The position numbers and the translations under genes are program-made. A DNA stretch of 64,000 nucleotides from Eubacteriales bacterium. Its GTDB lineage: Bacteria; Bacillota; Clostridia; Oscillospirales; SIG627. Below the pieces are notes generated by a model. That model was not told where the DNA came from. It saw only the letters and a program-made list of their open reading frames with translations, and made no database searches. The stretch spans positions 74,796 through 138,795 of the forward strand of contig JAZQMO010000015.1 of assembly GCA_045543495.1 (NCBI GenBank), in the 5' to 3' direction. Of the stretch, positions 1 through 64,000 are shown one piece after another (position 1 is the stretch's first letter; each line of letters starts with the position of its first letter).

Positions 1-8
1 TTACAAGT

Positions 9-40
9 AAAAAAGAACCGACTGCATAGTCGGTTCTTTT
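9..40 (-). terminator. Rho-independent terminator closing the his operon
   Basis: Perfect 10-bp stem agaaccgact/agtcggttct (14-23 / 28-37) with a 4-nt loop. The A-run at 9-14 gives a U-run on the minus-strand RNA. It lies just downstream of the hisIE stop at 59. Confidence 0.75.
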
Positions 41-58
41 ATTCACTGTAATTGTATA

Positions 59-715
59 TTATTCATTTCCCGTCATTTTTTCTTGCTTTACTTTTTTATC
101 AATTACGTGACGAGAAGCAAGCTCAGAGTAAATATCCTCAAGAGAAATCCCCATTTGAATCATCATTACCATAACGTGATAGCAAAGATCGGAAACCTCG
201 TAGATCGTTTCAGCCTTGTCATCTGCCTTTGCCGCAATAATAACCTCGGTACATTCCTCACCAACCTTTTTCAAGATCTTATCAATTCCCTTTTCAAACA
301 GATAAGTGGTGTAGGAGCCTTCCTTCTTTTCCGTCTTTCTGCCTTCAATCAGCTTCATCAAGGCCTCAAGAGAAAAGTGATTGTATCCTTCCTTTTCCCA
401 AACGGGCTGATAGAAGCAGGATTCCTCCCCCGTGTGACAAGCGGGGCCATCGGTGATAACCTCAACCACCAGCGCATCCTTATCGCAATCTGCGGTAATA
501 GACTGAATGTGCTGGAAATTTCCGCTGGTCTCCCCTTTCAGCCAAAGCTCACCTCGGGAGCGACTCCAAAAGCAGGTCAAGCCCTTTTCCATAGAGATCT
601 CAAGACTCTCCTTTGACATATAGGCAAGGGTCAAGGTCTTCTTGGTTACCGCATCCACAACAATGGCGGGAATCAATCCCTTTTCATCAAATTTCAATTC
701 ATCAATTTTAATCAT
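59..715 (-). CDS. hisI: Bifunctional phosphoribosyl-AMP cyclohydrolase / phosphoribosyl-ATP pyrophosphatase
   Basis: 218 aa. The N-terminal HisI-like half contains CFWSRSRGELWLKGETSGN and CDKDALVV. The C-terminal HisE-like half contains LFEKGIDKILKKVGEE. It is the last gene of a his cluster. Confidence 0.9.
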   Translation of the reverse strand: MIKIDELKFDEKGLIPAIVVDAVTKKTLTLAYMSKESLEISMEKGLTCFWSRSRGELWLKGETSGNFQHIQSITADCDKDALVVEVITDGPACHTGEESCFYQPVWEKEGYNHFSLEALMKLIEGRKTEKKEGSYTTYLFEKGIDKILKKVGEECTEVIIAAKADDKAETIYEVSDLCYHVMVMMIQMGISLEDIYSELASRHVIDKKVKQEKMTGNE

Positions 716-722
716 ATTCTCC

Positions 723-1481
723 TCACAATCGCACCGAGATCCGATGCTTTGACAATTCTTTCTTTAGCTCCTCAATGGAAACCTCTCCGTAATGAAAGAT
801 GGAAGCAGCAAGGCCTGCATCCACCTTGGGAAGGGTTTGGAACAGGTCCACAAAATGCATAATGGAGCCCGCACCGCCCGATGCGATGACAGGAACCGAA
901 ACAGCATCGCAAACCCTTTGGAGCATTTCAAGATCAAAGCCGTCCTTAACGCCATCCGTATCAATGGAATTGACCACGACCTCGCCCGCTCCCAAATCAA
1001 CGCACCGACGGATCCACTCAATGGCCTCCATACCGGTGTTTTCTCGTCCGCCTTTGGCAAATACTCGGAATACGCCGTCAACCCTCTTCACATCGGCTGA
1101 TAACACAACGCATTGATCTCCGTAGCGCTTGGCAGCCTCCCCGATCAAATCGGGATTGCGGATGGCACCGGAATTGACACTGACCTTATCCGCACCGCAG
1201 CTGAGCACACGCTCAAAATCCGAAACCGTATTGATACCGCCACCTACCGTCAAGGGGATAAAAATGGTCTCTGCCACACTTTTCAAGATATCCGTAAACA
1301 AGGCACGGCCCTCGCTGGAAGCGGTAATATCATAAAAGACAAGCTCATCTGCGCCGTTGTCGCTGTAATACTTTGCCAGCGATACAGGACTTGATACATC
1401 CTGCAGTCCTAAAAAGTTTTTCCCTTTTACCACTCGGCCGTCTTTCACATCCAAACAGGGTATAATTCTTTTTGTAATCAT
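723..1481 (-). CDS. hisF: Imidazole glycerol phosphate synthase, cyclase subunit
   Basis: 252 aa. Contains KRIIPCLDVKDGRVVKG and the GADKVSVNS and ASGGAG motifs typical of HisF. Confidence 0.95.
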   Translation of the reverse strand: MITKRIIPCLDVKDGRVVKGKNFLGLQDVSSPVSLAKYYSDNGADELVFYDITASSEGRALFTDILKSVAETIFIPLTVGGGINTVSDFERVLSCGADKVSVNSGAIRNPDLIGEAAKRYGDQCVVLSADVKRVDGVFRVFAKGGRENTGMEAIEWIRRCVDLGAGEVVVNSIDTDGVKDGFDLEMLQRVCDAVSVPVIASGGAGSIMHFVDLFQTLPKVDAGLAASIFHYGEVSIEELKKELSKHRISVRL

Positions 1482-2191
1482 TTTGCCACCTCAACAGCCT
1501 CTTTCAGGTCAATGGCCCCCACATAGTAGGCCTTTCCTACGATGGCACCATACAGATCCATTTTTCTTAAATTCTTCACATCCTCAAGAGAGGAGACACC
1601 GCCCGAGGCCACGATATTTATGGAAAAAGCTTCGGAAAGAGATCGGTACAGTTCAAGATTGGTTCCTTGCATGGCACCGTCTTTCGAAATATCGGTGCAA
1701 ATAATGGTATCGACCCCGATTTTTACCATCTTTTCACAAAAAGAGAAAGCATTCAGATCCGAAACCTGAGTCCATCCCTTGATGGCAACTTTTCCATCCT
1801 TCAAATCAACACCGACGGCAATTTTAGAACCGAAGCGCTTCACCGCATCAGCAAGAAACCCCTCGTCCTTCACGGCCGCAGTACCCAAAATAACACGGCT
1901 TACACCGCAGGAAAAATACTTTTCAACCGTTTCAAGACTGCGGATCCCACCGCCGATCTCCACCGAAAGGCCTGTGTTTTCCGCAATGCTTTTTACAACC
2001 TCAAGATTGGGGGTCGTTCCGTCTCTTGCTCCCTCCAGATCCACCATATGGATCCAGGCAGCTCCCTTTTGTTCAAAATCACGGGCAACTGACAGGGGAT
2101 CGGAGCTGTAAACAGTCATTTTGTTATAATCGCCTTTCAAAAGGCGAACCGCCTTTTTATCGTATAAATCAATCGCAGGAAAAATCAGCAT
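1478..2191 (-). CDS. hisA: ProFAR isomerase
   Basis: 237 aa. Contains IFPAIDLYDKKAVRLLKGDY and VEIGGGIRS. Overlaps hisF by 4 nt. Confidence 0.95.
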   Translation of the reverse strand: MLIFPAIDLYDKKAVRLLKGDYNKMTVYSSDPLSVARDFEQKGAAWIHMVDLEGARDGTTPNLEVVKSIAENTGLSVEIGGGIRSLETVEKYFSCGVSRVILGTAAVKDEGFLADAVKRFGSKIAVGVDLKDGKVAIKGWTQVSDLNAFSFCEKMVKIGVDTIICTDISKDGAMQGTNLELYRSLSEAFSINIVASGGVSSLEDVKNLRKMDLYGAIVGKAYYVGAIDLKEAVEVAK

Positions 2192-2194
2192 CTT

Positions 2195-2806
2195 TTAAAC
2201 CTCACAAAACGCACGAAGAATCCGAAGTCCGACCTCCCCGCTCTTCTCGGGATGAAACTGACAACCGTAAACGTTCCCTTTTCTGACAGCGGCGGTAAGT
2301 GGAGCGCCGTATTCGCTTGTGGCAACAACGCTCTCCTCACAATTTGTCGCATAAAAGGAATGAACGAAATAAACGAAGTCCCCTTCCTTCAAATACCGGA
2401 AAATGGGAGAGGGATCTGAGCAAAAATGAAGAGCGTTCCAACCGATATGGGGTATTTTCAAATCCTTCGGGATCACATCGGAAATCGGTCGGATCTCCCC
2501 CGGGATCAAGCCGAGTCCCTTATGTTCCCCGTATTCAAAGCTTTTATCAAACAGCATTTGCATTCCAAGGCAGATTCCAAGAAAGGGCTTCCCCTTCTCC
2601 ACCTCGGAAAAAATAGTGGGAACCAAGCCGCTTTCGTTTAATTTTCTTGCTGCATCCTCAAAAGCGCCAACGCCGGGCAAAACGACACGGTCTGCGCTTT
2701 GAATGACATTGGGATCAGAGGTAATTACAACCTCTTCCCCAATCTCACGAAAAGAACTGGAAAGGGAAAACAAATTTCCCACACCGTAATCAATGATAGC
2801 AACCAT
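2195..2806 (-). CDS. hisH: Imidazole glycerol phosphate synthase, glutaminase subunit
   Basis: 203 aa. Contains IIDYGVGNL, the catalytic GICLGMQML motif and QFHPEKS. Confidence 0.95.
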   Translation of the reverse strand: MVAIIDYGVGNLFSLSSSFREIGEEVVITSDPNVIQSADRVVLPGVGAFEDAARKLNESGLVPTIFSEVEKGKPFLGICLGMQMLFDKSFEYGEHKGLGLIPGEIRPISDVIPKDLKIPHIGWNALHFCSDPSPIFRYLKEGDFVYFVHSFYATNCEESVVATSEYGAPLTAAVRKGNVYGCQFHPEKSGEVGLRILRAFCEV

Positions 2807-3393
2807 TAAAGAACTCCTTTGGTAGACGGAATTTCATTGGCAAAGCGTTCATCCACCGAAACAGCCTCTCTCAAGGAGCGGGCAACGGATTTAAATGCAC
2901 CTTCCGCTATGTGATGGGAGTTCTTCCCCGCCAAGGAACGAATGTGGAGCGACATAGGACAATTTCTCACAAAGCCAAGCCAAAACTCTTCCATCAATTC
3001 TACATCAAAGGTACCGATCTTTTTAGCACGGATCGACAAATCATAGGAAAGATGGCTTCTGCCCGACAAGTCGACGGCAGACAAAATCAAGGCTTCGTCC
3101 ATAGGAAGGATCATAGAACCGTAACGCACGATTCCTTTCTTGTCTCCCAATGCCTTATTAAAAGCAGTACCGAGGGAAATTCCGATATCCTCCACCGTGT
3201 GGTGATCATCAACCACAACATCGCCTTTGCAGGTAAGATTTAAGTCAAAACGGCCGTGAGAAGCAAAAAGCGTCAGCATATGGTCCAAAAAGCCGCAGCC
3301 TGTCTCAATTTTGCTTTTTCCGGAGCCGTCCAGATTCAAAAACAGTTCAACATCGGTTTCAGCAGTTTTTCTTTTGATTTCAAACGATCTCAT
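2806..3393 (-). CDS. hisB: Imidazoleglycerol-phosphate dehydratase
   Basis: 195 aa. Contains RKTAETDV, GCGFLDHML, DDHHTVEDIGI and HHIAEGAFK motifs. It is monofunctional, with no phosphatase domain. Confidence 0.95.
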   Translation of the reverse strand: MRSFEIKRKTAETDVELFLNLDGSGKSKIETGCGFLDHMLTLFASHGRFDLNLTCKGDVVVDDHHTVEDIGISLGTAFNKALGDKKGIVRYGSMILPMDEALILSAVDLSGRSHLSYDLSIRAKKIGTFDVELMEEFWLGFVRNCPMSLHIRSLAGKNSHHIAEGAFKSVARSLREAVSVDERFANEIPSTKGVL

Positions 3394-4454
3394 AATACCT
3401 CCTTCAAAATCTCCTTTGATGCCGCAACAAAGGCCATCATATCATCACGGGAACCTACGGTGACACGGCAATAGTCCACAATTCTCGGAAGATTAAAATG
3501 ACGAACTAAAATTCCTTTTTCCTTCAGTTTCAAATAGAAATCAGTTCCTGAAATCGCAGGATGTGAAACAAACAAAAAGTTTGCCATAGAGTCGGTCATT
3601 ACAAAGCCCAGCTGTTTTAATTCCAATGAGGTCCACACTCTGTTTTCCATTACGGCTTCACAGTTTTTCCGAAAATACAGATCATCCTCAAGAGCACCGA
3701 TTCCTGCTGCCATGGTGGCAGAATTGATGCAATAGGGATTGGTGGAGTATTTGATGGTATTCAAATCCGCAATCAGCTCCTCCGATCCGATTCCCATACC
3801 AAGACGGGCTCCTGCCATGGAGCGAGACTTGGAGAAGGTTTGTGTAACCAGAAGATTGGGATAGCGATGGATCAAGGGAACACAGCTTTCCGCACCGAAA
3901 TCCACATACGCCTCATCAATCACAACCACATTGTCGGGATTGTGAATCAAAATTTGTTCGATTTCCGCAGTCGTCAGACAAAGGCCGGTAGGCGCATTGG
4001 GGTTGGCAATAAAAATTGTTTTTCCGAGGCCGAAATAATCGGAGATCTGAATGGAAAAATCCTCGCAAAGGGGGATGGTTTCATAGGGAATAAAATTTGC
4101 CTTCGCAAAGACGGGATAAAAGCCGTAGGTCAGATCCGGAAATACAGCAGGCGTTTTTTCATCACAAAAGGCCATAAATGCAAAATTTAGTACATCATCG
4201 GAGCCATTGGTCCAGATGATCTGATTTTCTTTTACACAGTAGCGAGATGCCAAGGCGGATGATAATGCTCTGCACTCGGGATCGGGATACAAATGATATC
4301 TCTTTGCGGCCCAAGAAGCCTTCTCCAAGGCAAGTTCTGACGGCGGAAAGGGAGATTCATTGGTATTGAGCTTGATATATTTTTGATCCTTAGGCTGTTC
4401 CCCCGGGGTATAGGGGGTTAAAGAAGAATATTTATTACTGAAAAAACGACTCAT
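3390..4454 (-). CDS. hisC: Histidinol-phosphate aminotransferase
   Basis: 354 aa class-II aminotransferase. Contains LNTNESPFPP and the TFSKSRSMAGARLG PLP-lysine motif. Sits in his-operon context. Confidence 0.9.
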   Translation of the reverse strand: MSRFFSNKYSSLTPYTPGEQPKDQKYIKLNTNESPFPPSELALEKASWAAKRYHLYPDPECRALSSALASRYCVKENQIIWTNGSDDVLNFAFMAFCDEKTPAVFPDLTYGFYPVFAKANFIPYETIPLCEDFSIQISDYFGLGKTIFIANPNAPTGLCLTTAEIEQILIHNPDNVVVIDEAYVDFGAESCVPLIHRYPNLLVTQTFSKSRSMAGARLGMGIGSEELIADLNTIKYSTNPYCINSATMAAGIGALEDDLYFRKNCEAVMENRVWTSLELKQLGFVMTDSMANFLFVSHPAISGTDFYLKLKEKGILVRHFNLPRIVDYCRVTVGSRDDMMAFVAASKEILKEVL

Positions 4455-4457
4455 AGC

Positions 4458-5729
4458 TTACTCCGAACGAATGACAGCGCTCTTGGCATGGGCAGTCAAG
4501 CCCTCCTCACAGGCAAAGCGATATACATCCTGTGCGACTGCATCCAAAGCCTCCTTCGTATAATAGGTATACTGCATTTTTTTCACGAAATCATCCACAG
4601 ACAGGGGGCTTGAAAACCGAGCCGTCCCGCTGGTAGGCAAAGTGTGGTTTGCACCGGAAAAATAGTCCCCCAATGCTTCGGGACAGTTTCTGCCCATAAA
4701 GACAGAGCCTGCATGGCGAATCTGATCCAACACGGCAAAGGGATCATCCAAGCAAAGTTCCAAATGCTCGGGTGCAATGCGGTTGGAGATCTCAATAGCA
4801 CACCCAATACTGTCTGCCACAATGATCTTTCCGTTTTCATCAATGGAAATACGGGCAATCTCCTGTCTTTCCAAAAGCGGAATCTGCTTTTCTAATTCGT
4901 CACGAACCTTTTCGGCAAAGGAAGCATCATCGGTAACCAAAACGGCACTGGCCATTTTATCGTGCTCGGCCTGTGACAGAAGATCTGCCGCAATATGGGA
5001 GGGATTGCTCTTTCCGTCGGATATGATCAAAATTTCACTGGGACCTGCGATCATATCAATGGAGACCACGCCAAACACTTGCTTTTTTGCCTCTGCAACG
5101 AAGGCATTACCAGGACCCACGATTTTGTCCACCTTCGGAACCGATTGGGTTCCGTATGCCAAGGCGGCAACGGCCTGCGCACCGCCGATCTTGAAAATGC
5201 GATCCACCCCCGCAACGGAAGCGGCCGCCAGAATGGCAGGATTGATCTTTCCGTTTTTGCCGGGAGGGGAAACCATAACGATCTCATCACAGCCGGCAAT
5301 TTTAGCAGGAACTGCATTCATCAGTACCGTGGAGGGGTACGCCGCCGTACCTCCGGGAACATAAATTCCCACTCTCTCCAGAGGAATTACCTTTTGTCCC
5401 ATTACAACACCGGGTCTGTTATTGAGAAGAAATCCTTGACGAACCTGCTTTTCGTGAAACGCACGAATGTTTTTCTCTGCTTTTTTCAAGATTTTAATGA
5501 AATCTACGTCTACTTGGTCAAGAGCTTCTTGTATCTCCTCGGCAGTTACTTCAAGGGAGGAAAGCTTGGCCTTATCAAAGCGCTCGCAATAGTCAAAGAG
5601 CGCCTGATCACCGTTTGCTCTCACATTACGAATAATTTCAGAAACGATATCTTCAACGCCGAATTTTTGTTCCGATCTGGCAAAGATCTCGCTGTCGCTC
5701 ACCTCGCCGTGACGGTAAATTTTGATCAT
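4458..5729 (-). CDS. hisD: Histidinol dehydrogenase
   Basis: 423 aa. Contains YVPGGTAAYPSTVLM, LLSQAEHD and ANHTLPT motifs. Confidence 0.95.
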   Translation of the reverse strand: MIKIYRHGEVSDSEIFARSEQKFGVEDIVSEIIRNVRANGDQALFDYCERFDKAKLSSLEVTAEEIQEALDQVDVDFIKILKKAEKNIRAFHEKQVRQGFLLNNRPGVVMGQKVIPLERVGIYVPGGTAAYPSTVLMNAVPAKIAGCDEIVMVSPPGKNGKINPAILAAASVAGVDRIFKIGGAQAVAALAYGTQSVPKVDKIVGPGNAFVAEAKKQVFGVVSIDMIAGPSEILIISDGKSNPSHIAADLLSQAEHDKMASAVLVTDDASFAEKVRDELEKQIPLLERQEIARISIDENGKIIVADSIGCAIEISNRIAPEHLELCLDDPFAVLDQIRHAGSVFMGRNCPEALGDYFSGANHTLPTSGTARFSSPLSVDDFVKKMQYTYYTKEALDAVAQDVYRFACEEGLTAHAKSAVIRSE

Positions 5730-6370
5730 TTTTCAGCCTCCGTAGAAAGTTGGGAGGAAAGACTGGATAAAATTCTTTCCATAGCTTCTGTTTTGAATTT
5801 AAAGCTGGATTTGTTTGCAATCAATCTTGCACTGATGGGAACCACATCCTCAATCACTTCCAGCGCATTTTCCTTCAAGGTGGTTCCTGTCTCCACGATA
5901 TCCACAATCACATCGGTCAAGCCCAAGATAGGGGCAATTTCAATGGATCCGTTCAAGTGAACGATATCAATATCTCTTCCTCTGCCACGGAAGTAATCCT
6001 TTGCGATATTGGAAAACTTTGTAGCAACACGAAGGGTACGGGAAGCATCATCCCGAAAACCGACGGGAGCCGCTACGGCCATTTTACAAATTCCGGTTTT
6101 CAGATCAAGCAGCTCATATACATCGGGTGCGTATTCCAAAAGAATATCCTTTCCTGCAACACCGATATCCGCAACACCGCGCTCCACGTAAATGGATACA
6201 TCGGAAGGCTTGACCCAAAAATAGCGAACCCCGCAGGATTCATTTTCAAAAATAAGCTTTCGGGTATTCTCCATCACCTGAGGGCACTCAAAGCCCGCTT
6301 TTGCAAACATGGAATACACTCTCTCACCAAGACGGCCCTTTGGCAGTGCAATGTTTAACATATTACTCAA
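5726..6370 (-). CDS. hisG: ATP phosphoribosyltransferase, short (HisZ-dependent) form
   Basis: 214 aa. Contains LNIALPKGRL and DIVETGTTLKEN. Its short length and the adjacent hisZ indicate the short form. Overlaps hisD by 4 nt. Confidence 0.9.
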   Translation of the reverse strand: MSNMLNIALPKGRLGERVYSMFAKAGFECPQVMENTRKLIFENESCGVRYFWVKPSDVSIYVERGVADIGVAGKDILLEYAPDVYELLDLKTGICKMAVAAPVGFRDDASRTLRVATKFSNIAKDYFRGRGRDIDIVHLNGSIEIAPILGLTDVIVDIVETGTTLKENALEVIEDVVPISARLIANKSSFKFKTEAMERILSSLSSQLSTEAEK

Positions 6371-7481
6371 CGCTCTTCACCCCACTGTCACACAATTCAA
6401 ACAATTTACGGTAACGCAATTTTTTCGGTATCACTTTTTGACATACAACCGTCTCAAATTCTTCTCTCAGGGCTTTCACCGCTTTTTCCACATGGGATAC
6501 GGAATCAATATCGCTGTAAAGCAAAACGGCATCCACATCGTATTCCTTTTTTTCGGATAAAATCCCCTGCAAAGCATCAAGATAAACGGCAAAACCGATT
6601 GCCCCGCCTCGGCACCCCATTTTCTCCATCAGACGGTCATACTGACCTCCTGACAAAATGCCGCTTGGCACGCCCTCAACAAAGCCCTTGAATACAATTC
6701 CGTTATAGTAATCCGTATGGTTCACCACGGAAAAATCAAGGTTGATCATATCTCCAAAGCCTTCTTGGGACAGAGAGAGATAAAGATCGTTTAAAAAAGC
6801 AACCTGATCAAAAAACACAGTATTGCGGAAGGTGGAAATCAATTTCGGCATTACGCTGTCAAAATGGCCGTAGGTGGAAACCAAAGTGCAAAGCAATTCG
6901 GTCTTATTCTCGGGAACCAAGCACTTTTTGGTAATATCACGGATTTCGTGAAGATTCTTCTTCCCCACCGCCTCAAAAATACTTTTTTTGGTTTCATTAT
7001 CGATCCCAAGTGAATGGATCACATCGGAAAGGAGACCAAAATGAGAAAGATCCAAAACAGATCGATCAGAAAAGATGCGAAGGCTTTTGGCGGCAAGCAA
7101 CAAAACCTCATAAATATCGTACTGACCGACACATCCCATGCTTTCAATGCCGATCTGCTTGATCTCCTTAAAGCCGCCGCTTCGGTCTGATACACGGTAT
7201 ACGTTTTCATCATAAAACACCTTGGAAACGTATTTTCCCTCTTCCCTGAAATTTTTAATGATGGAGAGGGTCACGTCAGGCTTCATGGCAAGAAGCTTTC
7301 CGTTGGTATCGGTAAACGTAATAATGCCGTCAGAAATCAAAAAGTCCTTATTTCTGACATACAGGTCATACTCCTCAAACTTACTCATTTTAAATTGTGA
7401 GAAGCCATAGTTTTCAAACAGGTTGCGAAGCAAAAACTCTGCCTTTTCGCTACCGTTGATTCTGAAATTACAGGTATTCAT
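6363..7481 (-). CDS. hisZ: ATP phosphoribosyltransferase regulatory subunit (HisRS paralog)
   Basis: 372 aa with a class-II aaRS-like core. Overlaps hisG by 8 nt and lies directly upstream of hisG. Confidence 0.85.
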   Translation of the reverse strand: MNTCNFRINGSEKAEFLLRNLFENYGFSQFKMSKFEEYDLYVRNKDFLISDGIITFTDTNGKLLAMKPDVTLSIIKNFREEGKYVSKVFYDENVYRVSDRSGGFKEIKQIGIESMGCVGQYDIYEVLLLAAKSLRIFSDRSVLDLSHFGLLSDVIHSLGIDNETKKSIFEAVGKKNLHEIRDITKKCLVPENKTELLCTLVSTYGHFDSVMPKLISTFRNTVFFDQVAFLNDLYLSLSQEGFGDMINLDFSVVNHTDYYNGIVFKGFVEGVPSGILSGGQYDRLMEKMGCRGGAIGFAVYLDALQGILSEKKEYDVDAVLLYSDIDSVSHVEKAVKALREEFETVVCQKVIPKKLRYRKLFELCDSGVKSVE

Positions 7482-7484
7482 AGA

Positions 7485-7775
7485 TCACCGATTCTCCTCA
7501 AGCTTTGAAATGGCATTCAAGTAACCGCCGCTTCCATAAGATATGCACTTATTCACACGGCTGATGGTTGCAGTGCTCACACCGGTTTTTCGATTGATTT
7601 CCTGATAGTTGGTTCCGTTTTTCAAAAGGATCGCAACCTCAAGGCGTTGGGACATATCCATAATTTCCTTAATTGTACAAAGATCCTCTAAAAACAAATA
7701 GCAGTCCTCCACGGTTTTCATTTCGGACAAAACCTTCATCAAACGATCGGTTGATTCATTATGCCAATTGGTCAT
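7485..7775 (-). CDS. YerC/YecD-type TrpR-family DNA-binding protein, candidate his regulator
   Basis: 96 aa. The pattern EDCYLFLEDLCTIKEIMDMSQRLEVAILL...YQEINRKTGVSTATISRVNKCISYGSGGY matches the YerC/YecD TrpR-like family. It is the first gene of the his transcription unit. RBS gaagggaga. Confidence 0.8.
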   Translation of the reverse strand: MTNWHNESTDRLMKVLSEMKTVEDCYLFLEDLCTIKEIMDMSQRLEVAILLKNGTNYQEINRKTGVSTATISRVNKCISYGSGGYLNAISKLEENR

Positions 7776-7804
7776 AGCATTCTCCCTTCAGCAATTGTTT
7801 TACT

Positions 7805-7833
7805 ATATTACCACTTTAATGCGTTAAAGTCAA
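7805..7833 (-). promoter_or_regulatory. Sigma-A-type promoter of the yerC-his operon, with an embedded imperfect palindrome
   Basis: On the minus strand: TTGACT (7828-7833), 17-nt spacer, TAATAT (7805-7810). The 18-bp near-palindrome ACTTTAAcgcaTTAAAGT (7813-7830) spans the spacer and the -35 box. Confidence 0.6.
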
Positions 7834-7855
7834 TAGGGATTTTGCAAATAAATAT

Positions 7856-7895
7856 AAAAAGATGCGGGTCTTGGTCGGATCCGCATCTTTTTTTG
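7856..7895. terminator. Bidirectional-looking rho-independent terminator after the TIM-barrel/acyl-CoA-ligase gene
   Basis: Stem gatgcgg(g)tc / ga(t)ccgcatc, flanked by an A-run (7856-7860) and a T-run (7888-7895). It is the only obvious intrinsic terminator, other than the T-box terminators, between 21.7 kb and the his promoter. Confidence 0.75.
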
Positions 7896-7896
7896 A

Positions 7897-10401
7897 TTAT
7901 GCATCCAAATTCAGCTTCTTTGCAGCGTCTTCACGCATTTTGTATTTTAAGATCTTTCCGGCTGCATTCATGGGGAAGCTTTTCACAAACTCTACATAAC
8001 GAGGAACCTTGTGGCGTGCCATACTGGCCGCAACGAAGGACTTCATTTCCTCTTCTGTCATCGTTTCCCCATCCTTAAGGATGATGCAAGCCATAATCTC
8101 TTCTCCGTACTGCTTATCGGGAACTCCGATAACCTGCACATCACTGACCTTGGGATTGGTGTAAATAAACTCTTCGATCTCCTTGGGGTAAATATTTTCA
8201 CCGCCACGGATGATCATATCCTTCAGTCTCCCCGTGATCAGATAATTTCCTTCGGGTGTTCTGCAAGCAAGGTCACCGGTGTGAAGCCATCCATCGGCAT
8301 CAATGGTGGAAGCTGTGGCACCGGGCATTTTATAATAGCCCTTCATCAGATTGTAGCCTCTTGCAACAAATTCACCGTTTACACCGTCAGGACAATCCTC
8401 TCCCGTTTCGGGATCAATGATTTTACACTCCACATTGGCAAAAGCGCTTCCAACGGTTTCCGTTCTAACTTCAAGAGAATCGTAGTAGCTACTCATAGTG
8501 CAACCCGGGCTTGCTTCCGTTTGACCGTAAACCGAAACGATCTCCTTCATATTCATAACCTCGGTAGCCTTTTTCATCAAATCAGCGGGACAGTTTGCAC
8601 CTGCCATAATACCGGTACGAATGTGGGAGAAATCCGTTTTTTCAAAATCGGGGTGCTGCATCATAGCAATAAACATAGTAGGAACGCCGTTAAAGGTGGT
8701 AATATGCTCATTATGTACGCAGGCCAAAGCAGGCTTGGGAGAAAAATAAGGCAAGGGACACATAGTAGCACCGTGAGTCATAGCCGCGGTCATAGAAAGA
8801 ACCATACCGAAGCAGTGGAACATAGGCACCTGGATCATCATACGGTCAGCCGTGGAAAGATCCATATGGTCGCCGATATATTTACCGTTGTTGACTACAT
8901 TGTAATGAGTCAGCATAACACCCTTGGGAAAGCCTGTGGTGCCCGAGGTATACTGCATATTGCAAACATCGTCCTTATGAACGGCGGCAGCCATTCTGCG
9001 CACCTCTTCAAGAGGCGTTTGGGAGGCTCTTTCCAAAGCCTGATTCCATGTCATACAGCCCTTCTGACGAAAGCCAACCGTAATAACATTGCGAAGGAAG
9101 GGCAAACGCTTGGTATGAAGAGGCTCTCCTGCCTTGAGAGTTTCCAGCTCAGGACAGAGCTCGGCAATGATCTTACCGTAGTGAGTGTCTTTTGCTCCTT
9201 CAGTCATGATCAGGGTGTGAGTATCTGACTGACGGAGCAGATACTCTGCTTCGTGAATCTTGTATGCGGTATTCACCGTTACAAGCACCGCCCCGAGTTT
9301 TACCGTTGCCCAGAAGGCGATAAACCACTGGGGTACATTGGATGCCCAAACCGCAACATGAGTACCCGCTTTAACACCGAGATCAATCAATGCGCGAGCG
9401 AAGGTATCTACATCGTCACGAAATTCCTCATAGGTTCTGGTATAGTCAAGTGTTGTATATTTGAAGGCATACTGATCAGGAAATTCTTCCACCATACGGT
9501 CCAATACATCCGAGAAGGTGGCATCGATCAAAAGATCCTTTTTCCAAACAAACTGCCCTGTGTGTGCTCTGTTATAATAGAGATTTTTCTGTCCTCGCGA
9601 GGTATCGCCAAACTGCTTCATAAAGCCGACAAACTGGGCAAAGATGATCTCCATATCGTCCAGCTCCTCGCACCAAACGGGATCCCAGACCAAAGATACA
9701 TAGCCATCAAAATTCACAGAGCGAAGGGCAAGCATCATTTCCGAAATGGGAAGCTCCCCTTCCCCTGCCAGACAATACTCGATCTGATCGCCCATTTTTT
9801 TGGCGTCGATAAGCTGTACATGGCGAACATAAGCGCCCAGGTTCTTAATGACCTCTTCCGCACTTTCTCCAAAGCCAAAATACGCGGCAGACATATTCCA
9901 AAGAGCGGCAACATGATCGCTGGCAAAGCGCTCCAAAAGGTCTCTCAGAAGCTTGGTGTCACAGAAGGGGCCGTTTGTCTCGATCAAAAAGCTTACGCCC
10001 TGTTTTTCCGCAACGGGTAAAAACTCTGAAAGAAGATTAAAAATGTGATCGCAGACCGATTCCTTATCGCTTTGGTCATACGCTCTCAAACGGATACAGG
10101 GAATGTGCAGATTGGCACAGAATTCAAGACAGCTTTTGATCTCAATCTTCATTTGCTCGGCTTGAGAAACATTTCCCAGATCGCAAATGGTATCAATGCA
10201 GGGGATCTCAAGCTTCTTTTCATACAAACGGCGAAGGGTTGCAGCAGCGGCATAATCGTGAAAAGCGCCGTCCTTATCCGTAAACAGGCGGTTATAAATG
10301 TTGTGAAGCTCAATTCCTTGGAACCGCAAATCTTCGGCAATATTACAAAAATCTTCGAAGGTACTGTCATGCCAGCCCTTTGTGGAAAATGAAAGCTTCA
10401 T
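7897..10401 (-). CDS. Fusion protein: N-terminal xylose-isomerase-like TIM barrel (sugar-phosphate isomerase/epimerase superfamily) plus C-terminal AMP-forming acyl-CoA ligase
   Basis: 834 aa. Residues about 1-275 (MKLSFSTKGWHDSTFEDFCNIAEDLRFQGIELHN...) resemble AP_endonuc_2/xylose-isomerase-like TIM barrels. Residues about 290-834 carry the adenylate-forming motifs YTSGTTGFPKGVMLTH, GYGQTE-like VYGQTEAS, WLHTGD and GKILK. Confidence 0.8.
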   Translation of the reverse strand: MKLSFSTKGWHDSTFEDFCNIAEDLRFQGIELHNIYNRLFTDKDGAFHDYAAAATLRRLYEKKLEIPCIDTICDLGNVSQAEQMKIEIKSCLEFCANLHIPCIRLRAYDQSDKESVCDHIFNLLSEFLPVAEKQGVSFLIETNGPFCDTKLLRDLLERFASDHVAALWNMSAAYFGFGESAEEVIKNLGAYVRHVQLIDAKKMGDQIEYCLAGEGELPISEMMLALRSVNFDGYVSLVWDPVWCEELDDMEIIFAQFVGFMKQFGDTSRGQKNLYYNRAHTGQFVWKKDLLIDATFSDVLDRMVEEFPDQYAFKYTTLDYTRTYEEFRDDVDTFARALIDLGVKAGTHVAVWASNVPQWFIAFWATVKLGAVLVTVNTAYKIHEAEYLLRQSDTHTLIMTEGAKDTHYGKIIAELCPELETLKAGEPLHTKRLPFLRNVITVGFRQKGCMTWNQALERASQTPLEEVRRMAAAVHKDDVCNMQYTSGTTGFPKGVMLTHYNVVNNGKYIGDHMDLSTADRMMIQVPMFHCFGMVLSMTAAMTHGATMCPLPYFSPKPALACVHNEHITTFNGVPTMFIAMMQHPDFEKTDFSHIRTGIMAGANCPADLMKKATEVMNMKEIVSVYGQTEASPGCTMSSYYDSLEVRTETVGSAFANVECKIIDPETGEDCPDGVNGEFVARGYNLMKGYYKMPGATASTIDADGWLHTGDLACRTPEGNYLITGRLKDMIIRGGENIYPKEIEEFIYTNPKVSDVQVIGVPDKQYGEEIMACIILKDGETMTEEEMKSFVAASMARHKVPRYVEFVKSFPMNAAGKILKYKMREDAAKKLNLDA

Positions 10402-10403
10402 CC

Positions 10404-11783
10404 TTATACCTCCTCATAAATAATCTTATTCACAGCATTCAAATAGGCACGGATTCCTGCCCCGATAATATCGGTAGACAAGCCATTACCGGAATAAAGC
10501 TTGCCACCTGCTCTCAGTTTCACCAATGCAGAGCCCATTGCTTCTTTTCCTTCGGTAACAGACTGAATTTGGAAATCATCCAATTCATAGTGATAACCGA
10601 TGATCTGATCAATGGCACGGAAGGCGGCATCCACGGGACCGTCACCGATGCAAATCCCCTGAATGACCTCGTCCCCCTTCAAAAGGGAGATCTGAGCACT
10701 GGAGGAAATGATATTACCGTTATTGATCACATAGCTCTGAAGCTTATAGGTAGCGGGAACCTGCAAGGCAACACTTGCCACCATAGCATCCAATTCCTTA
10801 CTGCCGACACGCTTCTTTTGTGCAACGCGCAAGAATTCCTCGTAGACTCTTTTCTGATCCTCCTCAGACAGATCATATCCAAGCTTTGCAACTGCAACGT
10901 TTACGGCACTCTGATCGTCATTCTGATCCAAATAAATGGATTGGTCTTCCCCACCGCCCACAGTCATAGCGGATTTTTCATTTTTTACATTGGTGGTGAC
11001 CCAGCGGATCTGCTTCACAATACGGCTGAGCTCCGTGTAGCGAAGGCCAAAGGAAAAGCCGTTCTTTTCCCCACAGTTTTTGATGAGAAGCGCAAAGGTT
11101 TCCAAGGGAGTAACAGAGCAGTTTACATCGGTCTTGACAACGGTTGCACCGCTCTTTGCAGCCAAAATTGAGCCTGCAGCGGCAAGTCCGTTTTTATTAT
11201 CGCAGCGTACTCCGACAGGTACGGAAATATCAGAAGAAATTTCAGAAATGAAACCGGCGAAAGCATCGGGAAGCAGTTCTGCGGCAGAATCACAAAGAGA
11301 AACCTGAGTTGCTCCTGCCTCTACTGCGATCCCAATGATCTTTTTCAGAAAATCGCTTTCAGCACGGGTCGCATCCACGGCACAAAATTCAACCATCTGC
11401 ACCTTTTCTTTGGCGGCTTGGATCAGTGTCTTCACCCACTCCAGCATCTTATCAGGCTTTTTATGGGCAGAATATTCCATTCCAACGGGAGAAACGGGCA
11501 ATTCAACACGAATCATACCGTTTTCATTTCCTGCCAGTGCCGCAAGAGCATTTTCAAGACTTGAAAGATCCGAGCCACAGGCCACGGATAAAATACTGTT
11601 TTTCACAAAGGAAGAGCAGGTGCGAACAAACAAGCAATCTGCACGTACATTTTTAATTTCGGGAAGCTCGATCACATCAACTCTTAGTTTTTCAAGCTGA
11701 CGGGCAATTTCAAGCTTTTCCTTAAAACCAAAAACCTCATCCTCCGTGCAAAGCGTCGTGTCTGCAATTTTGATCTGCATCAT
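10404..11783 (-). CDS. 2-isopropylmalate synthase-like protein with degenerate active site and conserved C-terminal LeuA regulatory/dimerisation domain
   Basis: 459 aa. The HMGL-like barrel aligns to LeuA, but the catalytic motifs are replaced: DTTLRDGEQ becomes DTTLCTEDE, HxH(D/N)DLG becomes RCDNKNG, and GERAGN is absent. The C-terminus (GDGPVDAAFRAID...VKLRAGGKLYSGNGLSTDIIGAGIRAYLNAVNK) is a well-conserved LeuA_dimer-type domain. Confidence 0.75.
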   Translation of the reverse strand: MMQIKIADTTLCTEDEVFGFKEKLEIARQLEKLRVDVIELPEIKNVRADCLFVRTCSSFVKNSILSVACGSDLSSLENALAALAGNENGMIRVELPVSPVGMEYSAHKKPDKMLEWVKTLIQAAKEKVQMVEFCAVDATRAESDFLKKIIGIAVEAGATQVSLCDSAAELLPDAFAGFISEISSDISVPVGVRCDNKNGLAAAGSILAAKSGATVVKTDVNCSVTPLETFALLIKNCGEKNGFSFGLRYTELSRIVKQIRWVTTNVKNEKSAMTVGGGEDQSIYLDQNDDQSAVNVAVAKLGYDLSEEDQKRVYEEFLRVAQKKRVGSKELDAMVASVALQVPATYKLQSYVINNGNIISSSAQISLLKGDEVIQGICIGDGPVDAAFRAIDQIIGYHYELDDFQIQSVTEGKEAMGSALVKLRAGGKLYSGNGLSTDIIGAGIRAYLNAVNKIIYEEV

Positions 11784-11800
11784 AATTCTTCTCCTTTTCG

Positions 11801-12060
11801 AAAAAATAAAAAGTCCCTGAGGATAAACCTCAGGGACGAAACAATCCGCGGTACCACCCTGATTACCGCAACATGTGCGGTCATCTCAAGAGTTCTAACA
11901 AACTCATCACCATGATAACGGGGCTCGCCGTAGATGCTTACTGAATTTGGGCACCTCTGCTCCGGAATGAGACTTTGTTTGATCTACCTATTGTCTCGCA
12001 CCAAACGACAACTCTCTGCAAGGGATTTCACAAACAAATAATTCCTTCTCTGCATTTGAT
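11801..12060 (-). promoter_or_regulatory. T-box riboswitch leader, specifier read as CUC (Leu)
   Basis: Minus-strand RNA carries a Stem I AGAGAG bulge, a distal-loop TGGTGCGA, the T-box sequence AATCAGGGTGGTACCGCG (11847-11864) and the terminator gtccctgagg...cctcagggac plus a U-run (11801-11837). The specifier-loop context is ...aaaguCUCAuucc-ggagca, with the codon at 11969-11971. Confidence 0.85.
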
Positions 12061-12066
12061 TTTGGG

Positions 12067-12096
12067 ATTATAACACAAAACGTATGGATTTGTCAA
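12067..12096 (-). promoter_or_regulatory. Promoter driving the Leu T-box leader
   Basis: Minus strand: TTGACA (12091-12096), 18-nt spacer, extended -10 TGtTATAAT (TATAAT at 12067-12072). It lies directly after the oxidoreductase gamma-subunit stop. Confidence 0.7.
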
Positions 12097-12113
12097 CTGT
12101 TTTGCAAAACTTT

Positions 12114-12647
12114 TTAATAATTTGCACCCAGCTTCATGGCCTTCATATTGACCTCGATCATGTCGATCTTCTTGGGAGGGATGACCTTGTTCAGGGTCTT
12201 TACAACCAACTCCTCGTCAAACTCGCCGAGAACAGCAAGGATCTTACCCACCAGAATCATATTGGCAAGGTTGCCAAATCCGTTTTCACCTGCAAGCTTC
12301 GTTGCAGGCACATAATAAACCTGAACATCCTGGCGGTTGACCTTGCGTTCCACCAGAGAAGAGTCAACAAAGATCACGCCGCCGGGAGCAACGCTCTCTT
12401 CAAACTTATCCAAGGAGGGCAGGTTCATCGCCACGAGAATATCGGGCTTTGATACAATGGGAGAACCAACGGGTTCATCACTCACGATAACACTGCAGCT
12501 TGCAGTACCGCCACGCATTTCGGGGCCGTAGGAAGGAAGCCAGCTAACCTCTTTATCCTCAATCAATCCTTTGTAGGCAAGCATTTTGCCGGCAAACAGG
12601 ATACCCTGACCACCGAAACCGGAAAGAAGAATCTGTTTGGTACTCAT
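12114..12647 (-). CDS. 2-oxoacid:ferredoxin oxidoreductase, gamma subunit
   Basis: 177 aa. Contains [17 protein letters not shown], typical of OFOR gamma subunits. Overlaps the beta subunit by 4 nt. Confidence 0.85.
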
Positions 12648-13399
12648 TTTGTCTCCTCCTTTGCACTGCGATCCTTATAAACGCCTAAGGGATAATAAGG
12701 AATCATTTTTTCGTCGATCCATTCCAAGGCCTTCTGAGGTGTCATACCCCAGTTGGTGGGACAGGAGGACAGAACTTCGATCAAAGAGAAGCCCTTCTTA
12801 TCAAGCTGATTCTGGAAAGCCTTTTTAATGGCCTTCTTAGCATTCTTAATATTCTTTACATTGTTTACTGTGACACGCTCCAAATATTCGGGGCCATCCA
12901 GCTGAGAAAGCATTTCGCAAACCTTGATGGGGAATCCGCAAGCATTGGTATCTCTGCCGTAGGGAGAGGTTTGGGTCACCTGTCCGGGGAGAGAGGTAGG
13001 AGCCATCTGACCGCCGGTCATACCGTAAATTGCATTGTTGATAAAGATAATGGTGATATTTTCATTTCTGGCGGCAGCGTGAACTGTTTCAGCCATACCA
13101 ATAGAGGCAAGGTCGCCGTCTCCCTGATAAGTAAACACCACGTGGTTTTCGGGATCACTTCTCTTGACACCGGTGGCCACAGCGGGTGCTCTGCCGTGGG
13201 CAGCCTCGATCATATCGCAATTAAAGTAATTATATGCCATAACGGAGCATCCGACGGGTGCAACACCGATCGTGCGTCCTTCAATGCCGAGTTCGTCAAT
13301 AACCTCGGCCACCAAACGGTGAACGATACCGTGGGTACAGCCGGGGCAATAGTGCAAAGCAACATCAGCCATTGCTTTGGGTTTTTCAAATACTACCAT
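12644..13399 (-). CDS. 2-oxoacid:ferredoxin oxidoreductase, beta (TPP-binding) subunit
   Basis: 251 aa. Contains YCPGCTHGI and the GDGDLASIG...NNAIYGMTGGQ TPP motif. Confidence 0.9.
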   Translation of the reverse strand: MVVFEKPKAMADVALHYCPGCTHGIVHRLVAEVIDELGIEGRTIGVAPVGCSVMAYNYFNCDMIEAAHGRAPAVATGVKRSDPENHVVFTYQGDGDLASIGMAETVHAAARNENITIIFINNAIYGMTGGQMAPTSLPGQVTQTSPYGRDTNACGFPIKVCEMLSQLDGPEYLERVTVNNVKNIKNAKKAIKKAFQNQLDKKGFSLIEVLSSCPTNWGMTPQKALEWIDEKMIPYYPLGVYKDRSAKEETK

Positions 13400-13409
13400 A
13401 TTTCACACC

Positions 13410-14471
13410 TCACTTTTGTGCATCCAAAATTGCCTGCAGAACCTGCTCGGGAGACGGGATCATACCGCCGACACGGTTGCAGAGAGTAACGGGAACCTTA
13501 CAATTGGAAGCAAGTCTGACATCTTCAATCATCTGACCCATGCTGAGCTCAACGGAAATGATCTCTTTTACGTGCTCAGCAGCCTTCTCGAAGGGAGCCT
13601 TGGGGAAAGGCCAAAGAGTAATGGGACGGATGAGACCAACCTTGATCCCCTGCTTTCTGGCTTCGTTGATCGCATTCTTGGAAACACGGGCAGCAATACC
13701 GAAAGCGGCAACGCAGATCTCTGCATCATCCATCATATACTCTTCATAAAGAGTTTCCTTCTCTTCAATGGTCTTATATCTTTCGTATCTTTTGAAGTTT
13801 TCTCTCTCAAGGGCATCGGGCTCCAGGAAAAGAGAGTTCACGATGTTATGCTCGCGCTCCAATTTGGTACCGGTGGTAGCCCAAGGCTTTTCGGGAGAAG
13901 GCTTAACATCAAAATCAAGGCTGACAGGCTCCATCATCTGACCCATGGTACCGTCTGCCAGGATCATGGCAGTCATACGGTAGGTATCAGCAAGCTCAAA
14001 TCCGCGAACGGTAAGCTCGGCCATTTCCTGCACGGAGCTGGGTGCCAAAACGATCATACGGAAGTCACCGTGACCGCCGCCCTTGGTGGCCTGAAAATAA
14101 TCGGACTGGCTGGGCTGAATACCGCCGAGACCGGGGCCGCCACGCTGAACGTTCACAACCAGTGCGGGCAGATCAGCACCTGCGAGATAGGAAAGACCCT
14201 CGCTCTTAAGAGAAATTCCGGGGCTTGAGGAAGAGGTCATAACTCTCTTTCCGGTAGAGGAAACGCCGTAAACCATATTGATGGCGGCAATTTCACTTTC
14301 CGCCTGCAGGAAGGTACCGCCGATCTTAGGCATTTTCTTTGCCATATAAGCAGCAACCTCAGTCTGAGGAGTAATGGGATAACCGAAGTAATGACGGCAG
14401 CCTGCCACGATGGCGGCCTCCGCAATGGCTTCGTTTCCTTTCATCATAATCTTTTCTGCCATTTTATTCAC
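13410..14471 (-). CDS. 2-oxoacid:ferredoxin oxidoreductase, alpha subunit (VorB/KorA-like)
   Basis: 353 aa. Contains KGNEAIAEAAIVAGCRHYFGYPITPQTE, QAESEIAAINM, RGGPGLGGIQPSQSDY and GGGHGDF. From memory, this pattern is often annotated as VorB-type. Substrate cannot be read from the sequence. Confidence 0.85.
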   Translation of the reverse strand: MNKMAEKIMMKGNEAIAEAAIVAGCRHYFGYPITPQTEVAAYMAKKMPKIGGTFLQAESEIAAINMVYGVSSTGKRVMTSSSSPGISLKSEGLSYLAGADLPALVVNVQRGGPGLGGIQPSQSDYFQATKGGGHGDFRMIVLAPSSVQEMAELTVRGFELADTYRMTAMILADGTMGQMMEPVSLDFDVKPSPEKPWATTGTKLEREHNIVNSLFLEPDALERENFKRYERYKTIEEKETLYEEYMMDDAEICVAAFGIAARVSKNAINEARKQGIKVGLIRPITLWPFPKAPFEKAAEHVKEIISVELSMGQMIEDVRLASNCKVPVTLCNRVGGMIPSPEQVLQAILDAQK

Positions 14472-14674
14472 CTCTCTACCTTAATTACACAGTCGGGACA
14501 CATCATTGCACAGAAGGCACACCCGACACAAAGAGATTGATCTGTAATTTCTGCGGGATGATGGCCCTTCATATTGATCTTGTCAGAAGCAAGACGGATC
14601 AACTTTTTGGGACAGGCATTGACACAAAGCCCGCAACCTTTACAAAAATCGGTTCGAAACGTAAGTTTTGCCAT
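14468..14674 (-). CDS. 2-oxoacid:ferredoxin oxidoreductase, delta subunit (2x[4Fe-4S] ferredoxin-like)
   Basis: 68 aa with two CxxCxxCxxxCP motifs (CKGCGLCVNACP and CVGCAFCAMMCP). Overlaps the alpha-subunit start. Confidence 0.85.
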   Translation of the reverse strand: MAKLTFRTDFCKGCGLCVNACPKKLIRLASDKINMKGHHPAEITDQSLCVGCAFCAMMCPDCVIKVER

Positions 14675-14716
14675 AGAAACTTCTCCTTTAACTATGAATT
14701 TCTATATTGATTGTTC

Positions 14717-15373
14717 TTAATAGTACTTTTTTTGCAGTGCCAGCGGAAATAGAGGCCGGATGGATGGAAGAAGCTCATCAAACAACTCCTCCTTCACGGT
14801 GGTAAAGCAAAGGGGCAATCCTGAAAGCTGAGAAAACTCTTTTGCCTTCTCAAGGGTGGCTAAAACATCCTCTGCCGTGGTTTCTTCCCCAAGGTTAGAA
14901 TTGTTCACAATTCCCGTAAAGCGAATCCCGGAGGCAATTTCCATTTCCCGCATCACCTCTAAAAGGGATTGGGAATCTCGGGTGAGAGGCCTATAAAAAT
15001 TCACCACCAAAAGCATTTCATAAGAGTTTTCCTTCAATAGCTCAGGGGTCAATCTTCCGAGCGCCAAGGCTCCTCGGTCATCACCGCCAATATCGAGAAT
15101 AAAGCTTGTTTCCTTATCGTCAACAACGCAGTACATATCCTGCGGAAGAGACGGAATGTCCACATTGGTATTGGCATATTCCGAGGAAATGAGACGGATT
15201 CCCGCTTCTTTCAATTCTTGTGCACTGTCCTTGGTACGGAAATAAGGATTGACAATATCAAGATCCGCAATCGCAACCTCTTTTTCTTTCTTCAAATGAA
15301 AAGCAAGATTGATTGCAACATTGGTCTTGCCGCTGCCGTAATGACCCGCAAGGATCACAACTCTTTTAGCCAT
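14717..15373 (-). CDS. P-loop NTPase (SIMIBI class, MinD/Mrp/CooC-like), function unknown
   Basis: 218 aa. Has an N-terminal Walker A (VVILAGHYGSGKTNVAINLA) and a Walker-B-like ILDIGGDD. Overlaps the ilvE stop by 8 nt. Confidence 0.6.
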   Translation of the reverse strand: MAKRVVILAGHYGSGKTNVAINLAFHLKKEKEVAIADLDIVNPYFRTKDSAQELKEAGIRLISSEYANTNVDIPSLPQDMYCVVDDKETSFILDIGGDDRGALALGRLTPELLKENSYEMLLVVNFYRPLTRDSQSLLEVMREMEIASGIRFTGIVNNSNLGEETTAEDVLATLEKAKEFSQLSGLPLCFTTVKEELFDELLPSIRPLFPLALQKKYY

Positions 15374-16445
15374 TGCAAACCTTTACACACCAAGCGTGGG
15401 TATCCTCAATCTTACCCCACTGAATACCGGTGAGCTGATCGTAAAGCTTTTGGGTCAATTCGCCGATCTTGTTGTCACAAACAACATATTCATTTCCCTT
15501 GTAGAAAAGCTGACCGATGGGGGAAACAACGGCGGCGGTGCCGGTACCCCAAGCCTCTTCCAGCTTGCCGTTTGCAGCAGCCTCAAAAAGCTCATCCACG
15601 CTGATCAGTCTCTCTTCTACGGTGTATCCCCATTCCTTGAGAAGCTCAACACAGCTCTTTCTGGTAATACCGGGAAGAACGGAGCCGGTCAACTCGGGAG
15701 TGATGATCTTGCCGTCGATCTTGAACATAACGTTCATCGCACCGACTTCTTCAATATACTTTCTTTCCACACCGTCAAGCCAAAGCACCTGAGTATAGCC
15801 GTTTTTCTCGGCTCCCTCCCCTGCTCTGAGGGTTGCGGCATAGTTACCGCCGCACTTGGCATAACCGGTACCGCCACGAACCGCACGAACATCCTGAGAC
15901 TCAATGGCGATCTTAACGGGGTTAATACCCTCGGCATAGTAAGCACCGACGGGAGAACAGATGATAGCAAAAGTTGCATTCTTTACGGCGTGAACTCCGA
16001 GGTGAGGATCGTTACCGTAAAGGAAAGGACGGATGTAGAGGCTTGTGCCATCGGAATGAGGCACCCAATCCTTTTCCAGTTCAACCAAAGTCTTGAGAAT
16101 ATCAAGGCAACCCTCCTCATCCAAAAGAGGCAGGCAGAGACGCTCGGCACTGTTGTTCAATCTCTTGATATTTTCCATGGGGCGGAACAGCTTAATGGAG
16201 CCGTCCTTGGTGCGATATGCCTTCATACCTTCAAAGATCTCTACGCCGTAGTGCAGAACAGTGGCAGCGGGATGAAGGGGAATCGGACCGAAGGGAACGA
16301 TTCTGGCATCATGCCAGCCCTCTTCCACACTGTAATCCATCAAGAACATATGATCGGTAAAGATCTTGCCGAATCCAAGCTTGGACTCATCAGCGGGCTT
16401 TGCCTTCAAAGAGGCAGTTTTTTCAATGGAAATGGAATACTTCAT
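15366..16445 (-). CDS. ilvE: Branched-chain amino acid aminotransferase
   Basis: 359 aa class-IV aminotransferase. Contains FGKIFTDHMF, YGVEIFEGMKAYR, GGTGYAKCGGNYA and TGTAAVVSPIG. Confidence 0.9.
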   Translation of the reverse strand: MKYSISIEKTASLKAKPADESKLGFGKIFTDHMFLMDYSVEEGWHDARIVPFGPIPLHPAATVLHYGVEIFEGMKAYRTKDGSIKLFRPMENIKRLNNSAERLCLPLLDEEGCLDILKTLVELEKDWVPHSDGTSLYIRPFLYGNDPHLGVHAVKNATFAIICSPVGAYYAEGINPVKIAIESQDVRAVRGGTGYAKCGGNYAATLRAGEGAEKNGYTQVLWLDGVERKYIEEVGAMNVMFKIDGKIITPELTGSVLPGITRKSCVELLKEWGYTVEERLISVDELFEAAANGKLEEAWGTGTAAVVSPIGQLFYKGNEYVVCDNKIGELTQKLYDQLTGIQWGKIEDTHAWCVKVCNG

Positions 16446-16465
16446 AACTCTTCTCCTTTTTTATA

Positions 16466-18754
16466 TTAAAGCATGTTTCTTTGAATTTTACCGCTTACAG
16501 TCTTGGGAAGCTCATCACAGAACACCACAAGACGGGGATACTTATAGGGAGCGGTATGCTCTTTGACATAATTCTGAATTTCTTTTTTCAATTCCTCGCT
16601 GGGCTCGGTACCCTTAGTTAGAACGATGCTTGCTTTGACGATCTGACCACGAACCTCATCAGGTGCGGCAGATACGCCACATTCCAATACATAAGGTAGC
16701 TCCATAATGACGCTTTCAATTTCAAACGGGCCGATACGGTAGCCGGAGGATTTAATCACGTCGTCAGCTCTTCCCACATACCAGAAGAAGCCGTCCTCAT
16801 CACGCCAAGCAATATCGCCGGTGTGATAATAACCGTCACGAATGGCCTCTGCGGTCTTTTCGTCGTCATTGTAATAGCCCACAAATAAGCCACAGGGAGC
16901 ACCGTTTTTCAGATTGATGACAACCTCACCCGATTCACCGGTTGCAACAGGCTTTCCATCGCTGTCTAAAAGCTCAACATCATAGATGGGAGCGGGCTTA
17001 CCCATAGAACCGATCTTATGAGAAGCACCGATCATATTACCGATGATCATGGTGCTTTCCGTCTGCCCGAAGCCCTCCAGGATCTGAAGGCCTGTAGCCT
17101 TTTCAAACTGACGGTAAACCTCGGGGTTCAAGGCTTCACCTGCTGTCGTCATATGACGAACAGAGGAAAGATCGTATTTGGTAATATCCTGCTTCACCAG
17201 CATACGAAGCATGGTTGGAGGTGCACAGAAGGTGGTGATTTGATACTTGGCAAACATCGGAAGGATCTTGGAAGCATCAAAACGATCAAAGTCATAAACA
17301 AAGATCGGTGCTTCGCACAGCCACTGACCGTACATCTTGCCCCACATAGATTTTGCCCAGCCGGTATCGGAAATGGTAAAGTGCAGTCCATCCGGCTCAA
17401 CGGAATGCCAATACTTTGCAGTATGGAAATGTCCGAGAGGGTACTTATGATTATGTGCGGCGATCTTGGGATAGCCCGAGGTGCCCGAAGTAAAGAACAT
17501 CAAAAGCAGATCGTCTCCGCAGGGAGACTCCTCGGTACGGTTAAAGTGAGAGCTGTAAAGAGGATATTCCTCATTAAAGCTTCTCCAGCCTTCTTTTTCT
17601 CCGTTGACCAAAAGCTTAAATTCCAATTCAGGGTGCTTAGCGGCGGCCTTTTCTGCCTCATTGGCAACTTCCCCGTCAGCCGTGCAAATAATACCACGAA
17701 CCCCTGCGGCACCAAAGCGATAATCAAGATCATGCTCAAGGAGCTGATTGGGTGCGGGGATGGCAACGGCACCAAGCTTATTCAGGCCAAGCATGGCAAA
17801 CCAGAACTGATAGTGGCGCTTTAAGATCAGCATGACCTTATCACCCTTTTTAATACCAAGGGACTTAAAATAGTTGGCACACTGATTGGAAGCCTTCTTA
17901 ATATCCTTAAAGGTAAAGCGACGCTCGGTCATATCCTCGGAAATGTGAAGCATCGCAAGCTTCTCGGGCTCACGGGAGGCAAGCTCATCGATCAGATCAA
18001 AGGCAAAGTTAAAGGATTCGGTATTCTTAAACGCAATGGAGGTAGGAGTACCGTTTTCATCCTCTTTCGTATCAATGAACTTATGATAAATGCGTTCCTT
18101 GGTGTCCTTTGTCAGCTTCTTCACACCGCTGATCGCCTTTTTGGGACTCAGCTCGGGAATGGGTTCACCGGTGGGATTGAGAACAATGGCGTAGAACACA
18201 CAGTCCTGCTCCTTCACGGCGATCATACCGTGAGGGGTATCACTGTCAAAATAAATACTGTCACCGGGGCCGAGGATCTCCTGATGCTCACCCACCTGAA
18301 CTAAAAGATGCCCTTCCACCACAAGGTCAATCTCCTGACCTGCGTGGGTTGTCAATTCAATATCACGGTTCTGTGCATTTTCGTCAAATTTGCTAATTAC
18401 AAACAGGGGCTCCGCAATACGGTTCTGAAAAGCATAGGCAAGGTTATAATAGGTCATACCGTGTGCATTGGCAATTTCCTGTCCTTCACCGGAGCGAGTC
18501 ACGGTATAGGAATTCAAGGTGGGGCTGTGACCCTCGATGATATCCGTTACGTTTACATTCAGGGCCAAGGCACATCGATAAATAAAGGCAAAGTTTAAGT
18601 CACTTCTTCCCTCTTCACAGTCCTTATATTCCTCAATGCTCACGCCTGTTTTGATGGCCATTTCTTCGCAAGTCAAGCCTTCGATCTCTCTCAGGTCACG
18701 AATTCTGGCGGCCATTTCTTGAATTTTGTATTCAAGTCCTGTAATCTGTTTCAT
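16466..18754 (-). CDS. Fusion protein: XRE-type HTH plus cupin (PuuR-like regulator module) plus medium-chain (Macs/ACSM-like) acyl-CoA synthetase
   Basis: 762 aa. Residues about 10-70 form the HTH (IRDLREIEGLTCEEMAIKTGVSIEEYKDCEEG). Residues about 110-195 form the cupin (THAGQEIDLVVEGHLLV...GDSIYFDSDTPHGM). The remainder is an adenylate-forming enzyme with FFTSGTSGYPK, GFGQTES, YHTGD, GRADDVIKSSGYRIGPFEIES and SGKIQR. Confidence 0.85.
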   Translation of the reverse strand: MKQITGLEYKIQEMAARIRDLREIEGLTCEEMAIKTGVSIEEYKDCEEGRSDLNFAFIYRCALALNVNVTDIIEGHSPTLNSYTVTRSGEGQEIANAHGMTYYNLAYAFQNRIAEPLFVISKFDENAQNRDIELTTHAGQEIDLVVEGHLLVQVGEHQEILGPGDSIYFDSDTPHGMIAVKEQDCVFYAIVLNPTGEPIPELSPKKAISGVKKLTKDTKERIYHKFIDTKEDENGTPTSIAFKNTESFNFAFDLIDELASREPEKLAMLHISEDMTERRFTFKDIKKASNQCANYFKSLGIKKGDKVMLILKRHYQFWFAMLGLNKLGAVAIPAPNQLLEHDLDYRFGAAGVRGIICTADGEVANEAEKAAAKHPELEFKLLVNGEKEGWRSFNEEYPLYSSHFNRTEESPCGDDLLLMFFTSGTSGYPKIAAHNHKYPLGHFHTAKYWHSVEPDGLHFTISDTGWAKSMWGKMYGQWLCEAPIFVYDFDRFDASKILPMFAKYQITTFCAPPTMLRMLVKQDITKYDLSSVRHMTTAGEALNPEVYRQFEKATGLQILEGFGQTESTMIIGNMIGASHKIGSMGKPAPIYDVELLDSDGKPVATGESGEVVINLKNGAPCGLFVGYYNDDEKTAEAIRDGYYHTGDIAWRDEDGFFWYVGRADDVIKSSGYRIGPFEIESVIMELPYVLECGVSAAPDEVRGQIVKASIVLTKGTEPSEELKKEIQNYVKEHTAPYKYPRLVVFCDELPKTVSGKIQRNML

Positions 18755-18771
18755 TCAACTCTCCATTTTCC

Positions 18772-19040
18772 GGGACAAAAAAGCACTCGTCCCAAAGGTA
18801 TTTCCTTGAGACGAGTGCGAAAACACCCGCGGTACCACTCAAATTGCTGCAAAGCAGCCACTCAGGATCCAACAATCCGTATGCATTAACGCAGCAATCA
18901 CGGAGAAGTTCTACTCCCTTTCGGTTTCTTCCTCTCAGCTCAGAAGCTACAATCACGGGATCTGTATCCAATGGCTTGCACCGACCGCCATCTCTCTGGG
19001 GAACAAATTTCCGAAAAACTCTTCCTCAACGCCTTTAATA
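18772..19040 (-). promoter_or_regulatory. T-box riboswitch leader, specifier read as GUA (Val)
   Basis: Minus-strand RNA carries AGAGAG, a distal-loop CGGTGCAAG, the T-box sequence AATTTGAGTGGTACCGCGGG (about 18826-18845) and the terminator gcactcgtc...gacgagtgc plus a U-run (18776-18818). The specifier context is ccg-ugauuGUAg-cuuc-ugagc, with the codon at 18948-18950. Confidence 0.85.
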
Positions 19041-19047
19041 CCTTATT

Positions 19048-19076
19048 ATTGTAACATCAAAAGAAGCAGATGTCAA
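19048..19076 (-). promoter_or_regulatory. Promoter driving the Val T-box leader
   Basis: Minus strand: TTGACA (19071-19076), 17-nt spacer, TGtTACAAT (TACAAT at 19048-19053). It starts about 24 nt after the upstream paralog's stop. Confidence 0.7.
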
Positions 19077-19099
19077 GTTTTTTATTGAATTTTCAATGT

Positions 19100-21364
19100 T
19101 TACAGCTTATTGCGCTGGATTTTTCCGCTGATGGTCTTGGGAAGCTCGTCACGGAATACCACCACACGGGGATATTTGTAGGGAGCGGTATGCTCTTTGA
19201 CATAGCGCTGAATCTCTTTTTTCAGCTCTTCCGTAGGCTCTGTTCCCTTGGTCAACACGATGCTCGCCTTCACCACCTGACCTCTTACCTCATCGGGCAC
19301 GGCAGAAACACCGCATTCCAATACATAAGGAAGCTCCATGATCACGCTTTCGATCTCAAACGGCCCGATACGGTAACCGGAGGATTTGATCACGTCATCC
19401 ACACGACCGACATACCAGAAATATCCGTCCTCATCACGCCAAGCAGTATCACCGGTGTGATAAAGCCCGTCGTGCCAAGCCTCGGTCGTTTTTTCGGTAT
19501 CCTTATAGTACTCTTTGAAAAGACCGCAAGGAATGCTCTTATCGGTGTGAATTACGATCTCGCCCACCTCACCGGTTGCAACGCTGTTGCCGTCGGGATC
19601 CACAATGTCAAGATCAAACTGAGGAGACGCCTTACCCATAGAGCCGATCTTGGGGGTATCCCCTGCAAGATTTGCAATCACCAGGGTGGTTTCGGTCTGG
19701 CCGAAGCCCTCCATAATTTCAAGGCCCGTTGCCTCCTTAAAGCGCTTGAACACCTCAGGGTTCAAGGCTTCGCCCGCCGTTGTCATATGATGGATCGAGG
19801 AAAGATCGTACTTAGACAGATCGCCGCGGATCAACATACGAAGCATAGTAGGAGGAGCACAGAAGGTCGTAATGTTATAACGGGCAAACATGGGAAGGAT
19901 ATCGTTTTCATCAAAACGGTCAAAGTCATATACAAATACCGCACCCTCGCAAAGCCACTGACCGTAAAACTTACCCCAAAGGGATTTGCCCCAACCGGTA
20001 TCGGAAATGGTAAGGTGAAGACCTTCTCTTTCACAGCAATGCCAATACTTTGCCGTAACAAAATGGCCCAATGCATAGGTGTGCTTATGAGACGCCATTT
20101 TGGGATTTCCGGTGGTGCCGGAGGTAAAGAACATCAAGGCTGCTTCATCCCCACCGGGGGTATCCTCGGAGCGAACGAACTTGCGGGAGAAGAGACGGAA
20201 TTCTTCATCAAAATCGTGCCAATTGTCCTTCTTACCGCCAACCAGGATCATGGTTTTCATTTCGGGACATTCTTTCGCAGCTGCCTCGGCAATATCGGAA
20301 ACATCTCCGTCAGCGGTACAAACGATGGCAGAAACACCTGCGGCACGGTAACGGTATACAAAATCGTGCTCTTTAAGCTGATTGGTTGCAGGGATGGCGA
20401 CGGCTCCGATCTTGTGAAGGGCGACCATTGCAAACCAGAACTGATAGTGGCGCTTTAACACCAGCATTACCTTATCCCCTTTCTTAATTCCGAGGGAGGT
20501 AAAGTAGTTGGCGCACTGATTGGAATAATGCTTGATATCACGGAAGGTGAAGCGACGCTCCGTTTTATTTTTATCCAAATGGAGCATGGCAAGCTTATCG
20601 GGATAAGCATTGGCGATCTCGTCTACGATATCAAAACCAAAATTGAACGTATCGGTATCGGTAAAATCAATCTTTTTCAGAGAACCGTTTTCATTCTCTT
20701 CCAACTTGACAAATTTTTCACAGATCAGCTTTTGAGAATTCTTGGCGGCTACCAGATTCTTTACCACCGAGCCTTCCTTTACTTCATCACCGGGAAGAAC
20801 CACGGCACAGAACACACAGTCCTTTCCGTCCACAGCGATCATACCGTGGGGAGTGGAGCTGTTGTAATAAATACTGTCCCCTTCCTCCAGAACCTCCGTG
20901 TGACTGCCAACCTGAACCTTCAATTTACCGCTGATCACAAGATCAAATTCCTGACCGCTGTGAGTAGCAAGGTTGATGGGCTTGTTTTGCAGGGAAGCAT
21001 CGTATTCGTAGCGAACCCAATAGGGCTCGGCGATCTTATCACGGAATTTGGGGGCAAGGTTTTGAATGGTGATGCCATCCTCCTTCGCCGTTTGCTGCCC
21101 CTGCCCTTTACGGGTGACAGTGTAAGAAGAAAGAAGTGCGCTCTTTCCTTCCAAAAGATCGGTAATGCCGATTCCAAACTCAAGGCAGCATTTATGCAAA
21201 AATGAAAAAGGAAAGTCCAGTTGACCCTTTTCGTACTTCTCATACTCGTCGACACAAACCTCAGTACGCTTTGCCATTTCTTCAATGGAAAGTCCGGAGA
21301 TTTCTCTCATTTCGCGAATTCGAAGCGCGACCTCATTCAATTTTTCAACAGATAGTGTAGACAT
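19100..21364 (-). CDS. Fusion protein: XRE-type HTH plus cupin plus medium-chain acyl-CoA synthetase (paralog of 16466-18754)
   Basis: 754 aa from ATG 21364 (MSTLSVEKL...), preceded by the RBS aaaggagga. The longer ORF-track start at 21493 lies inside the T-box leader. It has the same domain order and motifs as its paralog (FFTSGTTGNPK, GFGQTET, YHTGD, SGKIQR), and the C-terminal part is nearly identical. Confidence 0.85.
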   Translation of the reverse strand: MSTLSVEKLNEVALRIREMREISGLSIEEMAKRTEVCVDEYEKYEKGQLDFPFSFLHKCCLEFGIGITDLLEGKSALLSSYTVTRKGQGQQTAKEDGITIQNLAPKFRDKIAEPYWVRYEYDASLQNKPINLATHSGQEFDLVISGKLKVQVGSHTEVLEEGDSIYYNSSTPHGMIAVDGKDCVFCAVVLPGDEVKEGSVVKNLVAAKNSQKLICEKFVKLEENENGSLKKIDFTDTDTFNFGFDIVDEIANAYPDKLAMLHLDKNKTERRFTFRDIKHYSNQCANYFTSLGIKKGDKVMLVLKRHYQFWFAMVALHKIGAVAIPATNQLKEHDFVYRYRAAGVSAIVCTADGDVSDIAEAAAKECPEMKTMILVGGKKDNWHDFDEEFRLFSRKFVRSEDTPGGDEAALMFFTSGTTGNPKMASHKHTYALGHFVTAKYWHCCEREGLHLTISDTGWGKSLWGKFYGQWLCEGAVFVYDFDRFDENDILPMFARYNITTFCAPPTMLRMLIRGDLSKYDLSSIHHMTTAGEALNPEVFKRFKEATGLEIMEGFGQTETTLVIANLAGDTPKIGSMGKASPQFDLDIVDPDGNSVATGEVGEIVIHTDKSIPCGLFKEYYKDTEKTTEAWHDGLYHTGDTAWRDEDGYFWYVGRVDDVIKSSGYRIGPFEIESVIMELPYVLECGVSAVPDEVRGQVVKASIVLTKGTEPTEELKKEIQRYVKEHTAPYKYPRVVVFRDELPKTISGKIQRNKL

Positions 21365-21390
21365 AGCATGATCCTCCTTTTTAAGAAAAT

Positions 21391-21656
21391 AAAAATAAAA
21401 AAAACGCCTCAAAGAAATTCCTTTGAGACGGGTAATTAACTTACTCGCGGTACCACTCAAATTGCTGCAGGGCAGCCACTCAGGATCCAACAATCCGTAT
21501 GCATTGACGCAGCAATCACGGGAGACATCTACTTGCAGAACGCTTTCGGATCTCCGGCTCAGAAGGGATGGGCAATTTTAGAATACGTTATCGGTTCGCA
21601 CCAAGCACCGACTCTCTGAAAACTTATTTCTAATGCCGTCTTCATCATAGCCTTTA
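21391..21656 (-). promoter_or_regulatory. T-box riboswitch leader, specifier read as AUC (Ile)
   Basis: Minus-strand RNA carries AGAGAG, a distal-loop TTGGTGCGA, the T-box sequence AATTTGAGTGGTACCGCGAG (about 21444-21463) and the terminator cgtctcaaag...ctttgaggcg plus a U-run (21391-21430). The specifier context is ugcc-cAUCc-cuuc-ugagcc, with the codon at 21567-21569. Confidence 0.85.
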
Positions 21657-21663
21657 TGCTAGG

Positions 21664-21691
21664 ATTATACCACTTGTGATTCATTTGTCAA
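21664..21691 (-). promoter_or_regulatory. Promoter driving the Ile T-box leader
   Basis: Minus strand: TTGACA (21686-21691), 16-nt spacer, TATAAT (21664-21669). Confidence 0.7.
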
Positions 21692-21712
21692 GAGTTTTTT
21701 TCAAAAAAATAT

Positions 21713-21740
21713 AAAAAACCCGAGAAAATCTCGGGTTTTT
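21713..21740 (-). terminator. Rho-independent terminator after fhs (end of the pur operon)
   Basis: Stem cccgag/ctcggg (21719-21724 / 21730-21735), flanked by an A-run and a T-run. It lies 4 nt downstream of the fhs stop. Confidence 0.75.
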
Positions 21741-21743
21741 AGT

Positions 21744-23426
21744 TTAAAAGAGTCCTGTGATCTTGCCATCCTCATCCACATCGATCTTCTCTGCAGCGGG
21801 AACCTTGGGAAGACCCGGCATCGTCAGAATATCACCGGTCAGAACCACAATAAATCCGGCACCGGCGGATACCTTCACATTCTTTACCGTAACGGTAAAG
21901 TGCTCGGGTGCGCCAAGTTTGGTAGGATCGTCAGAAAAGCTGTACTGGGTTTTGGCAACACAGATGGGCAGCCCTGCAAAGCCAAGCTCGGTCAATTGCT
22001 GAACCTGCTTTTTGGCGTTAGGTGTAAGAACGATGCCATCTCCTCCGTAAACCTTGCGAACGATCTGCTCGATCTTTTCTTCAATGGAGGCATCCAGTTC
22101 ATAGGAGAAGGTGAAATCACCTTTCTCTTCTTCGCAAAGGCGTACGACCTCTCTGGCAAGGGCTTCTCCACCCTTTCCGCCTTCTGCCCAAACAGTGGAG
22201 AGAACCGTATTTACTCCAAGCTCTCTGCACTTATTGACAATAAAGTCGATCTCATTGTCGGTATCCGTGGGGAAACGGTTTACGGCAACAACACAAGGAA
22301 GCTTGTATACATTCTTAATGTTGGAAACATGACGAAGTAAATTGGGAATTCCCTTTTCAAGTGCTTCAATATCTTCATCGCCAAGCTCTGTTTTTGCTCG
22401 GCCGCCGTGCATTTTCAATGCACGAACAGTGGCCACGACCACAACAGCATTGGGAACGGGCCCTGCCATACGGCACTTGATATCAAGGAATTTTTCTGCA
22501 CCAAGATCGGCACCGAAGCCTGCTTCCGTAATGGTGTAATCACCCATTTTCAGGGCAAGCTTGGTAGCCATTACCGAGTTACAGCCATGAGCAATATTGG
22601 CAAAAGGACCGCCGTGAACAAAGGCAGGAGTCCCTTCCAAAGTCTGAACCAAATTGGGCTTAATAGCATCCTTCAAAAGCGCCGCCATAGCACCTACCGC
22701 CTTCAGATCCCCTGCCGTAACAGGCTTATCATCATAGGTATAACCTACAATAATACGGGAAAGCCTTTCTTTGAGATCGGTAATGGAGTTGGAAAGACAG
22801 AAAATCGCCATGATTTCACTTGCTACCGTGATCTCAAATCCATCCTCACGGGGAACACCGTTGGCTTTTCCGCCGAGACCGTCCGTCAGGAAGCGAAGCT
22901 GCCTGTCATTCATATCAACACAGCGCTTCCAAGTGATCTTTCTGACATCAATTCCAAGAGAATTTCCCTGCTGAATATGGTTGTCAAGCATGGCCGCCAA
23001 AAGATTGTTGGCCGCACCGATGGCGTGAAAGTCACCGGTAAAGTGAAGATTGATATCCTCCATGGGAACAACCTGAGCATAACCGCCGCCTGCAGCACCA
23101 CCCTTCACACCGAATACAGGTCCGAGAGAAGGCTCACGAAGGGCAACGGTTACATCCTTGCCGATTCTCTTCAAGCCATCTGCAAGGCCGATGGTGGTCG
23201 TGGTCTTTCCCTCCCCTGCGGGGGTAGGAGTAATGGCAGTCACAAGGATGAGCTTTCCATCCTTGCGATCCGTTTCCTTCAAAAGCATAGGATCAATTTT
23301 TGCTTTATACTTGCCATATTGCTCCAAATACTTTTCATCCACATGGGCAACAGCAGCAATTTCGGTGATGGGGCGCATTACGCATTCCTGTGCAATTTCA
23401 ATATCTGTTTTGTATGCCATATTCAT
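21744..23426 (-). CDS. fhs: Formate--tetrahydrofolate ligase
   Basis: 560 aa. Contains [24 protein letters not shown] and [20 protein letters not shown]. It begins 6 nt after the purL stop. Confidence 0.95.
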
Positions 23427-23432
23427 ACTCCA

Positions 23433-26400
23433 TTATTTAAAATATTTCACTGCTGCCTCGAACATACGAATGTCGTATTTACCGGGCACGTTTTGATAAA
23501 GTCCTGCTCCGATTCGTTCGCTGTGACCCATCTTACCGAACACTCTGCCGTCGGGCGAGGTGATACCTTCAATGGCAAACATGGAATCGTTGGGATTAAA
23601 CTGAACGTCGGAGCTGGCGTTGCCGTCAAAATCCACATATTGAGTTGCAATCTGACCGTTTTTCGCAAGAGAGCGGATCAAAGCCTCATCTGCAAGGAAG
23701 CGTCCTTCCCCGTGAGAAATCGGCACATTGAGAACATCTCCAACCTCGTTGAGAGAAAGCCAAGGAGACTTATTGGAGCAAACTCTGGTGCGGACGATCT
23801 TAGACTGGTGACGAGCGATGGTGTTAAAGGTCAGTGTGGGACAGGTTTCATCCGTATCAACAATCTTACCGTAAGGTACAAGGCCGAGCTTGATCAGGGC
23901 CTGGAAGCCGTTGCAGATACCGCACATCAAACCGTCTCTATTTTCCAGAAGCTCGGTAACACCTTCCTTAATGGCGGCATTACGGAAGAAAGCGGTAATA
24001 AACTTGCCGCTTCCGTCCGGTTCGTCACCGCCGGAGAAGCCACCGGGAATAAAGATCATCTGAGAATTTTTCAGTTCAGCCGCAAAACGCTCTACGCTGC
24101 TTTGAATTCCATCGGCGCTCAAATTGTTGATCACCAAGATTTCGGCATCGGCACCGGCTCTGCGAACCGCCTTAGCAGAATCAAATTCGCAGTTGGTTCC
24201 GGGGAATGCGGGAATCAAAACTCTGGGCTTGGCACACAAAACGGCGGGAGCCACTCTCTTCTCGGCATAATAAGAGAAGTTTTCCATAGGAGTTTTGCGA
24301 TCGGGAATGTTGCAGGAATAAACGCTTTCCAGCTTATCCTCATACTTCTTCTCAAGCGCTTCATAGGAAACGCTCTCACCTGCAAAAGCAAAGCTCTTTT
24401 CTTCTTTTACAGTACCGATTTCTCTACCGATCACATCGTCGCCATCTACCTCAACAAGGAAGGAGCCGTAGCCATAGCCAAAAATGTCAGGCAAAGACAA
24501 GGAATCGCAAAATTCAAATCCAAAGCCGTTGCCGAAAGACATTTTCAAAACCGCTTCCGCAACACCGCCGAGACCGAGGGTATAAGCGGATACAATCTTC
24601 TTTTTACGGGCGAGACGGGTCACCTCGTGGAACAGGGCAATCAAAGAATCCTTTTTGGGCAAATGATTTTCATCATATTCGGGTGTCAAAAGACAAACCT
24701 TATCGCCTGCCTTCTTGAATTCGGGAGAAATGACCTGACTTGTTTTGCCGGTCGTAACCGCAAAAGAAACCAGCGTGGGAGGAACATCAAGATCCTCAAA
24801 GGAGCCGCTCATAGAGTCTTTCCCGCCAATGGAGCCGATTCCGAGATCCAGCTGGGCACGGAAAGCACCAAGGAGGGCTGCCAGTGGCTTGCCCCAGCGC
24901 TTACCGTCTTTTCTTGGATGCTCAAAGTATTCCTGGAAGGTCAAATAAACATCCTCAAAGGATGCACCGCTTGCAATCAGTTTGGAAACCGATTCCACAA
25001 CAGCAAGATAAGCACCGTGATAGGGGCTTTTTTCCATAATAAAGGGATTATAGCCCCAAGACATAAAGGAGCAATCATCCGTTTCCTTCTTTTCAACGGA
25101 AACCTTTTGCACCATAGCCTGAATGGGGGTTCTTTGATACTTACCGCCAAAGGGCATCAAGACGGTTCCTGCTCCGATGGTAGAGTCAAAACGCTCGGAA
25201 AGGCCACGCTTAGAACAAATATTCAAATCCTCGGCGAGGGCAAGATAGTGGGAGGCAAAGCTTCCCTTCCATTCCTTTTCTTCATAAACGCCCTTTGCGG
25301 GAGCGATGGAAATATGCTTGTCAGCACCGTTGGAATTCAAAAATTCACGGCTGATATCCACAATCTTGTTGCCATTCCAATGCATCACAAGTCTCTTTTC
25401 TTCCTTGACCTGTGCAACGGGGCAAGCCTGCAGATTTTCTTCCTTTGCCAAAGCAAGAAAGGCCTCTACATTTTCTTTTTCAATGACAACGGCCATTCTT
25501 TCCTGAGACTCACTGATGGCAAGCTCGGTTCCGTCAAGACCTTCGTACTTTTTCGGAACGGCATTCAGATCAATTTCAAGCCCGTCAGCAAGTTCACCGA
25601 TGGCAACGGAAACGCCGCCTGCACCAAAGTCATTGCAACGCTTGATCATTTGGGTTGCACGGGGGTTGCGGAAGAGTCTCTGAAGCTTTCTTTCCTCGGG
25701 AGCATTGCCCTTTTGCACCTCTGCACCGCAGGTCTCAACAGAATGAGAATCGTGTGCCTTGGAGGAGCCGGTGGCGCCGCCGATACCGTCACGGCCTGTG
25801 GAGCCACCCAAAAGGATCACAACATCACCGGGAGCGGGAACCTCTCTGCGTACATTTTCAGCAGGAGCGGCAGCAATAACAGCACCGATCTCCATACGCT
25901 TTGCGGCGTAACCGGGATGATAGATTTCATCTACAATACCGGTTGCAAGACCGATCTGGTTACCGTAGGAGGAATAACCTGCAGCGGCAGTTGTAACGAT
26001 CTTGCGCTGAGGAAGCTTACCCTTAATGGTATCCTGAACAGGTACCAAGGGATCGGCCGCACCCGTTACACGCATAGCACCGTATACATACGCTCTGCCG
26101 GAAAGGGGGTCACGAATGGCACCGCCGATACAGGTGGCAGCACCGCCAAAGGGTTCAATCTCGGTGGGATGGTTATGAGTCTCGTTCTTAAACAAAAGCA
26201 ACCAAGGCTCTTTTTTACCGTCTGCCTCAATTTCGATCTTTACGGTACAAGCATTGATTTCCTCAGATTCATCCAATTTATCAAGCTTTCCGTGCTTTTT
26301 CAAATACTTGACGGCAACGGTAGCAAGATCCATCAAGCAGATCGGCTTATGCTCTCTGCCAAGCTCCTTGCGAACTGCAAGATACTCGTCATAGGTCTTC

Positions 26401-27125
26401 TGCAAAAGCGCATCCTCAAATTTCACGTCGTCAATCACCGTTTGAAAGGTGGTGTGACGGCAGTGATCGGACCAGTAGGTATCGATCATTCTGATTTCCG
26501 TAATGGTGGGATTTCTCTTTTCGGAAATGAAATACTCCTGACAGAAGGCAATGTCATCTGCATCCATTGCAAGACCATACTGCTTTACAAAGGCTTCCAA
26601 TCCCTTGCGGTCCAGATCAATGAAGCCGTCAAGAGTTTCAACAGTGGTGGGAAGCTCATACTGAATGGCCAGTGTTTCGGGCATTTCAAGACTTGCTTCT
26701 CTGGCTTCCACAGGGTTGATCACATATTTTTTGATTTCTGCCACTTCCCCATCGGTCAGGTTTCCGTAGAGGGCATAGAGCTTTGCAGTGCGAACCACAG
26801 GTCTGTCGCCCTGAGAAATGATCTGAATACACTGTGCAGCAGAATCTGCTCTCTGGTCAAACTGACCGGGCAGATACTCTACCCCGAATACAGTGGCATC
26901 ACCCACAGAAATCTCGGAAGAATACACGTCAAGCTGAGGCTCGGAAAAAACCGTTTTCTTTGCATACTCAAAAAGCTCTTCCGAAATATTCTCAACATCG
27001 TAGCGATTGAAAATGCGAACATCCTCAAGGCTTGTAATGCCAAGAAGGGTGCGCACATCCGAAAGAAGCGCCTTTGCTTCGTTCGCCAATTCCGTTTTCT
27101 TTTCAACAAATACTCTATAAACCAT
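23433..27125 (-). CDS. purL: Phosphoribosylformylglycinamidine synthase, single-chain large form
   Basis: 1230 aa. It contains the AIR-synthase-related domains plus a C-terminal glutaminase with GICNGFQALIKLGL and the HGEGRF motif. Confidence 0.95.
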   Translation of the reverse strand: MVYRVFVEKKTELANEAKALLSDVRTLLGITSLEDVRIFNRYDVENISEELFEYAKKTVFSEPQLDVYSSEISVGDATVFGVEYLPGQFDQRADSAAQCIQIISQGDRPVVRTAKLYALYGNLTDGEVAEIKKYVINPVEAREASLEMPETLAIQYELPTTVETLDGFIDLDRKGLEAFVKQYGLAMDADDIAFCQEYFISEKRNPTITEIRMIDTYWSDHCRHTTFQTVIDDVKFEDALLQKTYDEYLAVRKELGREHKPICLMDLATVAVKYLKKHGKLDKLDESEEINACTVKIEIEADGKKEPWLLLFKNETHNHPTEIEPFGGAATCIGGAIRDPLSGRAYVYGAMRVTGAADPLVPVQDTIKGKLPQRKIVTTAAAGYSSYGNQIGLATGIVDEIYHPGYAAKRMEIGAVIAAAPAENVRREVPAPGDVVILLGGSTGRDGIGGATGSSKAHDSHSVETCGAEVQKGNAPEERKLQRLFRNPRATQMIKRCNDFGAGGVSVAIGELADGLEIDLNAVPKKYEGLDGTELAISESQERMAVVIEKENVEAFLALAKEENLQACPVAQVKEEKRLVMHWNGNKIVDISREFLNSNGADKHISIAPAKGVYEEKEWKGSFASHYLALAEDLNICSKRGLSERFDSTIGAGTVLMPFGGKYQRTPIQAMVQKVSVEKKETDDCSFMSWGYNPFIMEKSPYHGAYLAVVESVSKLIASGASFEDVYLTFQEYFEHPRKDGKRWGKPLAALLGAFRAQLDLGIGSIGGKDSMSGSFEDLDVPPTLVSFAVTTGKTSQVISPEFKKAGDKVCLLTPEYDENHLPKKDSLIALFHEVTRLARKKKIVSAYTLGLGGVAEAVLKMSFGNGFGFEFCDSLSLPDIFGYGYGSFLVEVDGDDVIGREIGTVKEEKSFAFAGESVSYEALEKKYEDKLESVYSCNIPDRKTPMENFSYYAEKRVAPAVLCAKPRVLIPAFPGTNCEFDSAKAVRRAGADAEILVINNLSADGIQSSVERFAAELKNSQMIFIPGGFSGGDEPDGSGKFITAFFRNAAIKEGVTELLENRDGLMCGICNGFQALIKLGLVPYGKIVDTDETCPTLTFNTIARHQSKIVRTRVCSNKSPWLSLNEVGDVLNVPISHGEGRFLADEALIRSLAKNGQIATQYVDFDGNASSDVQFNPNDSMFAIEGITSPDGRVFGKMGHSERIGAGLYQNVPGKYDIRMFEAAVKYFK

Positions 27126-27127
27126 AT

Positions 27128-28393
27128 TTACCTCTTTTGTAACAACGCCTTAGCACCGATATCGTGACGGTAATAAGCATTTTCAAAATGAATCTGATCC
27201 ACAAGTTCATAAGCGGAGGAAATGGACTCTTCCAAGGTGGGCGCAAGAGCGGTTGCTCCCAAGACACGGCCGCCGTTTGTTACAAGAACGCCATCCTTAA
27301 TTGCCGCACCCGCAACATAAACCTGATTTTCAATGGCTTCGGGAATCGTCAAAGGAAAGCCCTTTTCATAGGAGCCGGGATAGCCCTTGGAGGCCATAAT
27401 GACACAGCAAGCACTTTCCTTCTTGAATACTACATCTATTTCATTCAATCGCTTCTCGGTAACCGCTTTCATAACCGTTAAAAGATCGGTTTCCAGAAGA
27501 GGCAGAACCACCTGAGTTTCAGGATCACCGAAGCGGCAGTTGTACTCGATCACCTTGGGCCCCTTGGGAGTCAGCATCAAGCCGAAATACAGACAGCCCT
27601 TGAAGGTTCTCCCTTCCTTGTTCATGGCATCCATCGTGGGAAGGAAGATCGTTTTCATACAAAGCTTTGCAATTTCTTCGGTGTAATAGGGATTGGGAGC
27701 AACGGTTCCCATTCCGCCCGTATTCAGACCGGTATCGTGATCGCCCGCTCTCTTATGGTCCATGGAAGAAACCATCGGCACCATACTTTTGCCGTCGGTA
27801 AAGGCGAGAACAGAAACCTCAGGGCCGGTCAAAAACTCTTCGATAACGATCTGATCTCCGCTTTTCCCGAAGACCTTGTCCTCCATCATAGAGCGAACTG
27901 CATCCTTCGCCTCCTGTCTCGTCTGGGCAATGATTACGCCCTTTCCGAGGGCAAGACCGTCTGCCTTGATCACAGTGGGAATGGGAGCCGTATCCAAATA
28001 CTGCAATGCGGCAGCCATATCGCAAAATACCTCATATTGCGCAGTCGGAATTCCATACTTTTTCATGAGATTTTTGGAAAAGACCTTACTTCCCTCAATG
28101 ATCGCCGCATTGGCACGAGGGCCAAAGCAGGGAATCCCTTCCTTTTCCAATGCATCCACGGCACCGAGAACCAAAGGATCGTCAGGCGCAACGATGGCGT
28201 AATCCACCTTATTTTCCACCGCAAAGGCGGCAATTTTATCAATTTCCTTGGCACCGATATCAACCAGAGTAGCATCCTTTGCCATACCGCCGTTTCCGGG
28301 GAGAGCAAAAATGGTATCAACATCGGGATTGGATTTAATTTTCTTGATGATGGCGTGCTCACGGCCACCACCACCCACAACCAAAATTTTCAC
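27128..28393 (-). CDS. purD: Phosphoribosylamine--glycine ligase
   Basis: 421 aa. Contains MKILVVGGGGREHA, an ATP-grasp core and FGDPETQ. Confidence 0.95.
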   Translation of the reverse strand: MKILVVGGGGREHAIIKKIKSNPDVDTIFALPGNGGMAKDATLVDIGAKEIDKIAAFAVENKVDYAIVAPDDPLVLGAVDALEKEGIPCFGPRANAAIIEGSKVFSKNLMKKYGIPTAQYEVFCDMAAALQYLDTAPIPTVIKADGLALGKGVIIAQTRQEAKDAVRSMMEDKVFGKSGDQIVIEEFLTGPEVSVLAFTDGKSMVPMVSSMDHKRAGDHDTGLNTGGMGTVAPNPYYTEEIAKLCMKTIFLPTMDAMNKEGRTFKGCLYFGLMLTPKGPKVIEYNCRFGDPETQVVLPLLETDLLTVMKAVTEKRLNEIDVVFKKESACCVIMASKGYPGSYEKGFPLTIPEAIENQVYVAGAAIKDGVLVTNGGRVLGATALAPTLEESISSAYELVDQIHFENAYYRHDIGAKALLQKR

Positions 28394-28407
28394 GTTTCTC
28401 CTCCGTA

Positions 28408-29592
28408 TCAGTGATGGAACAGTCTCATTTCAGTAAAGGCCATAACCATATCGTACTTATCACAGCAAGCAATGACGAGATCGTCACGAATGGAGCCACC
28501 GGGCTCGGCAATGTATTTCACACCGCTGCGATATGCTCTTTCAATGTTATCGTCAAAGGGGAAGAAGGCGTCAGAGCCCAGTGCTACATTTCCCTTGGTT
28601 GCAAGGTAAGCCTTAGCTTCCTCGGCGGTCAGGGGCTCGGGGCGGCAGGTGAAATATTTCTGCCAATTTCCGTCGGCACAAACATCTTCTTCGTTTTTGT
28701 TGATATAGCCGTCAATCACATTGTCACGGTCGGCTCTCTTCAAATCAGCCTTAAAAGGAAGATTCAATACCTTCTCGTGCTGACGCAAAAACCAAGTATC
28801 GGCCTTGGTACCGGCAAGTCTGGTACAGTGAATTCTGGATTGCTGACCTGCGCCGACACCGATCGCCTGACCGTCAACGGCATAGCATACGGAGTTGGAC
28901 TGCGTATACTTCAGAGTAATAAGGGCAATGATCAGATCACGGGCAGCGCTTTCGGGAAGATCCTTATTTTTGGTAACGATCTTCTGCAAAAGGTGATGAC
29001 CGATCTCAAAGTTATTTCTTCCCTGCTGGAAGGTGATACCGAACACCTGCTTTTTCTCAATGGGATCGGGCACGTAATCGGGATCGATCTTGACTACATT
29101 GTAATTTCCGTTTCTCTTCTGACGAAGGATATCAAGTGCCTCGTCCGTATATCCGGGAGCAATGACACCGTCAGACACCTCACGCTTGATCATACTTGCA
29201 GTGGTGGCGTCGCAAACGTCGGAGAGGGCCACCCAATCGCCGAAGGAACACATTCTGTCGGTACCTCTTGCTCTTGCATAGGCGGTAGCAATGGGAGACT
29301 CATCCAGCCCCTCAACATCATCCACAAAATAAGCCTTCTTCAAGGTATCGGAAAGAGGAACGGCAACAGCGGCTGAGGTAGGGCTAACGTGCTTAAAGGA
29401 GGTAGCAGCGGGAAGACCGAGAGCTTCCTTCAACTCCTTAACCAGCTGCCAAGAGTTCAAGGCATCCAAAAAGTTTATGTATCCGGGTCTTCCGTTTAAG
29501 ATCTCAATGGGAAGCTCGCTGCCATCGTGCATAAAAATCTTGGACGGCTTCTGATTGGGGTTGCACCCGTATTTCAATTCAAATTCTTTCAT
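28408..29592 (-). CDS. purH: AICAR formyltransferase (PurH transformylase domain only)
   Basis: 394 aa. Contains LKYGCNPNQ, FKHVSPTSAAV and GAGQQSRIHC. It has no MGS-like IMP cyclohydrolase domain. Confidence 0.85.
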   Translation of the reverse strand: MKEFELKYGCNPNQKPSKIFMHDGSELPIEILNGRPGYINFLDALNSWQLVKELKEALGLPAATSFKHVSPTSAAVAVPLSDTLKKAYFVDDVEGLDESPIATAYARARGTDRMCSFGDWVALSDVCDATTASMIKREVSDGVIAPGYTDEALDILRQKRNGNYNVVKIDPDYVPDPIEKKQVFGITFQQGRNNFEIGHHLLQKIVTKNKDLPESAARDLIIALITLKYTQSNSVCYAVDGQAIGVGAGQQSRIHCTRLAGTKADTWFLRQHEKVLNLPFKADLKRADRDNVIDGYINKNEEDVCADGNWQKYFTCRPEPLTAEEAKAYLATKGNVALGSDAFFPFDDNIERAYRSGVKYIAEPGGSIRDDLVIACCDKYDMVMAFTEMRLFHH

Positions 29593-29605
29593 TTGACATT
29601 ACTCC

Positions 29606-30346
29606 TTACACATTTTTATTCAAGATGATCTCCTTAGCTTCGGAGCCATCCAGCGGAACCACACGAACAAAAAGGGAAACCTTGTTGTCTTCATTCAGGT
29701 TTGTCCAAACAAGCTCGGCCAACTCCTCAGCGGTATTGGGCAGAGAAACCTCCTCGGGCTCCCCATAGAAGGAAGGAATGGGGTTGCCGTCACAGCGGTA
29801 GGTGTGAATAAAGTGACCGATGCCTGCCTCGGGAGATGCATAATCAAAGGTGAAACGGTTGCAAGCCTCGGGGCGCCCGTTTGCAGATTTTAAAATCGAC
29901 ATCTTATAGCTGAAAGATGCTCTCTTGAAGCAATAATAGAGAGCGCCGGAAATTCTGGGGGTAAAATTGGGAGCATCGGGCTCAAACTCACGGGTTCTGA
30001 GCGCTTTTTCAAACTCAAAGCCATCGTGATCCTTGGTAGAAGAGATCACATCAAAAATGGTATTGGTCTGATTGCCGTTGGTAACGATGTCAACATTTCC
30101 ACCGCAAGCAGAAAGATACGGATTATAAATGATCAGGCTGGGATCGGAAAGCTTCGATTCATCAAAGGCTTTGGTTCTCATGCCTCCATCAAATCTTTCA
30201 AACACACGGTTTCTGCTGTTTTCACTGCGACCCATAATGAAATATGCGATCATAGCATTCATTCCGTCGGCAGACTTACCGATGACAATGCCTCTGCCGG
30301 GATAAGAATTTTCGCTCAATAATGTTTTTAAATCAAAAATAGCCAT
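29606..30346 (-). CDS. purO: PurO-type (archaeal-like) IMP cyclohydrolase
   Basis: 246 aa. The pattern YPGRGIVIGKS...AYFIMGRSENSRNRVF...IVTNGNQTNTI resembles the IMP_cyclohyd (PurO) family. It is adjacent to the AICARFT-only purH. Confidence 0.7.
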   Translation of the reverse strand: MAIFDLKTLLSENSYPGRGIVIGKSADGMNAMIAYFIMGRSENSRNRVFERFDGGMRTKAFDESKLSDPSLIIYNPYLSACGGNVDIVTNGNQTNTIFDVISSTKDHDGFEFEKALRTREFEPDAPNFTPRISGALYYCFKRASFSYKMSILKSANGRPEACNRFTFDYASPEAGIGHFIHTYRCDGNPIPSFYGEPEEVSLPNTAEELAELVWTNLNEDNKVSLFVRVVPLDGSEAKEIILNKNV

Positions 30347-30360
30347 AATACTCCTCTTTT

Positions 30361-30966
30361 TTATTGCTCAACAATTTCTTTCGAAACCTTTTCAACCGCC
30401 GCAGGCAAAATTTTCCATTCAGCAAGCCGCATCACTCTTTTTTGCAAGGACTCAGGGGTATCCCCCTCACGAATGGCAACCGCCTTTTGCAGGATGATCT
30501 CTCCCCCGTCGGGGATTTCATTCACAAAATGAACCGTAGCTCCCGTGACCTTCACACCGTAGGAAAGAGCGGCCTCGTGGACACGCAGACCGTAAAAGCC
30601 TTTTCCGCAGAAGGAAGGAATGAGGGAGGGGTGAACATTGATGATTTTTTTAGGATAGCGAGAGGTAAAGTCCTGACTGAGAATGGACATAAACCCTGCA
30701 AGCACAATCAGATCAATTTGATTTTCTTCAATCAAGGAAACGATCTTTTCCTCAAAGGCTTCTTGGCTTCCAAGCTCTTTCTTGGAAACCACGACGGAAG
30801 GAATCTTGTTTTCCTTCGCCCGCACGAGGGCATAGGCCTCGGGATTACCGGAGATCACAAGAGAGATCTTTCCGCTTACCAATTCCCCCTTCTTTTGAGA
30901 ATCGATGAGGGCCTGAAGATTGGTTCCTCCGCCCGAGACCAAAACGGCAATTTTGGCCTTTCTCAT
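30361..30966 (-). CDS. purN: Phosphoribosylglycinamide formyltransferase
   Basis: 201 aa. Contains [28 protein letters not shown] and TVHFV. Confidence 0.95.
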
Positions 30967-32003
30967 AAGATCACCTTTTCCTCGGATTCCACAACCTCAC
31001 CGATCACGTATGCATCCTCGCCGTTTGCCTTCAGGATCTCAAGGGCAGCCTCGGCATCCTCGGGGGAAACGATCACACACATACCGACACCCATATTAAA
31101 GGTGTTGAACATATCTCTTTCGGAAATGTTGCCAACCTTAGCGATCAAATCAAAAATAGGCAGAACACGAACGGCGCTCTTATCCACCTTGGCTCCCAGA
31201 CCGTCGGGAATGCTTCTGGGAATATTTTCATAGAAGCCACCGCCGGTAATGTGGGAAATACCTTTTACGCAAATCTTATCAAGAAGGGCTAAAATGGGCT
31301 TGACGTAGATCTTGGTAGGAGTGAGAAGAGTCTCACCAACGCTCTTTCCGCCGAGCTCGGCAACAGGCTTCTTGATATCGCTGTTTTCCACATCAAATAC
31401 CTTGCGAACAAGGGAGAAGCCGTTGGAATGAACGCCGGAGGAAGGGAGTGCAATGATCACATCGCCTGCCTTCATTTTCTTGTTATCAATGATCTTGGAT
31501 TTGTCAACAACACCGGTGCAATAGCCTGCAAGATCATATTCGTCAACAGGATAAAAGCCGGGCATTTCCGCAGTCTCACCGCCGATGAGAGCGGCACCGG
31601 ACTGAACGCATCCCTCTGCAACGCCGGACACGATCTGAGCAATGCGCTCGGGTACATTTTTGCCGCAAGCAATATAGTCCAGGAAGAACAGAGGCTTTGC
31701 GCCGACACAAATAACATCGTTGGCACACATCGCCACGCAGTCAATACCGATGGTATCGTGCTTATCCATAATGAATGCGATCTTGAGCTTGGTTCCGACA
31801 CCGTCGGTTCCGCTGACCAGAACGGGCTTGGTAATGCCCTCCAAATCCAGTTCAAACAAACCGCCGAAGCCGCCAACATCGGAGCAAACTCCGCTGGTCA
31901 TCGTTCTGGCGATGTGCTTTTTCATCAGTTCAACCGCCTTGTAACCTGCAGTAATATCAACGCCTGCCGCTGCATAGCTATCCGATTTAGATTGATTATA
32001 CAT
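30963..32003 (-). CDS. purM: Phosphoribosylformylglycinamidine cyclo-ligase (AIR synthetase)
   Basis: About 346 aa from ATG 32003 ([17 protein letters not shown]...), which avoids a 31-nt overlap with purF. Contains DGVGTKL and SNGFSLVRK motifs. Confidence 0.9.
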
Positions 32004-32008
32004 TTCTT

Positions 32009-33436
32009 TTATTCCTTTCCATTCCAGCAATATGTGCATAACTTACAGGGCTCAAGCCCGATGGCTTCAATAATTCCGTCCAGCGATTGAAACTCAATGG
32101 AAGAAAAATGGAGTTTATCGCAAATCGCTTTTCTGAATTTTTTACCACGCTCGGTGGTGAAATCACTGTATTCGTCTACATACTTGATTCCCTCTTCCCC
32201 CTCAAGCTCCATAATGATCTGACGAGCGATCAATTCCATTTCGCTCTTGGTACGGGAAAAATCCAAATACTTACAGTTAAACATAATAGGCGGGCAAGCG
32301 GAACGAATATGAACCGCTTTGGCACCGTGGGAATACAAGAAGTCAATGGTTTCCTTTAACTGCGTTCCGCGAACAATGGAGTCGTCAACAAAGAGGAGAC
32401 TTTTCCCCTGAATCAGCTCGTGAACGGGGATCTGCTTCATTTTTGCAATTTTACTGCGATCCGCCTGCTTTGCCGAGGTAAAGCTGCGAGACCAAGTAGG
32501 TGTATATTTAATAAAGGCACGGGCAAATGGAGCGTGACTTTCCTGCGCATAGCCAATGGCATGAGGCGTACCCGAATCCGGCATACCGCCAACAAAATCC
32601 ACATCCTTTGCATTTTGGATCTCTTCATCGTGCTTCGCCATAATTTGGCCGTTGCGATAACGCATGATCTCCACATTGACTCCCTCATAAGTCGAGGTGG
32701 GATAGCCGTAATAGCTCCAAAGGAAGGAGCAAATACGCATTTTTTCACCGGGCTCCTGAAGGCGAATGATGCGAGAGGGCGTGATCTCTACAATTTCTCC
32801 CGGACCAAGCTCTCTGACGCTTTCATACCCAAGCTTCTGATAAGCAAAAGACTCCAAGGATACACAGTGGCCCTCTTCATCCTTACCGATCAAAACAGGA
32901 AGTCTGCCGAGGCTGTCTCTTGCGGCGATCAGATTGCCGTTCTCCTTGAGAATGAGAATGGTGGCTGAGCCATCGATCTTCTTTTGAACGGAAAGAATTC
33001 CCTCCACAAAGCTTTCTTTGCGATTGATCAGTGCCGCAACAAGCTCGGTAGCATTGATCTTACCGCCTGTCATGGCATCAAAATGACCGCCAAGGCTCGT
33101 ATCAAGGTATTCCTTCGCCAATTCATCCGCATTGCTGATAGCACCGACAACACAAATGGCATAGGTTCCGAGCGCTGACCGAATCAAAAGCGGCTGAGGA
33201 TAATGATTGCTGATACACCCAATGGCACTGGTGCCCTGCATCTCATCGAAAATATGCTCAAATTTTGAGCGAAAGGGTGTATTTTGAATGTTTTTGATCT
33301 CTCTTTGGAGACCGATTTCTTGATCGTACGCAGCAATACCGCCACGACGAGTTCCGAGGTGTGAGTGGTAGTCAGTTCCGAAAAACACATCGGACATCGC
33401 ATCTCTTTGACTAACAACTCCGAAAAATCCGCCCAT
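32009..33436 (-). CDS. purF: Amidophosphoribosyltransferase homolog lacking the N-terminal Cys nucleophile
   Basis: 475 aa. The start is unambiguous (RBS AAAGGAGGAAC, then ATG) and gives MGGFFGVVS instead of MCG(I/V).G. The Ntn-glutaminase motifs are degenerate (HNGN becomes VVGAISN), while the PRTase motif [13 protein letters not shown] is intact. Confidence 0.8.
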
Positions 33437-33459
33437 AGTTCCTCCTTTGCGGGATCAAA

Positions 33460-33954
33460 TCAGTTTGCAAATTCTTCCACTACCTTACGGTCTTTTTCCA
33501 AAACCTTGGCAGCATCGGCTCTTCTCTTGGCATCCAGCTTTTCAGCAAGCTCGGGCTCGGAAACCGCAAGGATCTGCAGTGCAAGAAGAGCGGCGTTGGT
33601 GGCACCGTCAATGGCAACGGTAGCAACGGGGATTCCCGAGGGCATCATAACCGTTGATAAAAGGGCGTCCATTCCGTCAAGCTGACTTGACTTGCATGGA
33701 ATTCCGATCACAGGGAGCGTAGTATTGGCGGCAATGGCGCCGGCCAGATGAGCCGCCATACCGGCTGCGGCGATGATGGCACCAAATCCGTTTTCCCTCG
33801 CATTCAAGGCAAAGAGCCTCGCCTCCTCGGGGGTGCGATGAGCGGAGTAAACATGAATTTCAAAATCAACACCAAAGGATTTCAGCGTATCAACTGCTTT
33901 TCTGACAATGGGAAGATCGCTGTCACTTCCCATAACAATTCCGACTTTTTTCAT
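33460..33954 (-). CDS. purE: PurE (N5-CAIR mutase / AIR carboxylase family)
   Basis: 164 aa. Contains VGIVMGSDSDLP, SAHRTPE and AAGMAAHLAG. Confidence 0.9.
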   Translation of the reverse strand: MKKVGIVMGSDSDLPIVRKAVDTLKSFGVDFEIHVYSAHRTPEEARLFALNARENGFGAIIAAAGMAAHLAGAIAANTTLPVIGIPCKSSQLDGMDALLSTVMMPSGIPVATVAIDGATNAALLALQILAVSEPELAEKLDAKRRADAAKVLEKDRKVVEEFAN

Positions 33955-33974
33955 AAATCCTCCTTACAAAAAAC

Positions 33975-34105
33975 AAAAAAGGGCGCACTTAACTCTAAGA
34001 GTTAAATGCGCCCAGACGGTCGGCAATAAGGGGAAACCCCTGAAAAGTTCTTTGTTCCTCTGTGGTGCTCCACAATCATCCGTCAGTCGCAAAGAACCCA
34101 TTCAA
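33975..34105 (-). promoter_or_regulatory. ZTP (pfl-motif) riboswitch with intrinsic terminator, leader of the pur operon
   Basis: Minus-strand RNA reads GGGUUCUUUGcGACUGACGGAugauuGUGGagcaCCACagaGGAAcAAAGAAC. This gives P1 guucuuug/caaagaac and P2 gugg/ccac. It is followed by a small hairpin ggggUUUcccc and then CCGaCCGUCUGGGCG. The pseudoknot pairs GACGG with CCGUC, which covaries with the consensus GGCGG/CCGCC. The terminator gggcgcauuuaac...guuaagugcgccc plus U6 overlaps the UGGGCG element. Confidence 0.8.
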
Positions 34106-34114
34106 TTCCTGAAA

Positions 34115-34143
34115 ATTATACCATACCTCAAGAGTCGTGTCAA
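34115..34143 (-). promoter_or_regulatory. Promoter of the pur operon
   Basis: Minus strand: TTGACA (34138-34143), 17-nt spacer, TATAAT (34115-34120). Confidence 0.7.
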
Positions 34144-34164
34144 GGCGCAAAGGGGAAATTTCGA

Positions 34165-35670
34165 CTATTTAATTGAGGCTCCCTTTTCCTTTTGAATCAC
34201 ATCGTGAGCGCCGCCCTCCACAATACTGGTTGCAGAAACGAGAGTAAGCTTTGCTTTCTTCTGCAATTCAGAAATAGAAAGCGCTCCGCAGTTACACATT
34301 GTAGATTTCACCTTGCTGAGAGAAAGTGCCACATTGTCCTTCAGACTACCGGCGTAAGGAACATAAGAATCAACGCCCTCTTCAAAGGAAAGCTTCTTAT
34401 CTCCGCCCAAGTCATATCTCTGCCAGTTGCGGGCACGGCTGGAGCCTTCACCCCAGTATTCCTTATAGTAGGTACCGCCGATATTCACCTTATTGGTGGG
34501 GCTTTCATCAAATCTTGCAAAGTATCTGCCAAGCATTACAAAGTCAGCACCCATGGCAAGGGCCAAGGTAATGTGGTGATCGTAAACAATACCGCCATCG
34601 GAGCAAACGGGAATATAAACACCGGTCTCTTCAAAATACTCATCTCTGGCCTTGCAAACCTCAATGAGAGCGGTAGCCTGACCACGGCCGATTCCCTTGG
34701 TTTCACGGGTGATACAGATGGAGCCGCCGCCGATTCCGACTTTAATAAAGTCAGCCCCGCAGTCAGCCAAGAAGCGGAAGCCGTCAGCATCCACAACATT
34801 ACCTGCACCAACCTTAACGGTATCGCCGTAGCGCTCACGGATCCACTCGATGGTCAGCTTCTGCCACTCGGAAAAGCCTTCGGAGGAGTCAATACAAAGC
34901 ACATCGGCCCCTGCCTCAATAAGAGCAGGAACACGCTCGGCGTAGTCACGGGTGTTGATACCCGCACCCACAACATATCTCTTGCTGGAATCCAAAAGCT
35001 CATTGGGATTCTGCTTGTGGGAATCATAATCTTTACGGAACACAAAATAGCAAAGCTGCCCCTCCTCATTGATAATGGGGAGAGAATTCAATTTGTTATC
35101 CCAAATGATATCATTGGCTTCCTTCAAGGTTGTTCCCTCTTTTGCCCAAATAAGCTTATCAAAGGGAGTCATAAACTCACGAACAGGAGTGGAAGCATCC
35201 ATTCTGCTGACACGGTAATCTCTGCCCGTAACAATACCGAGAAGCTTTCCTTCGCTGGTGCCGTCACTGGTAACGGCTACAGTGGAGTGGCCGGTCTTTT
35301 CCTTAAGAGCAACCACGTCTGCCAAGGTTGCATCGGGGCTCACATTGGAGTCGCTCTTTACAAAGCCTGCCTTATGATTCTTGGCACGCTTCACCATTGC
35401 TGCTTCATCGGCAACGGACTGAGAGCCGTAAATAAAGGAAACACCGCCTTCGACAGCCAAAGCAATGGCAAGGCGATCGCCGGAAACAGACTGCATAATA
35501 GCACTGACCATGGGAATGTTCATGGTGATGGCAGGCTCCTCACCCTTCTTATATTTTACAAGAGGAGTTTTCAGAGACACATTCGCAGGAACACACTCGC
35601 TGGAGGAGTATCCGGGAATCAAAAGATATTCATTAAAAGTATGAGAGGGTTCATTGATAAAAACAGCCAT
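34165..35670 (-). CDS. guaB: IMP dehydrogenase
   Basis: 501 aa. Contains a CBS-pair insert and the catalytic loop [12 protein letters not shown]. Its start ATG shares a base with the pyrB stop (TAATG). Confidence 0.95.
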
Positions 35671-36758
35671 TATTTTTCCTCCTTTTTAATCGCTTTTTTC
35701 TCACAATAAATACAGCGATAAACTTGATTCTTTTCATCTACACATTTTACCTTGTGGGCAAGCTCCTGCTCCACAGAGGTAATACAGCGAGGATTGACAC
35801 AGTGATAAGGCCCAACCACTGCATCTTCCTTTTGATCCTTCGCCTCGCGGTTCATCAACAAAAAGCGGATCAAAGCCATACGAACAAGCTTCCCGTTCAA
35901 AACCTGCTTGAAATAGCAGGCTCTCGGATCAGAATCGATCTGAACGCTGATCTCGTTCACGCGGGGCAAGGGGTGAAGAATACACATATCCTTCTTGGCA
36001 TCCACAAGCTTTTCGGGAGTCAGAATATAACTGTCCTTCAGCTGCTCATAGGTATCCAGATCGTCAAAACGCTCTCTTTGAATACGGGTCATATAGAGAA
36101 TATCAAGCTGGGGAAGTGCCTGTTCAAGAGAAGCAATTTCCACATATTCCATCCCGTTGGCTTCCAAGGCATCCGTTCTGACATAGGCGGGAACCTTCAG
36201 CTCGTCGGGAGAGATCAAAACGATCTTAATATTTTCATACCGTGTCAAAGCAGAAATCAGAGAATGAACGGTTCTGCCGAATTTCAAATCGCCGCAAAAG
36301 CCAATGGTCAAATGATCCAGTCTTCCCTTTTCACGGTAAATGGTCAAAAGATCCGTCAAGGTTTGCGTAGGATGGCAGTGACCGCCGTCACCCGCATTGA
36401 TAACGGGAACACTTGCATTTTGAGATGCAACATAAGGGGCGCCTTCCTTGGGGTGGCGCATCGCGATGATATCGGCATAACAGCTGATCACCTTCGCAGT
36501 ATCGGCAATGCTCTCCCCTTTGGACGCAGAGGAGGACGAAGCCTCAGAAAAACCGATCACACTGCCGCCAAGCTCCAGCATAGCCGCCTCAAAGCTGAGC
36601 CTGGTTCTGGTAGAAGGCTCAAAAAACAGCGTTGCAAGCTTTTTGCCCTTACAGCAATCAGCATATTTTTCGGGATGTTCGCTGATGTCACACGCCGTGT
36701 GAATCAGATCCATCACCTCATCGGGAGTAAAGTCTACAATATCAATAAGACTTCTCAT
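35670..36758 (-). CDS. pyrB: Aspartate carbamoyltransferase catalytic chain fused to a PyrI-type Zn-binding domain
   Basis: 362 aa. The ATCase motifs [17 protein letters not shown] and HPLPR are present. An extra C-terminal stretch of about 50 aa ([36 protein letters not shown]) matches the CxNxxCI[ST]...CxYCEK pattern of the PyrI C-terminal Zn domain. Confidence 0.85.
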
Positions 36759-37399
36759 TGATTGCTCCCGCCTTTGATCCAGCTCTCATCGGAGGGATTG
36801 TTACGGAATGCGATCAGGCGAGCAACATCCTCTTCCTTGATATATCCTTCCTCCGCTGCAACCTGAGCGATCACATCAAAATTGGTCAGGGAAACATTTT
36901 TTACATTGGCCTCTGCCATACGGTCGATTCCCTTCTTCATACCGTAGGTGAAAATACTGGCTACGCCGAGCACCTCGGCGCCTGCCTCACGAAGAACGTT
37001 GACAACCTCGAGAACACTGCCGCCGGTGGAAATCAGGTCCTCCACCACAACGACCTTCTGTCCCTTCTCAAGCTTTCCTTCGATCTGGTTCTGGCGGCCG
37101 TGATCCTTGGCGCCGGAGCGAACGTAGCCCATAGGAAGACCCATAATATGGCCTACAATGGCAGCGTGAGCAATTCCTGCGGTAGAGGTGCCCATCAGGA
37201 CCTCTGCCTCGGGGTAATGGGTACGAATGATCTCTGCCAATCCGTTTTCCACATCCAAGCGAACCTCGGGTGCAGTCAGGGTCAATCTGTTATCACAATA
37301 GACAGGGCTCTTGATTCCGCTTGCCCAGGTAAAGGGCTCTTCGGGACGGAAGAACACAGCCTTAATTTTCAAAAGATCCTTTGCAATTACTTTTTCCAT
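36755..37399 (-). CDS. pyrE: Orotate phosphoribosyltransferase
   Basis: 214 aa. Contains [16 protein letters not shown] and [13 protein letters not shown]. Confidence 0.9.
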
Positions 37400-37413
37400 C
37401 GTTCTATTTCTCC

Positions 37414-38112
37414 TTAATCAACAAATTCTCTGATACAACGCTCGTAAGCCGCAACGGGATCGGCCGCAGCGGTAATGGGACGACCCACCACAATGTAATC
37501 CGAGCCGATCTTCTTGGCCTCGGCGGGGGTCATAACACGCTTCTGATCGCCGATATCGCCGTCTGCAAAGCGGACACCGGGAGTAACGGTCAAAAAGTCC
37601 TTGCCGCAGGCATCGTGAACCTTACCCGCCTCCAAGGGAGAACAAACCACACCGTCAAGACCTGCGCTTTTGGCATTCTTGGCATAGTGAAGCACAACCT
37701 GATCAATGGGCTCACGGATCAACAGATCGTTCTCCATGCTTTCCTGATCGGTGGAAGTAAGCTGAGTAACGGCAATCAAAAGAGGACGGGTGCCGTCGGG
37801 ACGGGTCAATCCTTCAATGGCCGCCTCCATCATACGAATGGTGCCGCCTGCGTGCAAATTACAAAGATCCACATCCAAACCGGAAAGAACCGCCATGGAT
37901 TTTTTCACGGTGTTGGGAATGTCGTGGGATTTCAGATCCAAAAAGATCTTGTGGCCACGAGCCTTGATCTCACGAACGATTTGAGGGCCTTCAGCGTAAA
38001 AAAGCTCCATACCGATCTTCACAAAAGGCTTCTTGCCGGTAAAACGGTCCAAAAAGCTGAATACTTCCTTTGCACTTGCAAAATCACAAGCAATGATAAC
38101 GTCCTTTCCCAT
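37414..38112 (-). CDS. pyrF: Orotidine 5'-phosphate decarboxylase
   Basis: 232 aa. Contains VKIGMELF, FLDLKSHDIPNT and IVVGRPI. Confidence 0.9.
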   Translation of the reverse strand: MGKDVIIACDFASAKEVFSFLDRFTGKKPFVKIGMELFYAEGPQIVREIKARGHKIFLDLKSHDIPNTVKKSMAVLSGLDVDLCNLHAGGTIRMMEAAIEGLTRPDGTRPLLIAVTQLTSTDQESMENDLLIREPIDQVVLHYAKNAKSAGLDGVVCSPLEAGKVHDACGKDFLTVTPGVRFADGDIGDQKRVMTPAEAKKIGSDYIVVGRPITAAADPVAAYERCIREFVD

Positions 38113-39023
38113 TATCTGACACCTCCGATAATTTCACTTAATTCATTGATTTTATATTCATCCATCGCACGGGGCAAATCCCGAATAATATCACGGCAAG
38201 CATAAGGATTTATAAGATTTTCTGCTCCGACCTGAACTGCGGTAGCACCCGCAAGCATCATTTCGATTACATCCTCTGCCGATTTTACGCCGCCGATTCC
38301 CACAACGGGAATTTTTACATTGGATGCAACCTGATAGACCATACGAACGGCAACAGGAAAAATAGCACTGCCGGAAAAGCCGCCCATGGTATTGGCGATC
38401 ACAGGCCTTCTTCTTCTCAAATCAATTCTCATTCCGAGAAGCGTATTGATCAGGCTGATGCCGTCAGCGCCGGCATCCTCACAAGCCTTCGCAATGGAAA
38501 CAATATCCGTAACATTGGGAGAAAGCTTGATGATCACAGGCTTTGTGGTAACCTTTTTCACTGCTCGGGTCACCTCGGCAGCGGCCGCAGGATCGGTACC
38601 GAAGCTCATTCCGCCTCCGTGAACATTGGGACAGCTGACATTGACCTCAAGCCAGCCAACCTGCTCACAGGCATCAAGTCTTTCACAGGTATAGGCGTAA
38701 TCCTCAACGGAAAATCCACTGACGTTAGCCATCACAGGTTTAGAAAAGCACTTTTTTAATTTCGGAAGTTCTTCGGAAATCACCTTATCAACACCGGGAT
38801 TCTGAAGACCGACGGCATTGATCATACCTGCCGTGCACTCTGCAATTCTGGGGGTAGGATTTCCAAAGCGGGGGTCTTTGGTGGTACCCTTAAAAGAAAA
38901 GGTTCCAAGCTCATTGATATCATAAAGCTCGGCGAATTCGTAGCCGAAGCCAAAGGTACCGCTGGCGGGGATCACGGGATTATCCAGCGTGATTCCGCAA
39001 AGATTCACACTCAGTCTTCCCAT
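38112..39023 (-). CDS. pyrD: Dihydroorotate dehydrogenase 1B, catalytic subunit
   Basis: About 303 aa from ATG 39023 (MGRLSVNLCGITLDNPVIPASGTFG), preceded by the RBS AAGGAGGAG. The longer ORF-track start at 39122 lies within pyrK. Confidence 0.9.
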   Translation of the reverse strand: MGRLSVNLCGITLDNPVIPASGTFGFGYEFAELYDINELGTFSFKGTTKDPRFGNPTPRIAECTAGMINAVGLQNPGVDKVISEELPKLKKCFSKPVMANVSGFSVEDYAYTCERLDACEQVGWLEVNVSCPNVHGGGMSFGTDPAAAAEVTRAVKKVTTKPVIIKLSPNVTDIVSIAKACEDAGADGISLINTLLGMRIDLRRRRPVIANTMGGFSGSAIFPVAVRMVYQVASNVKIPVVGIGGVKSAEDVIEMMLAGATAVQVGAENLINPYACRDIIRDLPRAMDEYKINELSEIIGGVR

Positions 39024-39745
39024 AAGATCTCCTCCTTCTTCATCACAGGGCCTTCCTTGCAAATTCTCTTGTAGCCGGTAATGGTTTTGCAGGAGCATCC
39101 CATACAAGCACCGAAGCCGCACCCCATTCTTTCTTCAAAGCTCATTTGACCCGAGGTAGCGGAGGCTTTATAAACCGCCTTCAGCATAGGCTCGGGGCCG
39201 CAGGTATAAAAATAAGAATAAGTCAAATCCTTCAAGACATCGGTTACAAAGCCCTTTGAACCGCAGGAGCCGTCAACCGTGGTGACGAAAACCTCAGCCC
39301 CCAGGGCTCGAAATTCATTTTCGTAAAAAACTTCATTCTTGGTATTAAAACCAAGGATCACCTGAACTTTTTTACCTTCTGAAATCAGCTTTTTCGCAAG
39401 CAGATACAAGGGAGGAACACCGACTCCGCCGCCGATCAAAACGGGAGCGTCTCCCGACAGGGCGGTGTCATAGCCGTTTCCGAGACCGGTCAAAACATCA
39501 AGCTCCCCTTCCTTCATTTGAGAAAGCTTTGCGGTTCCCTTTCCCACGACCTTATAGAGAATGGTAACGACACCGTCATTCAGATCGCAAACAGAAATGG
39601 GGCGTCTCAAAAACAGCCCGTCCAACTGAATGTTGATAAACTGGCCGGGAGATGTAATGGCGCTCACATCTCCGGCAAGCTTCATTTGATATACAGAATC
39701 CGTCAGCGGAATATTTTCCGTAATCTTCAAAACAACTTGTTTCAT
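39011..39745 (-). CDS. pyrK: Dihydroorotate dehydrogenase 1B, electron-transfer (FAD/[2Fe-2S]) subunit
   Basis: About 244 aa from ATG 39745 (MKQVVLKITENI...), preceded by the RBS AAGAGGA. The C-terminal Cys cluster is CGFGACMGCSC. Confidence 0.85.
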   Translation of the reverse strand: MKQVVLKITENIPLTDSVYQMKLAGDVSAITSPGQFINIQLDGLFLRRPISVCDLNDGVVTILYKVVGKGTAKLSQMKEGELDVLTGLGNGYDTALSGDAPVLIGGGVGVPPLYLLAKKLISEGKKVQVILGFNTKNEVFYENEFRALGAEVFVTTVDGSCGSKGFVTDVLKDLTYSYFYTCGPEPMLKAVYKASATSGQMSFEERMGCGFGACMGCSCKTITGYKRICKEGPVMKKEEILWED

Positions 39746-39755
39746 TCCGTCCTCT

Positions 39756-42700
39756 TTATGCATCAATGGTAGAAATGGTCAGTGTGGTTTCCTCCAGCAC
39801 ATCCAAAAGAACACGAACGGTATCCAAAGCCGTAAAGATCGTAACATTGTTTTCCGTTGCAAAGGCACGGATCTGAGAGCCGTCGTTTAATTGATTGCTG
39901 TCGCCGATGTCACGGGTATTGATTACATACGCCACGTGACCCTGACGAAGAGCATCGGGAATTTCGTTGCTACCGTCGGTAATCTTTTGCAGAACACGGG
40001 TTCTGATTCCGTTTTCCTTCAGGAATTTGGCAGTACCTGCCGTTGCTTCAATGTTAAATCCAAGGTTGTAGAAGCGGCGGATCAGAGGAAGAGCCTCTTC
40101 CTTATCCTTATCGGCAATGGTGGCAAGCACGGTGCCGTAGTTCTGAAGTCTTGTGCCGGAGGCCTGCAGTGCCTTATACAGGGCACGGTTCAGCTTATCG
40201 TCGTAACCGATGGCCTCACCGGTAGATTTCATTTCGGGAGAAAGGTAGGCATCAAGACCACGGATCTTGCTGAAGGAGAACACGGGAACCTTAACATACC
40301 AGCGCTCCTTCTCATCGGGATAAATATCAAAGATCCCCTGCTCCTTCAGACTCTTTCCGAGGATCGCCTCAGTGGCGATGTCAGCAAGGCTATAGCCCGT
40401 TGCTTTGGACAGGAAGGGAACGGTACGGGAGGATCTGGGGTTTACCTCAATGATGTAAACATCTTCCTTTTCATCCACAATAAACTGAATGTTATAAAGA
40501 CCCACAATACCGATTCCAAGGCCAAGCTTCTTTGCATACTGAAGAATGATGCCTTTCACCTTATCGGAAATACTGAAGGTGGGATAAACGCTGATGGAGT
40601 CACCGCTGTGAACGCCGGTGCGCTCAACCAATTCCATAATACCGGGCACAAACACGTTTCTGCCATCGCAAATGGCATCCACCTCAACCTCTTTGCCCTG
40701 AATATATTTGTCAACCAAAACAGGCTTGTCTTCATCAATCTCAACCGCCGTCTTCAAATAGTGACGAAGCTGCTCCTCGTTGGCAACGATCTGCATGGCT
40801 CTGCCACCCAAAACAAAGCTGGGGCGAACCAAAACGGGATAGCCGATCTCTGCGGCCGCGGCAATACCGTCCTCAATCTTGGTAACAGCCTTGCCCTTAG
40901 GCTGGGGAATTCCGAGACTGTGAAGGATCTTCTCAAAGCTGTCACGGTTCTCCGCTCTTTCAATGGCCGCACAGTCCGTGCCGATGATCTTGACACCTCT
41001 CTGCATCAAGGGTTCCGCCAAATTGATGGCGGTCTGTCCTCCGAGTGACGCAATGACTCCCTCGGGCTTTTCAAACTCGATGATGTTCATCACATCCTCT
41101 GCCGTCAAGGGCTCAAAGTAAAGCTTGTCGGCAGTGGTATAGTCGGTAGAAACCGTTTCGGGGTTGTTGTTGATAATAATAGCCTCGTAGCCGCATTTCT
41201 TAATGGTGGTAACGGCGTGAACGGTAGAATAGTCAAATTCAACGCCCTGACCGATACGAATGGGTCCCGCACCAAGTACAACGATCTTCTTACGATCGGT
41301 CAGACGGGAAGCATTCTCTCCACTGTAAGAGGAATAGAAATACGGAATGTACGCACCTGTGTGGCAGGTATCCACCATACGGTACACAGGGAACATATTT
41401 TCTTTTTTGCGAAGTTGATAAATTTCAATCTCCTTCATATTCCAAAGACGGGCAATAAACCAGTCGCCAAAGCCCATCTTCTTAGCCTCAAGAAGAACCT
41501 TGACATCGCCGCAGTTCTCCTTCAGCTTCTTTTCCATATTCACGATATTGACAACCGCATCCAAGAAATAAGGAGTGATCTTGGTTAATTCGTGAATTTC
41601 CTCTACACTGACACCGAGACGAACAAGCTCTGCGATACAGAAGATGGTATCATCCTTAAACTCGGAAAGATAAGCCTTCAAGGTGTCAACATCCTTCCCT
41701 TCAAATTTGGGAAGGGTCAAGTGCTTTGCTCCGGTTTCCAAGGAACGGATGGATTTAAGGAAGCACTCCTCCAAATTGGAGCCAATTCCCATAATCTCAC
41801 CGGTTGCCTTCATCTGGGTACCGAGAGTGTTGGGAGCGGTGGCAAACTTATCGAAGGGGAATCTGGGAAGCTTGGCAATGACATAATCAAGGCTGGGCTC
41901 AAAGGCGGCATTGGTATTGGCAATGGCAATATCCTCAAGAGCCATTCCTACTGCGATCTTTGCCGTTACTCTGGCAATGGGATAACCACTGGCCTTGGAT
42001 GCCAAAGCAGAAGAACGGGATACACGGGGATTGACCTCAATCAGGAAGTACTCGCTGGAATGAGGATTCAGCGCAAACTGAACATTACAGCCACCCTCGA
42101 TCTTCAATTCACGAATAATCTTAATGGCGCTGTCATTGAGCATTTTTTGGTCTTTCTCGCTGAGGGTCATAATAGGTGCCACGACGATGGAGTCACCGGT
42201 ATGAACACCGACGGGGTCAACATTTTCCATACCGCAGATGGTAATGGCGTGGTCATTGGAGTCACGCATTACCTCAAACTCGATTTCCTTGTAACCCTTC
42301 ACACTCTTTTCGATCAAAACCTGAGAAACGGGAGAAAGCTTGAAGGCATTGGTTCCAATCTCGATCAGATCTTCTTCGTTATAAGCAAAGCCGCCACCGG
42401 TACCGCCAAGGGTAAAGGCAGGACGAAGCACAACGGGATAACCGATTCTTTCGGCCGCTTCCTTGGCTTCCTCCAAGGAATAGGTAATCTCAGAAGGAAT
42501 GGTGGGTTCTCCGATAGACTGACAAAGCTCTTTGAAAAGCTCTCTGTCCTCTGCTCTTTCAATGCTCTTGGAGCTGGTGCCCAAAAGCTCCACACCGCAC
42601 TCCTTCAAAATTCCCTTTTTCTCAAGCTGAATAGCAAGATTGAGTCCGGTTTGACCGCCGATACCGGGAACGATGGCATCCGGTCTTTCATAGCGGAGGA

Positions 42701-42929
42701 TTTTGGCAATATATTCCAGTGTCAAAGGCTCCATATAGACCTTGTCTGCAATGGTAGTATCGGTCATAATCGTAGCAGGATTGGAGTTACAAAGTACAAC
42801 CTCATAACCCTCTTCCTTCAATGCAAGACAAGCCTGAGTGCCTGCATAGTCAAATTCAGCGGCCTGACCGATCACGATGGGACCGGAGCCGATGATCAGT
42901 ATTTTTTTCAAATCTGTACGCTTTGCCAT
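39756..42929 (-). CDS. carB: Carbamoyl-phosphate synthase large subunit
   Basis: 1057 aa. It has duplicated ATP-grasp halves ([21 protein letters not shown] and [19 protein letters not shown]) and a C-terminal MGS-like domain. No carA lies upstream, as only 29 nt separate it from pyrC. Confidence 0.95.
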
Positions 42930-42958
42930 TTTTTCCTCCTAACGCCGAAGGCGATAAT

Positions 42959-44170
42959 TTACTTATTTCTATATACTTCTTTATTTTGATAAACCGTCAA
43001 GCAGCATTTGCCGAAGAGCTGTTCCCCTTCAAACGGTGTTGCCCTCCCGGCAGATAAAAATTCAGAGGGATCCACAGTCCACTGAGCATCAAGATCCCAA
43101 ACCGTGTAGCCACAATCAGCTTCAAATCCAAACCGTTTTCTTGGATTTATGCTCATCAGCTGAATCAGTTTTTCAAGAGAGAGAATATTTTTCTTTACGA
43201 GTCTTGTATACAAAAGAGAGAATGCAGTTTCAAGGCCAACGATACCAAAAGCACTCCCCTCCAATCCTTTAGCCTTCTCTTCTGCGGAATGGGGAGCATG
43301 ATCCGTAGCGATCATATCAACGGTACCGTCAAAAAGCCCCTCCAAAAGCGCAATCCGATCTGCCTCGGAGCGAATAGGAGGATTCATTTTGAATCTCCCC
43401 TCTTCTTTTAGATCCATATCGTTCAAAACAAGGTAGTGCGGGCCAACCTCGCAGGAAACATCAAGACCTGCTTTTTTGGCTTCCCGTATCAAGGAAACAC
43501 TTTCTTTTGTGGAAATGTGACACACGTGGTACGACACCCCTGTTTTTGCAACAAGCTTCAAGTCACGCTCGATCTGCTGATACTCACTTTCACTGCAGAT
43601 GCCGCGATGCCCATGAAGACGGGCGTATTCTCCGTCATGAATATAACCGCCGTGCAAAAGATCATTGACCTCGCAATGGGCAACGATCTTTTTTCCAAGG
43701 CTTTTGGCTTTCACCATGGCCTTTTCCATCAATTCGTCGCTCTGAACTCCTCTGCCGTCATCGGAGAAGGCGCAGACAAACGGTGCTATGGCATCCATCT
43801 CAGAAAGGGTCTGCCCCATCTGGCCGATTGTAATAGAGCCGTAAGGCACGGTTTGTATGGCAGAATCCCGCTCAATCAGATCCAGCTGCAAACGCAGATT
43901 GGCAAGGGTATCGGGAACGGGCTTCAAATTCGGCATGGTGCAAACCGTGGTATAACCGCCGTGAGATGCCGCCATAGAGCCGGACAAAATGGTCTCTTTA
44001 TAAGAAAAGCCCGGCTCTCGAAAATGCACATGCACATCGCAAAAGCCGGGAAAAGCATACAAATCGTGGTCACAGCAAAGGCTGGTAGCGGTAGGAAGAG
44101 ACAGTGTTCCCACGGTAGAAGGTTCAAAGCCGATGAATTTCATTTTCTGAAGTCCCAGTTGATTCTTCAT
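42959..44170 (-). CDS. pyrC: Dihydroorotase
   Basis: 403 aa. Contains DVHVHFREPG, TVCTMPN and ATDHAPH motifs. RBS gaaaggaga. Confidence 0.9.
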   Translation of the reverse strand: MKNQLGLQKMKFIGFEPSTVGTLSLPTATSLCCDHDLYAFPGFCDVHVHFREPGFSYKETILSGSMAASHGGYTTVCTMPNLKPVPDTLANLRLQLDLIERDSAIQTVPYGSITIGQMGQTLSEMDAIAPFVCAFSDDGRGVQSDELMEKAMVKAKSLGKKIVAHCEVNDLLHGGYIHDGEYARLHGHRGICSESEYQQIERDLKLVAKTGVSYHVCHISTKESVSLIREAKKAGLDVSCEVGPHYLVLNDMDLKEEGRFKMNPPIRSEADRIALLEGLFDGTVDMIATDHAPHSAEEKAKGLEGSAFGIVGLETAFSLLYTRLVKKNILSLEKLIQLMSINPRKRFGFEADCGYTVWDLDAQWTVDPSEFLSAGRATPFEGEQLFGKCCLTVYQNKEVYRNK

Positions 44171-44269
44171 TGCCTTCTCCTTTCAAAAAAACCTGCCCCA
44201 AGGACAAGTTTATCGTGATTAATCTCTTTCTTACCCCAATGTAAGAAACACACATTTATAATTTTATAG

Positions 44270-44298
44270 ATTATACAACTTTCGCTATATTTTGTCAA
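44270..44298 (-). promoter_or_regulatory. Promoter of the pyr operon
   Basis: Minus strand: TTGACA (44293-44298), 17-nt spacer, TATAAT (44270-44275). The roughly 95-nt leader contains two small hairpins, the second followed by U7. Confidence 0.65.
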
Positions 44299-44312
44299 CT
44301 CCCTTTGACATG

Positions 44313-44355
44313 AAAAAAGGGAAATTTCATCCAAAAAATTGAACAAAAATTTCCC
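44313..44355 (-). terminator. Terminator after radC
   Basis: Stem gggaaattt/aaatttccc (44319-44327 / 44347-44355) followed by a U-run on the minus-strand RNA. The loop is large at 19 nt. Confidence 0.5.
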
Positions 44356-44383
44356 TGATTTCAGAGCTGAAATCGTGAAAATA

Positions 44384-45133
44384 TCAAACCTCTTCCACGG
44401 AAGCGATTCTTTGTCTGTCGTTTTCGTGCAGTAGATCGTAAATGTAATCAAAGGATTCTTTTTCGACGCTGGAAAAGTGATTCTCTCCGATGACAAAGTG
44501 ATCGATCAAAACCACATTCATTTGCAAGAGAAAATTTTTCAGCTTATTGGTTGTATTCAAATCCTCGGAGGAGGCAATGGGCAATCCGTGGGGATGATTG
44601 TGAGCAAACACCAAATAAGCAGCCTTATGGTGAACCGCCGCATCGCAAAGCTTACGAAAGGAAAAAGCAACGGAGTTGAGATCCCCTTCGTGAATCACCT
44701 CAGAGCCGCAATAGCTGAGGCTATTATCATAAAACACCGCATAGGCTTGCTCCACATCAAGCCCCGCAAAATGAAGAACAAGATCCTGCCCCATTTGGGT
44801 ATATTCCGGCAATTTCTTCTCGGGACGAAAGCGGTCTTTATAATATCTCTTGGCAACCGCAGGATACGACAGGATCAGACTCGCCGCATTCTCTCCGATA
44901 CCTTCTACCTGACAAAGCTCATCCAAGGTGGCATCAAACACCTTGGATAGAGAACCAAAGCGATCGATGAGAGCGTGAGCAAGCTCATTGGTGTCCTTTC
45001 TCGGAATGGCAAAAAACAGGATCAATTCCAGAATATTGTGATCCTCAAAATGATCCAGACCCTCCCGATGAAAACGCCTTTTTAATTTTAATCGGTGACC
45101 GCTGTGCGGATTTTCCTTCTTTTCTTTTGTCAT
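44384..45133 (-). CDS. radC: RadC-family JAB-domain protein
   Basis: About 249 aa from ATG 45133 (MTKEKKENPHSGHRLKLKRRF...). Contains an HhH region and the JAMM-like motif VFAHNHPHGLPIASSEDL. Confidence 0.85.
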   Translation of the reverse strand: MTKEKKENPHSGHRLKLKRRFHREGLDHFEDHNILELILFFAIPRKDTNELAHALIDRFGSLSKVFDATLDELCQVEGIGENAASLILSYPAVAKRYYKDRFRPEKKLPEYTQMGQDLVLHFAGLDVEQAYAVFYDNSLSYCGSEVIHEGDLNSVAFSFRKLCDAAVHHKAAYLVFAHNHPHGLPIASSEDLNTTNKLKNFLLQMNVVLIDHFVIGENHFSSVEKESFDYIYDLLHENDRQRIASVEEV

Positions 45134-45161
45134 AAACCCCTCATACAAAAACAAAAAACTG

Positions 45162-45190
45162 TTGAAATAGAACAAAACTTGTAGTATAAT
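45162..45190 (+). promoter_or_regulatory. Promoter of the CapA-like gene
   Basis: TTGAAA (45162-45167), 17-nt spacer, TATAAT (45185-45190). Confidence 0.55.
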
Positions 45191-45252
45191 AGGAACCGTA
45201 CTTGATATCATCATCCATTTTACATAAAGAATCAATACTCAAAGGAGAACGT

Positions 45253-46800
45253 ATGAAATCCAAAATCATCAGTTCCGTATTGTGCGTAGCAGTTCTTTTT
45301 GCAACTGCATTTATGATCTACTATTCCCCCTCCGAGGCTCCATCGGAAGAAACAAAGGAATCTGAAGAAAACGCTACCCTCCCGAGCGAATCGGACGCCG
45401 TCGTAACAAGAGCCTACGTCATTGAAGCGGCACACGATGCAGAGGATGTAATCCATCAGCTCGCCTTCGGTGCCGGCAAATCCTACGAAAGCGAAATGAA
45501 TAGTCTTTCGCTCCGTCTGCAAAAAAGTGCTGACTACTTAAAGGATACCCTTCAGGACTATTACGGTGCAAGCTACTTTACCAAATTGAGCGAGGTATTC
45601 AGCGAAATTACAAATTCGCCCTTTCAAAGTACCTCTGATTTTTCATCTCGCGCCGCTCGCATCTTAACGGAGATCGAAAATGCATATCCCGCCGAGGCTG
45701 CTGCCATTCAGGATGAAAACCACCCCGATACTCCGATGTACTACCCCAAGTTTGACACAAGCGCAGGCGGATCATATTCTCTTGCACTTCTTTGCATTTT
45801 CCGTCAGCAATATGCCGCAAGTCAAAATCAGATCCTTCTGACCTTCGGAGGAAATGTTGCTTTCGGTGATACACTTCTTTCCTCTGCAGCCGATAACAGC
45901 TTTAAGAATGAGCTTGCAAGCATGGGCGGTCTTTACCCTCTGCAAAACCTTTCCTCCATCCTCAGAACGGATGATATCAGCTTTGCCAATCTGCAAGCTC
46001 CCCTTACAACCGAAATGACCACCGACAACAGTGACAAAATCAAGGGAATTCCGGATTATGCCAAGCAGATCAAAAACTGCGGTTTGGATGTTTTGTCCAT
46101 TTCCGATCCCGAGCTGATCGGTTACGGCGAGAACGGAAAAACCGATACCATCCGCGCCTTAAATGAAGCAGAGATCAGCTTTACGGATGAAGGAACCATC
46201 TGCTATGTGAAGACAGATCTTGGTATCGTGGCTTATCTTACTTATGACATTATAGAGGAAATTCAAGGGAATGTCAATCTGAACTATATCGAAGCTCCCA
46301 AGCAGGATATTGCCGCCGCACGCGAAGCCGGGGCAGCCATTGTAGTCGTGCATTTCAACTGGATCACCACCATGAAGAACTCCGTTGCTGCTTGCACGGC
46401 ACAGGTTCAGACCACCCGTTCCGCCATTGACAACGGTGCCGATCTTGTGTTTGGCTCGCATCAGGGCTTTTCCTCCTCGGTGGAACAGTACAAAGGAATC
46501 AATATTGTATATTCTGCAGGAAATCTATTTACCAAGGGTACCGAGGATGCACCTTCCTTTTTGGTTCAACAAGCCTTCTCCTTAAACGAAGAAGGAAAGG
46601 CTGTTCCCGGTGAGATCACCTTCATCCCCGTGGGAAGCACCGGCGGAAGCAACGCACTTCCCTACCTGAAATTGGATTCGGCTTCTGCCAATCAATTGAA
46701 GAATGATCTTGTGTCATGGTCCAGATCCCTGCGTTACGGTATCAACAAGCGAAACACCTTTACTACGGATCATATTCAGGTCATTTCCATTGAAAAATAA
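45253..46800 (+). CDS. Membrane-anchored CapA/PGA_cap-like protein with divergent metallophosphatase motifs
   Basis: About 515 aa from ATG 45253 (MKSKIISSVLCVAVLFATAF..., an N-terminal TM/signal anchor), preceded by the RBS aaaggaga. The C-terminal roughly 300 aa resemble the CapA family (LLTFGGNVAFGD, ANLQAP, VVVHFNW, FGSHQG, YSAGNLF), but several expected metal ligands are substituted. Confidence 0.45.
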   Translation: MKSKIISSVLCVAVLFATAFMIYYSPSEAPSEETKESEENATLPSESDAVVTRAYVIEAAHDAEDVIHQLAFGAGKSYESEMNSLSLRLQKSADYLKDTLQDYYGASYFTKLSEVFSEITNSPFQSTSDFSSRAARILTEIENAYPAEAAAIQDENHPDTPMYYPKFDTSAGGSYSLALLCIFRQQYAASQNQILLTFGGNVAFGDTLLSSAADNSFKNELASMGGLYPLQNLSSILRTDDISFANLQAPLTTEMTTDNSDKIKGIPDYAKQIKNCGLDVLSISDPELIGYGENGKTDTIRALNEAEISFTDEGTICYVKTDLGIVAYLTYDIIEEIQGNVNLNYIEAPKQDIAAAREAGAAIVVVHFNWITTMKNSVAACTAQVQTTRSAIDNGADLVFGSHQGFSSSVEQYKGINIVYSAGNLFTKGTEDAPSFLVQQAFSLNEEGKAVPGEITFIPVGSTGGSNALPYLKLDSASANQLKNDLVSWSRSLRYGINKRNTFTTDHIQVISIEK

Positions 46801-46804
46801 GTTC

Positions 46805-46834
46805 AAGGAGGCTGCAAAACAGCCTCCTTTCTTT
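46805..46834 (+). terminator. Rho-independent terminator
   Basis: Stem aaggaggctg/cagcctcctt with loop caaaa, followed by tcttt. Confidence 0.65.
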
Positions 46835-46841
46835 CCATAAC

Positions 46842-46870
46842 TTGTCAAACAAAGGATAGTACGATATAAT
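46842..46870 (+). promoter_or_regulatory. Promoter of tcdA
   Basis: TTGTCA (46842-46847), 17-nt spacer, TATAAT (46865-46870). Confidence 0.55.
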
Positions 46871-46898
46871 ATAGAAAAACTCGGAAAGCGTATAAAAT

Positions 46899-47612
46899 AT
46901 GGATAAAGATATACATCTACGAACAAAACCTCTCCTGAAAGAAGAAGGCATTGACGCCCTGAATCATTCCCATGTAATCGTTTTCGGTCTCGGCGGTGTG
47001 GGCGGCCACGCTGTGGAGGCGCTGGCAAGAAGCGGTGTTGGGACGCTCACGCTTGTGGATCCCGAATGTTATGATTGGTCCAACATGAACCGTCAGTTAT
47101 TTGCGACGGTCAATACCGTAGGAATGAAAAAGACGGAAGCCACGGCAAACAGAATTCGAGAAATTGCGCCCGATTGCATGATTCGCACGTTTCCCTTTTT
47201 TTATACGAAAGATACAGAACCCGAGGGCCTCTTTGATGGAGTGGATTACATTTTAGATGCCATTGACTCGGTGCCGTCTAAGCTTGATCTTATTAATCGT
47301 GCAAACGAATTAAATATTCCCATCATTGCAAGCATGGGAACGGGAAATAAGCTGGACCCCACCGCTTTTTGTGTGTCTGATATCTATAAAACGAGCGTAT
47401 GTCCCTTGGCCAAAAAGGTACGTCTTGCTTGCAAGAAAAAAGGAATTCGTAAATTGAAGGTGGTTTATTCTACCGAAGAACCGAAAATCAAAGGACTTGA
47501 AAAAGAAAATCAAGGATTTACCCCTGCCAGCACAAGCTTTGTACCGGGTGTGGCGGGAATGATCCTTGCAGGTGAAATCATAAAGGATATTACAAAAGTA
47601 TGTTTATCTTAG
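46899..47612 (+). CDS. tcdA: tRNA threonylcarbamoyladenosine dehydratase (ThiF/E1-like)
   Basis: 237 aa. Contains VIVFGLGGVGGHAVEALARSGVGTLTLVD...NRQ, a ThiF-family Rossmann fold of TcdA/CsdL size. Confidence 0.75.
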   Translation: MDKDIHLRTKPLLKEEGIDALNHSHVIVFGLGGVGGHAVEALARSGVGTLTLVDPECYDWSNMNRQLFATVNTVGMKKTEATANRIREIAPDCMIRTFPFFYTKDTEPEGLFDGVDYILDAIDSVPSKLDLINRANELNIPIIASMGTGNKLDPTAFCVSDIYKTSVCPLAKKVRLACKKKGIRKLKVVYSTEEPKIKGLEKENQGFTPASTSFVPGVAGMILAGEIIKDITKVCLS

Positions 47613-49480
47613 GCACAGAAAATTTAAGCGTTTCCTTCGGAGAAAAGATACTATTGGATAAAGTCAGCTTTTCCGTAAACCAAGGAGAAAAGGTTGCCAT
47701 CGTTGGCGTGAACGGTGCAGGAAAGAGCACCTTAATGCGATTGATTGCAAACCGCATTTCTCCCTTGGATGGAAATATTTTTATTGCAAAAGGAAAAACC
47801 ATAGGTCATTTGGAGCAACAAAGCAGTCTTGACCCCGAGAAAAGCGTATACGAAGCAGCTCTCTCCGTTTTCAAGAGTCTGCAAGAAAAAGAAATCTTGC
47901 TGGAACAGTTCACGGAGCAAATGAAAACCGATCATTCCGAAGAATTGATCGCAAGATACACCTCGCTTCAGCAACGCTTTGAGAGAGACGGCGGTTATGA
48001 ATACAAAAGCCGTGCAAAAGGGACTCTCATCAGTATGGGGTTTGATGAGAATAAACTGAATCTTGCGTTATCCGCCTTATCGGGTGGTCAAAAAACCATT
48101 CTTCAGCTTGCTCTTTTACTGTTGGAGGAACCTGATATTCTGCTTTTGGATGAACCCACCAACCATTTGGATATCCGTGCTTTAGAGTGGCTTGAAGATA
48201 AGCTGAAACGGATCCGAAGCACGGTGCTTTTGATTTCCCATGACCGATTGTTTTTGGATCGGGTAACCGATAAAACACTTGAAATTGAAAATACAAAGGC
48301 GAAGATGTACGCCTGTCCATACAGCGAATATCGCAAGCAAAAAGAGTTCGACCGTGAAATTCAGGACAGACACTACGCCAATCAGCAAAAGGAAATTGCG
48401 AGAATTGAGGCCTTTATCGCGCAGCAAAAAAGATGGAACCGAGAGAAAAATATCATTGCAGCAGAATCGCGACAAAAGGCTCTGGACCGAATGGTGAAAG
48501 TGGAAAAAAGCACGCCTCTTCCCGACAGCCTTTCCTTCCAATTTTCCAAAACCATTGAATCGGGAAATGATGTTTTAAGTGTAAAGGAGTTATCAAAAGC
48601 CTACGGGAGCACCGTGCTTTTGAATCAGCTGTCCTTTGAGGTGAAAAAGAAGGACCGCCTGATCATCATCGGTGCCAACGGAAGCGGTAAATCTACTCTT
48701 TTGCAGATTCTGGCAGGTAACCTGTCGCAGGATTCCGGCTCCTTCCGATTTGGGTACAATGTGCGCATCGGTTACTATGATCAGTATCAGCATCTAAATG
48801 AAAACAGTACCGTTTTAGAGGAAATATGGGAGGATTCAAGCCTGAATCACACCCAAATCCGTACACTTCTTGCCACCTTTCTTTTTAAGGGGGATGATGT
48901 ATTCAAGGAAATCAAGGTTCTTTCCGGCGGGGAGCGGGCCCGACTTGTACTTGCAAAATTGATGCAGAAAAAGATCAATTTGCTATTTTTGGATGAGCCT
49001 ACCAACCACTTGGATATTGAATCCAGAGAAGCTCTGGAAAACGCTTTGATGAATTTTGACGGAACCATTATCGCCGTATCTCACGACCGATACTTTGTTC
49101 GCAAGCTTGCCACTCGTATCTTGTCCTTCCGCGGGCAAGGCAGCATTGTTCGTTTTGAAGGAGATTACGACAGTTTTCAATCCTATATGTCCGCCAATCA
49201 AGCGGATGCTCCATCCGGTGTCTGCGAATCGGAAAAAGACGGCGCTTTGGATTGGGCTGAACAAAAGAAGAAAAAACAGGAAGAGCGAAAGAAGCGATCC
49301 CGCATCGAGAAAATCGAGAAGGAAATTGCCGATTGCGAAGAAAGAATTAATCTTCTTGATGAAAAAGTAAGCGCTATTACAACGGACTATGTTTTACTTC
49401 AAGAACTATATCAGGAAAAAGAAGAGATCCAAGCCAAGTGCGATACCCTGTTTGAAGAATGGTCTGTTTTAAATGAATAG
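47600..49480 (+). CDS. ABC-F family ATPase (two ABC domains, no TMD; translation-factor type)
   Basis: 626 aa. It has two Walker A motifs (GVNGAGKST and GANGSGKST), two signature motifs (LSGGQ and LSGGE), an inter-domain linker and a charged C-terminal coiled coil. Confidence 0.85.
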   Translation: MFILGTENLSVSFGEKILLDKVSFSVNQGEKVAIVGVNGAGKSTLMRLIANRISPLDGNIFIAKGKTIGHLEQQSSLDPEKSVYEAALSVFKSLQEKEILLEQFTEQMKTDHSEELIARYTSLQQRFERDGGYEYKSRAKGTLISMGFDENKLNLALSALSGGQKTILQLALLLLEEPDILLLDEPTNHLDIRALEWLEDKLKRIRSTVLLISHDRLFLDRVTDKTLEIENTKAKMYACPYSEYRKQKEFDREIQDRHYANQQKEIARIEAFIAQQKRWNREKNIIAAESRQKALDRMVKVEKSTPLPDSLSFQFSKTIESGNDVLSVKELSKAYGSTVLLNQLSFEVKKKDRLIIIGANGSGKSTLLQILAGNLSQDSGSFRFGYNVRIGYYDQYQHLNENSTVLEEIWEDSSLNHTQIRTLLATFLFKGDDVFKEIKVLSGGERARLVLAKLMQKKINLLFLDEPTNHLDIESREALENALMNFDGTIIAVSHDRYFVRKLATRILSFRGQGSIVRFEGDYDSFQSYMSANQADAPSGVCESEKDGALDWAEQKKKKQEERKKRSRIEKIEKEIADCEERINLLDEKVSAITTDYVLLQELYQEKEEIQAKCDTLFEEWSVLNE

Positions 49481-49532
49481 CATAATATACGCTGCCATCT
49501 CATACGCTTAATCAAGCGAAAGGAGGCAGCGT

Positions 49533-50045
49533 ATGTTTGTATATTCCGTTAAAGGTCAAAATTTAAAGCTTATCTTATCCCTTATGGCATCGGCAATGGT
49601 GATTGTATTGATCGTTGCACTTTTTCCAGCAAGATCAGAGGCCGTCTCACCGGATGGGAACGATCTGCCTGTTGGCATTGAATTGAAGGAATCCGACTGC
49701 AAAAACATTGAAACAAACGAGGACCGTGTTGCATTTCTGAAAAAAATCGGATGGACCGTGGAGCCTGAAATGACAGAGGTTCGTGAAGTGATCATCCCGG
49801 AAGCATTTGACAATCTGTACGCCGAATACAATCAGCTTCAGTTAGAGTGCGGCCTTGATCTTGAGAAATACAAAGGAAAGTCTGTAAAAAAATACACGTA
49901 TCTGGTCAATAATTACGAATATGACGGAAGTGTCCTCGCTACACTTTTGATCTATAAGGGAAAGGTGATCGGCGGTGATATTTCCTCCGCAAGAGCCGAT
50001 GGCTTCAGACACAGCATTTTAGCGGCAGCACCACAAGCCACATAA
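49533..50045 (+). CDS. Membrane-anchored DUF4830-like protein
   Basis: 170 aa. It has an N-terminal TM helix, then GWTVEPEMTEVREVIIPEAFDNLYAEYNQLQLECGLDLEKYKGKSVKKYTY, which resembles DUF4830 (family assignment from memory). Confidence 0.5.
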   Translation: MFVYSVKGQNLKLILSLMASAMVIVLIVALFPARSEAVSPDGNDLPVGIELKESDCKNIETNEDRVAFLKKIGWTVEPEMTEVREVIIPEAFDNLYAEYNQLQLECGLDLEKYKGKSVKKYTYLVNNYEYDGSVLATLLIYKGKVIGGDISSARADGFRHSILAAAPQAT

Positions 50046-50087
50046 AAGCTTGCAAAACGGGAACACTGAATAAAAAAGGAATGATCC

Positions 50088-50198
50088 ATGCCATTTTTCA
50101 AGCAATACCTTGTGGGCTTCTTTCTCGGAATGATCCTCTCGGTCATCGTCGCAACCTTGATTGTGATGATCGTTTTTTCTCTGAAGGGAATCCTATAA
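50088..50198 (+). CDS. Possible small hydrophobic membrane peptide (36 aa)
   Basis: ATG at 50088 with aagga 7 nt upstream. It encodes MPFFKQYLVGFFLGMILSVIVATLIVMIVFSLKGIL (one TM helix) and ends just before a terminator. It is below the ORF-track length cutoff. Confidence 0.3.
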   Translation: MPFFKQYLVGFFLGMILSVIVATLIVMIVFSLKGIL

Positions 50199-50228
50199 AA
50201 AAAGCTCGGCCGAAGCCGAGTTTTTTTT
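50197..50228. terminator. Bidirectional rho-independent terminator
   Basis: Stem ctcggc/gccgag with loop cgaa, flanked by A7 and T8. It lies between convergent genes. Confidence 0.8.
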
Positions 50229-50231
50229 ACT

Positions 50232-52880
50232 TTACTTTTTGATCATTCTTTGAATGAATTTGATCAATTCCACCAAAGGAATGATGGAGAAGCCAAGAGC
50301 CATAGCGATCACATACTCTTCCCAGCCAATGGCAACCATTCCAAACACCTCGGCAATACCGGGGATCAGAACAACAACGGTAGTCAGAAGGAGGGAAAGA
50401 AGGCCTGCACCCCAGAGCCACTTATTCTGTCCCTTGATCTTGAAGATAGATCCGTGGAGAGAACGCATATTGAAGGAGTGGAACACCTCGCACATAGCAA
50501 GGGTCAAAAATGCCATGGTGGTACCGTGCACACTTTCCAGATGAACATCAAAGTTACCGGCTTCCAGATAATGACCTACAAAATAGGAGATCAAGGTAAT
50601 AATCGTTACCAAAAGACCCTGATAGAACACGGCAACACCGAGACCGTCGGAGAAAATGCCGTCCTTGGAATCACGGGGCTTGCGGTTCATCACATCTGCT
50701 TCGGGCTCCTCCATACCAAGAGCAAGAGCGGGGAAGCAGTCGGTAATCAGGTTGATCCAGAGAAGCTGAACGGGCTGGAAGATGGTAAAGCCAATGAGCG
50801 TTGCAAAGAAGATCGCCAAAACCTCAGAAAGGTTGGAAGCAAGAAGGAACTGAATTGCTTTGCGAATGTTATCGTAAATTCTTCTTCCCTCGCCTACTGC
50901 GGAAACGATGGTGGCAAAGTTATCGTCTGCCAAGATCATATCGGCAACATTCTTCGTTACATCAGTACCGGTAATACCCATACCGACACCGATATCGGCA
51001 TTCTTAATGGAGGGAGCGTCGTTAACACCGTCACCGGTCATAGCGGTAACCATGTTCTTCTTTCTCCAAGCATTTACGATTCTGGTCTTGTGCTCGGGCT
51101 GAACACGGGCATAGACAGAATAATTCTCAACAGCGGTAAAGAACTCTTCCTCGGAAATATCATCCAGTTCAGCACCGGTAATGGCCTGAGAAGCATCGGT
51201 AATGATGCCGAGCTGCTTTGCAATAGCAACGGCGGTATCCTTGTGGTCGCCGGTGATCATAATGGGACGGATACCCGCACTGCGACATTCATCAATGGCA
51301 GGTTTTACCTCGGGGCGGACTGGGTCGATCATACCCACGAGACCCACGAAGCAAAGATCCTTTTCCACAGCCTCGGATTCATAAACCTCGGGAGTGGCCG
51401 AAAGACTCTTCATAGCAGCCGCCAATACACGGAGTGCCTGATCGGCCATTGCTTTGTTCTGTGCTAAAATTTCAGCACGCTTTTCATCCGTCAAGGGCTT
51501 CACACCCTCTTCGGTCAAAACAGAAACACAACGGTTCAAAAGCTCATCGGGAGCACCCTTGGTATACTGAACAAATGCGGAACCAATGGCGTGAACCGTA
51601 GTCATCATCTTTCTAGAGGAATCAAAGGGAACCTCACCGACACGGGGCTGCTCCTGAGAAAGCACGGGCTTTAACAGCTTGCGCTCGGTGGCATAGTTTA
51701 CAAGAGCACACTCGGTGGGCTCACCAACAGCAACTCCGCTCTCATCGGGCTCAGCATCGCTGCAAAGGGTCATAGCAGTTGCAAGAATATCCTTGTCTGC
51801 GCCGAAATCCTCCACAACGGTCATCTTATTCTGAGTCAAAGTACCGGTTTTATCGGAGCAAATGATCTGAGTACAACCCAAGGTCTCCACTGCGGTCAGC
51901 TTGCGGATAATGGCGCTGCGCTTAGACATATTGGTAACACCGATAGAGAGCACAATGGTAACAACCGTTGCAAGACCCTCGGGAATGGCGGCAACTGCCA
52001 AGGAAATGGCCAACATAAAGGAGGACAAGATAGCATTAAAGCCAAGGCCGTGACGAAGAAGCTGAACGCCGAAAATCACAACGCAAATTCCGACTACAAG
52101 GTAGGTTAGAATCTTGGAAAGACCTGCAAGCTTGATCTGCAAAGGAGTTTTTCCCTCCTCGGCCTTTGCCAATGCATCGGCAATCTTACCCATTTCGGTA
52201 TCCATGCCAATGGCAACCACAACCGCTTTGCCTCGACCGTAAACCACGGTGCTACCCATATAGCACATATTCTTACGGTCACCGAGAGCTACATCACCGT
52301 TTTCCCCTGCGGTCAAAGCCTCGGACTTTTTATCAACGGGAACCGACTCACCGGTAAGAGCGGCTTCTTCAATTTTCATAGAAGCGCTTTCAATGATTCT
52401 GGCATCGGCAGGAACGGCATCGCCTGCTTCCAAAACAATAATATCGCCAACCACCAGATCCTCGCTCTTAACAACGATCTGTTTTCCGTCACGAATTACC
52501 TTTGAGGTGGCTGCGGCAATCTCCTGAAGTGCCTCAATGGCTTTTTCCGCCTTGCTTTCCTGGAACACACCGAGAACGGCGTTGATGAGAACAACAGCGA
52601 GAATGATGATAACATCAGCAGGAAACTCCCAATGCCCCTGCGAAACGCCGTTGTAGATCTCAACCCCTGCAGAAATGGCGGCGGCAACAAGAAGAATAAT
52701 GGTCATAGGCTCGGCAAGCTGCTTCAAAAAACGATGGAAAAGAGATTCCTTCTCCCCTTCTACCAGCTTGTTTTTGCCGTCTCTTTCGCTTCTTGCGGCG
52801 GCTTCCCGCGCGGAAAGGCCTGCTTCAGAGGTCTTGAGCTCTTCCAATACTTCATTGGATTCCTTAAGAAATGGCTTCAT
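50232..52880 (-). CDS. P-type (type IIA, Ca2+/cation-transporting) ATPase
   Basis: About 882 aa from ATG 52880 (MKPFLKESNEVLEELKTSEAGLS...). Contains TGES, PEGLA, DKTGTLT, TGDHKDTA and MTGDGVNDAP motifs. The ORF-track start at 53018 lies inside the leader. Confidence 0.9.
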   Translation of the reverse strand: MKPFLKESNEVLEELKTSEAGLSAREAAARSERDGKNKLVEGEKESLFHRFLKQLAEPMTIILLVAAAISAGVEIYNGVSQGHWEFPADVIIILAVVLINAVLGVFQESKAEKAIEALQEIAAATSKVIRDGKQIVVKSEDLVVGDIIVLEAGDAVPADARIIESASMKIEEAALTGESVPVDKKSEALTAGENGDVALGDRKNMCYMGSTVVYGRGKAVVVAIGMDTEMGKIADALAKAEEGKTPLQIKLAGLSKILTYLVVGICVVIFGVQLLRHGLGFNAILSSFMLAISLAVAAIPEGLATVVTIVLSIGVTNMSKRSAIIRKLTAVETLGCTQIICSDKTGTLTQNKMTVVEDFGADKDILATAMTLCSDAEPDESGVAVGEPTECALVNYATERKLLKPVLSQEQPRVGEVPFDSSRKMMTTVHAIGSAFVQYTKGAPDELLNRCVSVLTEEGVKPLTDEKRAEILAQNKAMADQALRVLAAAMKSLSATPEVYESEAVEKDLCFVGLVGMIDPVRPEVKPAIDECRSAGIRPIMITGDHKDTAVAIAKQLGIITDASQAITGAELDDISEEEFFTAVENYSVYARVQPEHKTRIVNAWRKKNMVTAMTGDGVNDAPSIKNADIGVGMGITGTDVTKNVADMILADDNFATIVSAVGEGRRIYDNIRKAIQFLLASNLSEVLAIFFATLIGFTIFQPVQLLWINLITDCFPALALGMEEPEADVMNRKPRDSKDGIFSDGLGVAVFYQGLLVTIITLISYFVGHYLEAGNFDVHLESVHGTTMAFLTLAMCEVFHSFNMRSLHGSIFKIKGQNKWLWGAGLLSLLLTTVVVLIPGIAEVFGMVAIGWEEYVIAMALGFSIIPLVELIKFIQRMIKK

Positions 52881-53050
52881 TGAAATACATCCTTTCAAAA
52901 AAAATAACTCGGTACCACTGTACCGAGCAAAAACCCCGTACAGCAAAACCTGTACAAGAGTCTGGTTAATTAAGGTTAGCCAAATTCGCAAAGCGAATCG
53001 GAATTGTTGACAAACCACGCTATCAGCGCTAACTACTCCCTCAAGACATG
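52881..53050 (-). promoter_or_regulatory. Structured 5' leader with terminator/antiterminator; candidate yybP-ykoY (Mn2+)-like metal riboswitch
   Basis: The roughly 170-nt minus-strand leader contains GGGAGUAG near its 5' end. It also has helices guuagc/gcuaac, cgcu/agcg and auucgc/gcgaau, plus a 3' AGAC that pairs with a 5' GUCU. These are followed by the competing hairpins guacag...cuguac and cucgguac-agug-guaccgag plus a U-run (52895-52925). The class assignment is tentative. Confidence 0.4.
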
Positions 53051-53053
53051 AAA

Positions 53054-53082
53054 ATTATAACAAACCGTAAAAGATTTGTCAA
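53054..53082 (-). promoter_or_regulatory. Promoter of the P-type ATPase leader
   Basis: Minus strand: TTGACA (53077-53082), 17-nt spacer, TATAAT (53054-53059). Confidence 0.7.
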
Positions 53083-53115
53083 GAAAAAGAAACCGCAAAT
53101 TGCGATTTCTTTTTC
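53083..53115 (-). terminator. Terminator after rsmG
   Basis: Stem gaaatcgca/tgcggtttc (with G-U pairs) followed by UUUUU on the minus-strand RNA. Confidence 0.6.
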
Positions 53116-53128
53116 TATGTTTCGATCC

Positions 53129-53923
53129 TTACAGGCTCTTTTTCGTCATTTGAGCCCATTTTCTCGGATAAATCGGATTGGTATTTTTCACTTTTTTCAA
53201 AATGATAAGATAGCGGTCAGAAGATATAAAATCATTGATTTTGACTTGCTCCTCCTGACCAAATTCCGAAAGAAGAGTTTCGGGAACGATAAAGTGAATC
53301 TTCAGCACTTCCGTTAATTCTGCTCCGAGCATAGGAACGGCTTTTTTGCTTTGCTCCAATTCCTCCATGGCCTTTTGTCCCTTCAAGGCAAAGAAATATC
53401 CGCCTTTTTTGACAAACGGCAAGCACAATTCGCAAAGCACGGGCAGAGCTGCGACCGCACGGGAAACACAAAGATCAAAGCGCTCGCGGTACTGTCCCCC
53501 CTTGGCCCCCGCAAGCTCTTCTCCTCTGCCTGCAACGGGAATGATATTTTTAAGGCCGAGAGCAATTGCATTTTCCTCCAAAGCACGGATCTTCTTTGCG
53601 GTACTGTCGATCATGGTAATGGAGGTATCAGGCGACAGACAAGCAATGGGCAAGCCGGGAAATCCGCCGCCACAGCCAATATCACAAACCTTTAAGCCTG
53701 CCTCAATAGCTCTTTGAAACAAAGGACTCTGAAAGAGAGCCAAGGAATCAATTATATGCTTTAAGCTAACATCAATAGGAGAGGTTAAGGATGTAATATT
53801 GATCTTTTCATTGGTAGACACAACGAGCTCATACAGCATAGAAAGGCGATTCTGCGCTGCCTCCTCCGATGCGCCATCCACCATAGAAGCAATTAAATCA
53901 AGATACTTTTTTTCCAGTGGCAA
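53129..53923 (-). CDS. rsmG: 16S rRNA (guanine527-N7)-methyltransferase
   Basis: 264 aa. Contains the SAM motif VCDIGCGGGFPGLPIA. It lies downstream of mnmG. Confidence 0.9.
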   Translation of the reverse strand: MPLEKKYLDLIASMVDGASEEAAQNRLSMLYELVVSTNEKINITSLTSPIDVSLKHIIDSLALFQSPLFQRAIEAGLKVCDIGCGGGFPGLPIACLSPDTSITMIDSTAKKIRALEENAIALGLKNIIPVAGRGEELAGAKGGQYRERFDLCVSRAVAALPVLCELCLPFVKKGGYFFALKGQKAMEELEQSKKAVPMLGAELTEVLKIHFIVPETLLSEFGQEEQVKINDFISSDRYLIILKKVKNTNPIYPRKWAQMTKKSL

Positions 53924-53928
53924 GACCC

Positions 53929-55812
53929 TTATCTCCTTCCGTTCAAATAAATCATCAAAACCGAAATGTCGGCAGGTGATACGCCCGAAATACGAGAAGC
54001 TCTGCCAATGTTCTCGGGCTTCAACTGCGCAAGCTTTTGCCGTGCCTCCAAGCGAAGGCCCTCAATTTTTGAATAGTCAATATCATCGGGAATCAGCTTG
54101 CCCTCCATCTTTTCAAATTGCTCTGCCTGCTGAAGCTGACGTTTGATATAACCCGCATACTTAATCTCAATTTCCGCTCTTGAAATCACCTCAGGAGAAA
54201 GCTCGGGGCGAGTATGATCCACATTTTTGATCAGATCATAATGGATCTCAGGACGGCGAATCAGATCCGCAAGTCGGACTCCTGCAGATATAGGCTGACT
54301 CCCCACCGATTCTAAAATTCGATTTAATTCCTCGCTGGGGGGTAAAAAACTATTTTCCGCACGCTGAATTTCATTGTCAATTGCCGCAAAAACAGAACAT
54401 TTTGCCTGATACCGCTCATCATCGATCAGGCCTACCCGCCTTCCCTCTTCAATGAGGCGACGATCCGCATTATCCTGACGGAGGATCAAGCGGTATTCAC
54501 AGCGGCTTGTCATCATACGGTAGGGCTCATTGGTTCCTTTTGTCACAAGGTCATCAATGAGCGTTCCGATATAACCCGAGCGACGGTTCAAATACAATTC
54601 CTTTTCGCCCTTGCATTTCAAAGCGGCATTGATACCGGCAACCAAGCCTTGGCAGGCTGCTTCTTCATACCCGCTGGTTCCGTTAAACTGTCCTGCGCCG
54701 AAAAGACCGGGATGATCCTTAAATTCCAGCGTTGCGCGAAGCTGAGTAGGATCAATGCAATCGTATTCAATGGCGTAAGCTGTTCTCATTACTCTGGCGT
54801 TTTCCAAGCCGCAAATCGAATGAATGACTTGGTTTTGAACGTCCTCGGGAAGCGAAGAAGAAAGTCCTTGCACATAAATCTCTTTGGTGTTCGCACCCAT
54901 TGGCTCTAAAAACAACTGATGCCGGATTTTATCGGGAAAGCGCATCACCTTATCTTCAATGCTGGGGCAATACCGAGGACCGGTACTCTTGATTTTACCG
55001 GAATATAAGGGAGAACGGTGAATATTGGCACGAATGATATCGTGGGTATGTTCGTTGGTATACACCACATAGCACTTCTTTTGTTCTTTGCTTTGGAACA
55101 TCTCTTGATCGGTATCAAAAGCAAATGCCACAGGTACCTCATCACCGCACTGCACCTCACACTTTGAGTAATCAATGCTGTCTGCGTGGATGCGAGGCGG
55201 GGTACCCGTTTTGAAACGGCGAAATTCGATACCGAGCTTTTCCAGTGAAGATGTTAAAAAAGTGGCAGAAAGAGATTGATCGGGGCCTGCAGCATAGGAT
55301 ACATCCCCCACCACAATATTGGAATTCAGGTAAGTACCGGCAGAGATAACCACACATTCACAGGTATATTGGCCACCAAATCGAGTGGTGACAATATAAC
55401 CATTTTCAGCCTTTTCCACCGAGCAGATCTCCGCCTGAATCAAGCGCAGATTTTCAGTTTCTTCACAGCAAAGCTTCATATAGTGGTGATAAGCACGGCG
55501 ATCCGACTGCTGCCTCAAGGAATGAACAGCAGGGCCCTTGCCAAGATTGAGCATTCTGCTTTGAAGGGCGGCAGAATCTGCCGCTCTTCCCATTTCACCG
55601 CCCAAGGCATCGATCTCGAAAACAAGATGGCCTTTCCCTGTGCCGCCAATGGATGGGTTACAGGGCATATTGCCCACCGCTTCCAGAGACAGGGTGAACA
55701 AAACGGTATCGACACCCATTCTTGCAGAAGCAAGTGCCGCTTCAATTCCCGCATGGCCTGCGCCAATGACCGCAACACTGCATTTTCCTGCACAAAACTT
55801 TATTTGATCCAA
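53929..55812 (-). CDS. mnmG: tRNA uridine 5-carboxymethylaminomethyl modification enzyme
   Basis: 627 aa. Contains VIGAGHAGIEAA, NPSIGGTGKGHL, GPRYCPSIEDK and SGYEEAA. Confidence 0.95.
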   Translation of the reverse strand: MDQIKFCAGKCSVAVIGAGHAGIEAALASARMGVDTVLFTLSLEAVGNMPCNPSIGGTGKGHLVFEIDALGGEMGRAADSAALQSRMLNLGKGPAVHSLRQQSDRRAYHHYMKLCCEETENLRLIQAEICSVEKAENGYIVTTRFGGQYTCECVVISAGTYLNSNIVVGDVSYAAGPDQSLSATFLTSSLEKLGIEFRRFKTGTPPRIHADSIDYSKCEVQCGDEVPVAFAFDTDQEMFQSKEQKKCYVVYTNEHTHDIIRANIHRSPLYSGKIKSTGPRYCPSIEDKVMRFPDKIRHQLFLEPMGANTKEIYVQGLSSSLPEDVQNQVIHSICGLENARVMRTAYAIEYDCIDPTQLRATLEFKDHPGLFGAGQFNGTSGYEEAACQGLVAGINAALKCKGEKELYLNRRSGYIGTLIDDLVTKGTNEPYRMMTSRCEYRLILRQDNADRRLIEEGRRVGLIDDERYQAKCSVFAAIDNEIQRAENSFLPPSEELNRILESVGSQPISAGVRLADLIRRPEIHYDLIKNVDHTRPELSPEVISRAEIEIKYAGYIKRQLQQAEQFEKMEGKLIPDDIDYSKIEGLRLEARQKLAQLKPENIGRASRISGVSPADISVLMIYLNGRR

Positions 55813-55824
55813 AATTATCCCCTT

Positions 55825-57216
55825 TTATTTTCCGATACAGAATCTGGAAAACACTTCATTCAAAATTTTTTCTCCCGCTGTTTTACCATCCACCTCCATT
55901 AAGGCAGATAATGCGGATTCAATGGTAAGAGAGGCAATATCCTTCTCCCCTCTTTCGATCTGCAAAGAGGCCTCTTCAAGCAAGCCTGTTGCTTTTTGAA
56001 GATTTCCCTTTTGGCGCAAATTGGTCACAATCGCCCCTTCGCTATAAGCAGATTCATCTGAAATATACTGATTCTCAACCCAGTTCAAAATCGGTGAAAG
56101 GTCAAATTCCGAAGCAAAGGAAACCTCAAAACGATTGGGAATAGAATCAAAATGGGATAATTCCAGCTGACAAGGAAGATCCTTTTTTGTAAAAATCAAT
56201 ACGACCTTGCTCTCTTTACTATTTTCTTTCAGAAAGTCAAGTACATCACGGTCATCATCCTCAAAAGGACGGGAAAGATCAAACAGGCCGAACACAAGAT
56301 CTGCATCCTGCGCTGTTTTCAAAGCCTTTTCCATTCCGATTTCTTCCACCACATCGGCACCGTTTTTTCGCAATCCCGCTGTATCAGCAAGATGGATCAA
56401 CACTCGTCCGGCCCGTGCGGGATATTCAATGACATCACGGGTGGTGCCGGGAATATCCGTTACAATTGCTTTTTCTTCTCCTAAAAAAGCATTAAAAAAG
56501 CTACTTTTCCCCACATTGGGCTTTCCAACAATGGCAACCGGAACTCCCGAGGTTACCGCTTTCCCCATTTCAAAGCTTTGAACCAAGCGATTGCATTCCG
56601 ATATAACTAAATTAAGCTCAGAAAGCATTTGGGAATCATCCAGTTCACCAAGATCTTCCTCGGGATAGTCCAAATAGGCCCACAAAGTAGAAGCGACCTT
56701 TAATATTTGATCACTGATCTGCCCTATTTTCTCCGAAAGCTTTCCTCTTGCCGTTTTGGAGGAAAGAAGAGCCGCAGATTCTGTCTTAGCATCCAAAAGA
56801 TCGGCAATTCCTTCCGCTGCAGTTAAGGAAACCTTGCCGTTTATAAATGCTCTGCGGGTAAATTCTCCTGCCATTGCAGGGGTAGCGCCTGCACGAATCA
56901 ATGTATTTAGAATCAGCGCTGTAATTACCTCTCCGCCGTGACAGGCGATTTCAACAACATCCTCACCCGTAAAAGAGTTTGGAGAAGAAAAATAGGTCAA
57001 AAGCACATCATCCAGAACATTCTCGGGATGATTCGGTTCTATGATTCTACCGTAGATCTGATGACGGGGGGGATATTCACAAATAGATTTTCCGGAAGCG
57101 GAAACAAATATTTTTTGTGAAATCTGTACCGCTTCTGTGCCGGAAACTCGAAGTAGTGCGACACCGCCCTTTCCCCGAGGGGTAGAGATCGCAGCAATGG
57201 TTGAAAAATCCATCAT
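55825..57216 (-). CDS. mnmE: tRNA modification GTPase
   Basis: About 463 aa from ATG 57216 (MMDFSTIAAISTPRGKGGVALLRVSG). Contains the G-domain motifs GKPNVGKSS and DTAG, and the C-terminal CIGK. Confidence 0.9.
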   Translation of the reverse strand: MMDFSTIAAISTPRGKGGVALLRVSGTEAVQISQKIFVSASGKSICEYPPRHQIYGRIIEPNHPENVLDDVLLTYFSSPNSFTGEDVVEIACHGGEVITALILNTLIRAGATPAMAGEFTRRAFINGKVSLTAAEGIADLLDAKTESAALLSSKTARGKLSEKIGQISDQILKVASTLWAYLDYPEEDLGELDDSQMLSELNLVISECNRLVQSFEMGKAVTSGVPVAIVGKPNVGKSSFFNAFLGEEKAIVTDIPGTTRDVIEYPARAGRVLIHLADTAGLRKNGADVVEEIGMEKALKTAQDADLVFGLFDLSRPFEDDDRDVLDFLKENSKESKVVLIFTKKDLPCQLELSHFDSIPNRFEVSFASEFDLSPILNWVENQYISDESAYSEGAIVTNLRQKGNLQKATGLLEEASLQIERGEKDIASLTIESALSALMEVDGKTAGEKILNEVFSRFCIGK

Positions 57217-57243
57217 TATCCAATCCAAATCCAAATTCAATAT

Positions 57244-57275
57244 TAAAACAAAACAGCGGCGGGATGCCCCGCCGC
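57244..57275 (-). terminator. Terminator/attenuator between jag and mnmE
   Basis: GC-rich stem gcggcggg/ccccgccgc followed by UGUUUUGUUUU on the minus-strand RNA. Confidence 0.6.
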
Positions 57276-57280
57276 ATATT

Positions 57281-58072
57281 TTATAAATTCACCATTTCGG
57301 TATCTTCCACATCGGCGAGATTGATATCTTCGATGCTCTTTGCCTTTACAATCGTTTTAGGCTCTCTGACAGGATTGTATTCGTATACAACCTTGGGCTT
57401 CTGCTCTGTAGCAGCAGGCTTCCGTCTGGGTCTGGATTCGTGGCTCTTGCCGCCTTCGGGAGACATTACCACTCTTCTTTCCTCACCGGAACCGATGGAA
57501 TGGGTGGTCACTCCGCCAATGTCCTGTGCCTGAGAATGAATGATTCTTCTCTCGTAAGCACTCATAGGTTCAAAGGTCACATTGCGACCGGTGCGCTTAA
57601 CACGCTGTGCGGTCTTTCTGGCGAGTGCCTTCAAGGTGTTTTCTCTCTTGGAACGGTAGTTTTCAATATCAATGGTGACACGAACGTAATCTTCGCCGTG
57701 GCGGTTGGTCACAAGGCTCAAAAGATACTGGAGAGAATCCAATACTTCGCCGTGATGCCCGATCAAAATACCGAGATCGTCGCCTTCCAAGGTGTAATTG
57801 AGATCACCCGACTCCTTTTCTTCGCAGTGAATTGTAGCCTGAATACCGGTGTTTCGAATAAAGGTCTGCAAAAAATCTTCCGTTGCTTCTCGAACGCCTT
57901 GTGCGAAGCGAACAACGATTTTAGCATCGGAGGAGCCAATGCCGAGAAAACCTTTCTTTGCTTCTTCCAGAACGGAATAATCCAGTTCCTCGGAAGAACG
58001 GTTAAGCTGCTGCGAAGCAAGGGCAAGTGCATCTTCAACACTTTTTGCAGTAAAATAAAGTTCTTTGATCAT
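57281..58072 (-). CDS. jag: Jag/KhpB RNA-binding protein (Jag_N-KH-R3H)
   Basis: 263 aa. Has an R3H region (EPMSAYERRIIHSQAQDIGGVTTHSIGSGEERRVV). It lies downstream of yidC. Confidence 0.85.
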   Translation of the reverse strand: MIKELYFTAKSVEDALALASQQLNRSSEELDYSVLEEAKKGFLGIGSSDAKIVVRFAQGVREATEDFLQTFIRNTGIQATIHCEEKESGDLNYTLEGDDLGILIGHHGEVLDSLQYLLSLVTNRHGEDYVRVTIDIENYRSKRENTLKALARKTAQRVKRTGRNVTFEPMSAYERRIIHSQAQDIGGVTTHSIGSGEERRVVMSPEGGKSHESRPRRKPAATEQKPKVVYEYNPVREPKTIVKAKSIEDINLADVEDTEMVNL

Positions 58073-58092
58073 AATGCCGCTTCCTTCTCTAA

Positions 58093-59388
58093 TTATTTTT
58101 CGTCCTCTTTAAGAGGCGCTTTGTCTACAACACTTTTATCATCCTTCGCCTTCTCCTTCAAGACCTTCTTTTCAGGAGCACGGGAGACGGATTCATATTC
58201 ATCGTCATCATCGTAAACAAGGGATTTCTTCTTTTTTCCATCGGGATTGGAGGAGGTCCCTTTTTTCTTTTTGATCTTACCACCATACATCCGCTCAGCC
58301 TCCCGCATTTCCTCAGGAGTGATCTCCTTGATGGGATACATCTTAGAGAGGGCAATCTGCTGGACAGGGCTTAAAATACTGGACATCATCCAGTAAATAC
58401 CAACGGCAGTGGGAACCTGAAATGCAATGTACAAGCTGAAAAGAGGCATGAAAATATTCATCATTTTCATTTGGCTCTGCATTTCGGGAGCCTGCTCGGG
58501 CTGATAGCTGAACTTGCGGGTCAAAGCCTGACCGAAATAGGCACAAATCAGGTTAAGAATAGGAATAAGCAGAAGAAGCTTCGCTCCCCATTTCTCCGCA
58601 GAAAAGAGAGAAATACTGGGAACCACACCGAGATCAAAGCCATCAAAAAGCTCAAGCTCGGGAAGCTCATCCACAATCTTTTGACCGTTGATCACCTCTT
58701 GATCCAAGCCATCACCCACCATAACCTTGGTACCGTTTTTATTATAATGAGTCGCAGAATCGAAGAGGGCGACAAACTCCTCCTCGTGATCACGGATATA
58801 ACTGATGGAGTTAATTTCGGCATAAAAGGTAAACTTGCCGTTGTCAATGGCATCGCCGAATGCCTTTTCATCATAATCCTTTTTCAAGGTAAGAAATTTA
58901 TCAAGCTGACGGTCTTTGAAATTTTCAATTTCCTTGTCGTCTTCATAAACCATATAGGTAACGGTTTGCTTAATGGCCTGCACCGTATCAAACTGCTCGG
59001 CAGTAGGCAGACTCGCCGTGTAGGTCAAGGGAGAACGGACAACGCCGTAAACCGCTAAAAGCACCATCATGGAAACAAGCATAGGAAGACAACCGCCCAA
59101 GGGACTGAAGTTTTCCTTTTGATAGAGCTCCTGAATCTCGGTATTCATCTTCATTTGGGTTGCTCTATCGTTGCGTCCTGCGTACTTTTTACGAATGACA
59201 TTTTCCTTGGGGCGAAGACTTGCCTGCTTTTGGGAATTCTTCTGCTGCTTGATACCAAAGGGAAACATAATCAGCTTCAGAAGAATAGAAAATACAAGAA
59301 TCGCGATTAAATAGTTGTTGGAAACACTATAAAGCCACTTGATAATAAATCCGAAAGGAATTCGGATCAAGTCAAAAATTCCCTGCAA
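58093..59388 (-). CDS. yidC: Membrane protein insertase YidC/SpoIIIJ family
   Basis: Contains YLIAILVFSILLKLIMFPFGIKQQK and GCLPMLVSMMVL, plus a basic C-terminal tail. The start is uncertain. I prefer TTG 59388 (RBS gaaaggaa, just after the yidD stop) over the TTG at 59433. Confidence 0.8.
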   Translation of the reverse strand: MQGIFDLIRIPFGFIIKWLYSVSNNYLIAILVFSILLKLIMFPFGIKQQKNSQKQASLRPKENVIRKKYAGRNDRATQMKMNTEIQELYQKENFSPLGGCLPMLVSMMVLLAVYGVVRSPLTYTASLPTAEQFDTVQAIKQTVTYMVYEDDKEIENFKDRQLDKFLTLKKDYDEKAFGDAIDNGKFTFYAEINSISYIRDHEEEFVALFDSATHYNKNGTKVMVGDGLDQEVINGQKIVDELPELELFDGFDLGVVPSISLFSAEKWGAKLLLLIPILNLICAYFGQALTRKFSYQPEQAPEMQSQMKMMNIFMPLFSLYIAFQVPTAVGIYWMMSSILSPVQQIALSKMYPIKEITPEEMREAERMYGGKIKKKKGTSSNPDGKKKKSLVYDDDDEYESVSRAPEKKVLKEKAKDDKSVVDKAPLKEDEK

Positions 59389-59389
59389 T

Positions 59390-59626
59390 TTAATGTTCCT
59401 TTCTGTTGAAAAAACAATCGGGAACGGGATCAAAACCGCCCTTCCCGAAGGGGTTGCAACGTAAAATACGCCAAACGGTCAAGCATGTTCCTTTGAAAAA
59501 GCCGTGCTTTCTGTATGCTTCCACAGCATACGAGGAACAAGTCGGAGTAAAACGGCAGTGGGGACCGATCAGCGGTGAAATGAATTTCTGATACAATCGG
59601 ATCAGAAAAATGCAAATATACTTCAA
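59390..59626 (-). CDS. yidD: Membrane protein insertion efficiency factor
   Basis: 78 aa. Contains [26 protein letters not shown]...RILRCNPF. Confidence 0.9.
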
Positions 59627-59988
59627 TCTTCGGTTTCCTCAAGAATCAAATTGAGTTTGGTAAAAGCTTTCATCAAATCCGAGCGAACCTGATCCATTTT
59701 TCTCGTTTTATCCACGATCGGGGATCGGGCTACCACAACGATCCAAAAAGGCTTTTTCCACGAAACCTCTTGGGAGATCTGACGAAACGCTTCCCGAATC
59801 AAGCGACGGGCACGGGAGCGCTGAACGGCATTTCCCAGCTTTTTGCCGGTGGTAATACCAAGAAGCGTATTCCCTGATTTGTAATTTCTCAGGGCATAAA
59901 CACAAACATTTTTTTCTGCGTCTCTCTTCCCTTTTGCGTATACCTTGGAAAACAAATAACTTTCTTTGATCGCAATGATCTTCGACAT
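59623..59988 (-). CDS. rnpA: RNase P protein component
   Basis: About 121 aa. Contains [26 protein letters not shown]. The start is either ATG 59988 or GTG 59994. Confidence 0.9.
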
Positions 59989-60087
59989 AGGCACCGGTCC
60001 TATCTGAAACGGGAAGATATAGAAAAAACCACCGGCTCACAGAAACCCGGATCACGGTGGTTTTTATACTAATCCCGTTTGCAAGAA

Positions 60088-60222
60088 TTAATAGGTGAGT
60101 CTTGCTCTCATTTTTGCTCTGCGTCTCTTAAGCACCTTTCTGCCGTTGGCAGTTTTCATTCTCTTGCGGAAGCCGTGCTCCATTTTTCTCTGACGCTTTT
60201 TGGGCTGATAAGTTCTGATCAC
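60088..60222 (-). CDS. rpmH: 50S ribosomal protein L34
   Basis: Not in the ORF track because it is only 44 aa. GTG start at 60222 after the RBS AAGGAGGTG. Translation: (M)[43 protein letters not shown]. Confidence 0.9.
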
Positions 60223-60269
60223 TTTTTTGCACCTCCTTATAGCTAGCGCTAAGTTTTCGACTAAAGGTT

Positions 60270-60299
60270 ATTATACTATGAAACCCCGCTCGATGTCAA
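60270..60299 (-). promoter_or_regulatory. Promoter of rpmH-rnpA
   Basis: Minus strand: TTGACA (60294-60299), 18-nt spacer, TATAAT (60270-60275). Confidence 0.6.
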
Positions 60300-60319
60300 G
60301 CGTTTTTCAAAAAAAGCCT

Positions 60320-61165
60320 TCACTTTGCGGCTTTTGATTGACTGTTGAAATACAAAAGGGCGGCACCGATTACGGTTCCGTAGCGAGAGTCCTCGGGGAA
60401 AATAAAGTTCATATTGAACATTTTACCGAGAACACCGAATACATACTTTGCTTTCTTCATAATAGAAAGCTTACCGGTTAAAACCACATTTTTAATATCA
60501 AAGCTTCTTGCGGCAAATACGCTCATCATTCCAATGGTCTCAAACACCATATTGATAATACCAAATGCCAAATCCTCACGGGTGGCAAGGTCGGAAAGGT
60601 TTCCGAAATTGGAGGCCGTGGTGTCCAATTCCAAGGTCGGACTCAAGCTTTTGTTGGAAATATCGGAAATGCGAAGATCAACTTTGGAAATATCTCCATT
60701 TTCCGCAAGAGCTTCCAAATGGTCAATATCTCGGATCTCCAGCATGGTCTGGGCAAGACCCACCAAGGTTCCGCCGCCAACTCCCGTACCGCCAATGTAT
60801 TCCATGCTTTCATTCTTCACGTGAACCAAGGCTGTTCCCGTTCCCATACTGACAACAATGGCTTCGTCCAGCTTTGCCAGATACTGTCCACCCAAGCCAA
60901 TGCAGTCAAACTCTGCAACATGCTCGGTCTTGATTCCGTAAAGATCCTCACTGATATGGCTGCTACCGGCTCCGGTTACCATAACACGGTCCACATCGGC
61001 CAGATTGATATGATTGATTGAAGTGAATTTTCCAAAGGCTCCGTAAACAGAAGAGATCGGATCATCCGCCTTCACGGATAGCGGCTCGATCAGGGTTCTG
61101 TCTTCCCGAAAGCCGCAGATTTTAGTTGTACTGCCGCCAATATCAATTCCAAGAACGATTCCCAT
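60320..61165 (-). CDS. coaW: Type II pantothenate kinase
   Basis: 281 aa ASKHA-fold protein. Contains GIDIGGSTTKI, VSMGTGTALV, IGGTGVGGGTL and TASNFG, which closely parallel staphylococcal type II PanK. Confidence 0.75.
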   Translation of the reverse strand: MGIVLGIDIGGSTTKICGFREDRTLIEPLSVKADDPISSVYGAFGKFTSINHINLADVDRVMVTGAGSSHISEDLYGIKTEHVAEFDCIGLGGQYLAKLDEAIVVSMGTGTALVHVKNESMEYIGGTGVGGGTLVGLAQTMLEIRDIDHLEALAENGDISKVDLRISDISNKSLSPTLELDTTASNFGNLSDLATREDLAFGIINMVFETIGMMSVFAARSFDIKNVVLTGKLSIMKKAKYVFGVLGKMFNMNFIFPEDSRYGTVIGAALLYFNSQSKAAK

Positions 61166-61193
61166 AGCTTTGCTCCTTTATTTTTCTTTTTTT

Positions 61194-61222
61194 ATTGTAC
61201 CACAAATGCGCTTTTCCGTCAA
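61194..61222 (-). promoter_or_regulatory. Promoter of coaW
   Basis: Minus strand: TTGACG (61217-61222), 17-nt spacer, TACAAT (61194-61199). Confidence 0.55.
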
Positions 61223-61292
61223 GAATAGGCAGAAGATATAGACTTTTTTCCCTTTGTTTGTTATAATGAATCATCAATGATTGAGGTAGCGT

Positions 61293-62190
61293 ATGGAATG
61301 TAATCTTTGTCCGAGAAATTGTGGAGTGGATCGCAGGATTCAAAGAGGCGTTTGCGGGGCGACAAATGAGGTGCGTGTCGCAAAGTATATGCTTCACCAA
61401 TGGGAGGAGCCATGCATCTGCCACGGTGCAGGAAGCGGCGCCGTATTTTTTTTCAGGCTGTCCCCTGCACTGTATCTTCTGTCAAAATCACAGCATCTCC
61501 TCGGAAAGCACGGGAAATTGTTATGATGAATCTTCCCTTGCCAAGTTATATCTAAGCTTGCAGAAAAACGGTGCCTGTAACATCAATCTTGTCAGTCCCA
61601 CGCCGTACCTTCCCACGGTTGCTCGATCTCTTGAAATAGCAAAAGGGATGGGACTTTCCATTCCCATTGTGTATAACAGCAGCGGATATGAAAAAGAGGA
61701 AAGCTTAAAATCACTTTCGGGCCTGATTGAAATCTATTTACCCGATTTTAAATTTTTGTCCGAGGAGCTTGCACACACCGTTTGCCAAGCAAAAGACTAT
61801 CCGAGATTTGCACGCAAATCCCTTGATGAGATGATAAGGCAAACCGGTTCAATTGAATACGAGGGTGGAAAGTTAAAAAGGGGTGTGATCCTTCGCCACC
61901 TTGTTTTGCCGGGGCAAACCCGAGATTCCATTGAGATCTTAAATCTGATCTATAACACATATGGTACCGACTCCCTCATTCTCTCCCTGATGCGACAGTA
62001 CACCCCTATGCACAAAGGGAAAGAGATTCCGCCTTTTCACCGCAGGATCACAAGTCTGGAATACGAGCGAGTAGTCCGAAAAGCCCGGGAGCTTGGCTTT
62101 AAGCATATTTTTGTTCAGGAAAAAGAAAGTGCAACGGAAGAATTCGTGCCCGATTTTTTCGAAACAAAGCCTGTTTTTCTTGACAAATAA
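61293..62190 (+). pseudogene. Radical SAM protein (PflA-like activase family) interrupted by a +1 frameshift in a T8 run
   Basis: Frame A (from 61293) reads MECNLCPRNCGVDRR...LHQWEEPCI..GSGAVFFF. Frame B continues FFSGCPLHCIFCQNHSIS... to 62190. Deleting one T from the T8 run at 61446-61453 restores ...GSGAVFFSGCPLHCIFCQN (the CxxxCxxC motif). Confidence 0.8.
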
Positions 62191-62239
62191 TTTTGAGAAT
62201 GATAAAATTTTTTGCGTAGTTTAAAACTTGGAGGTTCAA

Positions 62240-63211
62240 ATGAAAATCGGTATTTACGGCTACGGAAATTTAGGCCGTGGCGTTGAAAAAGCTATTTTAA
62301 AAAATGCGGATGCAGAGCTCGTCGGCATTTTCACAAGAAGAGATCCCGCCACCGTTTTGTCCGAAACAGGTGCAAAGGTTTACCACAGCTCGGAAGCGAT
62401 CAAATTCAAGGATACGATCGACGTTATGATCCTTTGCGGCGGCAGTGCCACCGACCTCGTGACCCAAACTCCCGAAATGGTGGAGCATTTCAATGTGGTT
62501 GACAGCTTTGATAACCATTCCAAAATTCCCGAGCATTTTGCCAACGTTGATAAAGCCGCACAGAAATCAGGCAAGATCGGTGTGATCTCCTGCGGATGGG
62601 ATCCCGGTATGTTTTCTTTAATGAGAGTATACTCAGGTGCTATCCTTCCCGACGGGAAGGATTATACCTTCTGGGGAACAGGCGTGAGCCAAGGCCACTC
62701 CGATGCCATTCGCAGAATTGAAGGCGTTTTGGATGCAAGACAGTATACTGTTCCCGTGGAGGAAGCACTGGAAAGAGTGCGCAGCGGTGAAAATCCCGAT
62801 CTGACCACCCGTGAAAAGCACAAGAGAGTGTGCTATGTGGTTGCAAAGGAAGGGGCAGATCAGGCAAAGATCGAAAAGACCATCAAGGAAATGCCTGCTT
62901 ACTTTGCCGATTACGATACCAGTGTTACCTTTATTTCTATGGAGGAGCTGAAGCGGGATCACGCCGCTCTCCCCCACGGTGGCTTCGTGTTCCGCTCGGG
63001 ATGTACCTCTGACGGCGCAAAGCAAATGATCGAGTATAAGCTGAAGCTGGATTCTAACCCCGAATTCACAGGAAGCGTTTTGGTAGCGGTAGCAAGAGCC
63101 GCAAAAAGACTTTCCGAAAAAGGAATGAAGGGTGCCCTGACCATTTTAGATCTTCCTCCAAGCATGCTCTCTCCCCTCTCTCCCGAGGAATTGAGGAAGC
63201 ATAGCCTATAA
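62240..63211 (+). CDS. ddh: meso-Diaminopimelate D-dehydrogenase
   Basis: About 323 aa from ATG 62240 (MKIGIYGYGNLGRGVEKAI...), preceded by the RBS ggagg. Contains GWDPGMFS and GVSQGHSDA motifs. Confidence 0.85.
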   Translation: MKIGIYGYGNLGRGVEKAILKNADAELVGIFTRRDPATVLSETGAKVYHSSEAIKFKDTIDVMILCGGSATDLVTQTPEMVEHFNVVDSFDNHSKIPEHFANVDKAAQKSGKIGVISCGWDPGMFSLMRVYSGAILPDGKDYTFWGTGVSQGHSDAIRRIEGVLDARQYTVPVEEALERVRSGENPDLTTREKHKRVCYVVAKEGADQAKIEKTIKEMPAYFADYDTSVTFISMEELKRDHAALPHGGFVFRSGCTSDGAKQMIEYKLKLDSNPEFTGSVLVAVARAAKRLSEKGMKGALTILDLPPSMLSPLSPEELRKHSL

Positions 63212-63247
63212 AAAATAAGTGCGAGATTTTCTCGCACTTATTTTTTT
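63211..63247. terminator. Bidirectional rho-independent terminator
   Basis: Stem taagtgcgag/ctcgcactta with loop atttt, flanked by A5 and T7. It lies between convergent genes. Confidence 0.8.
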
Positions 63248-64000
63248 ATGATCTGCACAATCTTTTTCCAAAGAAGAAAGAATACACGCCCCATAAGTAA
63301 GCACCGATACGAAATTCGGTTATCAAGACCAATGATCAAAGAACAGGCATCCCGATCGTGATAAAACAGAACCTTATGGCGCAGCTTTTTCCAGGAATCA
63401 CGGTCCAAGCAGTCGGTTGCATAGCGCTTATTGGCAATAGAAAGAAGAGCAAACAAAACGGTTTTCTTCCCATAGGAAACATACTGCGGAAAATGGGTCT
63501 GCATCAGAGAAAGCATTTCTTCGGCGGCAACGAGAGCCGTATCATAGCGGGGAGAATAGGAACTGTTGATGGCAGAGGTGGGATGCATCAAATAGTGATA
63601 GGTATATTTCCCCTGTGAAACAATCTTCTCAGAATGTAATATCGCCTGCCAGAGAAAGAGCATATCCTCGTGAATGGCAATATCGGGGTCAAAGCGAACG
63701 CTTCGGATCACACCAATGGAAAACAGTTTATTCATCAAATAACCGTTGAAAGCTTCGTCCTCCGAATGCATCATTCTTACCGCCTCAGCAGAGGTAAGGA
63801 CTTGTATTGAATCGGAACAATAAATCTCCCGGTGCTCGGTATCGTTGAAATAAAAATACATACGGTTGGATACAATGTCTGCATTTTCTTTTATAGCCGT
63901 ATGAACCATAGTCTCAATATGATCCGACTCCAAGGTATCGTCACTGTCTAAAAAAGTTACATACTCCCCCGAAGCTTCCTCCAAGGCAAGGTTTCTCGCA
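63238..64000 (-). CDS. Family 2 glycosyltransferase (partial; N-terminus beyond the window)
   Basis: The frame stays open to the window edge. It reads ...ARNLALEEASGEYVTFLDSDD, the GT2 DxD region. The ORF-track 'M' at 63984 is an internal TTG. Confidence 0.75.
   Translation of the reverse strand, partial: ARNLALEEASGEYVTFLDSDDTLESDHIETMVHTAIKENADIVSNRMYFYFNDTEHREIYCSDSIQVLTSAEAVRMMHSEDEAFNGYLMNKLFSIGVIRSVRFDPDIAIHEDMLFLWQAILHSEKIVSQGKYTYHYLMHPTSAINSSYSPRYDTALVAAEEMLSLMQTHFPQYVSYGKKTVLFALLSIANKRYATDCLDRDSWKKLRHKVLFYHDRDACSLIIGLDNRISYRCLLMGRVFFLLWKKIVQIIKK

Follow-up and report, generated by a model that had tools for sequence, protein, structure and literature searches.

The branched-acid pathway of the gut and the rumen has been known biochemically since the 1960s, and the acyl-CoA synthetase Macs prefers 2-methylbutyrate as substrate. 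Carboxylation routes to leucine, valine and isoleucine in rumen anaerobes are classical, as indicated by the references listed in PMC7356843. In Staphylococcus aureus, MbcS allows 2-methylbutyrate and isobutyrate of exogenous origin to enter lipid synthesis; the purified enzyme activates both acids, is poor with isovalerate and has no activity on acetate (PMC10026030). In a 2008 catalogue of T-box leaders, the specifier codon agrees with the amino acid that the regulated gene serves in every case of known function (PMC2494555). A salvage locus partitioned by T-boxes was found neither in the searchable literature nor in this catalogue, in agreement with an earlier note on this DNA, which was aware of no such description.

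The locus presented here is part of a 64,000-nt window (the whole stretch of DNA that was analysed) and consists of three tandem units, in each of which a strong promoter is followed by a T-box. Its probable role is assimilation, in which branched short-chain acids are turned into branched-chain amino acids, with a separate address for each amino acid. The regulatory features are the following:

21664..21691, minus strand: promoter P1 of the Ile unit (TTGACA, 16-nt spacer, TATAAT, TG-extended; 12/12 of the sigma-70 consensus)
21421..21657, minus strand: T-box leader 1, specifier AUC (Ile) at 21569-21567, terminator 21430-21405
19048..19076, minus strand: promoter P2 of the Val unit (11/12 of the sigma-70 consensus, TG extension)
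18804..19038, minus strand: T-box leader 2, specifier GUA (Val) at 18950-18948, terminator 18818-18783
12067..12096, minus strand: promoter P3 of the Leu unit (12/12 of the sigma-70 consensus, TG extension)
11829..12059, minus strand: T-box leader 3, specifier CUC (Leu) at 11971-11969, terminator 11837-11813
7856..7892, unstranded: symmetric intrinsic terminator that ends the array (16 stem pairs, T-runs on both strands)

All three leaders, which the earlier note had placed on the minus strand at approximately 21.66, 19.04 and 12.06 kb, were found with the Rfam model RF00230. Leaders 2 and 3 score 95.6 and 114.2 bits, respectively, above the gathering score of 93 bits that was used as cut-off; leader 1 stays below this curated value with 86.2 bits (E = 2.6e-19 in a local search) and is matched full-length over all 219 model positions. 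In the covariance-model alignments, a single nucleotide comes after each of the three specifiers, and then a 4-bp stem and GAGC. The codons AUC, GUA and CUC are placed at the same coordinates as originally read; the model neither moves the specifier loops nor yields a codon for any other than a branched-chain amino acid.

For comparison, 80 related loci of different species from ruminant and gut Oscillospirales genomes were considered. Except for a single CCC outlier, the specifier columns vary only synonymously across up to 78 orthologous leaders: AUC is present in 57/57 Ile leaders, GUA in 74 and GUC in 4 of 78 Val leaders, and CUC in 23, CUG in 4 and CCC in 1 of 28 Leu leaders. The consensus fold of the Ile leader displays compensatory changes in 29 of 50 pairs, and its 5-nt N-AUC-N bulge is situated between covarying helices. 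The three T-boxes are real, and their specifier positions are confirmed both by the covariance model and by the comparison across related loci.

The recurring order in the 80 loci is T-box, ligase 1, T-box, ligase 2, P-loop NTPase, VorDABG, IlvE, T-box, LeuA-like protein, and TIM-ligase. All three T-boxes occur in 22 loci including the window; the Leu T-box is absent from some related species. Pfam and NCBIfam assignments and the conserved arrangement bear out the gene content proposed previously.

Strong promoters equivalent to P1 are located upstream of Ile-class leaders in 26 related loci. P2 begins 24 nt past the stop codon of ligase paralog 1, with no terminator in between, and P3 is located 18 nt past the VorG stop codon. 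Besides those of the T-boxes, the only strong terminators are the two flanking the array, namely 21740-21714 at the end of the upstream fhs gene and 7856-7892. The terminator scan detected no strong terminator between the three units of this window, and the other terminator-like matches are weak and occur at chance frequency (18 observed versus 15.2 expected), so that the reading of the array as free of terminators other than those of the T-boxes before 7856-7895 holds. Because no terminator separates the units, nested read-through is plausible in the window, and transcripts passing one switch would therefore run into the next. This part of the original proposal is not conserved among the related loci: every unit carries a strong promoter of its own, in some species terminators stand between the units, and others lack the Leu T-box. 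Beyond 7856..7892 lies the hisR-his operon, a separate unit for which both a promoter and an operator of its own were identified, and the neighbouring operons (pur, fhs, his, pyr) are anabolic.

The Ile and Val switches are each followed by a large ligase gene:

19100..21364, minus strand: ligase paralog 1 (754 aa), XRE-HTH, cupin and AMP-forming acyl-CoA synthetase, proposed 2-methylbutyrate-CoA ligase
16466..18754, minus strand: ligase paralog 2 (762 aa), XRE-HTH, cupin and AMP-forming acyl-CoA synthetase, proposed isobutyrate-CoA ligase

The domains of both proteins were assigned by Pfam (HTH_19, Cupin_2, AMP-binding, and AMP-binding_C in case of paralog 1). In general, Pfam and NCBIfam support the gene calls of the earlier note, except that reading of the sequence sets the start of paralog 1 at the ATG at 21364 instead of an upstream TTG. 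The paralogs share 63% identity. Both are closest to Macs of M. acetivorans (PDB 3ETC), which is the top solved relative of paralog 2 (E = 4e-185, 620 bits), and to the NCBIfam model MbcS, yet with 447 and 442 bits, respectively, they remain far below the equivalog cut-off of 850 bits. By analogy, the substrate range of MbcS fits an arrangement in which the Ile and Val switches control two Macs-like ligases while the ligase behind the Leu switch is unrelated to them. Also in favour of assimilation, ligases of the Ile class differ from those of the Val class at fully conserved positions of the ligase domain, namely G460/A467, L463/M470, L562/M569, and A565/G572.

Since MbcS is the top NCBIfam model for both paralogs and feeds exogenous 2-methylbutyrate and isobutyrate to lipids (PMC10026030), the ligases might instead supply branched acyl-CoA primers for the synthesis of branched-chain fatty acids of membrane lipids. 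We regard this as very unlikely. Each ligase is preceded by a T-box that names an amino acid, and T-box genes supply that amino acid wherever their function is known (PMC2494555). In addition, dozens of species have the ligases in one operon with VOR and IlvE, the ligase scores are far below the MbcS cut-off, and the window genes that were annotated include none for fatty acid synthesis.

Both paralogs carry an N-terminal HTH_XRE and Cupin_2 module that had gone unmentioned; the N-terminal 240 aa of paralog 2 resemble the XRE-cupin regulator PDB 1Y9Q. Of the 18 paralog-specific conserved positions, 11 are situated inside this module. The fusion of a complete module of this kind to both ligases could indicate that both proteins act chiefly as transcription factors, for which the ligase domain would be the sensor, and that the locus is regulatory rather than metabolic. 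However, the ligase domain is the best-conserved part and has kept all AMP-binding motifs, and inspection of the three promoters revealed no conserved palindrome resembling an operator; the A/T tracts there look like UP elements. A mainly regulatory role is thus highly improbable, although the HTH-cupin module may have a sensory function in proteins that are probably acid-activating enzymes in the first place.

The enzymes expected to be shared by the three branches are located behind the Val switch:

15366..16445, minus strand: IlvE, branched-chain amino acid aminotransferase (NCBIfam PRK13357 equivalog, 479.6 bits versus cut-off 307; Pfam Aminotran_4)
14717..15373, minus strand: SIMIBI-class P-loop NTPase (218 aa; Pfam CbiA, 30 bits)
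14468..14674, minus strand: OFOR delta subunit, 2x[4Fe-4S] ferredoxin-like (Pfam Fer4 families; NCBIfam PorD_KorD 46 bits, below cut-off 60)
13410..14471, minus strand: OFOR alpha subunit, VorB type (NCBIfam NF005507 (VorB), 544.5 bits versus cut-off 399; Pfam POR_N, PFOR_II)
12644..13399, minus strand: OFOR beta subunit, TPP-binding (Pfam TPP_enzyme_C; NCBIfam OFOR beta models below their cut-offs)
12114..12647, minus strand: OFOR gamma subunit (Pfam POR, 137 bits; NCBIfam gamma-subunit models below their cut-offs)

Curated NCBIfam cut-offs are passed by IlvE and the alpha subunit; the beta, gamma and delta subunits match generic models only. Judged by these family assignments, the four subunits are predicted to form a VOR-type 2-oxoacid:ferredoxin oxidoreductase. 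The P-loop NTPase, placed between ligase and VorD, is conserved in every related locus of sufficient extent. Its AlphaFold2 model (mean pLDDT 86.7) has as top Foldseek matches the NG domain of SRP Ffh, the ATPase-type HypB, and the Mrp-like AF_226 (TM 0.5-0.6); at the sequence level, no PDB match was found.

OFORs are reversible, and VOR-type enzymes run oxidatively in amino-acid fermenters. A catabolic array, in which IlvE and VOR oxidise branched-chain amino acids to acyl-CoAs and the ligases are peripheral, has nevertheless only a minimal chance of being correct. T-boxes switch on under scarcity of the amino acid, i.e., when the cognate tRNA is uncharged, which is the wrong logic for catabolism. 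Furthermore, AMP-forming ligases spend ATP in making acyl-CoA, and the ADP-forming synthetases and the phosphotransacylase plus kinase used by energy-conserving fermenters are both absent from the locus. For assimilation, the carboxylating direction is suggested by the specifier logic of the T-boxes, the classical rumen routes and the anabolic neighbouring operons.

The Leu switch is followed by two genes:

10404..11783, minus strand: LeuA-derived protein (459 aa), HMGL-like barrel and LeuA_dimer regulatory domain (Pfam)
7897..10401, minus strand: TIM-barrel/ligase fusion (834 aa), xylose-isomerase-like TIM barrel and AMP-forming acyl-CoA ligase, proposed isovalerate-CoA ligase

The LeuA-derived protein scores below the cut-off of every LeuA equivalog model. 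Compared to solved LeuA structures, C-T-E-D-E stands in place of RDGEQ and R-C-D in place of HxH, a loss of catalytic residues shared across 34 to 40 orthologs. NCBI names orthologs "hypothetical protein". The former label of pseudoenzyme is thus appropriate as far as canonical LeuA chemistry is concerned, but the conserved active-site cysteines (Cys12 invariant; Cys134, Cys164, and Cys194 at least 90% conserved) leave room for another function. The regulatory domain is highly conserved and may act as a sensor. Two nucleotides past the stop codon of this gene starts the fusion protein (Pfam AP_endonuc_2, AMP-binding, and AMP-binding_C), which matches generic fatty-acid-CoA ligase models only (NCBIfam PRK12583, 650 bits, below cut-off 832). 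Positions conserved to at least 97% make up 8% of its TIM domain versus 46% of its ligase domain.

In view of a third ligase without specific family assignment and of the indirectly deduced ligase substrates, the switches may have been read correctly while the ligases activate other acids, e.g., propionate giving 2-oxobutyrate for Ile, with de novo ilv/leu enzymes finishing the synthesis. Few conserved differences separate the paralogs, and rumen organisms carboxylate further acids, such as acetate to pyruvate (PMC7356843). This alternative is unlikely, since the OFOR alpha subunit is VorB-type and no linked de novo ilv or leu genes are present among the annotated window genes or in the gene set that the related loci conserve. 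The 2-methylbutyrate preference of Macs points in the same direction. The nearest characterised relatives favour alpha-branched C4/C5 acids, and MbcS is inactive on acetate (PMC10026030).

Assimilation, as the favoured reading of the established RNA elements, specifiers, gene families and conserved arrangement, would proceed in three steps. An AMP-forming ligase would turn the branched acid into its acyl-CoA, the VOR-type ferredoxin oxidoreductase would reductively carboxylate the latter to the 2-oxoacid, and IlvE would transaminate this to the amino acid, leading from 2-methylbutyrate to Ile, from isobutyrate to Val, and from isovalerate to Leu. RNA polymerase would pass each T-box only if the cognate tRNA is uncharged. 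Accordingly worded by unit, the AUC switch would control paralog 1, the GUA switch paralog 2 together with the shared IlvE, SIMIBI NTPase and VorDABG, and the CUC switch the LeuA-derived protein and the TIM-ligase fusion.

Some observations fit this model less well. The shared enzymes stand behind the Val switch alone, and starvation for only Ile or Leu would not induce VOR and IlvE, unless enough of both is supplied by basal read-through or by other copies of the genes. Further difficulties are the distance of both paralogs from the MbcS cut-off, the generic matches of the third ligase and of three OFOR subunits, the missing Leu T-box in some species, and one divergent LeuA-like/TIM-ligase pair downstream of a T-box whose specifier is CCC (Pro). 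Three tRNA-sensing switches, each with its own acid-activating enzyme, point to candidate genes for the branched-acid pathway of the gut and the rumen.

The minus-strand locus 21691-7856, hereafter the array, contains three units of promoter and T-box leader, designated Ile, Val and Leu according to the leader type. All three leaders were matched by the T-box family RF00230, with leaders 3 and 2 above and leader 1 below the curated gathering score of 93 bits. Consensus scans placed a promoter directly 5' of each leader and an intrinsic terminator at each leader 3' end, where it overlaps the 3' strand of the antiterminator.

Regulatory elements of the array (window positions)
21691-21664, minus: promoter of the Ile unit; sigma-70 consensus 12/12, TG-extended
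21657-21421, minus: T-box leader 1 (Ile); RF00230, 86.2 bits, E = 2.6e-19, full-length, local scan of 21200-21800
21430-21405, minus: intrinsic terminator, 3' end of leader 1
19076-19048, minus: promoter of the Val unit; sigma-70 consensus 11/12, TG-extended
19038-18804, minus: T-box leader 2 (Val); RF00230, 95.6 bits, whole-window Rfam scan
18818-18783, minus: intrinsic terminator, 3' end of leader 2
12096-12067, minus: promoter of the Leu unit; sigma-70 consensus 12/12, TG-extended
12059-11829, minus: T-box leader 3 (Leu); RF00230, 114.2 bits, whole-window Rfam scan
11837-11813, minus: intrinsic terminator, 3' end of leader 3

Due to the agreement of Rfam, promoter and terminator scans, the three T-boxes that an earlier note had located by reading the sequence are confirmed at their positions. 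Apart from these, strong terminators occur solely at the two flanks of the array, one 3' of the formate-tetrahydrofolate ligase gene fhs (21740-21714) and one symmetric hairpin at 7856-7892; further terminator-like matches are weak and occur at chance frequency. In all three leaders the K-turn Stem I base, the specifier loop and the distal AGAGA / GGUGNRA motifs were aligned to their model positions, and the conserved T-box sequence is present as GGUGGUACCGCG or GAGUGGUACCGCG. All three leaders likewise contain a UGGU bulge, which presumably matches A73, the discriminator base of tRNA-Ile, tRNA-Val and tRNA-Leu. In a T-box, the cognate tRNA in its uncharged state stabilises the antiterminator and thereby favours read-through. 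A search for tRNA genes within the window found none.

The covariance-model alignments place the specifiers CUC, GUA and AUC exactly where they had been read before, and a common layout of codon, one nucleotide, 4-bp lower stem and GAGC was observed for all three leaders. The Ile leader is atypical in that it lacks the AGUA/GAA S-turn and carries a C after the codon, and therefore independent comparative evidence was sought. For this purpose, 80 related loci encoding ligase relatives, obtained by a scan of one genome per species and covering 10-kb flanks, were used; T-boxes located 5' of homologous genes were extracted and aligned by class. The Ile-class leader is kept in 56 other loci besides the window.

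Specifier codons in the window (covariance-model alignment, next nucleotide in brackets) and their counts by leader class
21569-21567, minus: AUC(C); Ile class, 57 leaders: AUC 57; next nucleotide A 32, C 21, G 4
18950-18948, minus: GUA(G); Val class, 78 leaders: GUA 74, GUC 4; next nucleotide G 69, A 9
11971-11969, minus: CUC(A); Leu class, 28 leaders: CUC 23, CUG 4, CCC 1; next nucleotide A 15, G 12, U 1

Except for the single CCC, only synonymous changes occur in the triplets and the flanking positions drift, and thus the pattern is that expected of a decoded triplet. In the consensus fold of 46 Ile-class leaders, 29 out of 50 pairs show compensatory changes. The Ile specifier is situated in a 3' bulge of 5 nt (N-AUC-N) with a helix on either side; both helices covary, the upper one strongly, with two-sided changes at columns 48-116 (20 sequences) and 49-115 (19 sequences). 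The 3' halves of the Ile and Val leaders of the window are 87% identical. Gene conversion between them was rejected, since the identity within genomes (0.80) is barely higher than that between genomes (0.76); the similarity is due to common descent and constraint, not to homogenisation.

Ten genes follow the three leaders.

Genes of the array (window positions)
19100-21364, minus: ligase 1, 754 aa; HTH_XRE, Cupin_2, AMP-binding, AMP-binding_C
16466-18754, minus: ligase 2, 762 aa; same domain architecture, 63% identical to ligase 1
15366-16445, minus: IlvE; PRK13357 479.6 bits (cut-off 307) and TIGR01123 400.3 bits (cut-off 250), both equivalog cut-offs passed
14717-15373, minus: P-loop protein, 218 aa; predicted SIMIBI-class NTPase
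14468-14674, minus: 2-oxoacid:ferredoxin oxidoreductase (OFOR) delta; Fer4
13410-14471, minus: OFOR alpha; POR_N and PFOR_II, VorB model 544.5 bits (cut-off 399)
12644-13399, minus: OFOR beta; TPP_enzyme_C
12114-12647, minus: OFOR gamma; POR
10404-11783, minus: LeuA-like protein, 459 aa; HMGL-like and LeuA_dimer (Pfam)
7897-10401, minus: TIM-ligase, 834 aa; xylose-isomerase-like TIM barrel and AMP-forming ligase, starting 2 nt past the LeuA-like stop

The gene content proposed in the earlier note is borne out by domain models: the acyl-CoA synthetase paralogs behind the Ile and Val T-boxes carry AMP-binding and AMP-binding_C domains (Pfam), the families of ilvE, the P-loop NTPase and the OFOR subunits delta, alpha, beta and gamma behind the Val T-box were recovered, and Pfam found the expected domains in the LeuA-like protein and the TIM-barrel/ligase fusion behind the Leu T-box. 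In case of the two paralogs the genes were named correctly, but an XRE-HTH and cupin module at their N-termini had been overlooked.

Nearly all of the 80 loci stem from genomes that were assembled from gut metagenomes of ruminants, other herbivores or humans; their taxonomic labels are Acutalibacteraceae, Oscillospiraceae, Ruminococcus or Clostridia. The closest locus is that of a sheep-colon Clostridia metagenome-assembled genome with 85% protein identity, and a search for proteins identical to ligase 2 gave no match. Mapping of the window proteins onto these loci revealed the recurrent order T-box, ligase 1, T-box, ligase 2, P-loop protein, OFOR (VorDABG), IlvE, T-box, LeuA-like, TIM-ligase, with IlvE directly 3' of ligase 2 in some loci, including the window. 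All three switches are present in 22 loci, the window included. T-box(Val)-ligase 2 occurs alone in the related loci L044, L048, L060, L066-68, L070, and L073, and the LeuA-like/TIM-ligase pair is located without T-box directly 3' of IlvE or VorG in L018, L039, L046, L050, and L064.

A nested read-through from unit to unit, as suggested previously, is possible in the window, where the units are not separated by terminators, but it is not universal. In many species, the window included, ligase 1 ends at most approximately 50 nt from the next promoter without an intervening terminator; in other species, e.g., at loci L005 and L010, terminators are situated 5' of the Leu unit. A strong promoter of its own is usual for each leader across the loci. 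Due to these promoters and to the terminators between units in some loci, the conserved design is one of three tandem switch-controlled units rather than of serial read-through throughout. Two loci carry further elements. In L045 (7344-9555), a T-box located 5' of a Cys/Met-metabolism PLP enzyme gene and a homoserine O-succinyltransferase gene occupies the usual place of ligase 1; preceding methionine biosynthesis genes, it was rejected as an unrelated element and presumably belongs to a methionine unit. In L069 (2960-3125), a promoter and a short leader with a terminator hairpin at its end are located 5' of the divergent LeuA-like gene; this leader is not a T-box and may represent a different attenuator or riboswitch.

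The nearest solved relative of both ligases is Macs of M. acetivorans (PDB 3ETC, 620 bits, E = 4e-185), which covers the whole ligase domain. The best NCBIfam model is MbcS, with scores of 447.3 and 441.9 bits that remain far below the equivalog cut-off of 850 bits, and therefore both proteins are best regarded as relatives of MbcS, not as its orthologs. The ligase domains are close to Macs and MbcS alike, whereas the additional module of about 240 aa distinguishes the window proteins from both. Ile-class (57) and Val-class (81) ligases differ from each other at G460/A467, L463/M470, L562/M569, and A565/G572, with at least 96% conservation within each class. These residues are part of the GW[G/A]KS segment or directly follow GFGQTE; these segments presumably line the acyl pocket in acetyl-CoA synthetases, an indication of little weight. 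Purified MbcS selectively activates 2-methylbutyrate and isobutyrate, isovalerate and butyrate being poor substrates and acetate none (PMC10026030). Together with the class-specific residues, this preference makes an assignment of acids to the ligases more than a guess: ligase 1 would activate 2-methylbutyrate, ligase 2 isobutyrate, and the TIM-ligase isovalerate. The T-box specifiers, too, point indirectly to a preference of the two paralogs for 2-methylbutyrate or isobutyrate. The poor use of isovalerate by MbcS also matches the occurrence of two Macs/MbcS-like ligases in the Ile and Val units and of a ligase of a different family in the Leu unit. The use of other acids, e.g., of propionate to form 2-oxobutyrate, is possible, but runs counter to the preferences of the nearest characterised relatives. 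Given their kinship, the ligases could also supply lipid primers as MbcS does; this would leave the amino-acid-specific switches and the conserved linkage to VOR and IlvE unexplained. Unlike MbcS, the window ligases are two paralogs under different T-boxes and are situated beside VOR and IlvE, and they would not serve lipid synthesis.

The N-terminal portion of approximately 240 aa in both ligases is a complete XRE-HTH and cupin module (Pfam HTH_19, HTH_31, Cupin_2), which aligns end to end with the stand-alone XRE-cupin regulator 1Y9Q. In an exhaustive search, numerous homologs of about 185 aa were found to stand alone, and full-length fusions formed at least three clusters at the 50% identity level; the fused architecture occurs in all 120 of the 120 best full-length homologs. 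Of 18 conserved positions that differ between the Ile and Val classes, 11 fall in the module, which therefore suggests a class-specific ligand. The module may act as a ligand sensor or constitute a BirA-like enzyme-repressor arrangement. As in BirA, an adenylate-forming enzyme is joined to a putative DNA-binding domain, but the domain families are unrelated and no operator was found at the array promoters. Neither an operator candidate nor a conserved palindrome was detected at the three promoter classes (up to 77 related loci per class) after anchoring the promoter regions on their -35 and -10 boxes. The promoter spacers are not conserved across loci. A T-tract/A-tract recurs 5' of the -35 box and was rejected as an operator because it resembles an ordinary UP element. 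A mainly regulatory role, to which the fused HTH might point, is unlikely for these proteins, since their ligase domain is intact and highly conserved.

Besides IlvE, the Val unit encodes a four-subunit OFOR, which shares the delta, alpha, beta and gamma subunits with known VOR. The alpha subunit passes the VorB cut-off; beta, gamma and delta were matched by generic OFOR models only, and there below the cut-offs. In contrast to known VOR, the enzyme of the array is predicted to be carboxylating and is linked to the conserved P-loop NTPase, whose gene is in the related loci always located between the Val-class ligase (or IlvE) and VorD. No match to this protein was found in the PDB at the sequence level. 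Its predicted structure is confident (pLDDT 86.7), the nearest folds being the SRP NG domain, ATPase-type HypB and Mrp-like proteins with TM values of 0.5-0.6. By this model the protein belongs to the SIMIBI NTPases in a generic sense, with no match to a specific family, and it may help to assemble or mature the OFOR. A role as NifH-like electron donor was dropped due to the lack of a conserved cysteine motif.

In the LeuA-like protein of the Leu unit, alignment to solved LeuA structures showed RDGEQ replaced by C-T-E-D-E and HxH by R-C-D. The Arg and Asp of RDGEQ and both histidines of HxH are thus lost, and this loss is kept in 34 to 40 orthologs. All scores against the LeuA equivalog models are below the cut-offs. 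Judged by these residues, the protein is not a LeuA, and the earlier designation as a pseudoenzyme is therefore right with regard to LeuA chemistry. Conservation is highest in the C-terminal regulatory domain. Among the cysteines, Cys12 never varies, and Cys134, Cys164 and Cys194, at least 90% conserved, are located at the ends of the former active-site strands; the protein may thus harbour a new metal or redox site or be a pure sensor subunit. HisZ-type pseudoenzyme regulators are inactive paralogs of enzymes specific for one amino acid that serve as allosteric sensor subunits. Similar to them, the LeuA-like protein has lost catalytic residues, has kept a Leu-regulatory domain and shows translational coupling to its possible target enzyme, whereas its conserved cysteines could mean a new catalytic or metal site instead of a dead one. 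The TIM barrel of the adjacent TIM-ligase (window 7897-8750) has only marginal sequence matches in the PDB, and only 8% of its positions reach a conservation of at least 97%, compared to 46% in the ligase domain. Due to this low conservation a catalytic role seems unlikely, which suggests a scaffold or docking part rather than a catalyst. In locus L040, a T-box (1250-1494, 121.5 bits) with a canonical GAA-CCC-A specifier loop, CCC being a proline codon, precedes a divergent pair of LeuA-like (42% identity) and TIM-ligase (60% identity) genes (1565-5411). The module of the L040 clade may serve another amino acid.

Genes for activation (the ligases), carboxylation (OFOR) and transamination (IlvE) are thus linked in one conserved array. 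The predicted chemistry, i.e., acid to acyl-CoA to 2-oxoacid to amino acid, is identical to the classical isoacid carboxylation, which was reportedly established for rumen anaerobes at the physiological and enzymological level by Allison and co-workers in the 1960s-70s. AMP-forming ligases drive the activation of acids and do not conserve ATP, and OFORs are reversible. After activation of the branched acids by the three ligases, VOR would carboxylate the acyl-CoAs and IlvE would complete the amino acids. The reversibility of OFORs would also allow a catabolic array, but such a reading is contradicted by switches induced upon starvation and by ligases that consume ATP. The formation of Leu, Val and Ile via carboxylation of isovalerate, isobutyrate and 2-methylbutyrate is established for rumen anaerobes (classical references in PMC7356843; see also PMC10658910). 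For T-box-regulated genes of known function, the amino acid supplied by the gene agrees with the specifier (PMC2494555). The salvage of branched acids, as put forward in the earlier note, is supported by every computational test available; its substrates and flux are predictions. The shared enzymes IlvE and VOR are located behind the Val switch only, and therefore a shortage of Ile or of Leu by itself would switch on no more than a ligase, unless basal read-through or further copies of VOR and IlvE suffice.

It is tempting to speculate, although we consider it rather doubtful, that each branched-acid ligase is subject to two amino-acid-addressed layers of control, a T-box and a protein sensor. 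The T-box would read tRNA charging, and the sensor may read the free amino acid or acid. By analogy to BirA, the XRE-HTH and cupin module is possibly the sensor of the Ile and Val ligases within a combined enzyme-repressor; in the Leu unit, the LeuA-derived pseudoenzyme with its Leu-binding domain may dock on the degenerate barrel of the TIM-ligase.

Branched-chain amino acid T-boxes of Firmicutes, such as the Leu T-box of the B. subtilis ilv-leu operon, belong to the same RNA family and follow the same logic as those of the array, and AUC and CUC are their usual Ile and Leu specifiers as well. In contrast to them, the array gates acyl-CoA ligases and a ferredoxin oxidoreductase instead of enzymes of de novo ilv/leu synthesis, and it combines three switches with three specifiers in one co-directional block. 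The 2008 catalogue of T-boxes already lists an Ile T-box located 5' of a branched-chain aminotransferase gene, with B. anthracis as an example; CoA ligases and ferredoxin oxidoreductases are absent from this catalogue and its supplements (PMC2494555). The searchable full-text literature, in which most subscription journals are not included, contained neither an assignment of acid-specific ligases to genes nor a riboswitch control of the pathway; within this scope, no description of such an array was found. The T-box elements, the chemistry of the pathway and the families of Macs/MbcS, VOR and IlvE are already known. What appears to be new is the presence of acyl-CoA ligases and a ferredoxin oxidoreductase in a T-box regulon, the distribution of three ligases over three specifiers within a single array, and the fused or associated sensor-like modules.

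The his operon downstream of the array is headed by a gene for a 96-aa YerC/YecD TrpR-family protein (window 7485-7833), which is probably HisR, the repressor of histidine synthesis; a perfect palindrome of the HisR type, ACTTTAATGCGTTAAAGT, at 7813-7830 overlaps a promoter-like site at 7833-7805. This hisR-his system is known and marks the 3' boundary of the array. A hisZ gene is situated 400 bp downstream of the array. A ZMP/ZTP riboswitch, likewise a known kind of element, was found on the minus strand at 34003-34100 (57.5 bits, gathering score 39), upstream of a run of minus-strand genes that resembles a purine operon, of which only purL (23433-27125) and fhs (21744-23426), further downstream, are annotated.

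In the relatives, the ligases are annotated as “AMP-binding protein” and the LeuA-like protein as well as most orthologs of the P-loop protein as “hypothetical protein”. Ile- and Val-class leaders score near or below the Rfam T-box cut-off, and in L040 and L045 only Leu-type leaders passed; thus standard annotation would miss most of these switches. That rumen and gut anaerobes build Leu, Val and Ile from branched acids has been known for sixty years, and isoacids are used as feed supplements for ruminants. In dozens of uncultured Oscillospirales species living in ruminants, other herbivores and humans, each of the three ligases is marked by a specifier codon for its amino acid product. These codons thereby convert an old physiological observation into experiments on specific enzymes and their regulation and provide candidate genes for the use of isoacids, while the HTH-cupin module and the LeuA-derived partner point to putative allosteric or transcriptional layers. 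Should ilvBCD and leuABCD also be absent from the carriers, they would have no route to branched-chain amino acids other than the array. If true, the isoacid dependence of fibre-degrading Oscillospirales would have its genetic basis in this array.

Follow-up and report, generated by a model that had tools for sequence, protein, structure and literature searches.

In the classical pathway to leucine, LeuA is both attenuated and feedback-inhibited. HisZ, an inactive paralogue of histidyl-tRNA synthetase, is the regulatory subunit of the short-form ATP phosphoribosyltransferase HisG, and both the HisZ-HisG complex and its histidine feedback are established by experiment. The small regulatory subunit of acetohydroxyacid synthase, IlvN or IlvH, carries an ACT domain and binds a branched-chain amino acid. 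The catalytic features of IPMS and MAMS have been described as Asp/His/His metal ligands, an invariant DRE-TIM Arg, Glu227, Thr257 and His388/Tyr399, with Asp90, His288 and His290 forming the metal triad of MAMS (PMC11532901). The DRE-TIM Arg, which lies in the RDG motif, is essential for activity (PMC11532901, PMC10464499), and mutation of R80 or E218 abolishes the activity of M. tuberculosis IPMS (PMC10464499). Ruminococci make leucine via carboxylation of isovalerate (Allison 1962 and 1966, as cited in PMC7356843), and the characterised branched-chain acid:CoA ligase MbcS takes 2-methylbutyrate and isobutyrate and accepts isovalerate only poorly (PMC10026030). Literature searches on a bacterial isovalerate-CoA ligase, on the genes of the carboxylation pathway and on an IPMS pseudoenzyme found nothing relevant.

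The window, by which we mean the whole 64,000-nucleotide stretch of DNA that was analysed, encodes a LeuA-like protein with the following parts:

10404..11783, minus strand: LeuA-like pseudoenzyme of 459 aa with an ATG start, from Pfam, NCBIfam, alignments and an AF2 model
11019..11783, minus strand: HMGL-like/DRE-TIM barrel, residues 1-255, catalytically dead as judged from C12, T13, V136, S166, R193 and D195
10806..11018, minus strand: shortened linker, residues 256-326, with subdomain I deleted and residues 271-281 predicted to be disordered
10407..10805, minus strand: LeuA_dimer-type regulatory domain (PF08502, 99.1 bits)

Pfam matched HMGL-like (PF00682) to residues 5-221 (98.9 bits) and LeuA_dimer (PF08502) to residues 327-454 (99.1 bits, model positions 3-130 of 131), while the NCBIfam LeuA equivalogs fell short of their cut-offs (best NF002086, 257 bits against 532; TIGR00973, 222 bits against 599). 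The first-pass annotation had described the protein as colinear with LeuA but with its catalytic signatures replaced. All the motif strings it quoted are present (TTLCTEDE at residues 9-16, CDSAA at 164-168, RCDNKNG at 193-199 and NCSVTPLET at 221-229), as is the C-terminal string ALVKLRAGGKLYSGNGLSTDIIGAGIRAYLNAVNK, and aligning the protein with E. coli LeuA (b0074) and with LeuA chains from the PDB bore the description out. Relative to the E. coli enzyme, R13 is replaced by C12 and D14 by T13, a 4-aa deletion after these two residues removes the Q of RDGEQ, the E of EDA becomes V136, the T of PDT becomes S166, and the metal ligands H202 and H204 become R193 and D195. The anticipated loss of metal and substrate ligands thus holds in the window (T13, R193, D195). 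The GIGER/GIGERAGN loop is deleted, as is LeuA subdomain I with its catalytic His and stacking Tyr (AFxHxSGIHQDG...Y); about 29 aa are missing, including AFAHSSGIHQDG and the catalytic Tyr, and no His occurs between residues 108 and 397. A rescue of the catalytic motifs in a shifted register was rejected: an HxH motif was sought in every register of the protein and none was found, because it contains only two His residues (H107, H398). Judged by alignment, the protein is a colinear LeuA paralogue without the catalytic machinery, in which every IPMS/MAMS catalytic feature has been substituted or deleted.

We found this architecture, at 455-480 aa, in about 140 clusters at 50% identity. Among 106 family representatives, the metal triad was retained in none (0/106), and neither His was present in any; at the position of the DRE-TIM Arg, 34 of them had R, 26 had K and 18 had C. 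Former active-site columns were hypervariable across the same representatives, and no new invariant polar cluster was found in their place. Short database proteins joining LeuA_dimer to unrelated fragments (MFS, TGT, 7TMR) were judged to be assembly or gene-call chimeras. The AF2 model of the window protein (pLDDT 88.3) had its best Foldseek matches in M. tuberculosis LeuA, including the leucine-bound 3fig, and its barrel matched the LeuA barrels 3ewb and 3eeg with an rmsd of 1.7 Å. Mean family identity to the window protein was 61% in the regulatory domain and 35% in the barrel, and dN/dS was lowest in the regulatory domain (0.007-0.09, compared with 0.04-0.12 in the barrel), in line with the earlier view that the C-terminal LeuA_dimer-type domain is well conserved. 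The stronger statement that only this domain is intact stood in part: the regulatory domain is the best conserved, but the dead barrel keeps a LeuA-type fold under strong purifying selection (dN/dS 0.04-0.12) and, because of that selection, retains a non-catalytic role. With a deep family, an intact fold and dN/dS well below 1 in both domains, the paralogue is functional and no relic.

Within the regulatory domain, the GDGPxDA loop and the position matching E. coli G462 were invariant or nearly so in the family; the most conserved motifs, this loop and glycines, we take to correspond to the LeuA effector site and the positions of feedback resistance. A phmmer search of the PDB with the C-terminal domain returned no homologue, and the family profile matched a single PDB entry, 3f6g, weakly (E = 4.5e-5). 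Sequence does not reveal which effector such a domain binds; its counterpart in CimA binds isoleucine.

The gene is preceded by its own control region, and the transcription unit is bounded as follows:

12067..12096, minus strand: sigma-70-type promoter of the bicistronic unit (TTGACA, 18 nt, TG-TATAAT; 12/12 matches)
11829..12059, minus strand: T-box leader with Leu specifier CUC at 11969-11971 (Rfam RF00230, 114.2 bits, gathering score 93)
11813..11837, minus strand: intrinsic terminator of the T-box, formed by a 10-bp stem (7 G-C pairs) and then a T-run
7856..7892, no strand assigned: hairpin terminator with flanking A- and T-runs at the end of the bicistronic unit

Between the promoter and the beginning of the T-box are 8 nt, the match to RF00230 is full-length (model positions 1-219), and the intrinsic terminator, which would compete with the antiterminator, coincides in part with the 3' end of that match. 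We read specifiers from a MAFFT alignment column and from the Rfam alignments; reading by regex misread several leaders. Of 52 homologous leaders, 44 carried CUC in the specifier column and 8 carried CUG, so that the leucine specificity first assigned to the leader in the window extends to every one of them. Variation at the specifier is wobble-only, and the overlapping UCU reading becomes CCU in some leaders. Given its own promoter and a Leu-specific T-box, the unit is predicted to be transcribed when tRNA-Leu is uncharged. Downstream, the stop codon TAA (10404-10406) is followed by GG and then by the ATG of the next gene (10399-10401), a gap of 2 nt, and a GAGGAGG ribosome-binding site falls within the last codons of the LeuA-like gene, an arrangement in which the two genes are probably translationally coupled.

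The second gene of the unit encodes a fusion of two domains:

9547..10401, minus strand: xylose-isomerase-like TIM barrel (here TIM_N), residues 1-285 of the partner (Pfam AP_endonuc_2, 61 bits)
7897..9546, minus strand: ANL-family acyl-CoA ligase domain, residues 286-834 of the partner (AMP-binding, PF00501, 314.6 bits; AMP-binding_C, PF13193, 65 bits)

Read from the translation, the core motifs of the ligase are intact (TSGTTGFPKG, YGQTE, TGD, GRLKDMIIRGGENIYP and a C-terminal GK), and its mean column conservation is 0.83. It matched PDB ligases as well as NCBIfam PRK12583 (650 bits, cut-off 832), and no NCBIfam equivalog cut-off was reached; genomic context suggests isovalerate as its substrate. 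TIM_N (AF2 pLDDT 82) resembled generic sugar isomerase/epimerase barrels by Foldseek (TM 0.70-0.76). In 77 of 77 loci the gene following the LeuA-like gene was this fusion; the gap was at most 5 nt in 55 loci, the two genes overlapped by 4 nt in 19, and a search begun from the fusion recovered the same pairing. Co-transcription of the two genes across the 2-nt gap, as originally suggested, therefore agrees with both the shared unit and the synteny. We also compared evolutionary distances (mirror-tree), relying on effect sizes since the permutation p-values were all small and did not discriminate. With VOR distances controlled, the partial r was 0.57 between the LeuA-like barrel and TIM_N and 0.41 between TIM_N and its own ligase, compared with 0.06-0.23 in the VOR-gamma control and a residual 0.21 between the LeuA-like protein and VOR-gamma, although such co-variation may be inflated since both barrels evolve fast.

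On the other side of the control region lie further genes of branched-chain metabolism:

12114..14674, minus strand: 2-oxoisovalerate:ferredoxin oxidoreductase (VOR) genes (VorB model 544 bits, cut-off 399)
12114-12647, 12644-13399, 13410-14471 and 14468-14674, minus strand: VOR gamma, beta, alpha/VorB and delta (ferredoxin) subunits, respectively
14717-15373, minus strand: CbiA/ParA-like P-loop protein
15366-16445, minus strand: branched-chain aminotransferase, BCAT (equivalog 480 bits, cut-off 307)
16466-18754, minus strand: HTH-cupin/MbcS-like acyl-CoA synthetase, behind a T-box at 18804-19038 with specifier GUA (Val) at 18948-18950
19100..21657, minus strand: second HTH-cupin/MbcS-like acyl-CoA synthetase with its T-box, specifier AUC (Ile) at 21567-21569

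The Ile T-box itself (21421-21657, minus strand) scored 86.2 bits, under the gathering score. VOR, BCAT and the two MbcS-like ligases were linked in three different gene orders, and relative to the LeuA-like gene VOR/BCAT lay upstream, downstream or divergent, or were absent within 10 kb. A search for leuB or a canonical leuA covered the window and 80 loci and found neither. A HisZ gene is present at 6363-7481 of the window.

We propose, at about even confidence, that the LeuA-like protein is a pseudoenzyme subunit that senses leucine for an isovalerate-CoA ligase, within an isovalerate-carboxylation route to leucine; we infer that the two proteins form a complex, that leucine binds and exerts feedback, and that the ligase acts on isovalerate. 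In this scheme the LeuA-like protein and the fusion would form a complex, probably barrel to barrel, and the ligase would turn isovalerate into isovaleryl-CoA, which the neighbouring VOR would reductively carboxylate to 2-oxoisocaproate for amination to leucine by BCAT. The LeuA-derived subunit would bind leucine and throttle the ligase, placing control at the ATP-consuming, leucine-specific entry step, and the salvage route would then be under the same two-level control as the classical leucine pathway. Either the fusion or the oxidoreductase had initially been put forward as the target; the comparative data favour the ligase fusion, because its adjacency is invariant and distances co-vary with TIM_N, whereas the position of the oxidoreductase varies. 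Against the proposal stand TIM_N and the Amidohydro_2 gene that comes after the fusion in about half of the loci, since either may hint at reactions other than plain activation of isovalerate. More tentatively, and falling somewhat short of an even call, the LeuA-derived pseudoenzyme may be an allosteric subunit through which leucine acts on an isovalerate-CoA ligase of the ANL family; this pair, VOR, BCAT and the ligases behind the Ile and Val T-boxes would jointly form the basis of carboxylation routes to the branched-chain amino acids (BCAAs).

An unlikely alternative is that the protein serves the fusion as a non-catalytic subunit for structure or assembly and either has no part in sensing leucine or binds another ligand (2-oxoisocaproate, isovaleryl-CoA, isoleucine or valine), with a C-terminal domain that mainly dimerises. 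Pfam calls this domain 'allosteric (dimerisation)', purifying selection persists on a barrel without catalytic residues, and synteny and coupling argue for a complex while remaining silent on the ligand. Set against this, the most conserved motifs coincide with what are presumably the LeuA effector-site and feedback-resistance positions, and exclusive control by a Leu T-box fits a leucine logic.

That the protein is still an enzyme, with a new metal-independent or partner-supplied chemistry shared with TIM_N (and possibly an Amidohydro_2 protein) in an unknown leucine-related pathway, seems to us improbable. Several pocket-lining residues of LeuA do persist (S98, D137, R140, D165, D8), the barrel is constrained, the operon gains a third putative enzyme gene (Amidohydro_2, after the fusion) in about 28 of 59 loci, and the full E-D-H-E metal tetrad is present in TIM_N of 26 of 65 relatives. 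However, the ex-active-site positions are hypervariable with no new invariant polar cluster, and the protein has lost two active-site loops as well as the lid subdomain. The tetrad of TIM_N has been lost repeatedly, the putative site in the window being degenerate (E141, N169, Q196, V238), and Amidohydro_2 is optional; therefore neither is essential to the core function of the module. Integrity of the TIM_N metal site showed no correlation with the presence of Amidohydro_2.

Less probable again is a leucine sensor directed not at the adjacent fusion but at another target, for example the VOR complex, BCAT or the MbcS-like ligases: the VOR/BCAT cluster often adjoins the LeuA-like gene, but its position is variable where the fusion is adjacent in 77/77 loci, and residual co-variation was 0.21 with VOR-gamma against 0.57 with TIM_N. 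A decaying, functionless leuA pseudogene, which would account for the loss of all catalytic motifs, is effectively refuted by family depth (about 140 clusters at 50% identity), conservation, dN/dS of 0.007-0.12, an ORF that is intact at every locus examined and a dedicated promoter, T-box and ribosome-binding site.

The LeuA-like protein is widespread in gut and rumen Clostridia, and it resembles LeuA but cannot be LeuA, so that pipelines and metabolic models that count it as leuA will wrongly infer the classical leucine pathway. We found neither an annotation nor a literature description of it, in keeping with the earlier remark that the pairing of a leucine-binding pseudoenzyme with a Leu T-box is uncharacterised. 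As a putative amino-acid-sensing pseudoenzyme subunit over an acyl-CoA ligase, it may represent a new type of regulation; if the proposal is correct, it would be, to our knowledge, the first DRE-TIM pseudoenzyme and its partner the first acyl-CoA ligase under amino-acid feedback by a dedicated subunit. In the three-T-box cluster, Ile, Val and Leu would each control one ligase, with VOR and BCAT shared, which makes these genes candidates for explaining the long-recognised need of rumen fibre degraders for isovalerate, isobutyrate and 2-methylbutyrate. The proposal would thereby supply a genetic and regulatory basis for branched-chain fatty acid carboxylation, known physiologically in ruminococci since the 1960s, with relevance to ruminant nutrition and to the exchange of branched-chain acids and BCAAs in the human gut.

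Compared with known systems, the protein shares with LeuA (E. coli b0074; M. tuberculosis IPMS, PDB 1SR9, leucine-bound 3FIG) the order of HMGL-like barrel, helical linker and LeuA_dimer, and it has in common with LeuA the GDGPxDA effector-loop motif and control by leucine availability at the RNA level. Unlike LeuA, it is without the metal triad, the DRE-TIM Arg, the His/Tyr subdomain and the GIGERAGN loop, scores under half of the LeuA equivalog cut-offs, and always lies beside an acyl-CoA ligase fusion rather than leuBCD. CimA of Leptospira (3F6G/3F6H) has a homologous C-terminal regulatory domain but is an active enzyme whose effector is isoleucine, so domain homology does not fix the effector. 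The two HTH-cupin ligases are related (442 bits) to the methylbutyryl-CoA synthetase MbcS of S. aureus, a short branched-chain acid:CoA ligase (PMC10026030), whereas the fusion ligase belongs to another, PRK12583-like subfamily and carries an N-terminal TIM barrel. As with IlvN/IlvH, a separate, co-transcribed, non-catalytic subunit would bring the enzyme that opens a BCAA route under feedback; IlvN/IlvH, however, has an ACT fold that is not LeuA-derived and lacks a relic catalytic domain. HisZ differs in fold and ancestry, and we infer for the LeuA-like protein the complex and feedback known for HisZ. Like HisZ, it is a paralogue of a catalytic family, here kept by purifying selection despite the loss of the catalytic residues, and a pseudoenzyme whose ancestral enzyme recognises the amino acid in question, encoded beside its catalytic partner, on which it would confer sensitivity to the end product.

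The LeuA-like protein (459 aa) consists of an HMGL-like barrel at residues 5-221 (Pfam, 98.9 bits) and a LeuA_dimer regulatory domain at residues 327-454 (99.1 bits), and scores 257 bits against the top NCBIfam LeuA equivalog, short of its cut-off of 532. The first-pass annotation described it as a pseudoenzyme with the catalytic signatures of LeuA replaced, and when the protein is aligned with E. coli LeuA, an enzyme characterised by experiment, and with LeuA chains from the PDB, these signatures are indeed seen to be substituted or deleted:

E. coli LeuA R13 of RDGEQ: C12 in the window protein
E. coli LeuA D14 of RDGEQ: T13
Remaining RDGEQ motif of LeuA: changed, with a 4-aa deletion
LeuA E of EDA: V136
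LeuA T of PDT: S166
E. coli LeuA H202: R193
E. coli LeuA H204: D195
LeuA GIGER: deleted
LeuA segment of ~29 aa with AFAHSSGIHQDG, and the Tyr after it: deleted

In the IPMS/MAMS branch, the metal ligands are Asp90, His288 and His290, and the general base His388 is stacked on Tyr399 and placed by Glu227 (PMC11532901); activity of M. tuberculosis IPMS is abolished by R80A/K and by E218A (PMC10464499). By alignment, the residues changed in the window protein are precisely those defining IPMS/MAMS catalysis. Catalytic motifs kept in a shifted register are ruled out, since H107 and H398 are the sole histidines in the sequence. By descent, the protein is of the LeuA/DRE-TIM lineage, but it lacks the catalytic features that define the members.

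A word-indexed search with this protein gave over 120 clusters with identities of 64-100%, nearly all of 457-461 aa and few of them named, then as 'hypothetical protein [Clostridia bacterium]'. HMMER, run exhaustively over 50%-identity representatives, found 288 proteins at E <= 1e-30; among the best 150 of these 288, about 140 belong to the LeuA-like family (35-62% identity, mostly 455-480 aa, some shorter), and a single sequence, P0264, has the canonical TLRDG/HCHDD motifs. The Asp/His/His triad occurs in 0 of 106 aligned full-length family representatives, as does a histidine at either His position, and hypervariable columns (R/K/C, E/Q/N/K/S/D, E/Q/S/C/R, S/A/N) stand where the active site used to be. 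We found no dedicated NCBIfam model, no informative name in database clusters and no paper that deals with a pseudoenzyme of the IPMS type or with genes for the isovalerate-carboxylation route. Several database proteins (P0230, P0232, P0235, P0247, P0251 and P0269) join a family-type LeuA_dimer to unrelated partial TGT, MFS, 7TMR-HDED or Laminin_G_3 domains; instead of being real architectures, they are most likely chimeras from metagenome assembly or gene calling.

The regulatory domain is well conserved, as had been noted, with a mean identity to the window protein of 61% versus 35% for the barrel in the 106-sequence alignment. Invariant or nearly invariant positions include G380, G382, P383, G417, G434, D438, A450 and N452, of which the first three lie in a GDGPxDA loop (G380-A386), which in LeuA makes up the leucine site, and G417 aligns with E. 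coli LeuA G462, where feedback resistance can arise. In the barrel, pairwise dN/dS (NG86) over 14 pairs with 80-95% identity was 0.04-0.12, and in the regulatory domain it was 0.007-0.09, with dS partly saturated; despite the partial saturation, these sequence comparisons indicate that both domains are clearly under constraint, and the dead barrel therefore retains some non-catalytic role. The claim that only the regulatory domain is intact thus goes too far, as the barrel is still constrained. An AlphaFold2 model (pLDDT 88.3, disorder confined to residues 271-281) has M. tuberculosis LeuA, including leucine-bound 3fig, as its top PDB matches, and its barrel fits those of LeuA with an rmsd of 1.7 A. 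We consider it very probable that the protein is a LeuA paralogue that has lost catalysis but still has a function.

The gene lies in a compact transcription unit, the partner being a fusion of TIM_N, a xylose-isomerase-like barrel (residues 1-285), to an ANL acyl-CoA ligase:

12096-12067 (-), perfect sigma-70 promoter (TTGACA, 18 nt, TG-TATAAT)
12059-11829 (-), T-box, 114.2 bits
11837-11813 (-), T-box terminator hairpin
downstream of the T-box terminator (-), ribosome-binding site, then the LeuA-like gene
10404..11783 (-), LeuA-like gene, 459-aa ORF
10401-7897 (-), 834-aa fusion gene
7856-7892, terminator ending the unit

The two genes are separated by 2 nt, and the GAGGAGG ribosome-binding site of the fusion falls within the final codons of the LeuA-like gene. 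With one promoter, a T-box and its terminator ahead of the two genes and a terminator after the fusion, the unit is therefore bicistronic, in support of the proposed cotranscription. The T-box specifier is CUC (11969-11971), and the same column in 52 homologous leaders reads CUC in 44 and CUG in 8, changes that are wobble-only within leucine codons, whereas the overlapping alternative reading UCU becomes CCU in some of them. This pattern supports the leucine specificity assigned earlier to the T-box.

Elsewhere in the window, a small TrpR-family protein (7485-7775, -) just downstream of the unit heads a his operon that starts with HisZ (6363-7481, -); there is a promoter-like site at 7833-7805. 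A ZMP/ZTP riboswitch (34003-34100, -, 57.5 bits) precedes a purine biosynthesis operon running from a purE-like gene (33460-33954) to FGAM synthase and FTHFS (21744-23426). Long ORFs at 10380-11171(+), 8011-9228(+) and 22407-27167(+), antisense to the real genes and reaching 1586 aa opposite the FGAM synthase gene, are shadow ORFs without any sign of coding function.

The loci compared are the best 80 of 590 matches from a scan of species-representative genomes (the 590 may include true LeuA genes). All 80 are from MAGs, with a majority of Oscillospirales (Acutalibacteraceae, Oscillospiraceae, Ruminococcus, Faecousia) and a minority of Lachnospiraceae, Christensenella, Synergistaceae and Coriobacteriia, sampled mainly from rumen, gut and faeces according to record descriptions. 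The fusion is directly 3' of the LeuA-like gene in all 77 loci holding both, at a spacing of <=5 nt in 55 and with a 4-nt overlap in 19, and a look-up from a fusion homologue recovered the same pairing. In its ligase half, the fusion is an intact and highly conserved ANL enzyme (mean column conservation 0.83). TIM_N (9547-10401, -; Pfam AP_endonuc_2, 61 bits) is poorly conserved (0.57), and its AF2 model (pLDDT 82) matches generic sugar isomerase/epimerase barrels at Foldseek TM 0.70-0.76 and 13-20% identity. All of the putative metal tetrad E-D-H-E is kept in only 26 of 65 relatives, and the tetrad reads E-N-Q-V in the window (E141, N169, Q196, V238), with three of four putative ligands gone; in other relatives, residues were replaced independently, for example by K141 or V/I/Q238. 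TIM_N resembles a second pseudo-barrel, degenerate in part, and the module thus combines one well-conserved catalyst with two degenerate barrels. Controlling for phylogeny with VOR (2-oxoisovalerate:ferredoxin oxidoreductase) alpha+beta distances as proxy (n=35), distances of the LeuA-like barrel and TIM_N gave a partial r of 0.57, compared with 0.41 for TIM_N and its own ligase domain, 0.41 for the regulatory domain and the ligase, and 0.06-0.23 for VOR-gamma controls; this co-variation is no more than suggestive, as correlations of this kind can be inflated when domains evolve fast. Overall, we think it likely that the LeuA-like protein functions together with the fusion.

Upstream on the same strand are the genes for VOR gamma, beta and alpha (VorB model, 544 bits, cut-off 399) with a delta ferredoxin, a CbiA-like P-loop protein, a branched-chain aminotransferase (BCAT; 480 bits versus 307) and two HTH-cupin/MbcS-like ligases, whose T-box specifiers are GUA (Val, 18948-18950) and AUC (Ile, 21567-21569). 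Across loci, ATC (~20) and GTA (~10) are commonest in leaders of MbcS-like ligases, by a heuristic reading with some misreads. The VOR/BCAT/ligase block occurs upstream on the same strand as the LeuA-like pair, downstream on the same strand, or upstream and divergent, and linkage in three different arrangements argues for a functional connection. The supercluster (7856-21657, -) thus holds Ile, Val and Leu T-boxes, each heading a different acyl-CoA ligase, with VOR and BCAT in common, a pattern seen again in related loci. The T-box at 21421-21657(-) was missed by the default scan because its 86.2 bits fall under the Rfam gathering score of 93; it looks genuine, with a full-length model match and an AUC specifier conserved in homologous loci. 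Both MbcS-like ligases (16466-18754 and 19100-21493, -) have an N-terminal XRE-type HTH and cupin module, the HTH-cupin part being a separate 182-aa gene in some loci (L036, L045, L055, L056, L070); this module may sense a ligand or bind DNA to regulate the Ile and Val arms, in analogy to the LeuA-like subunit in the Leu arm. The CbiA/ParA-like NTPase (14717-15373, -) keeps its place in nearly all loci, with the MbcS-like ligase or BCAT gene on one side and the ferredoxin and VOR genes on the other; it is weakly similar to MrpORP, a carrier of Fe-S clusters, and could serve as a maturation factor for VOR. The MbcS that has been characterised acts on 2-methylbutyrate and isobutyrate and uses isovalerate poorly (PMC10026030). 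According to PMC7356843, citing Allison and co-workers, and in PMC10658910, rumen bacteria, especially ruminococci, carboxylate isovalerate to leucine and convert 2-methylbutyrate to isoleucine and isobutyrate to valine.

In the simplest model, every branched-chain acid would have a separate ligase induced by its cognate uncharged tRNA, and the three ligases would supply a common VOR and BCAT. The leucine arm would use another ligase class, acting on isovalerate, with a LeuA-derived subunit attached; this subunit and the fusion would form a complex in which the subunit, on binding leucine, inhibits the ligase or does not activate it. We give this full leucine-feedback model an even chance. Its main rival is a scaffold that is ligand-independent or has a different ligand: the family profile weakly matched only 3f6g among structures, and the homologous domain of CimA binds isoleucine, so that leucine as effector is not readable from sequence, although the leucine T-box and the conserved GDGPxDA loop fit leucine. 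Residual novel chemistry with TIM_N and Amidohydro_2 is another; in ~28 of 59 related loci (L002, 13914-14726; also L004-L008, L010, L011, L013, L085 and others), a ~270-aa Amidohydro_2 gene without an NCBIfam match lies directly 3' of the fusion gene, in many cases with an overlap, whereas neither the window nor L001, the locus closest to it, has this gene. The subunit might instead act on another target such as the linked VOR, which the first-pass annotation named beside the fusion, the gene adjoining it being that of the fusion. A dead pseudogene is excluded by the conserved family and low dN/dS.

In the classical pathway, LeuA is under transcriptional attenuation and feedback inhibition, and the proposed module would repeat this double control logic. 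HisZ is a classic pseudoenzyme regulatory subunit, and the proposed LeuA-like/ligase pair would mirror the logic of HisZ-HisG and likewise that of the AHAS small subunit. The LeuA-like protein probably has a mode of action like that of known regulatory subunits of the pseudoenzyme kind.

Follow-up and report, generated by a model that had tools for sequence, protein, structure and literature searches.

XRE-cupin modules joined to Macs-type acyl-CoA synthetases at a branched-chain amino acid locus of a Eubacteriales bacterium

Rumen and gut anaerobes require isobutyrate, 2-methylbutyrate and isovalerate, from which valine, isoleucine and leucine are made by reductive carboxylation, as has been known since the 1960s. 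The ligases that activate these branched short-chain acids, and the control of these ligases, are genetically poorly defined. The closest described enzymes are the Macs protein of M. acetivorans (MacsMa; 3etc), whose preferred substrate is 2-methylbutyrate (PMC10455477), human ACSM2A, and MbcS, the methylbutyryl-CoA synthetase of Staphylococcus aureus, which acts on 2-methylbutyrate and isobutyrate (PMC10026030). MbcS supplies branched-chain fatty-acid synthesis.

Some enzymes, such as PutA, BirA and NadR, have tethered DNA-binding domains. The acyl-CoA ligase FadD1 of P. aeruginosa is also reported to bind DNA and regulate transcription, with the DNA contact mapped to the AMP-binding domain and not to a helix-turn-helix (HTH) (PMC12754631). 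XRE-cupin transcription factors, such as PuuR of E. coli and ErfA, PsdR and PauR of Pseudomonas, are two-domain proteins of about 185-195 residues, whose cupin is considered to sense the signal. Their genes lie beside enzyme genes, which they repress locally as "local functional units" (PMC7901475). The same two-domain fold, an XRE-like all-helical alpha-domain joined to a cupin, also occurs in the non-haem iron enzymes HppE, HEPD and MPnS, which do not bind DNA (PMC7916636, PMC9088020).

Domain organisation of the two ligases

The window, a 64,000-nucleotide stretch of DNA, carries two paralogous genes, ACS-A (16466..18754, 762 aa) and ACS-B (19100..21364, 754 aa), which were delimited from their ORFs, Pfam domains and matches to 3etc. 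These genes and all features given with coordinates below lie on the minus strand. ACS-B starts at an ATG codon with GGAGG 8 nt upstream; a longer ORF from a TTG codon, reaching to 21493, was rejected, as it would overrun the T-box leader.

Both proteins have the order HTH-cupin-linker-Macs-type acyl-CoA synthetase. The first-pass annotation had described an HTH-cupin architecture fused in frame to a full ligase, and Pfam searches recovered all parts in both paralogs: HTH_19 (29.8 bits in ACS-A and 33.4 bits in ACS-B, around the gathering score of 30.2), HTH_31, Cupin_2 (48 and 44.4 bits; cutoff 27.2), AMP-binding (213 and 224 bits) and AMP-binding_C (77 bits in both). The XRE-type HTH spans residues 10-75 of ACS-A (18530..18727) and 8-74 of ACS-B (21143..21343), and the cupin barrel residues 92-192 of ACS-A (18179..18481) and about 90-190 of ACS-B (20795..21097). 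The cupin motif quoted earlier, of the THAGQE...PHGM type, is present as THAGQE...GDSIYFDSDTPHGM in ACS-A and THSGQE...GDSIYYNSSTPHGM in ACS-B.

The N-terminal 195 residues align end to end with 1y9q, a 192-residue HTH_3-cupin protein, and structure prediction by AlphaFold gives a five-helix XRE bundle followed by a beta-barrel (pLDDT 89.5 for the module). The helices of the ACS-A HTH comprise residues 6-25, 29-36, 40-47, 55-65 and 69-74, with pLDDT values of 87-97. The linker of ACS-A (residues 194-222; 18089..18175) was placed by its pLDDT, which falls below 50 at residues 198-212, by its low identity within the family, and by the ligases encoded as separate genes, whose alignment to ACS-A begins at residue 220. 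It constitutes the sole inter-domain information in the AlphaFold model (pTM 0.69). The N-terminal region of about 193 residues thus combines a true XRE fold with a cupin, and a disordered tether of about 25 residues links it to the ligase.

The ligase body of ACS-A (residues 246-762; 16469..18019), composed of the AMP-binding N-domain and the C-domain, is 48% identical to MacsMa (E 1.5e-185; Foldseek TM 0.96, rmsd 1.8 Å); the corresponding match of ACS-B has an E-value of 1.7e-187. Other relatives are more distant (ACSM2A, E 1e-100; Acs, about 1e-50), so that the nearest kin of both ligases are the Macs/ACSM enzymes, as first proposed, and not Acs or FadD. The core motifs of adenylate-forming enzymes shared with MacsMa and ACSM2A are complete in both paralogs (TSGT(S/T)G.PK, GQTE, YHTGD, GR.DDVIKSSGYRI and PKT.SGKIQR), including the catalytic lysine of PKTxSGKIxR, and both proteins are predicted to be catalytically complete short/branched-chain acyl-CoA synthetases. 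The HTH-cupin module of ACS-A and ACS-B is absent from MacsMa and ACSM2A, and no PDB entry joining such a module to a Macs-type ligase was found among the Foldseek structure matches. The top-scoring curated family is MbcS (NF047394; 442 and 447 bits), but both paralogs fall far below its equivalog cutoff of 850 bits, which excludes membership; moreover, MbcS lacks the N-terminal module and the linkage to VOR and IlvE genes that is described below.

ACS-A and ACS-B are 63% identical overall, with 50% identity in the module, 17% in the linker, 66% in the ligase N-domain and 91% in the ligase C-domain. These values bear out an estimate made by eye of roughly two-thirds identity or more, with a near-identical C-terminal subdomain and more divergent N-terminal and acyl-pocket regions.

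Gene cluster, T-box leaders and promoters

ACS-A shares a transcription unit with ilvE, which encodes a branched-chain amino acid aminotransferase (15366..16445; NF009897, 480 bits against a cutoff of 307). A CbiA/MinD-like P-loop ATPase gene (14717..15373; Pfam CbiA), syntenic in most of 80 loci, separates the ligase gene from those of a four-subunit, VOR-like 2-oxoacid:ferredoxin oxidoreductase (12114..14674), recognised by synteny and by the Pfam domains POR_N/PFOR_II, TPP_enzyme_C and POR. Its subunits are delta (14468-14674), alpha (13410-14471), beta (12644-13399) and gamma (12114-12647), and the oxidoreductase includes a 68-aa ORF with 2x[4Fe-4S]. ACS-A and ACS-B stand at the head of a conserved cluster that also encodes IlvE and the VOR-type oxidoreductase.

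RNA-level T-box control had been assumed for the locus, and three T-boxes are indeed present in the window. The leader of ACS-A (18775..19038; RF00230, 95.6 bits) has the valine specifier GUA, and that of ACS-B (21395..21657; 86.2 bits, E 2e-19) the isoleucine specifier AUC; with a gathering score of 93 for RF00230, the former lies above the threshold and the latter just under it. The specifier codon, UGGUACC T-box sequence and terminator expected of the class are present, with terminator hairpins and T-runs visible in both leaders. The third is a LeuA-like leader (114.2 bits). Specifiers are largely constant among orthologs, being GTA in 33 of 38 ACS-A loci and ATC or ATT in 21 of 27 ACS-B loci. 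The ACS-A promoter (19048..19076), which lies 24 nt past the ACS-B stop codon, reads TTGACA, a 17-nt spacer and TGt-TACAAT, and is conserved in 73 orthologous loci. The ACS-B promoter (21664..21691) reads TTGACA, a 16-nt spacer and TGg-TATAAT, and is conserved in 54. Each ligase gene is thus predicted to have its own near-consensus promoter and T-box attenuator, with valine (ACS-A) or isoleucine (ACS-B) specificity.

We infer from this arrangement a pathway leading from branched short-chain acids to valine and isoleucine. ACS-A, a putative isobutyrate-CoA ligase of the valine branch, and ACS-B, a putative 2-methylbutyrate-CoA ligase of the isoleucine branch, would activate the respective acids; the oxidoreductase would convert the acyl-CoAs into 2-oxoacids by reductive carboxylation, and IlvE would convert the latter into valine and isoleucine, with the T-boxes providing transcriptional control. 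The preference of MacsMa for 2-methylbutyrate fits the isoleucine T-box on ACS-B and on operons in which module and ligase are encoded separately. Subfunctionalisation of the paralogs to different acids, also suggested earlier, agrees with the constancy of the specifiers and with paralog-specific fixed differences. Between valine-type and isoleucine-type orthologs, these differences are 5-6 times denser in the HTH and cupin (0.08 per residue) than in the ligase (0.014 per residue), where they sit near pocket-like motifs. Those in the cupin include the non-conservative substitutions A97E, Y102I, L117Y and E133H, and none fall in helix 3 of the HTH.

Footprinting of 73 ACS-A and 54 ACS-B promoter regions revealed conservation only of the -35 box, of the TRTG-extended -10 box and of the 5' end of the T-box. 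The -35 and -10 elements are about 90-99% conserved in the 127 orthologous promoters, in which no conserved operator was found. Likewise, apart from promoter hexamers and A/T tracts, the three promoters of the window share no 10-mer. Short AT-rich palindromes made of T-runs and A-runs occur just upstream of the -35 box in all three, and their frequency in orthologs (13/69 and 12/53) is about double that in shuffled sequences (5.9 and 4.6). These palindromes could represent a candidate operator. However, they are of low complexity and differ in sequence, and either a CodY-like box or a terminator T-tract together with an A-rich UP element can explain them. Some loci, with either separate or fused genes, have no T-box and thus need some other regulator; no conserved operator was seen in them.

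The XRE-cupin module as a distinct family

The module occurs both fused to and separate from the ligase. The fused form makes up one large Bacillota clade, within which it persists at identities as low as about 45%, with hosts among Lachnospiraceae, Solobacterium, Ruminococcaceae and Acutalibacteraceae; in-frame fusions were seen in more than 200 clusters among the matches listed. In three cultured Oscillospirales, a standalone homolog of 190-192 residues, 44% identical to residues 7-193 of ACS-A, is encoded 3-26 nt upstream of a ligase of 551-553 residues that is 56% identical to residues 220-759. More distant standalone members, of a Bacteroidota type and about 35% identical, are followed on the same strand by a Macs-type ligase gene in 76 of 77 metagenomic loci, at a median distance of 18 nt. 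In the split form, the module gene is the first of the operon, but in many Bacteroidota-type loci it lies only 30-40 nt after an upstream gene. This survey defines an uncharacterised and distinct XRE-cupin subfamily, found only beside or fused to Macs-type ligases. The label "PuuR-like", given to the module by the first-pass annotation, holds for the architecture but not for family membership, as the PuuR equivalog NF007408 scores 15.5-28.7 bits against a cutoff of 211. The module gene further differs from those of XRE-cupin transcription factors in being always fused to, or co-directional and tightly spaced with, genes of one enzyme family.

The HTH is well conserved, with a mean pairwise identity within the family of 0.54, versus 0.22 for the linker (regions other than the linker, 0.54-0.83), and the family profile matches SinR, the 434 repressor and DdrO. 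It is also acidic. Helix 3 reads VSIEEYKDCEEG in ACS-A and VCVDEYEKYEKG in ACS-B, and the net charge of the domain is -6 and -4, respectively. In the family, the charge averages -6.3 and ranges from -12 to -2 (n=114), while the corresponding domains have charges of +2 in 1y9q, -2 in DdrOC, +1 in 9k3w, +4 in the 434 repressor and -4 in the alpha-domain of HppE. For comparison of individual positions, we took Q29, S30, K40, R41 and R43 to be the contact residues of the 434 repressor. The equivalents of Q29 and S30 are E or D in 96 and 102 of 114 sequences, those of K40 are D or E in 111, those of R43 are F or Y in 110, and R41 is replaced by L or F. Across two phyla, helix 3 almost invariably carries a Glu-Glu-Tyr signature. 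The DNA-reading surface of XRE-cupin transcription factors, with polar or basic residues at the start of helix 3 and in the loop after it and a neutral or positive charge, is thus not seen in the family, which appears to lack the usual DNA-contact chemistry; canonical DNA binding is disfavoured.

The cupin of ACS-A has invariant residues at H137, E141 and H175, as well as at D143, D165 and G176, and the same His-X3-Glu...His pattern is invariant in ACS-B (THSGQE...PHGM). After 1y9q, the two-domain Foldseek matches of the module are HppE, Psf4, HEPD and MPnS (E 3.5e-14 to 1e-12, about 195 columns). The family profile aligns with HppE end to end (positions 8-183 against 11-195; E 3.7e-7), placing H137, E141 and H175 on H138, E142 and H180, the Fe(II) ligands of HppE (PMC7916636). 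An HppE-type 2-His-1-Glu triad, and hence a putative metal site, is therefore predicted in the module. HppE also resembles the module in that its acidic alpha-domain is part of an enzyme. The likeness to this catalytic protein is one of fold and sequence, at only about 20% identity, and HppE serves phosphonate biosynthesis, whereas the module occurs in a branched-chain amino acid context and in anaerobes. HppE Lys23, a residue of the alpha-domain that binds the phosphonate substrate, corresponds to a non-conserved Glu/Gly position in the family alignment. The triad alone cannot separate a sensor, an enzyme and a transcription factor, since regulator-type cupins such as that of PuuR keep it too.

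Possible roles of the module

We favour, with about half of our confidence, the view that the module is a ligand- or metal-binding accessory domain that acts on the ligase at the protein level, and not a DNA-binding repressor. A small ligand would be bound by the cupin, probably via a metal coordinated by His137, Glu141 and His175, and the acidic XRE-like domain would, as in HppE, be used for contacts between proteins or for oligomerisation. Most economically, a metabolite specific to the branch (the end-product amino acid, the 2-oxoacid, the acid or the acyl-CoA) would allosterically gate the ligase reaction, which is the first committed step and consumes ATP. The obligate partnership with a Macs-type ligase, either split or fused, suggests such a role, as do an HTH that is constrained yet apparently not DNA-like, the paralog-specific constraint in the module and its flexible tether. 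A conserved acidic "DNA-reading" face combined with a site resembling that of iron enzymes likewise suggests that the module may control or assist the ligase, although direct contact between the two is a proposal. The initial reading raised the option that the cupin senses a ligand allosterically, which is compatible with all findings. On the other side, the module is homologous to genuine DNA-binding regulators (HTH_19/HTH_31/HTH_3; SinR, 434 repressor, DdrO), and acidic residues are no absolute bar to binding DNA. Moreover, gene adjacency alone fits a transcription factor equally well, because XRE-cupin factors repress adjacent enzyme genes (PMC7901475).

The initial reading also regarded the proteins as possible trigger enzymes. 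In that case the HTH, dimerised through the cupin, would bind an operator at its own or at cluster promoters, with a DNA affinity altered by a ligand of the cupin or by the catalytic state of the ligase, adding control of transcription initiation above the T-boxes. One polypeptide does unite an enzyme with a domain of DNA-binding type, as in PutA, BirA and NadR; DNA binding itself was not borne out. The genuine XRE and cupin folds, an architecture characteristic of repressors that act locally on adjoining metabolic genes (PMC7901475), the leading position of the module gene in split operons, the need for another regulator at T-box-less loci, and the palindromes of the three window promoters, enriched about twofold over shuffles, all agree with this reading, for which FadD1 provides a further precedent (PMC12754631), albeit one that contacts DNA through its AMP-binding domain, while ACS-A and ACS-B carry a separate HTH devoid of the usual contact chemistry. 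Against it speak the acidic or hydrophobic residues at canonical contact positions, the lack of a sequence-conserved operator in 127 promoters whose core elements are well conserved, the low complexity and alternative origins of the palindromes, the Bacteroidota-type module genes lying close behind another gene, the absence of paralog-specific differences in helix 3, and the precedent of HppE, whose fold need not bind DNA. These data only weakly support a trigger enzyme, which we regard as unlikely. The cupin may instead be catalytic, acting in an HppE-like, metal-dependent manner on a substrate, intermediate or product of the ligase, to which it would be physically coupled for channelling; it might, for instance, edit or hydrolyse mis-formed acyl-adenylates, or isomerise or epimerise the branched acid or the acyl-CoA. 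We know of no extra chemical step needed between branched-chain fatty acids and branched-chain amino acids, and the achiral nature of isobutyrate in the valine branch prevents a racemase role from being general. The invariant D143, D165 and G176 beside a triad that falls on the HppE Fe(II) ligands (PMC7916636), the fact that all nearest characterised two-domain structural neighbours are enzymes, the stoichiometric coupling typical of enzyme partners that fusion or tight spacing would bring, and the mishandling of many acyl-adenylates by MacsMa (PMC10455477) are in keeping with catalysis. In contrast, O2- or H2O2-dependent chemistry of the HppE/HEPD kind is improbable in strict anaerobes, HppE Lys23 is not conserved, and Macs and MbcS function without such a partner (PMC10455477, PMC10026030), making a catalytic cupin decidedly unlikely.

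Cupins commonly dimerise, and the module could be a structural relic, a former local repressor caught by fusion that senses no ligand and now acts only as a scaffold for dimerisation or solubility. Loss of the DNA-contact surface and the flexible tether would be expected of such a scaffold. The invariance of the His/Glu/His(+Asp) residues and near-invariance of the helix 3 signature across two phyla, the concentration of paralog-specific substitutions in the module, and the retention of a separate gene in 76 of 77 loci point to an active and specific function, and a relic is very improbable.

Returning to an accessory domain acting on the ligase, a wider proposal, held slightly less firmly than evenly, is that acidic XRE-cupins form an unrecognised class of dedicated, non-DNA-binding partner subunits of Macs-type ligases in gut and rumen Bacteroidota and Bacillota, split or fused, in which the HppE-like His/Glu/His site would sense a branch metabolite or the iron/redox state and gate acid activation. 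Small ligand-binding partners adjoining or fused to a first-step enzyme, with attenuation and protein-level feedback operating together, are exemplified by IlvN/IlvH of acetohydroxyacid synthase and by the C-terminal domain of LeuA. The analogy is functional only: those domains have the ACT or LeuA_dimer fold and not that of an XRE-cupin, and feedback inhibition of the ligases is proposed here by analogy.

With its T-box-controlled ligases, one for each branch, its VOR and its IlvE, the locus offers a clean gene set that can be tested. Should the module regulate the ligase at the protein level or be its catalytic partner, genome annotation systematically gives a transcription-factor label to a subunit of metabolism, and a role apart from DNA would be a second use of XRE-cupins outside transcription, after HppE/HEPD, with a "transcription-factor" fold repurposed. 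If it binds DNA, it would constitute a widespread trigger enzyme, combining riboswitch-like and protein-level control in branched-chain amino acid salvage. Either outcome is relevant to the supplementation of ruminants with branched-chain VFA and to fluxes of branched-chain amino and fatty acids in the human gut.

The locus further brings to light a protein family that is uncharacterised yet very abundant: thousands of clusters are labelled only "AMP-binding protein", "cupin domain-containing protein" or "XRE family transcriptional regulator".

Architecture of the fusions and of their split relatives

The two paralogous fusions of the window, ACS-A (valine branch) and ACS-B (isoleucine branch), are encoded on the minus strand by ORFs of 762 aa (16466-18754) and 754 aa (19100-21364), respectively. 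The ATG of ACS-B lies 8 nt after a GGAGG. A TTG start for ACS-B (ORF to 21493) was rejected because it overlaps the T-box leader; the mechanical ORF adds 43 codons (21365-21493, minus strand) running across the T-box terminator region. Some of the 796-805-aa homologs in databases, such as P0024 and P0057, probably result from the same start-site mis-call.

Pfam searches revealed HTH_19/HTH_31, Cupin_2, AMP-binding and AMP-binding_C domains in both paralogs. The N-terminal ~195 aa, hereafter the module, can be aligned over their full extent with 1y9q, an HTH_3-cupin protein of 192 aa. The full-length AlphaFold model, obtained from a 114-sequence alignment (pLDDT 86.1, pTM 0.69; ACS-A numbering), features a bundle of five helices (6-25, 29-36, 40-47, 55-65 and 69-74), a beta-barrel (residues 92-192) and a disordered linker (198-212, pLDDT <50), followed by the ligase. 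The module modelled alone has a pLDDT of 89.5. The ligase body, in which all adenylate-forming motifs are intact, matches the Macs enzyme of M. acetivorans (MacsMa, PDB 3etc; E 1.5e-185, 48% identity, TM 0.96, rmsd 1.8 A), the next-best relatives being the Metallosphaera 4-hydroxybutyrate-CoA ligase and human ACSM2A. The preferred substrate of MacsMa is 2-methylbutyrate (PMC10455477), and alignment to the PDB chain shows that both paralogs keep every Trp in the region around MacsMa Trp259. The best curated family is that of MbcS, the methylbutyryl-CoA synthetase of S. aureus (PMC10026030), with a score well below the cutoff. Overall identity between ACS-A and ACS-B is 63%, with lower values for the module (50%) and the linker (17%) and higher ones for the ligase N-domain (66%) and C-domain (91%).

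The module, used as query in an exhaustive search, retrieved full-length fusions and many standalone proteins of ~185-195 aa (31-45% identity). The standalone module genes of Hydrogenoanaerobacterium, Ligaoa and Zongyangia are located 3-26 nt 5' of a ligase gene encoding 551-553 aa. These split pairs are 44% (residues 7-193) and 56% (residues 220-759) identical to ACS-A, and in two of the three genera the pair is preceded by an Ile (AUC) T-box. Distant standalone members (Prolixibacteraceae-type), identified in metagenomes with a 7-sequence alignment as query, have a Macs-type ligase downstream on the same strand in 76 of the 77 loci with room for one, and the median gap in the metagenomic split loci is 18 nt. 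Fusions are common in Lachnospiraceae, Solobacterium, Ruminococcaceae and other Clostridia. There, too, they are often arranged in tandem, adjoining aminotransferase genes or genes for a LeuA-like protein or a 2-oxoacid:ferredoxin oxidoreductase (VOR). In a rough NJ tree of the ligase, the fused forms group in one clade whose sister group is formed by the split pairs of Oscillospirales. The window proteins thus represent a conserved two-gene module in fused form. Repeated independent fusions, considered as a sign of physical interaction, are not supported, since all fused forms fall in a single clade of this rough tree.

Bacteroidota-type split pairs (L098, L105, L131, L164 and many of L100-L160) often lie 3' of a gene for a protein whose C-terminal end resembles that of pyrroline-5-carboxylate reductase (ProC), at a distance of only 30-40 nt and with no T-box. 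Some of these loci feature module-ligase-module-ligase tandem repeats or neighbouring VOR subunits.

On the basis of the domain, structural and regional identity data, the first-pass annotation therefore described both proteins accurately. It had placed the two long ORFs at exactly these coordinates, read them as an HTH and a cupin fused to a full-length Macs/ACSM-type enzyme, and judged by eye that the C-terminal subdomain is near-identical and the N-terminal part divergent. The domain searches and full-length structure prediction that it proposed yielded the domains and folds reported here, and the proposed taxonomic survey located fused forms across Clostridia and in Solobacterium, and split forms in Oscillospirales and Bacteroidota-type loci. 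Its description of the module as PuuR-like fared less well, as the PuuR family gives only 15-29 bits where the cutoff is 211. No curated family covering the module was found, and a literature search returned no characterisation of the HTH-cupin-acyl-CoA synthetase architecture. The observation is real, and the module family is large, conserved and uncharacterised.

T-box leaders and gene cluster

Three minus-strand T-box leaders were identified, and their specifiers were taken from the specifier position of the Rfam model. The leader of ACS-A (18804-19038; 95.6 bits) carries GUA (Val), that of ACS-B (21421-21657; 86.2 bits, E 2e-19, slightly under the gathering score) AUC (Ile), and that of the LeuA-like gene (11829-12059; 114 bits) CUC (Leu). 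Among the orthologous loci whose codon was readable with a landmark rule, the assignment is kept in 33/38 for ACS-A, 21/27 for ACS-B and 20/21 for the LeuA-like gene. In the window, the ACS-B specifier is followed by C (21570-21574, minus strand) rather than by the usual purine; in orthologs this base is A (12), C (8), G (4) or T (3). T-boxes do not accompany every module-ligase pair: 17 split loci of the Bacteroidota type lack them, as do Lachnospiraceae and P0406 fused loci.

A near-consensus promoter is present 5' of each ACS leader. No terminator separates ACS-B from the ACS-A promoter, and read-through from ACS-B would thus meet the Val T-box terminator. The genes 3' of ACS-A encode the branched-chain aminotransferase IlvE (480 bits, exceeding the equivalog cutoff), a CbiA-like ATPase and a delta-alpha-beta-gamma VOR. 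IlvE and the oxidoreductase lie behind the Val-specific T-box only (12114-19076, minus strand), though they are presumably needed by all three branches; in other related loci, IlvE is placed after VOR. Across 80 species-level genomes (Acutalibacteraceae, Oscillospiraceae and 'Ruminococcus' MAGs from ruminant and human gut), the genes keep the order ACS-B, ACS-A, ATPase, VOR, IlvE; the LeuA-like gene and a ligase of a second kind often come next. In rumen bacteria, branched VFAs undergo reductive carboxylation. We infer that the cluster salvages branched acids, its putative substrates, in the direction of branched-chain amino acids; the ACS ligases would catalyse the first, ATP-consuming step.

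Candidate roles of the module

Canonical XRE-cupin transcription factors repress neighbouring enzyme genes locally (PMC7901475), and module-enzyme adjacency is therefore not decisive as to DNA binding. The HTH is under constraint (mean pairwise identity 0.54 vs 0.22 in the linker). In 114 sequences, helix 3 carries E/D at positions 41 (96 sequences) and 42 (102) and Tyr43 (113); in the loop that follows, position 52 is D/E in 111, position 53 is L/F and position 55 is F/Y in 110. By gapless alignment, positions 41, 42, 52, 53 and 55 correspond to Gln29, Ser30, Lys40, Arg41 and Arg43 of 434 repressor, which contact DNA in that protein. The mean net charge of the HTH domain is -6.3 (range -12 to -2), compared with +2 for 1y9q, -2 for DdrOC, +1 for the PbsX-type 9k3w and +4 for 434 repressor; the alpha-domain of HppE, an enzyme, has a charge of -4.

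When the regions upstream of 73 ACS-A and 54 ACS-B orthologs were footprinted phylogenetically, the -35, the -10 with its TRTG extension and the beginning of the T-box proved strongly conserved, and no operator-like block was seen. No shared element was seen in the T-box-less loci, and the three window promoters have no 10-mers in common besides promoter hexamers and A/T tracts. The sole hint of an operator comes from AT-rich palindromes just 5' of the -35, which differ per promoter: ATTGAAaaTTCAAT (19080-19093), TTTTTTTGAAAAAAA (21693-21707) and GTTTTGCAAAAC (12098-12109), all on the minus strand. Such T-run/A-run palindromes, of low complexity and not conserved in sequence, occur in ~20% of orthologous promoters, about twice the mononucleotide-shuffle expectation. 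They resemble degenerate versions of the CodY consensus, AATTTTCWGAAAATT, and could equally be explained as CodY-like boxes or as terminator T-tracts combined with A-rich UP elements. With acidic or hydrophobic residues at the contact positions, an acidic HTH and no conserved operator-like block in the orthologous promoters, a true DNA-binding trigger enzyme appears unlikely, and we infer that the module acts without binding DNA. The first-pass label of PuuR-like trigger enzyme is, given also the low PuuR scores, not well supported.

After 1y9q, the two-domain Foldseek matches to the module were HppE, Psf4, HEPD and MPnS, non-haem iron enzymes that likewise join an XRE-like helical domain to a cupin; they show that this fold has uses outside transcription. 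The module-family profile matches HppE along the entire length (E 3.7e-7). Counted along the printed alignment, the invariant His137, Glu141 and His175 fall on HppE His138, Glu142 and His180, which hold the one Fe(II) of that enzyme (PMC7916636). HppE forms a homotetramer, each subunit combining an alpha-domain with a cupin (PMC9088020). Both the Bacteroidota-type standalone proteins and the 114-sequence alignment keep the three module residues without exception. Binding of a metal, or of a ligand bridged by a metal, is therefore very probable for the module. A similar H-x3-E...H pattern also occurs in PuuR-type regulators.

To compare the branches, we selected positions conserved in at least 90% of each group but differing between 80 ACS-A-type and 58 ACS-B-type orthologs. 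Fourteen are found in the module (0.08 per residue) vs 7 in the ligase (0.014 per residue); therefore, the module has specialised with the branch, a pattern to be anticipated more for a sensor dedicated to one branch than for a generic scaffold. Changes in the cupin are largely non-conservative (A97E, Y102I, L117Y, E133H), and none of the group-specific positions maps to helix 3. Those of the ligase cluster in 'GW(A/G)KS(M/L)WGK' and C-terminal to the GQTE motif; replacement of Ala by Gly in the Ile-type ligase may be consistent with a larger acid. Together with the Val and Ile specifiers, these positions bear out the subfunctionalisation of the paralogs put forward in the first-pass annotation.

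A catalytic cupin could account for the HppE-like His/Glu/His site; such a site is not in itself proof of catalysis, and we regard this role as improbable. That the module is a purely structural relic seems more improbable still. The reading we prefer, with roughly even confidence, combines two layers of control: the T-boxes would provide amino-acid-specific transcriptional control, and the tethered XRE-cupin module would control or assist the ligase at the protein level through the cupin metal/ligand site, possibly allosterically, with the acidic helical domain mediating protein contacts.

Other genes around the cluster

The LeuA-like gene (10404-11783, minus strand) encodes HMGL-like and LeuA_dimer domains and scores under all 2-isopropylmalate synthase cutoffs. 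It shares the Leu (CUC) T-box with a third ligase of 834 aa (7897-10401, minus strand), which is syntenic across many related loci. In the 834-aa protein, an N-terminal xylose-isomerase-like TIM barrel (AP_endonuc_2) is fused to an AMP-binding enzyme of the PRK12583 type that shares only 26% identity with ACS-A; this ligase may be the isovalerate/Leu-branch counterpart. The CbiA/MinD-like P-loop ATPase (14717-15373, minus strand), which had no match in an NCBIfam search, separates the ligase genes from those of VOR in most of the 80 related loci, and likewise in one from Lachnospiraceae (L168, 3667-4371); it may be a maturation or accessory factor of the oxidoreductase. A formate-tetrahydrofolate ligase gene (21744-23426) lies directly upstream of the ACS cluster, beside an FGAM-synthase-sized ORF (23433-27125), and a ZMP/ZTP riboswitch (34003-34100, minus strand; 57.5 bits) is located upstream of a minus-strand gene block.
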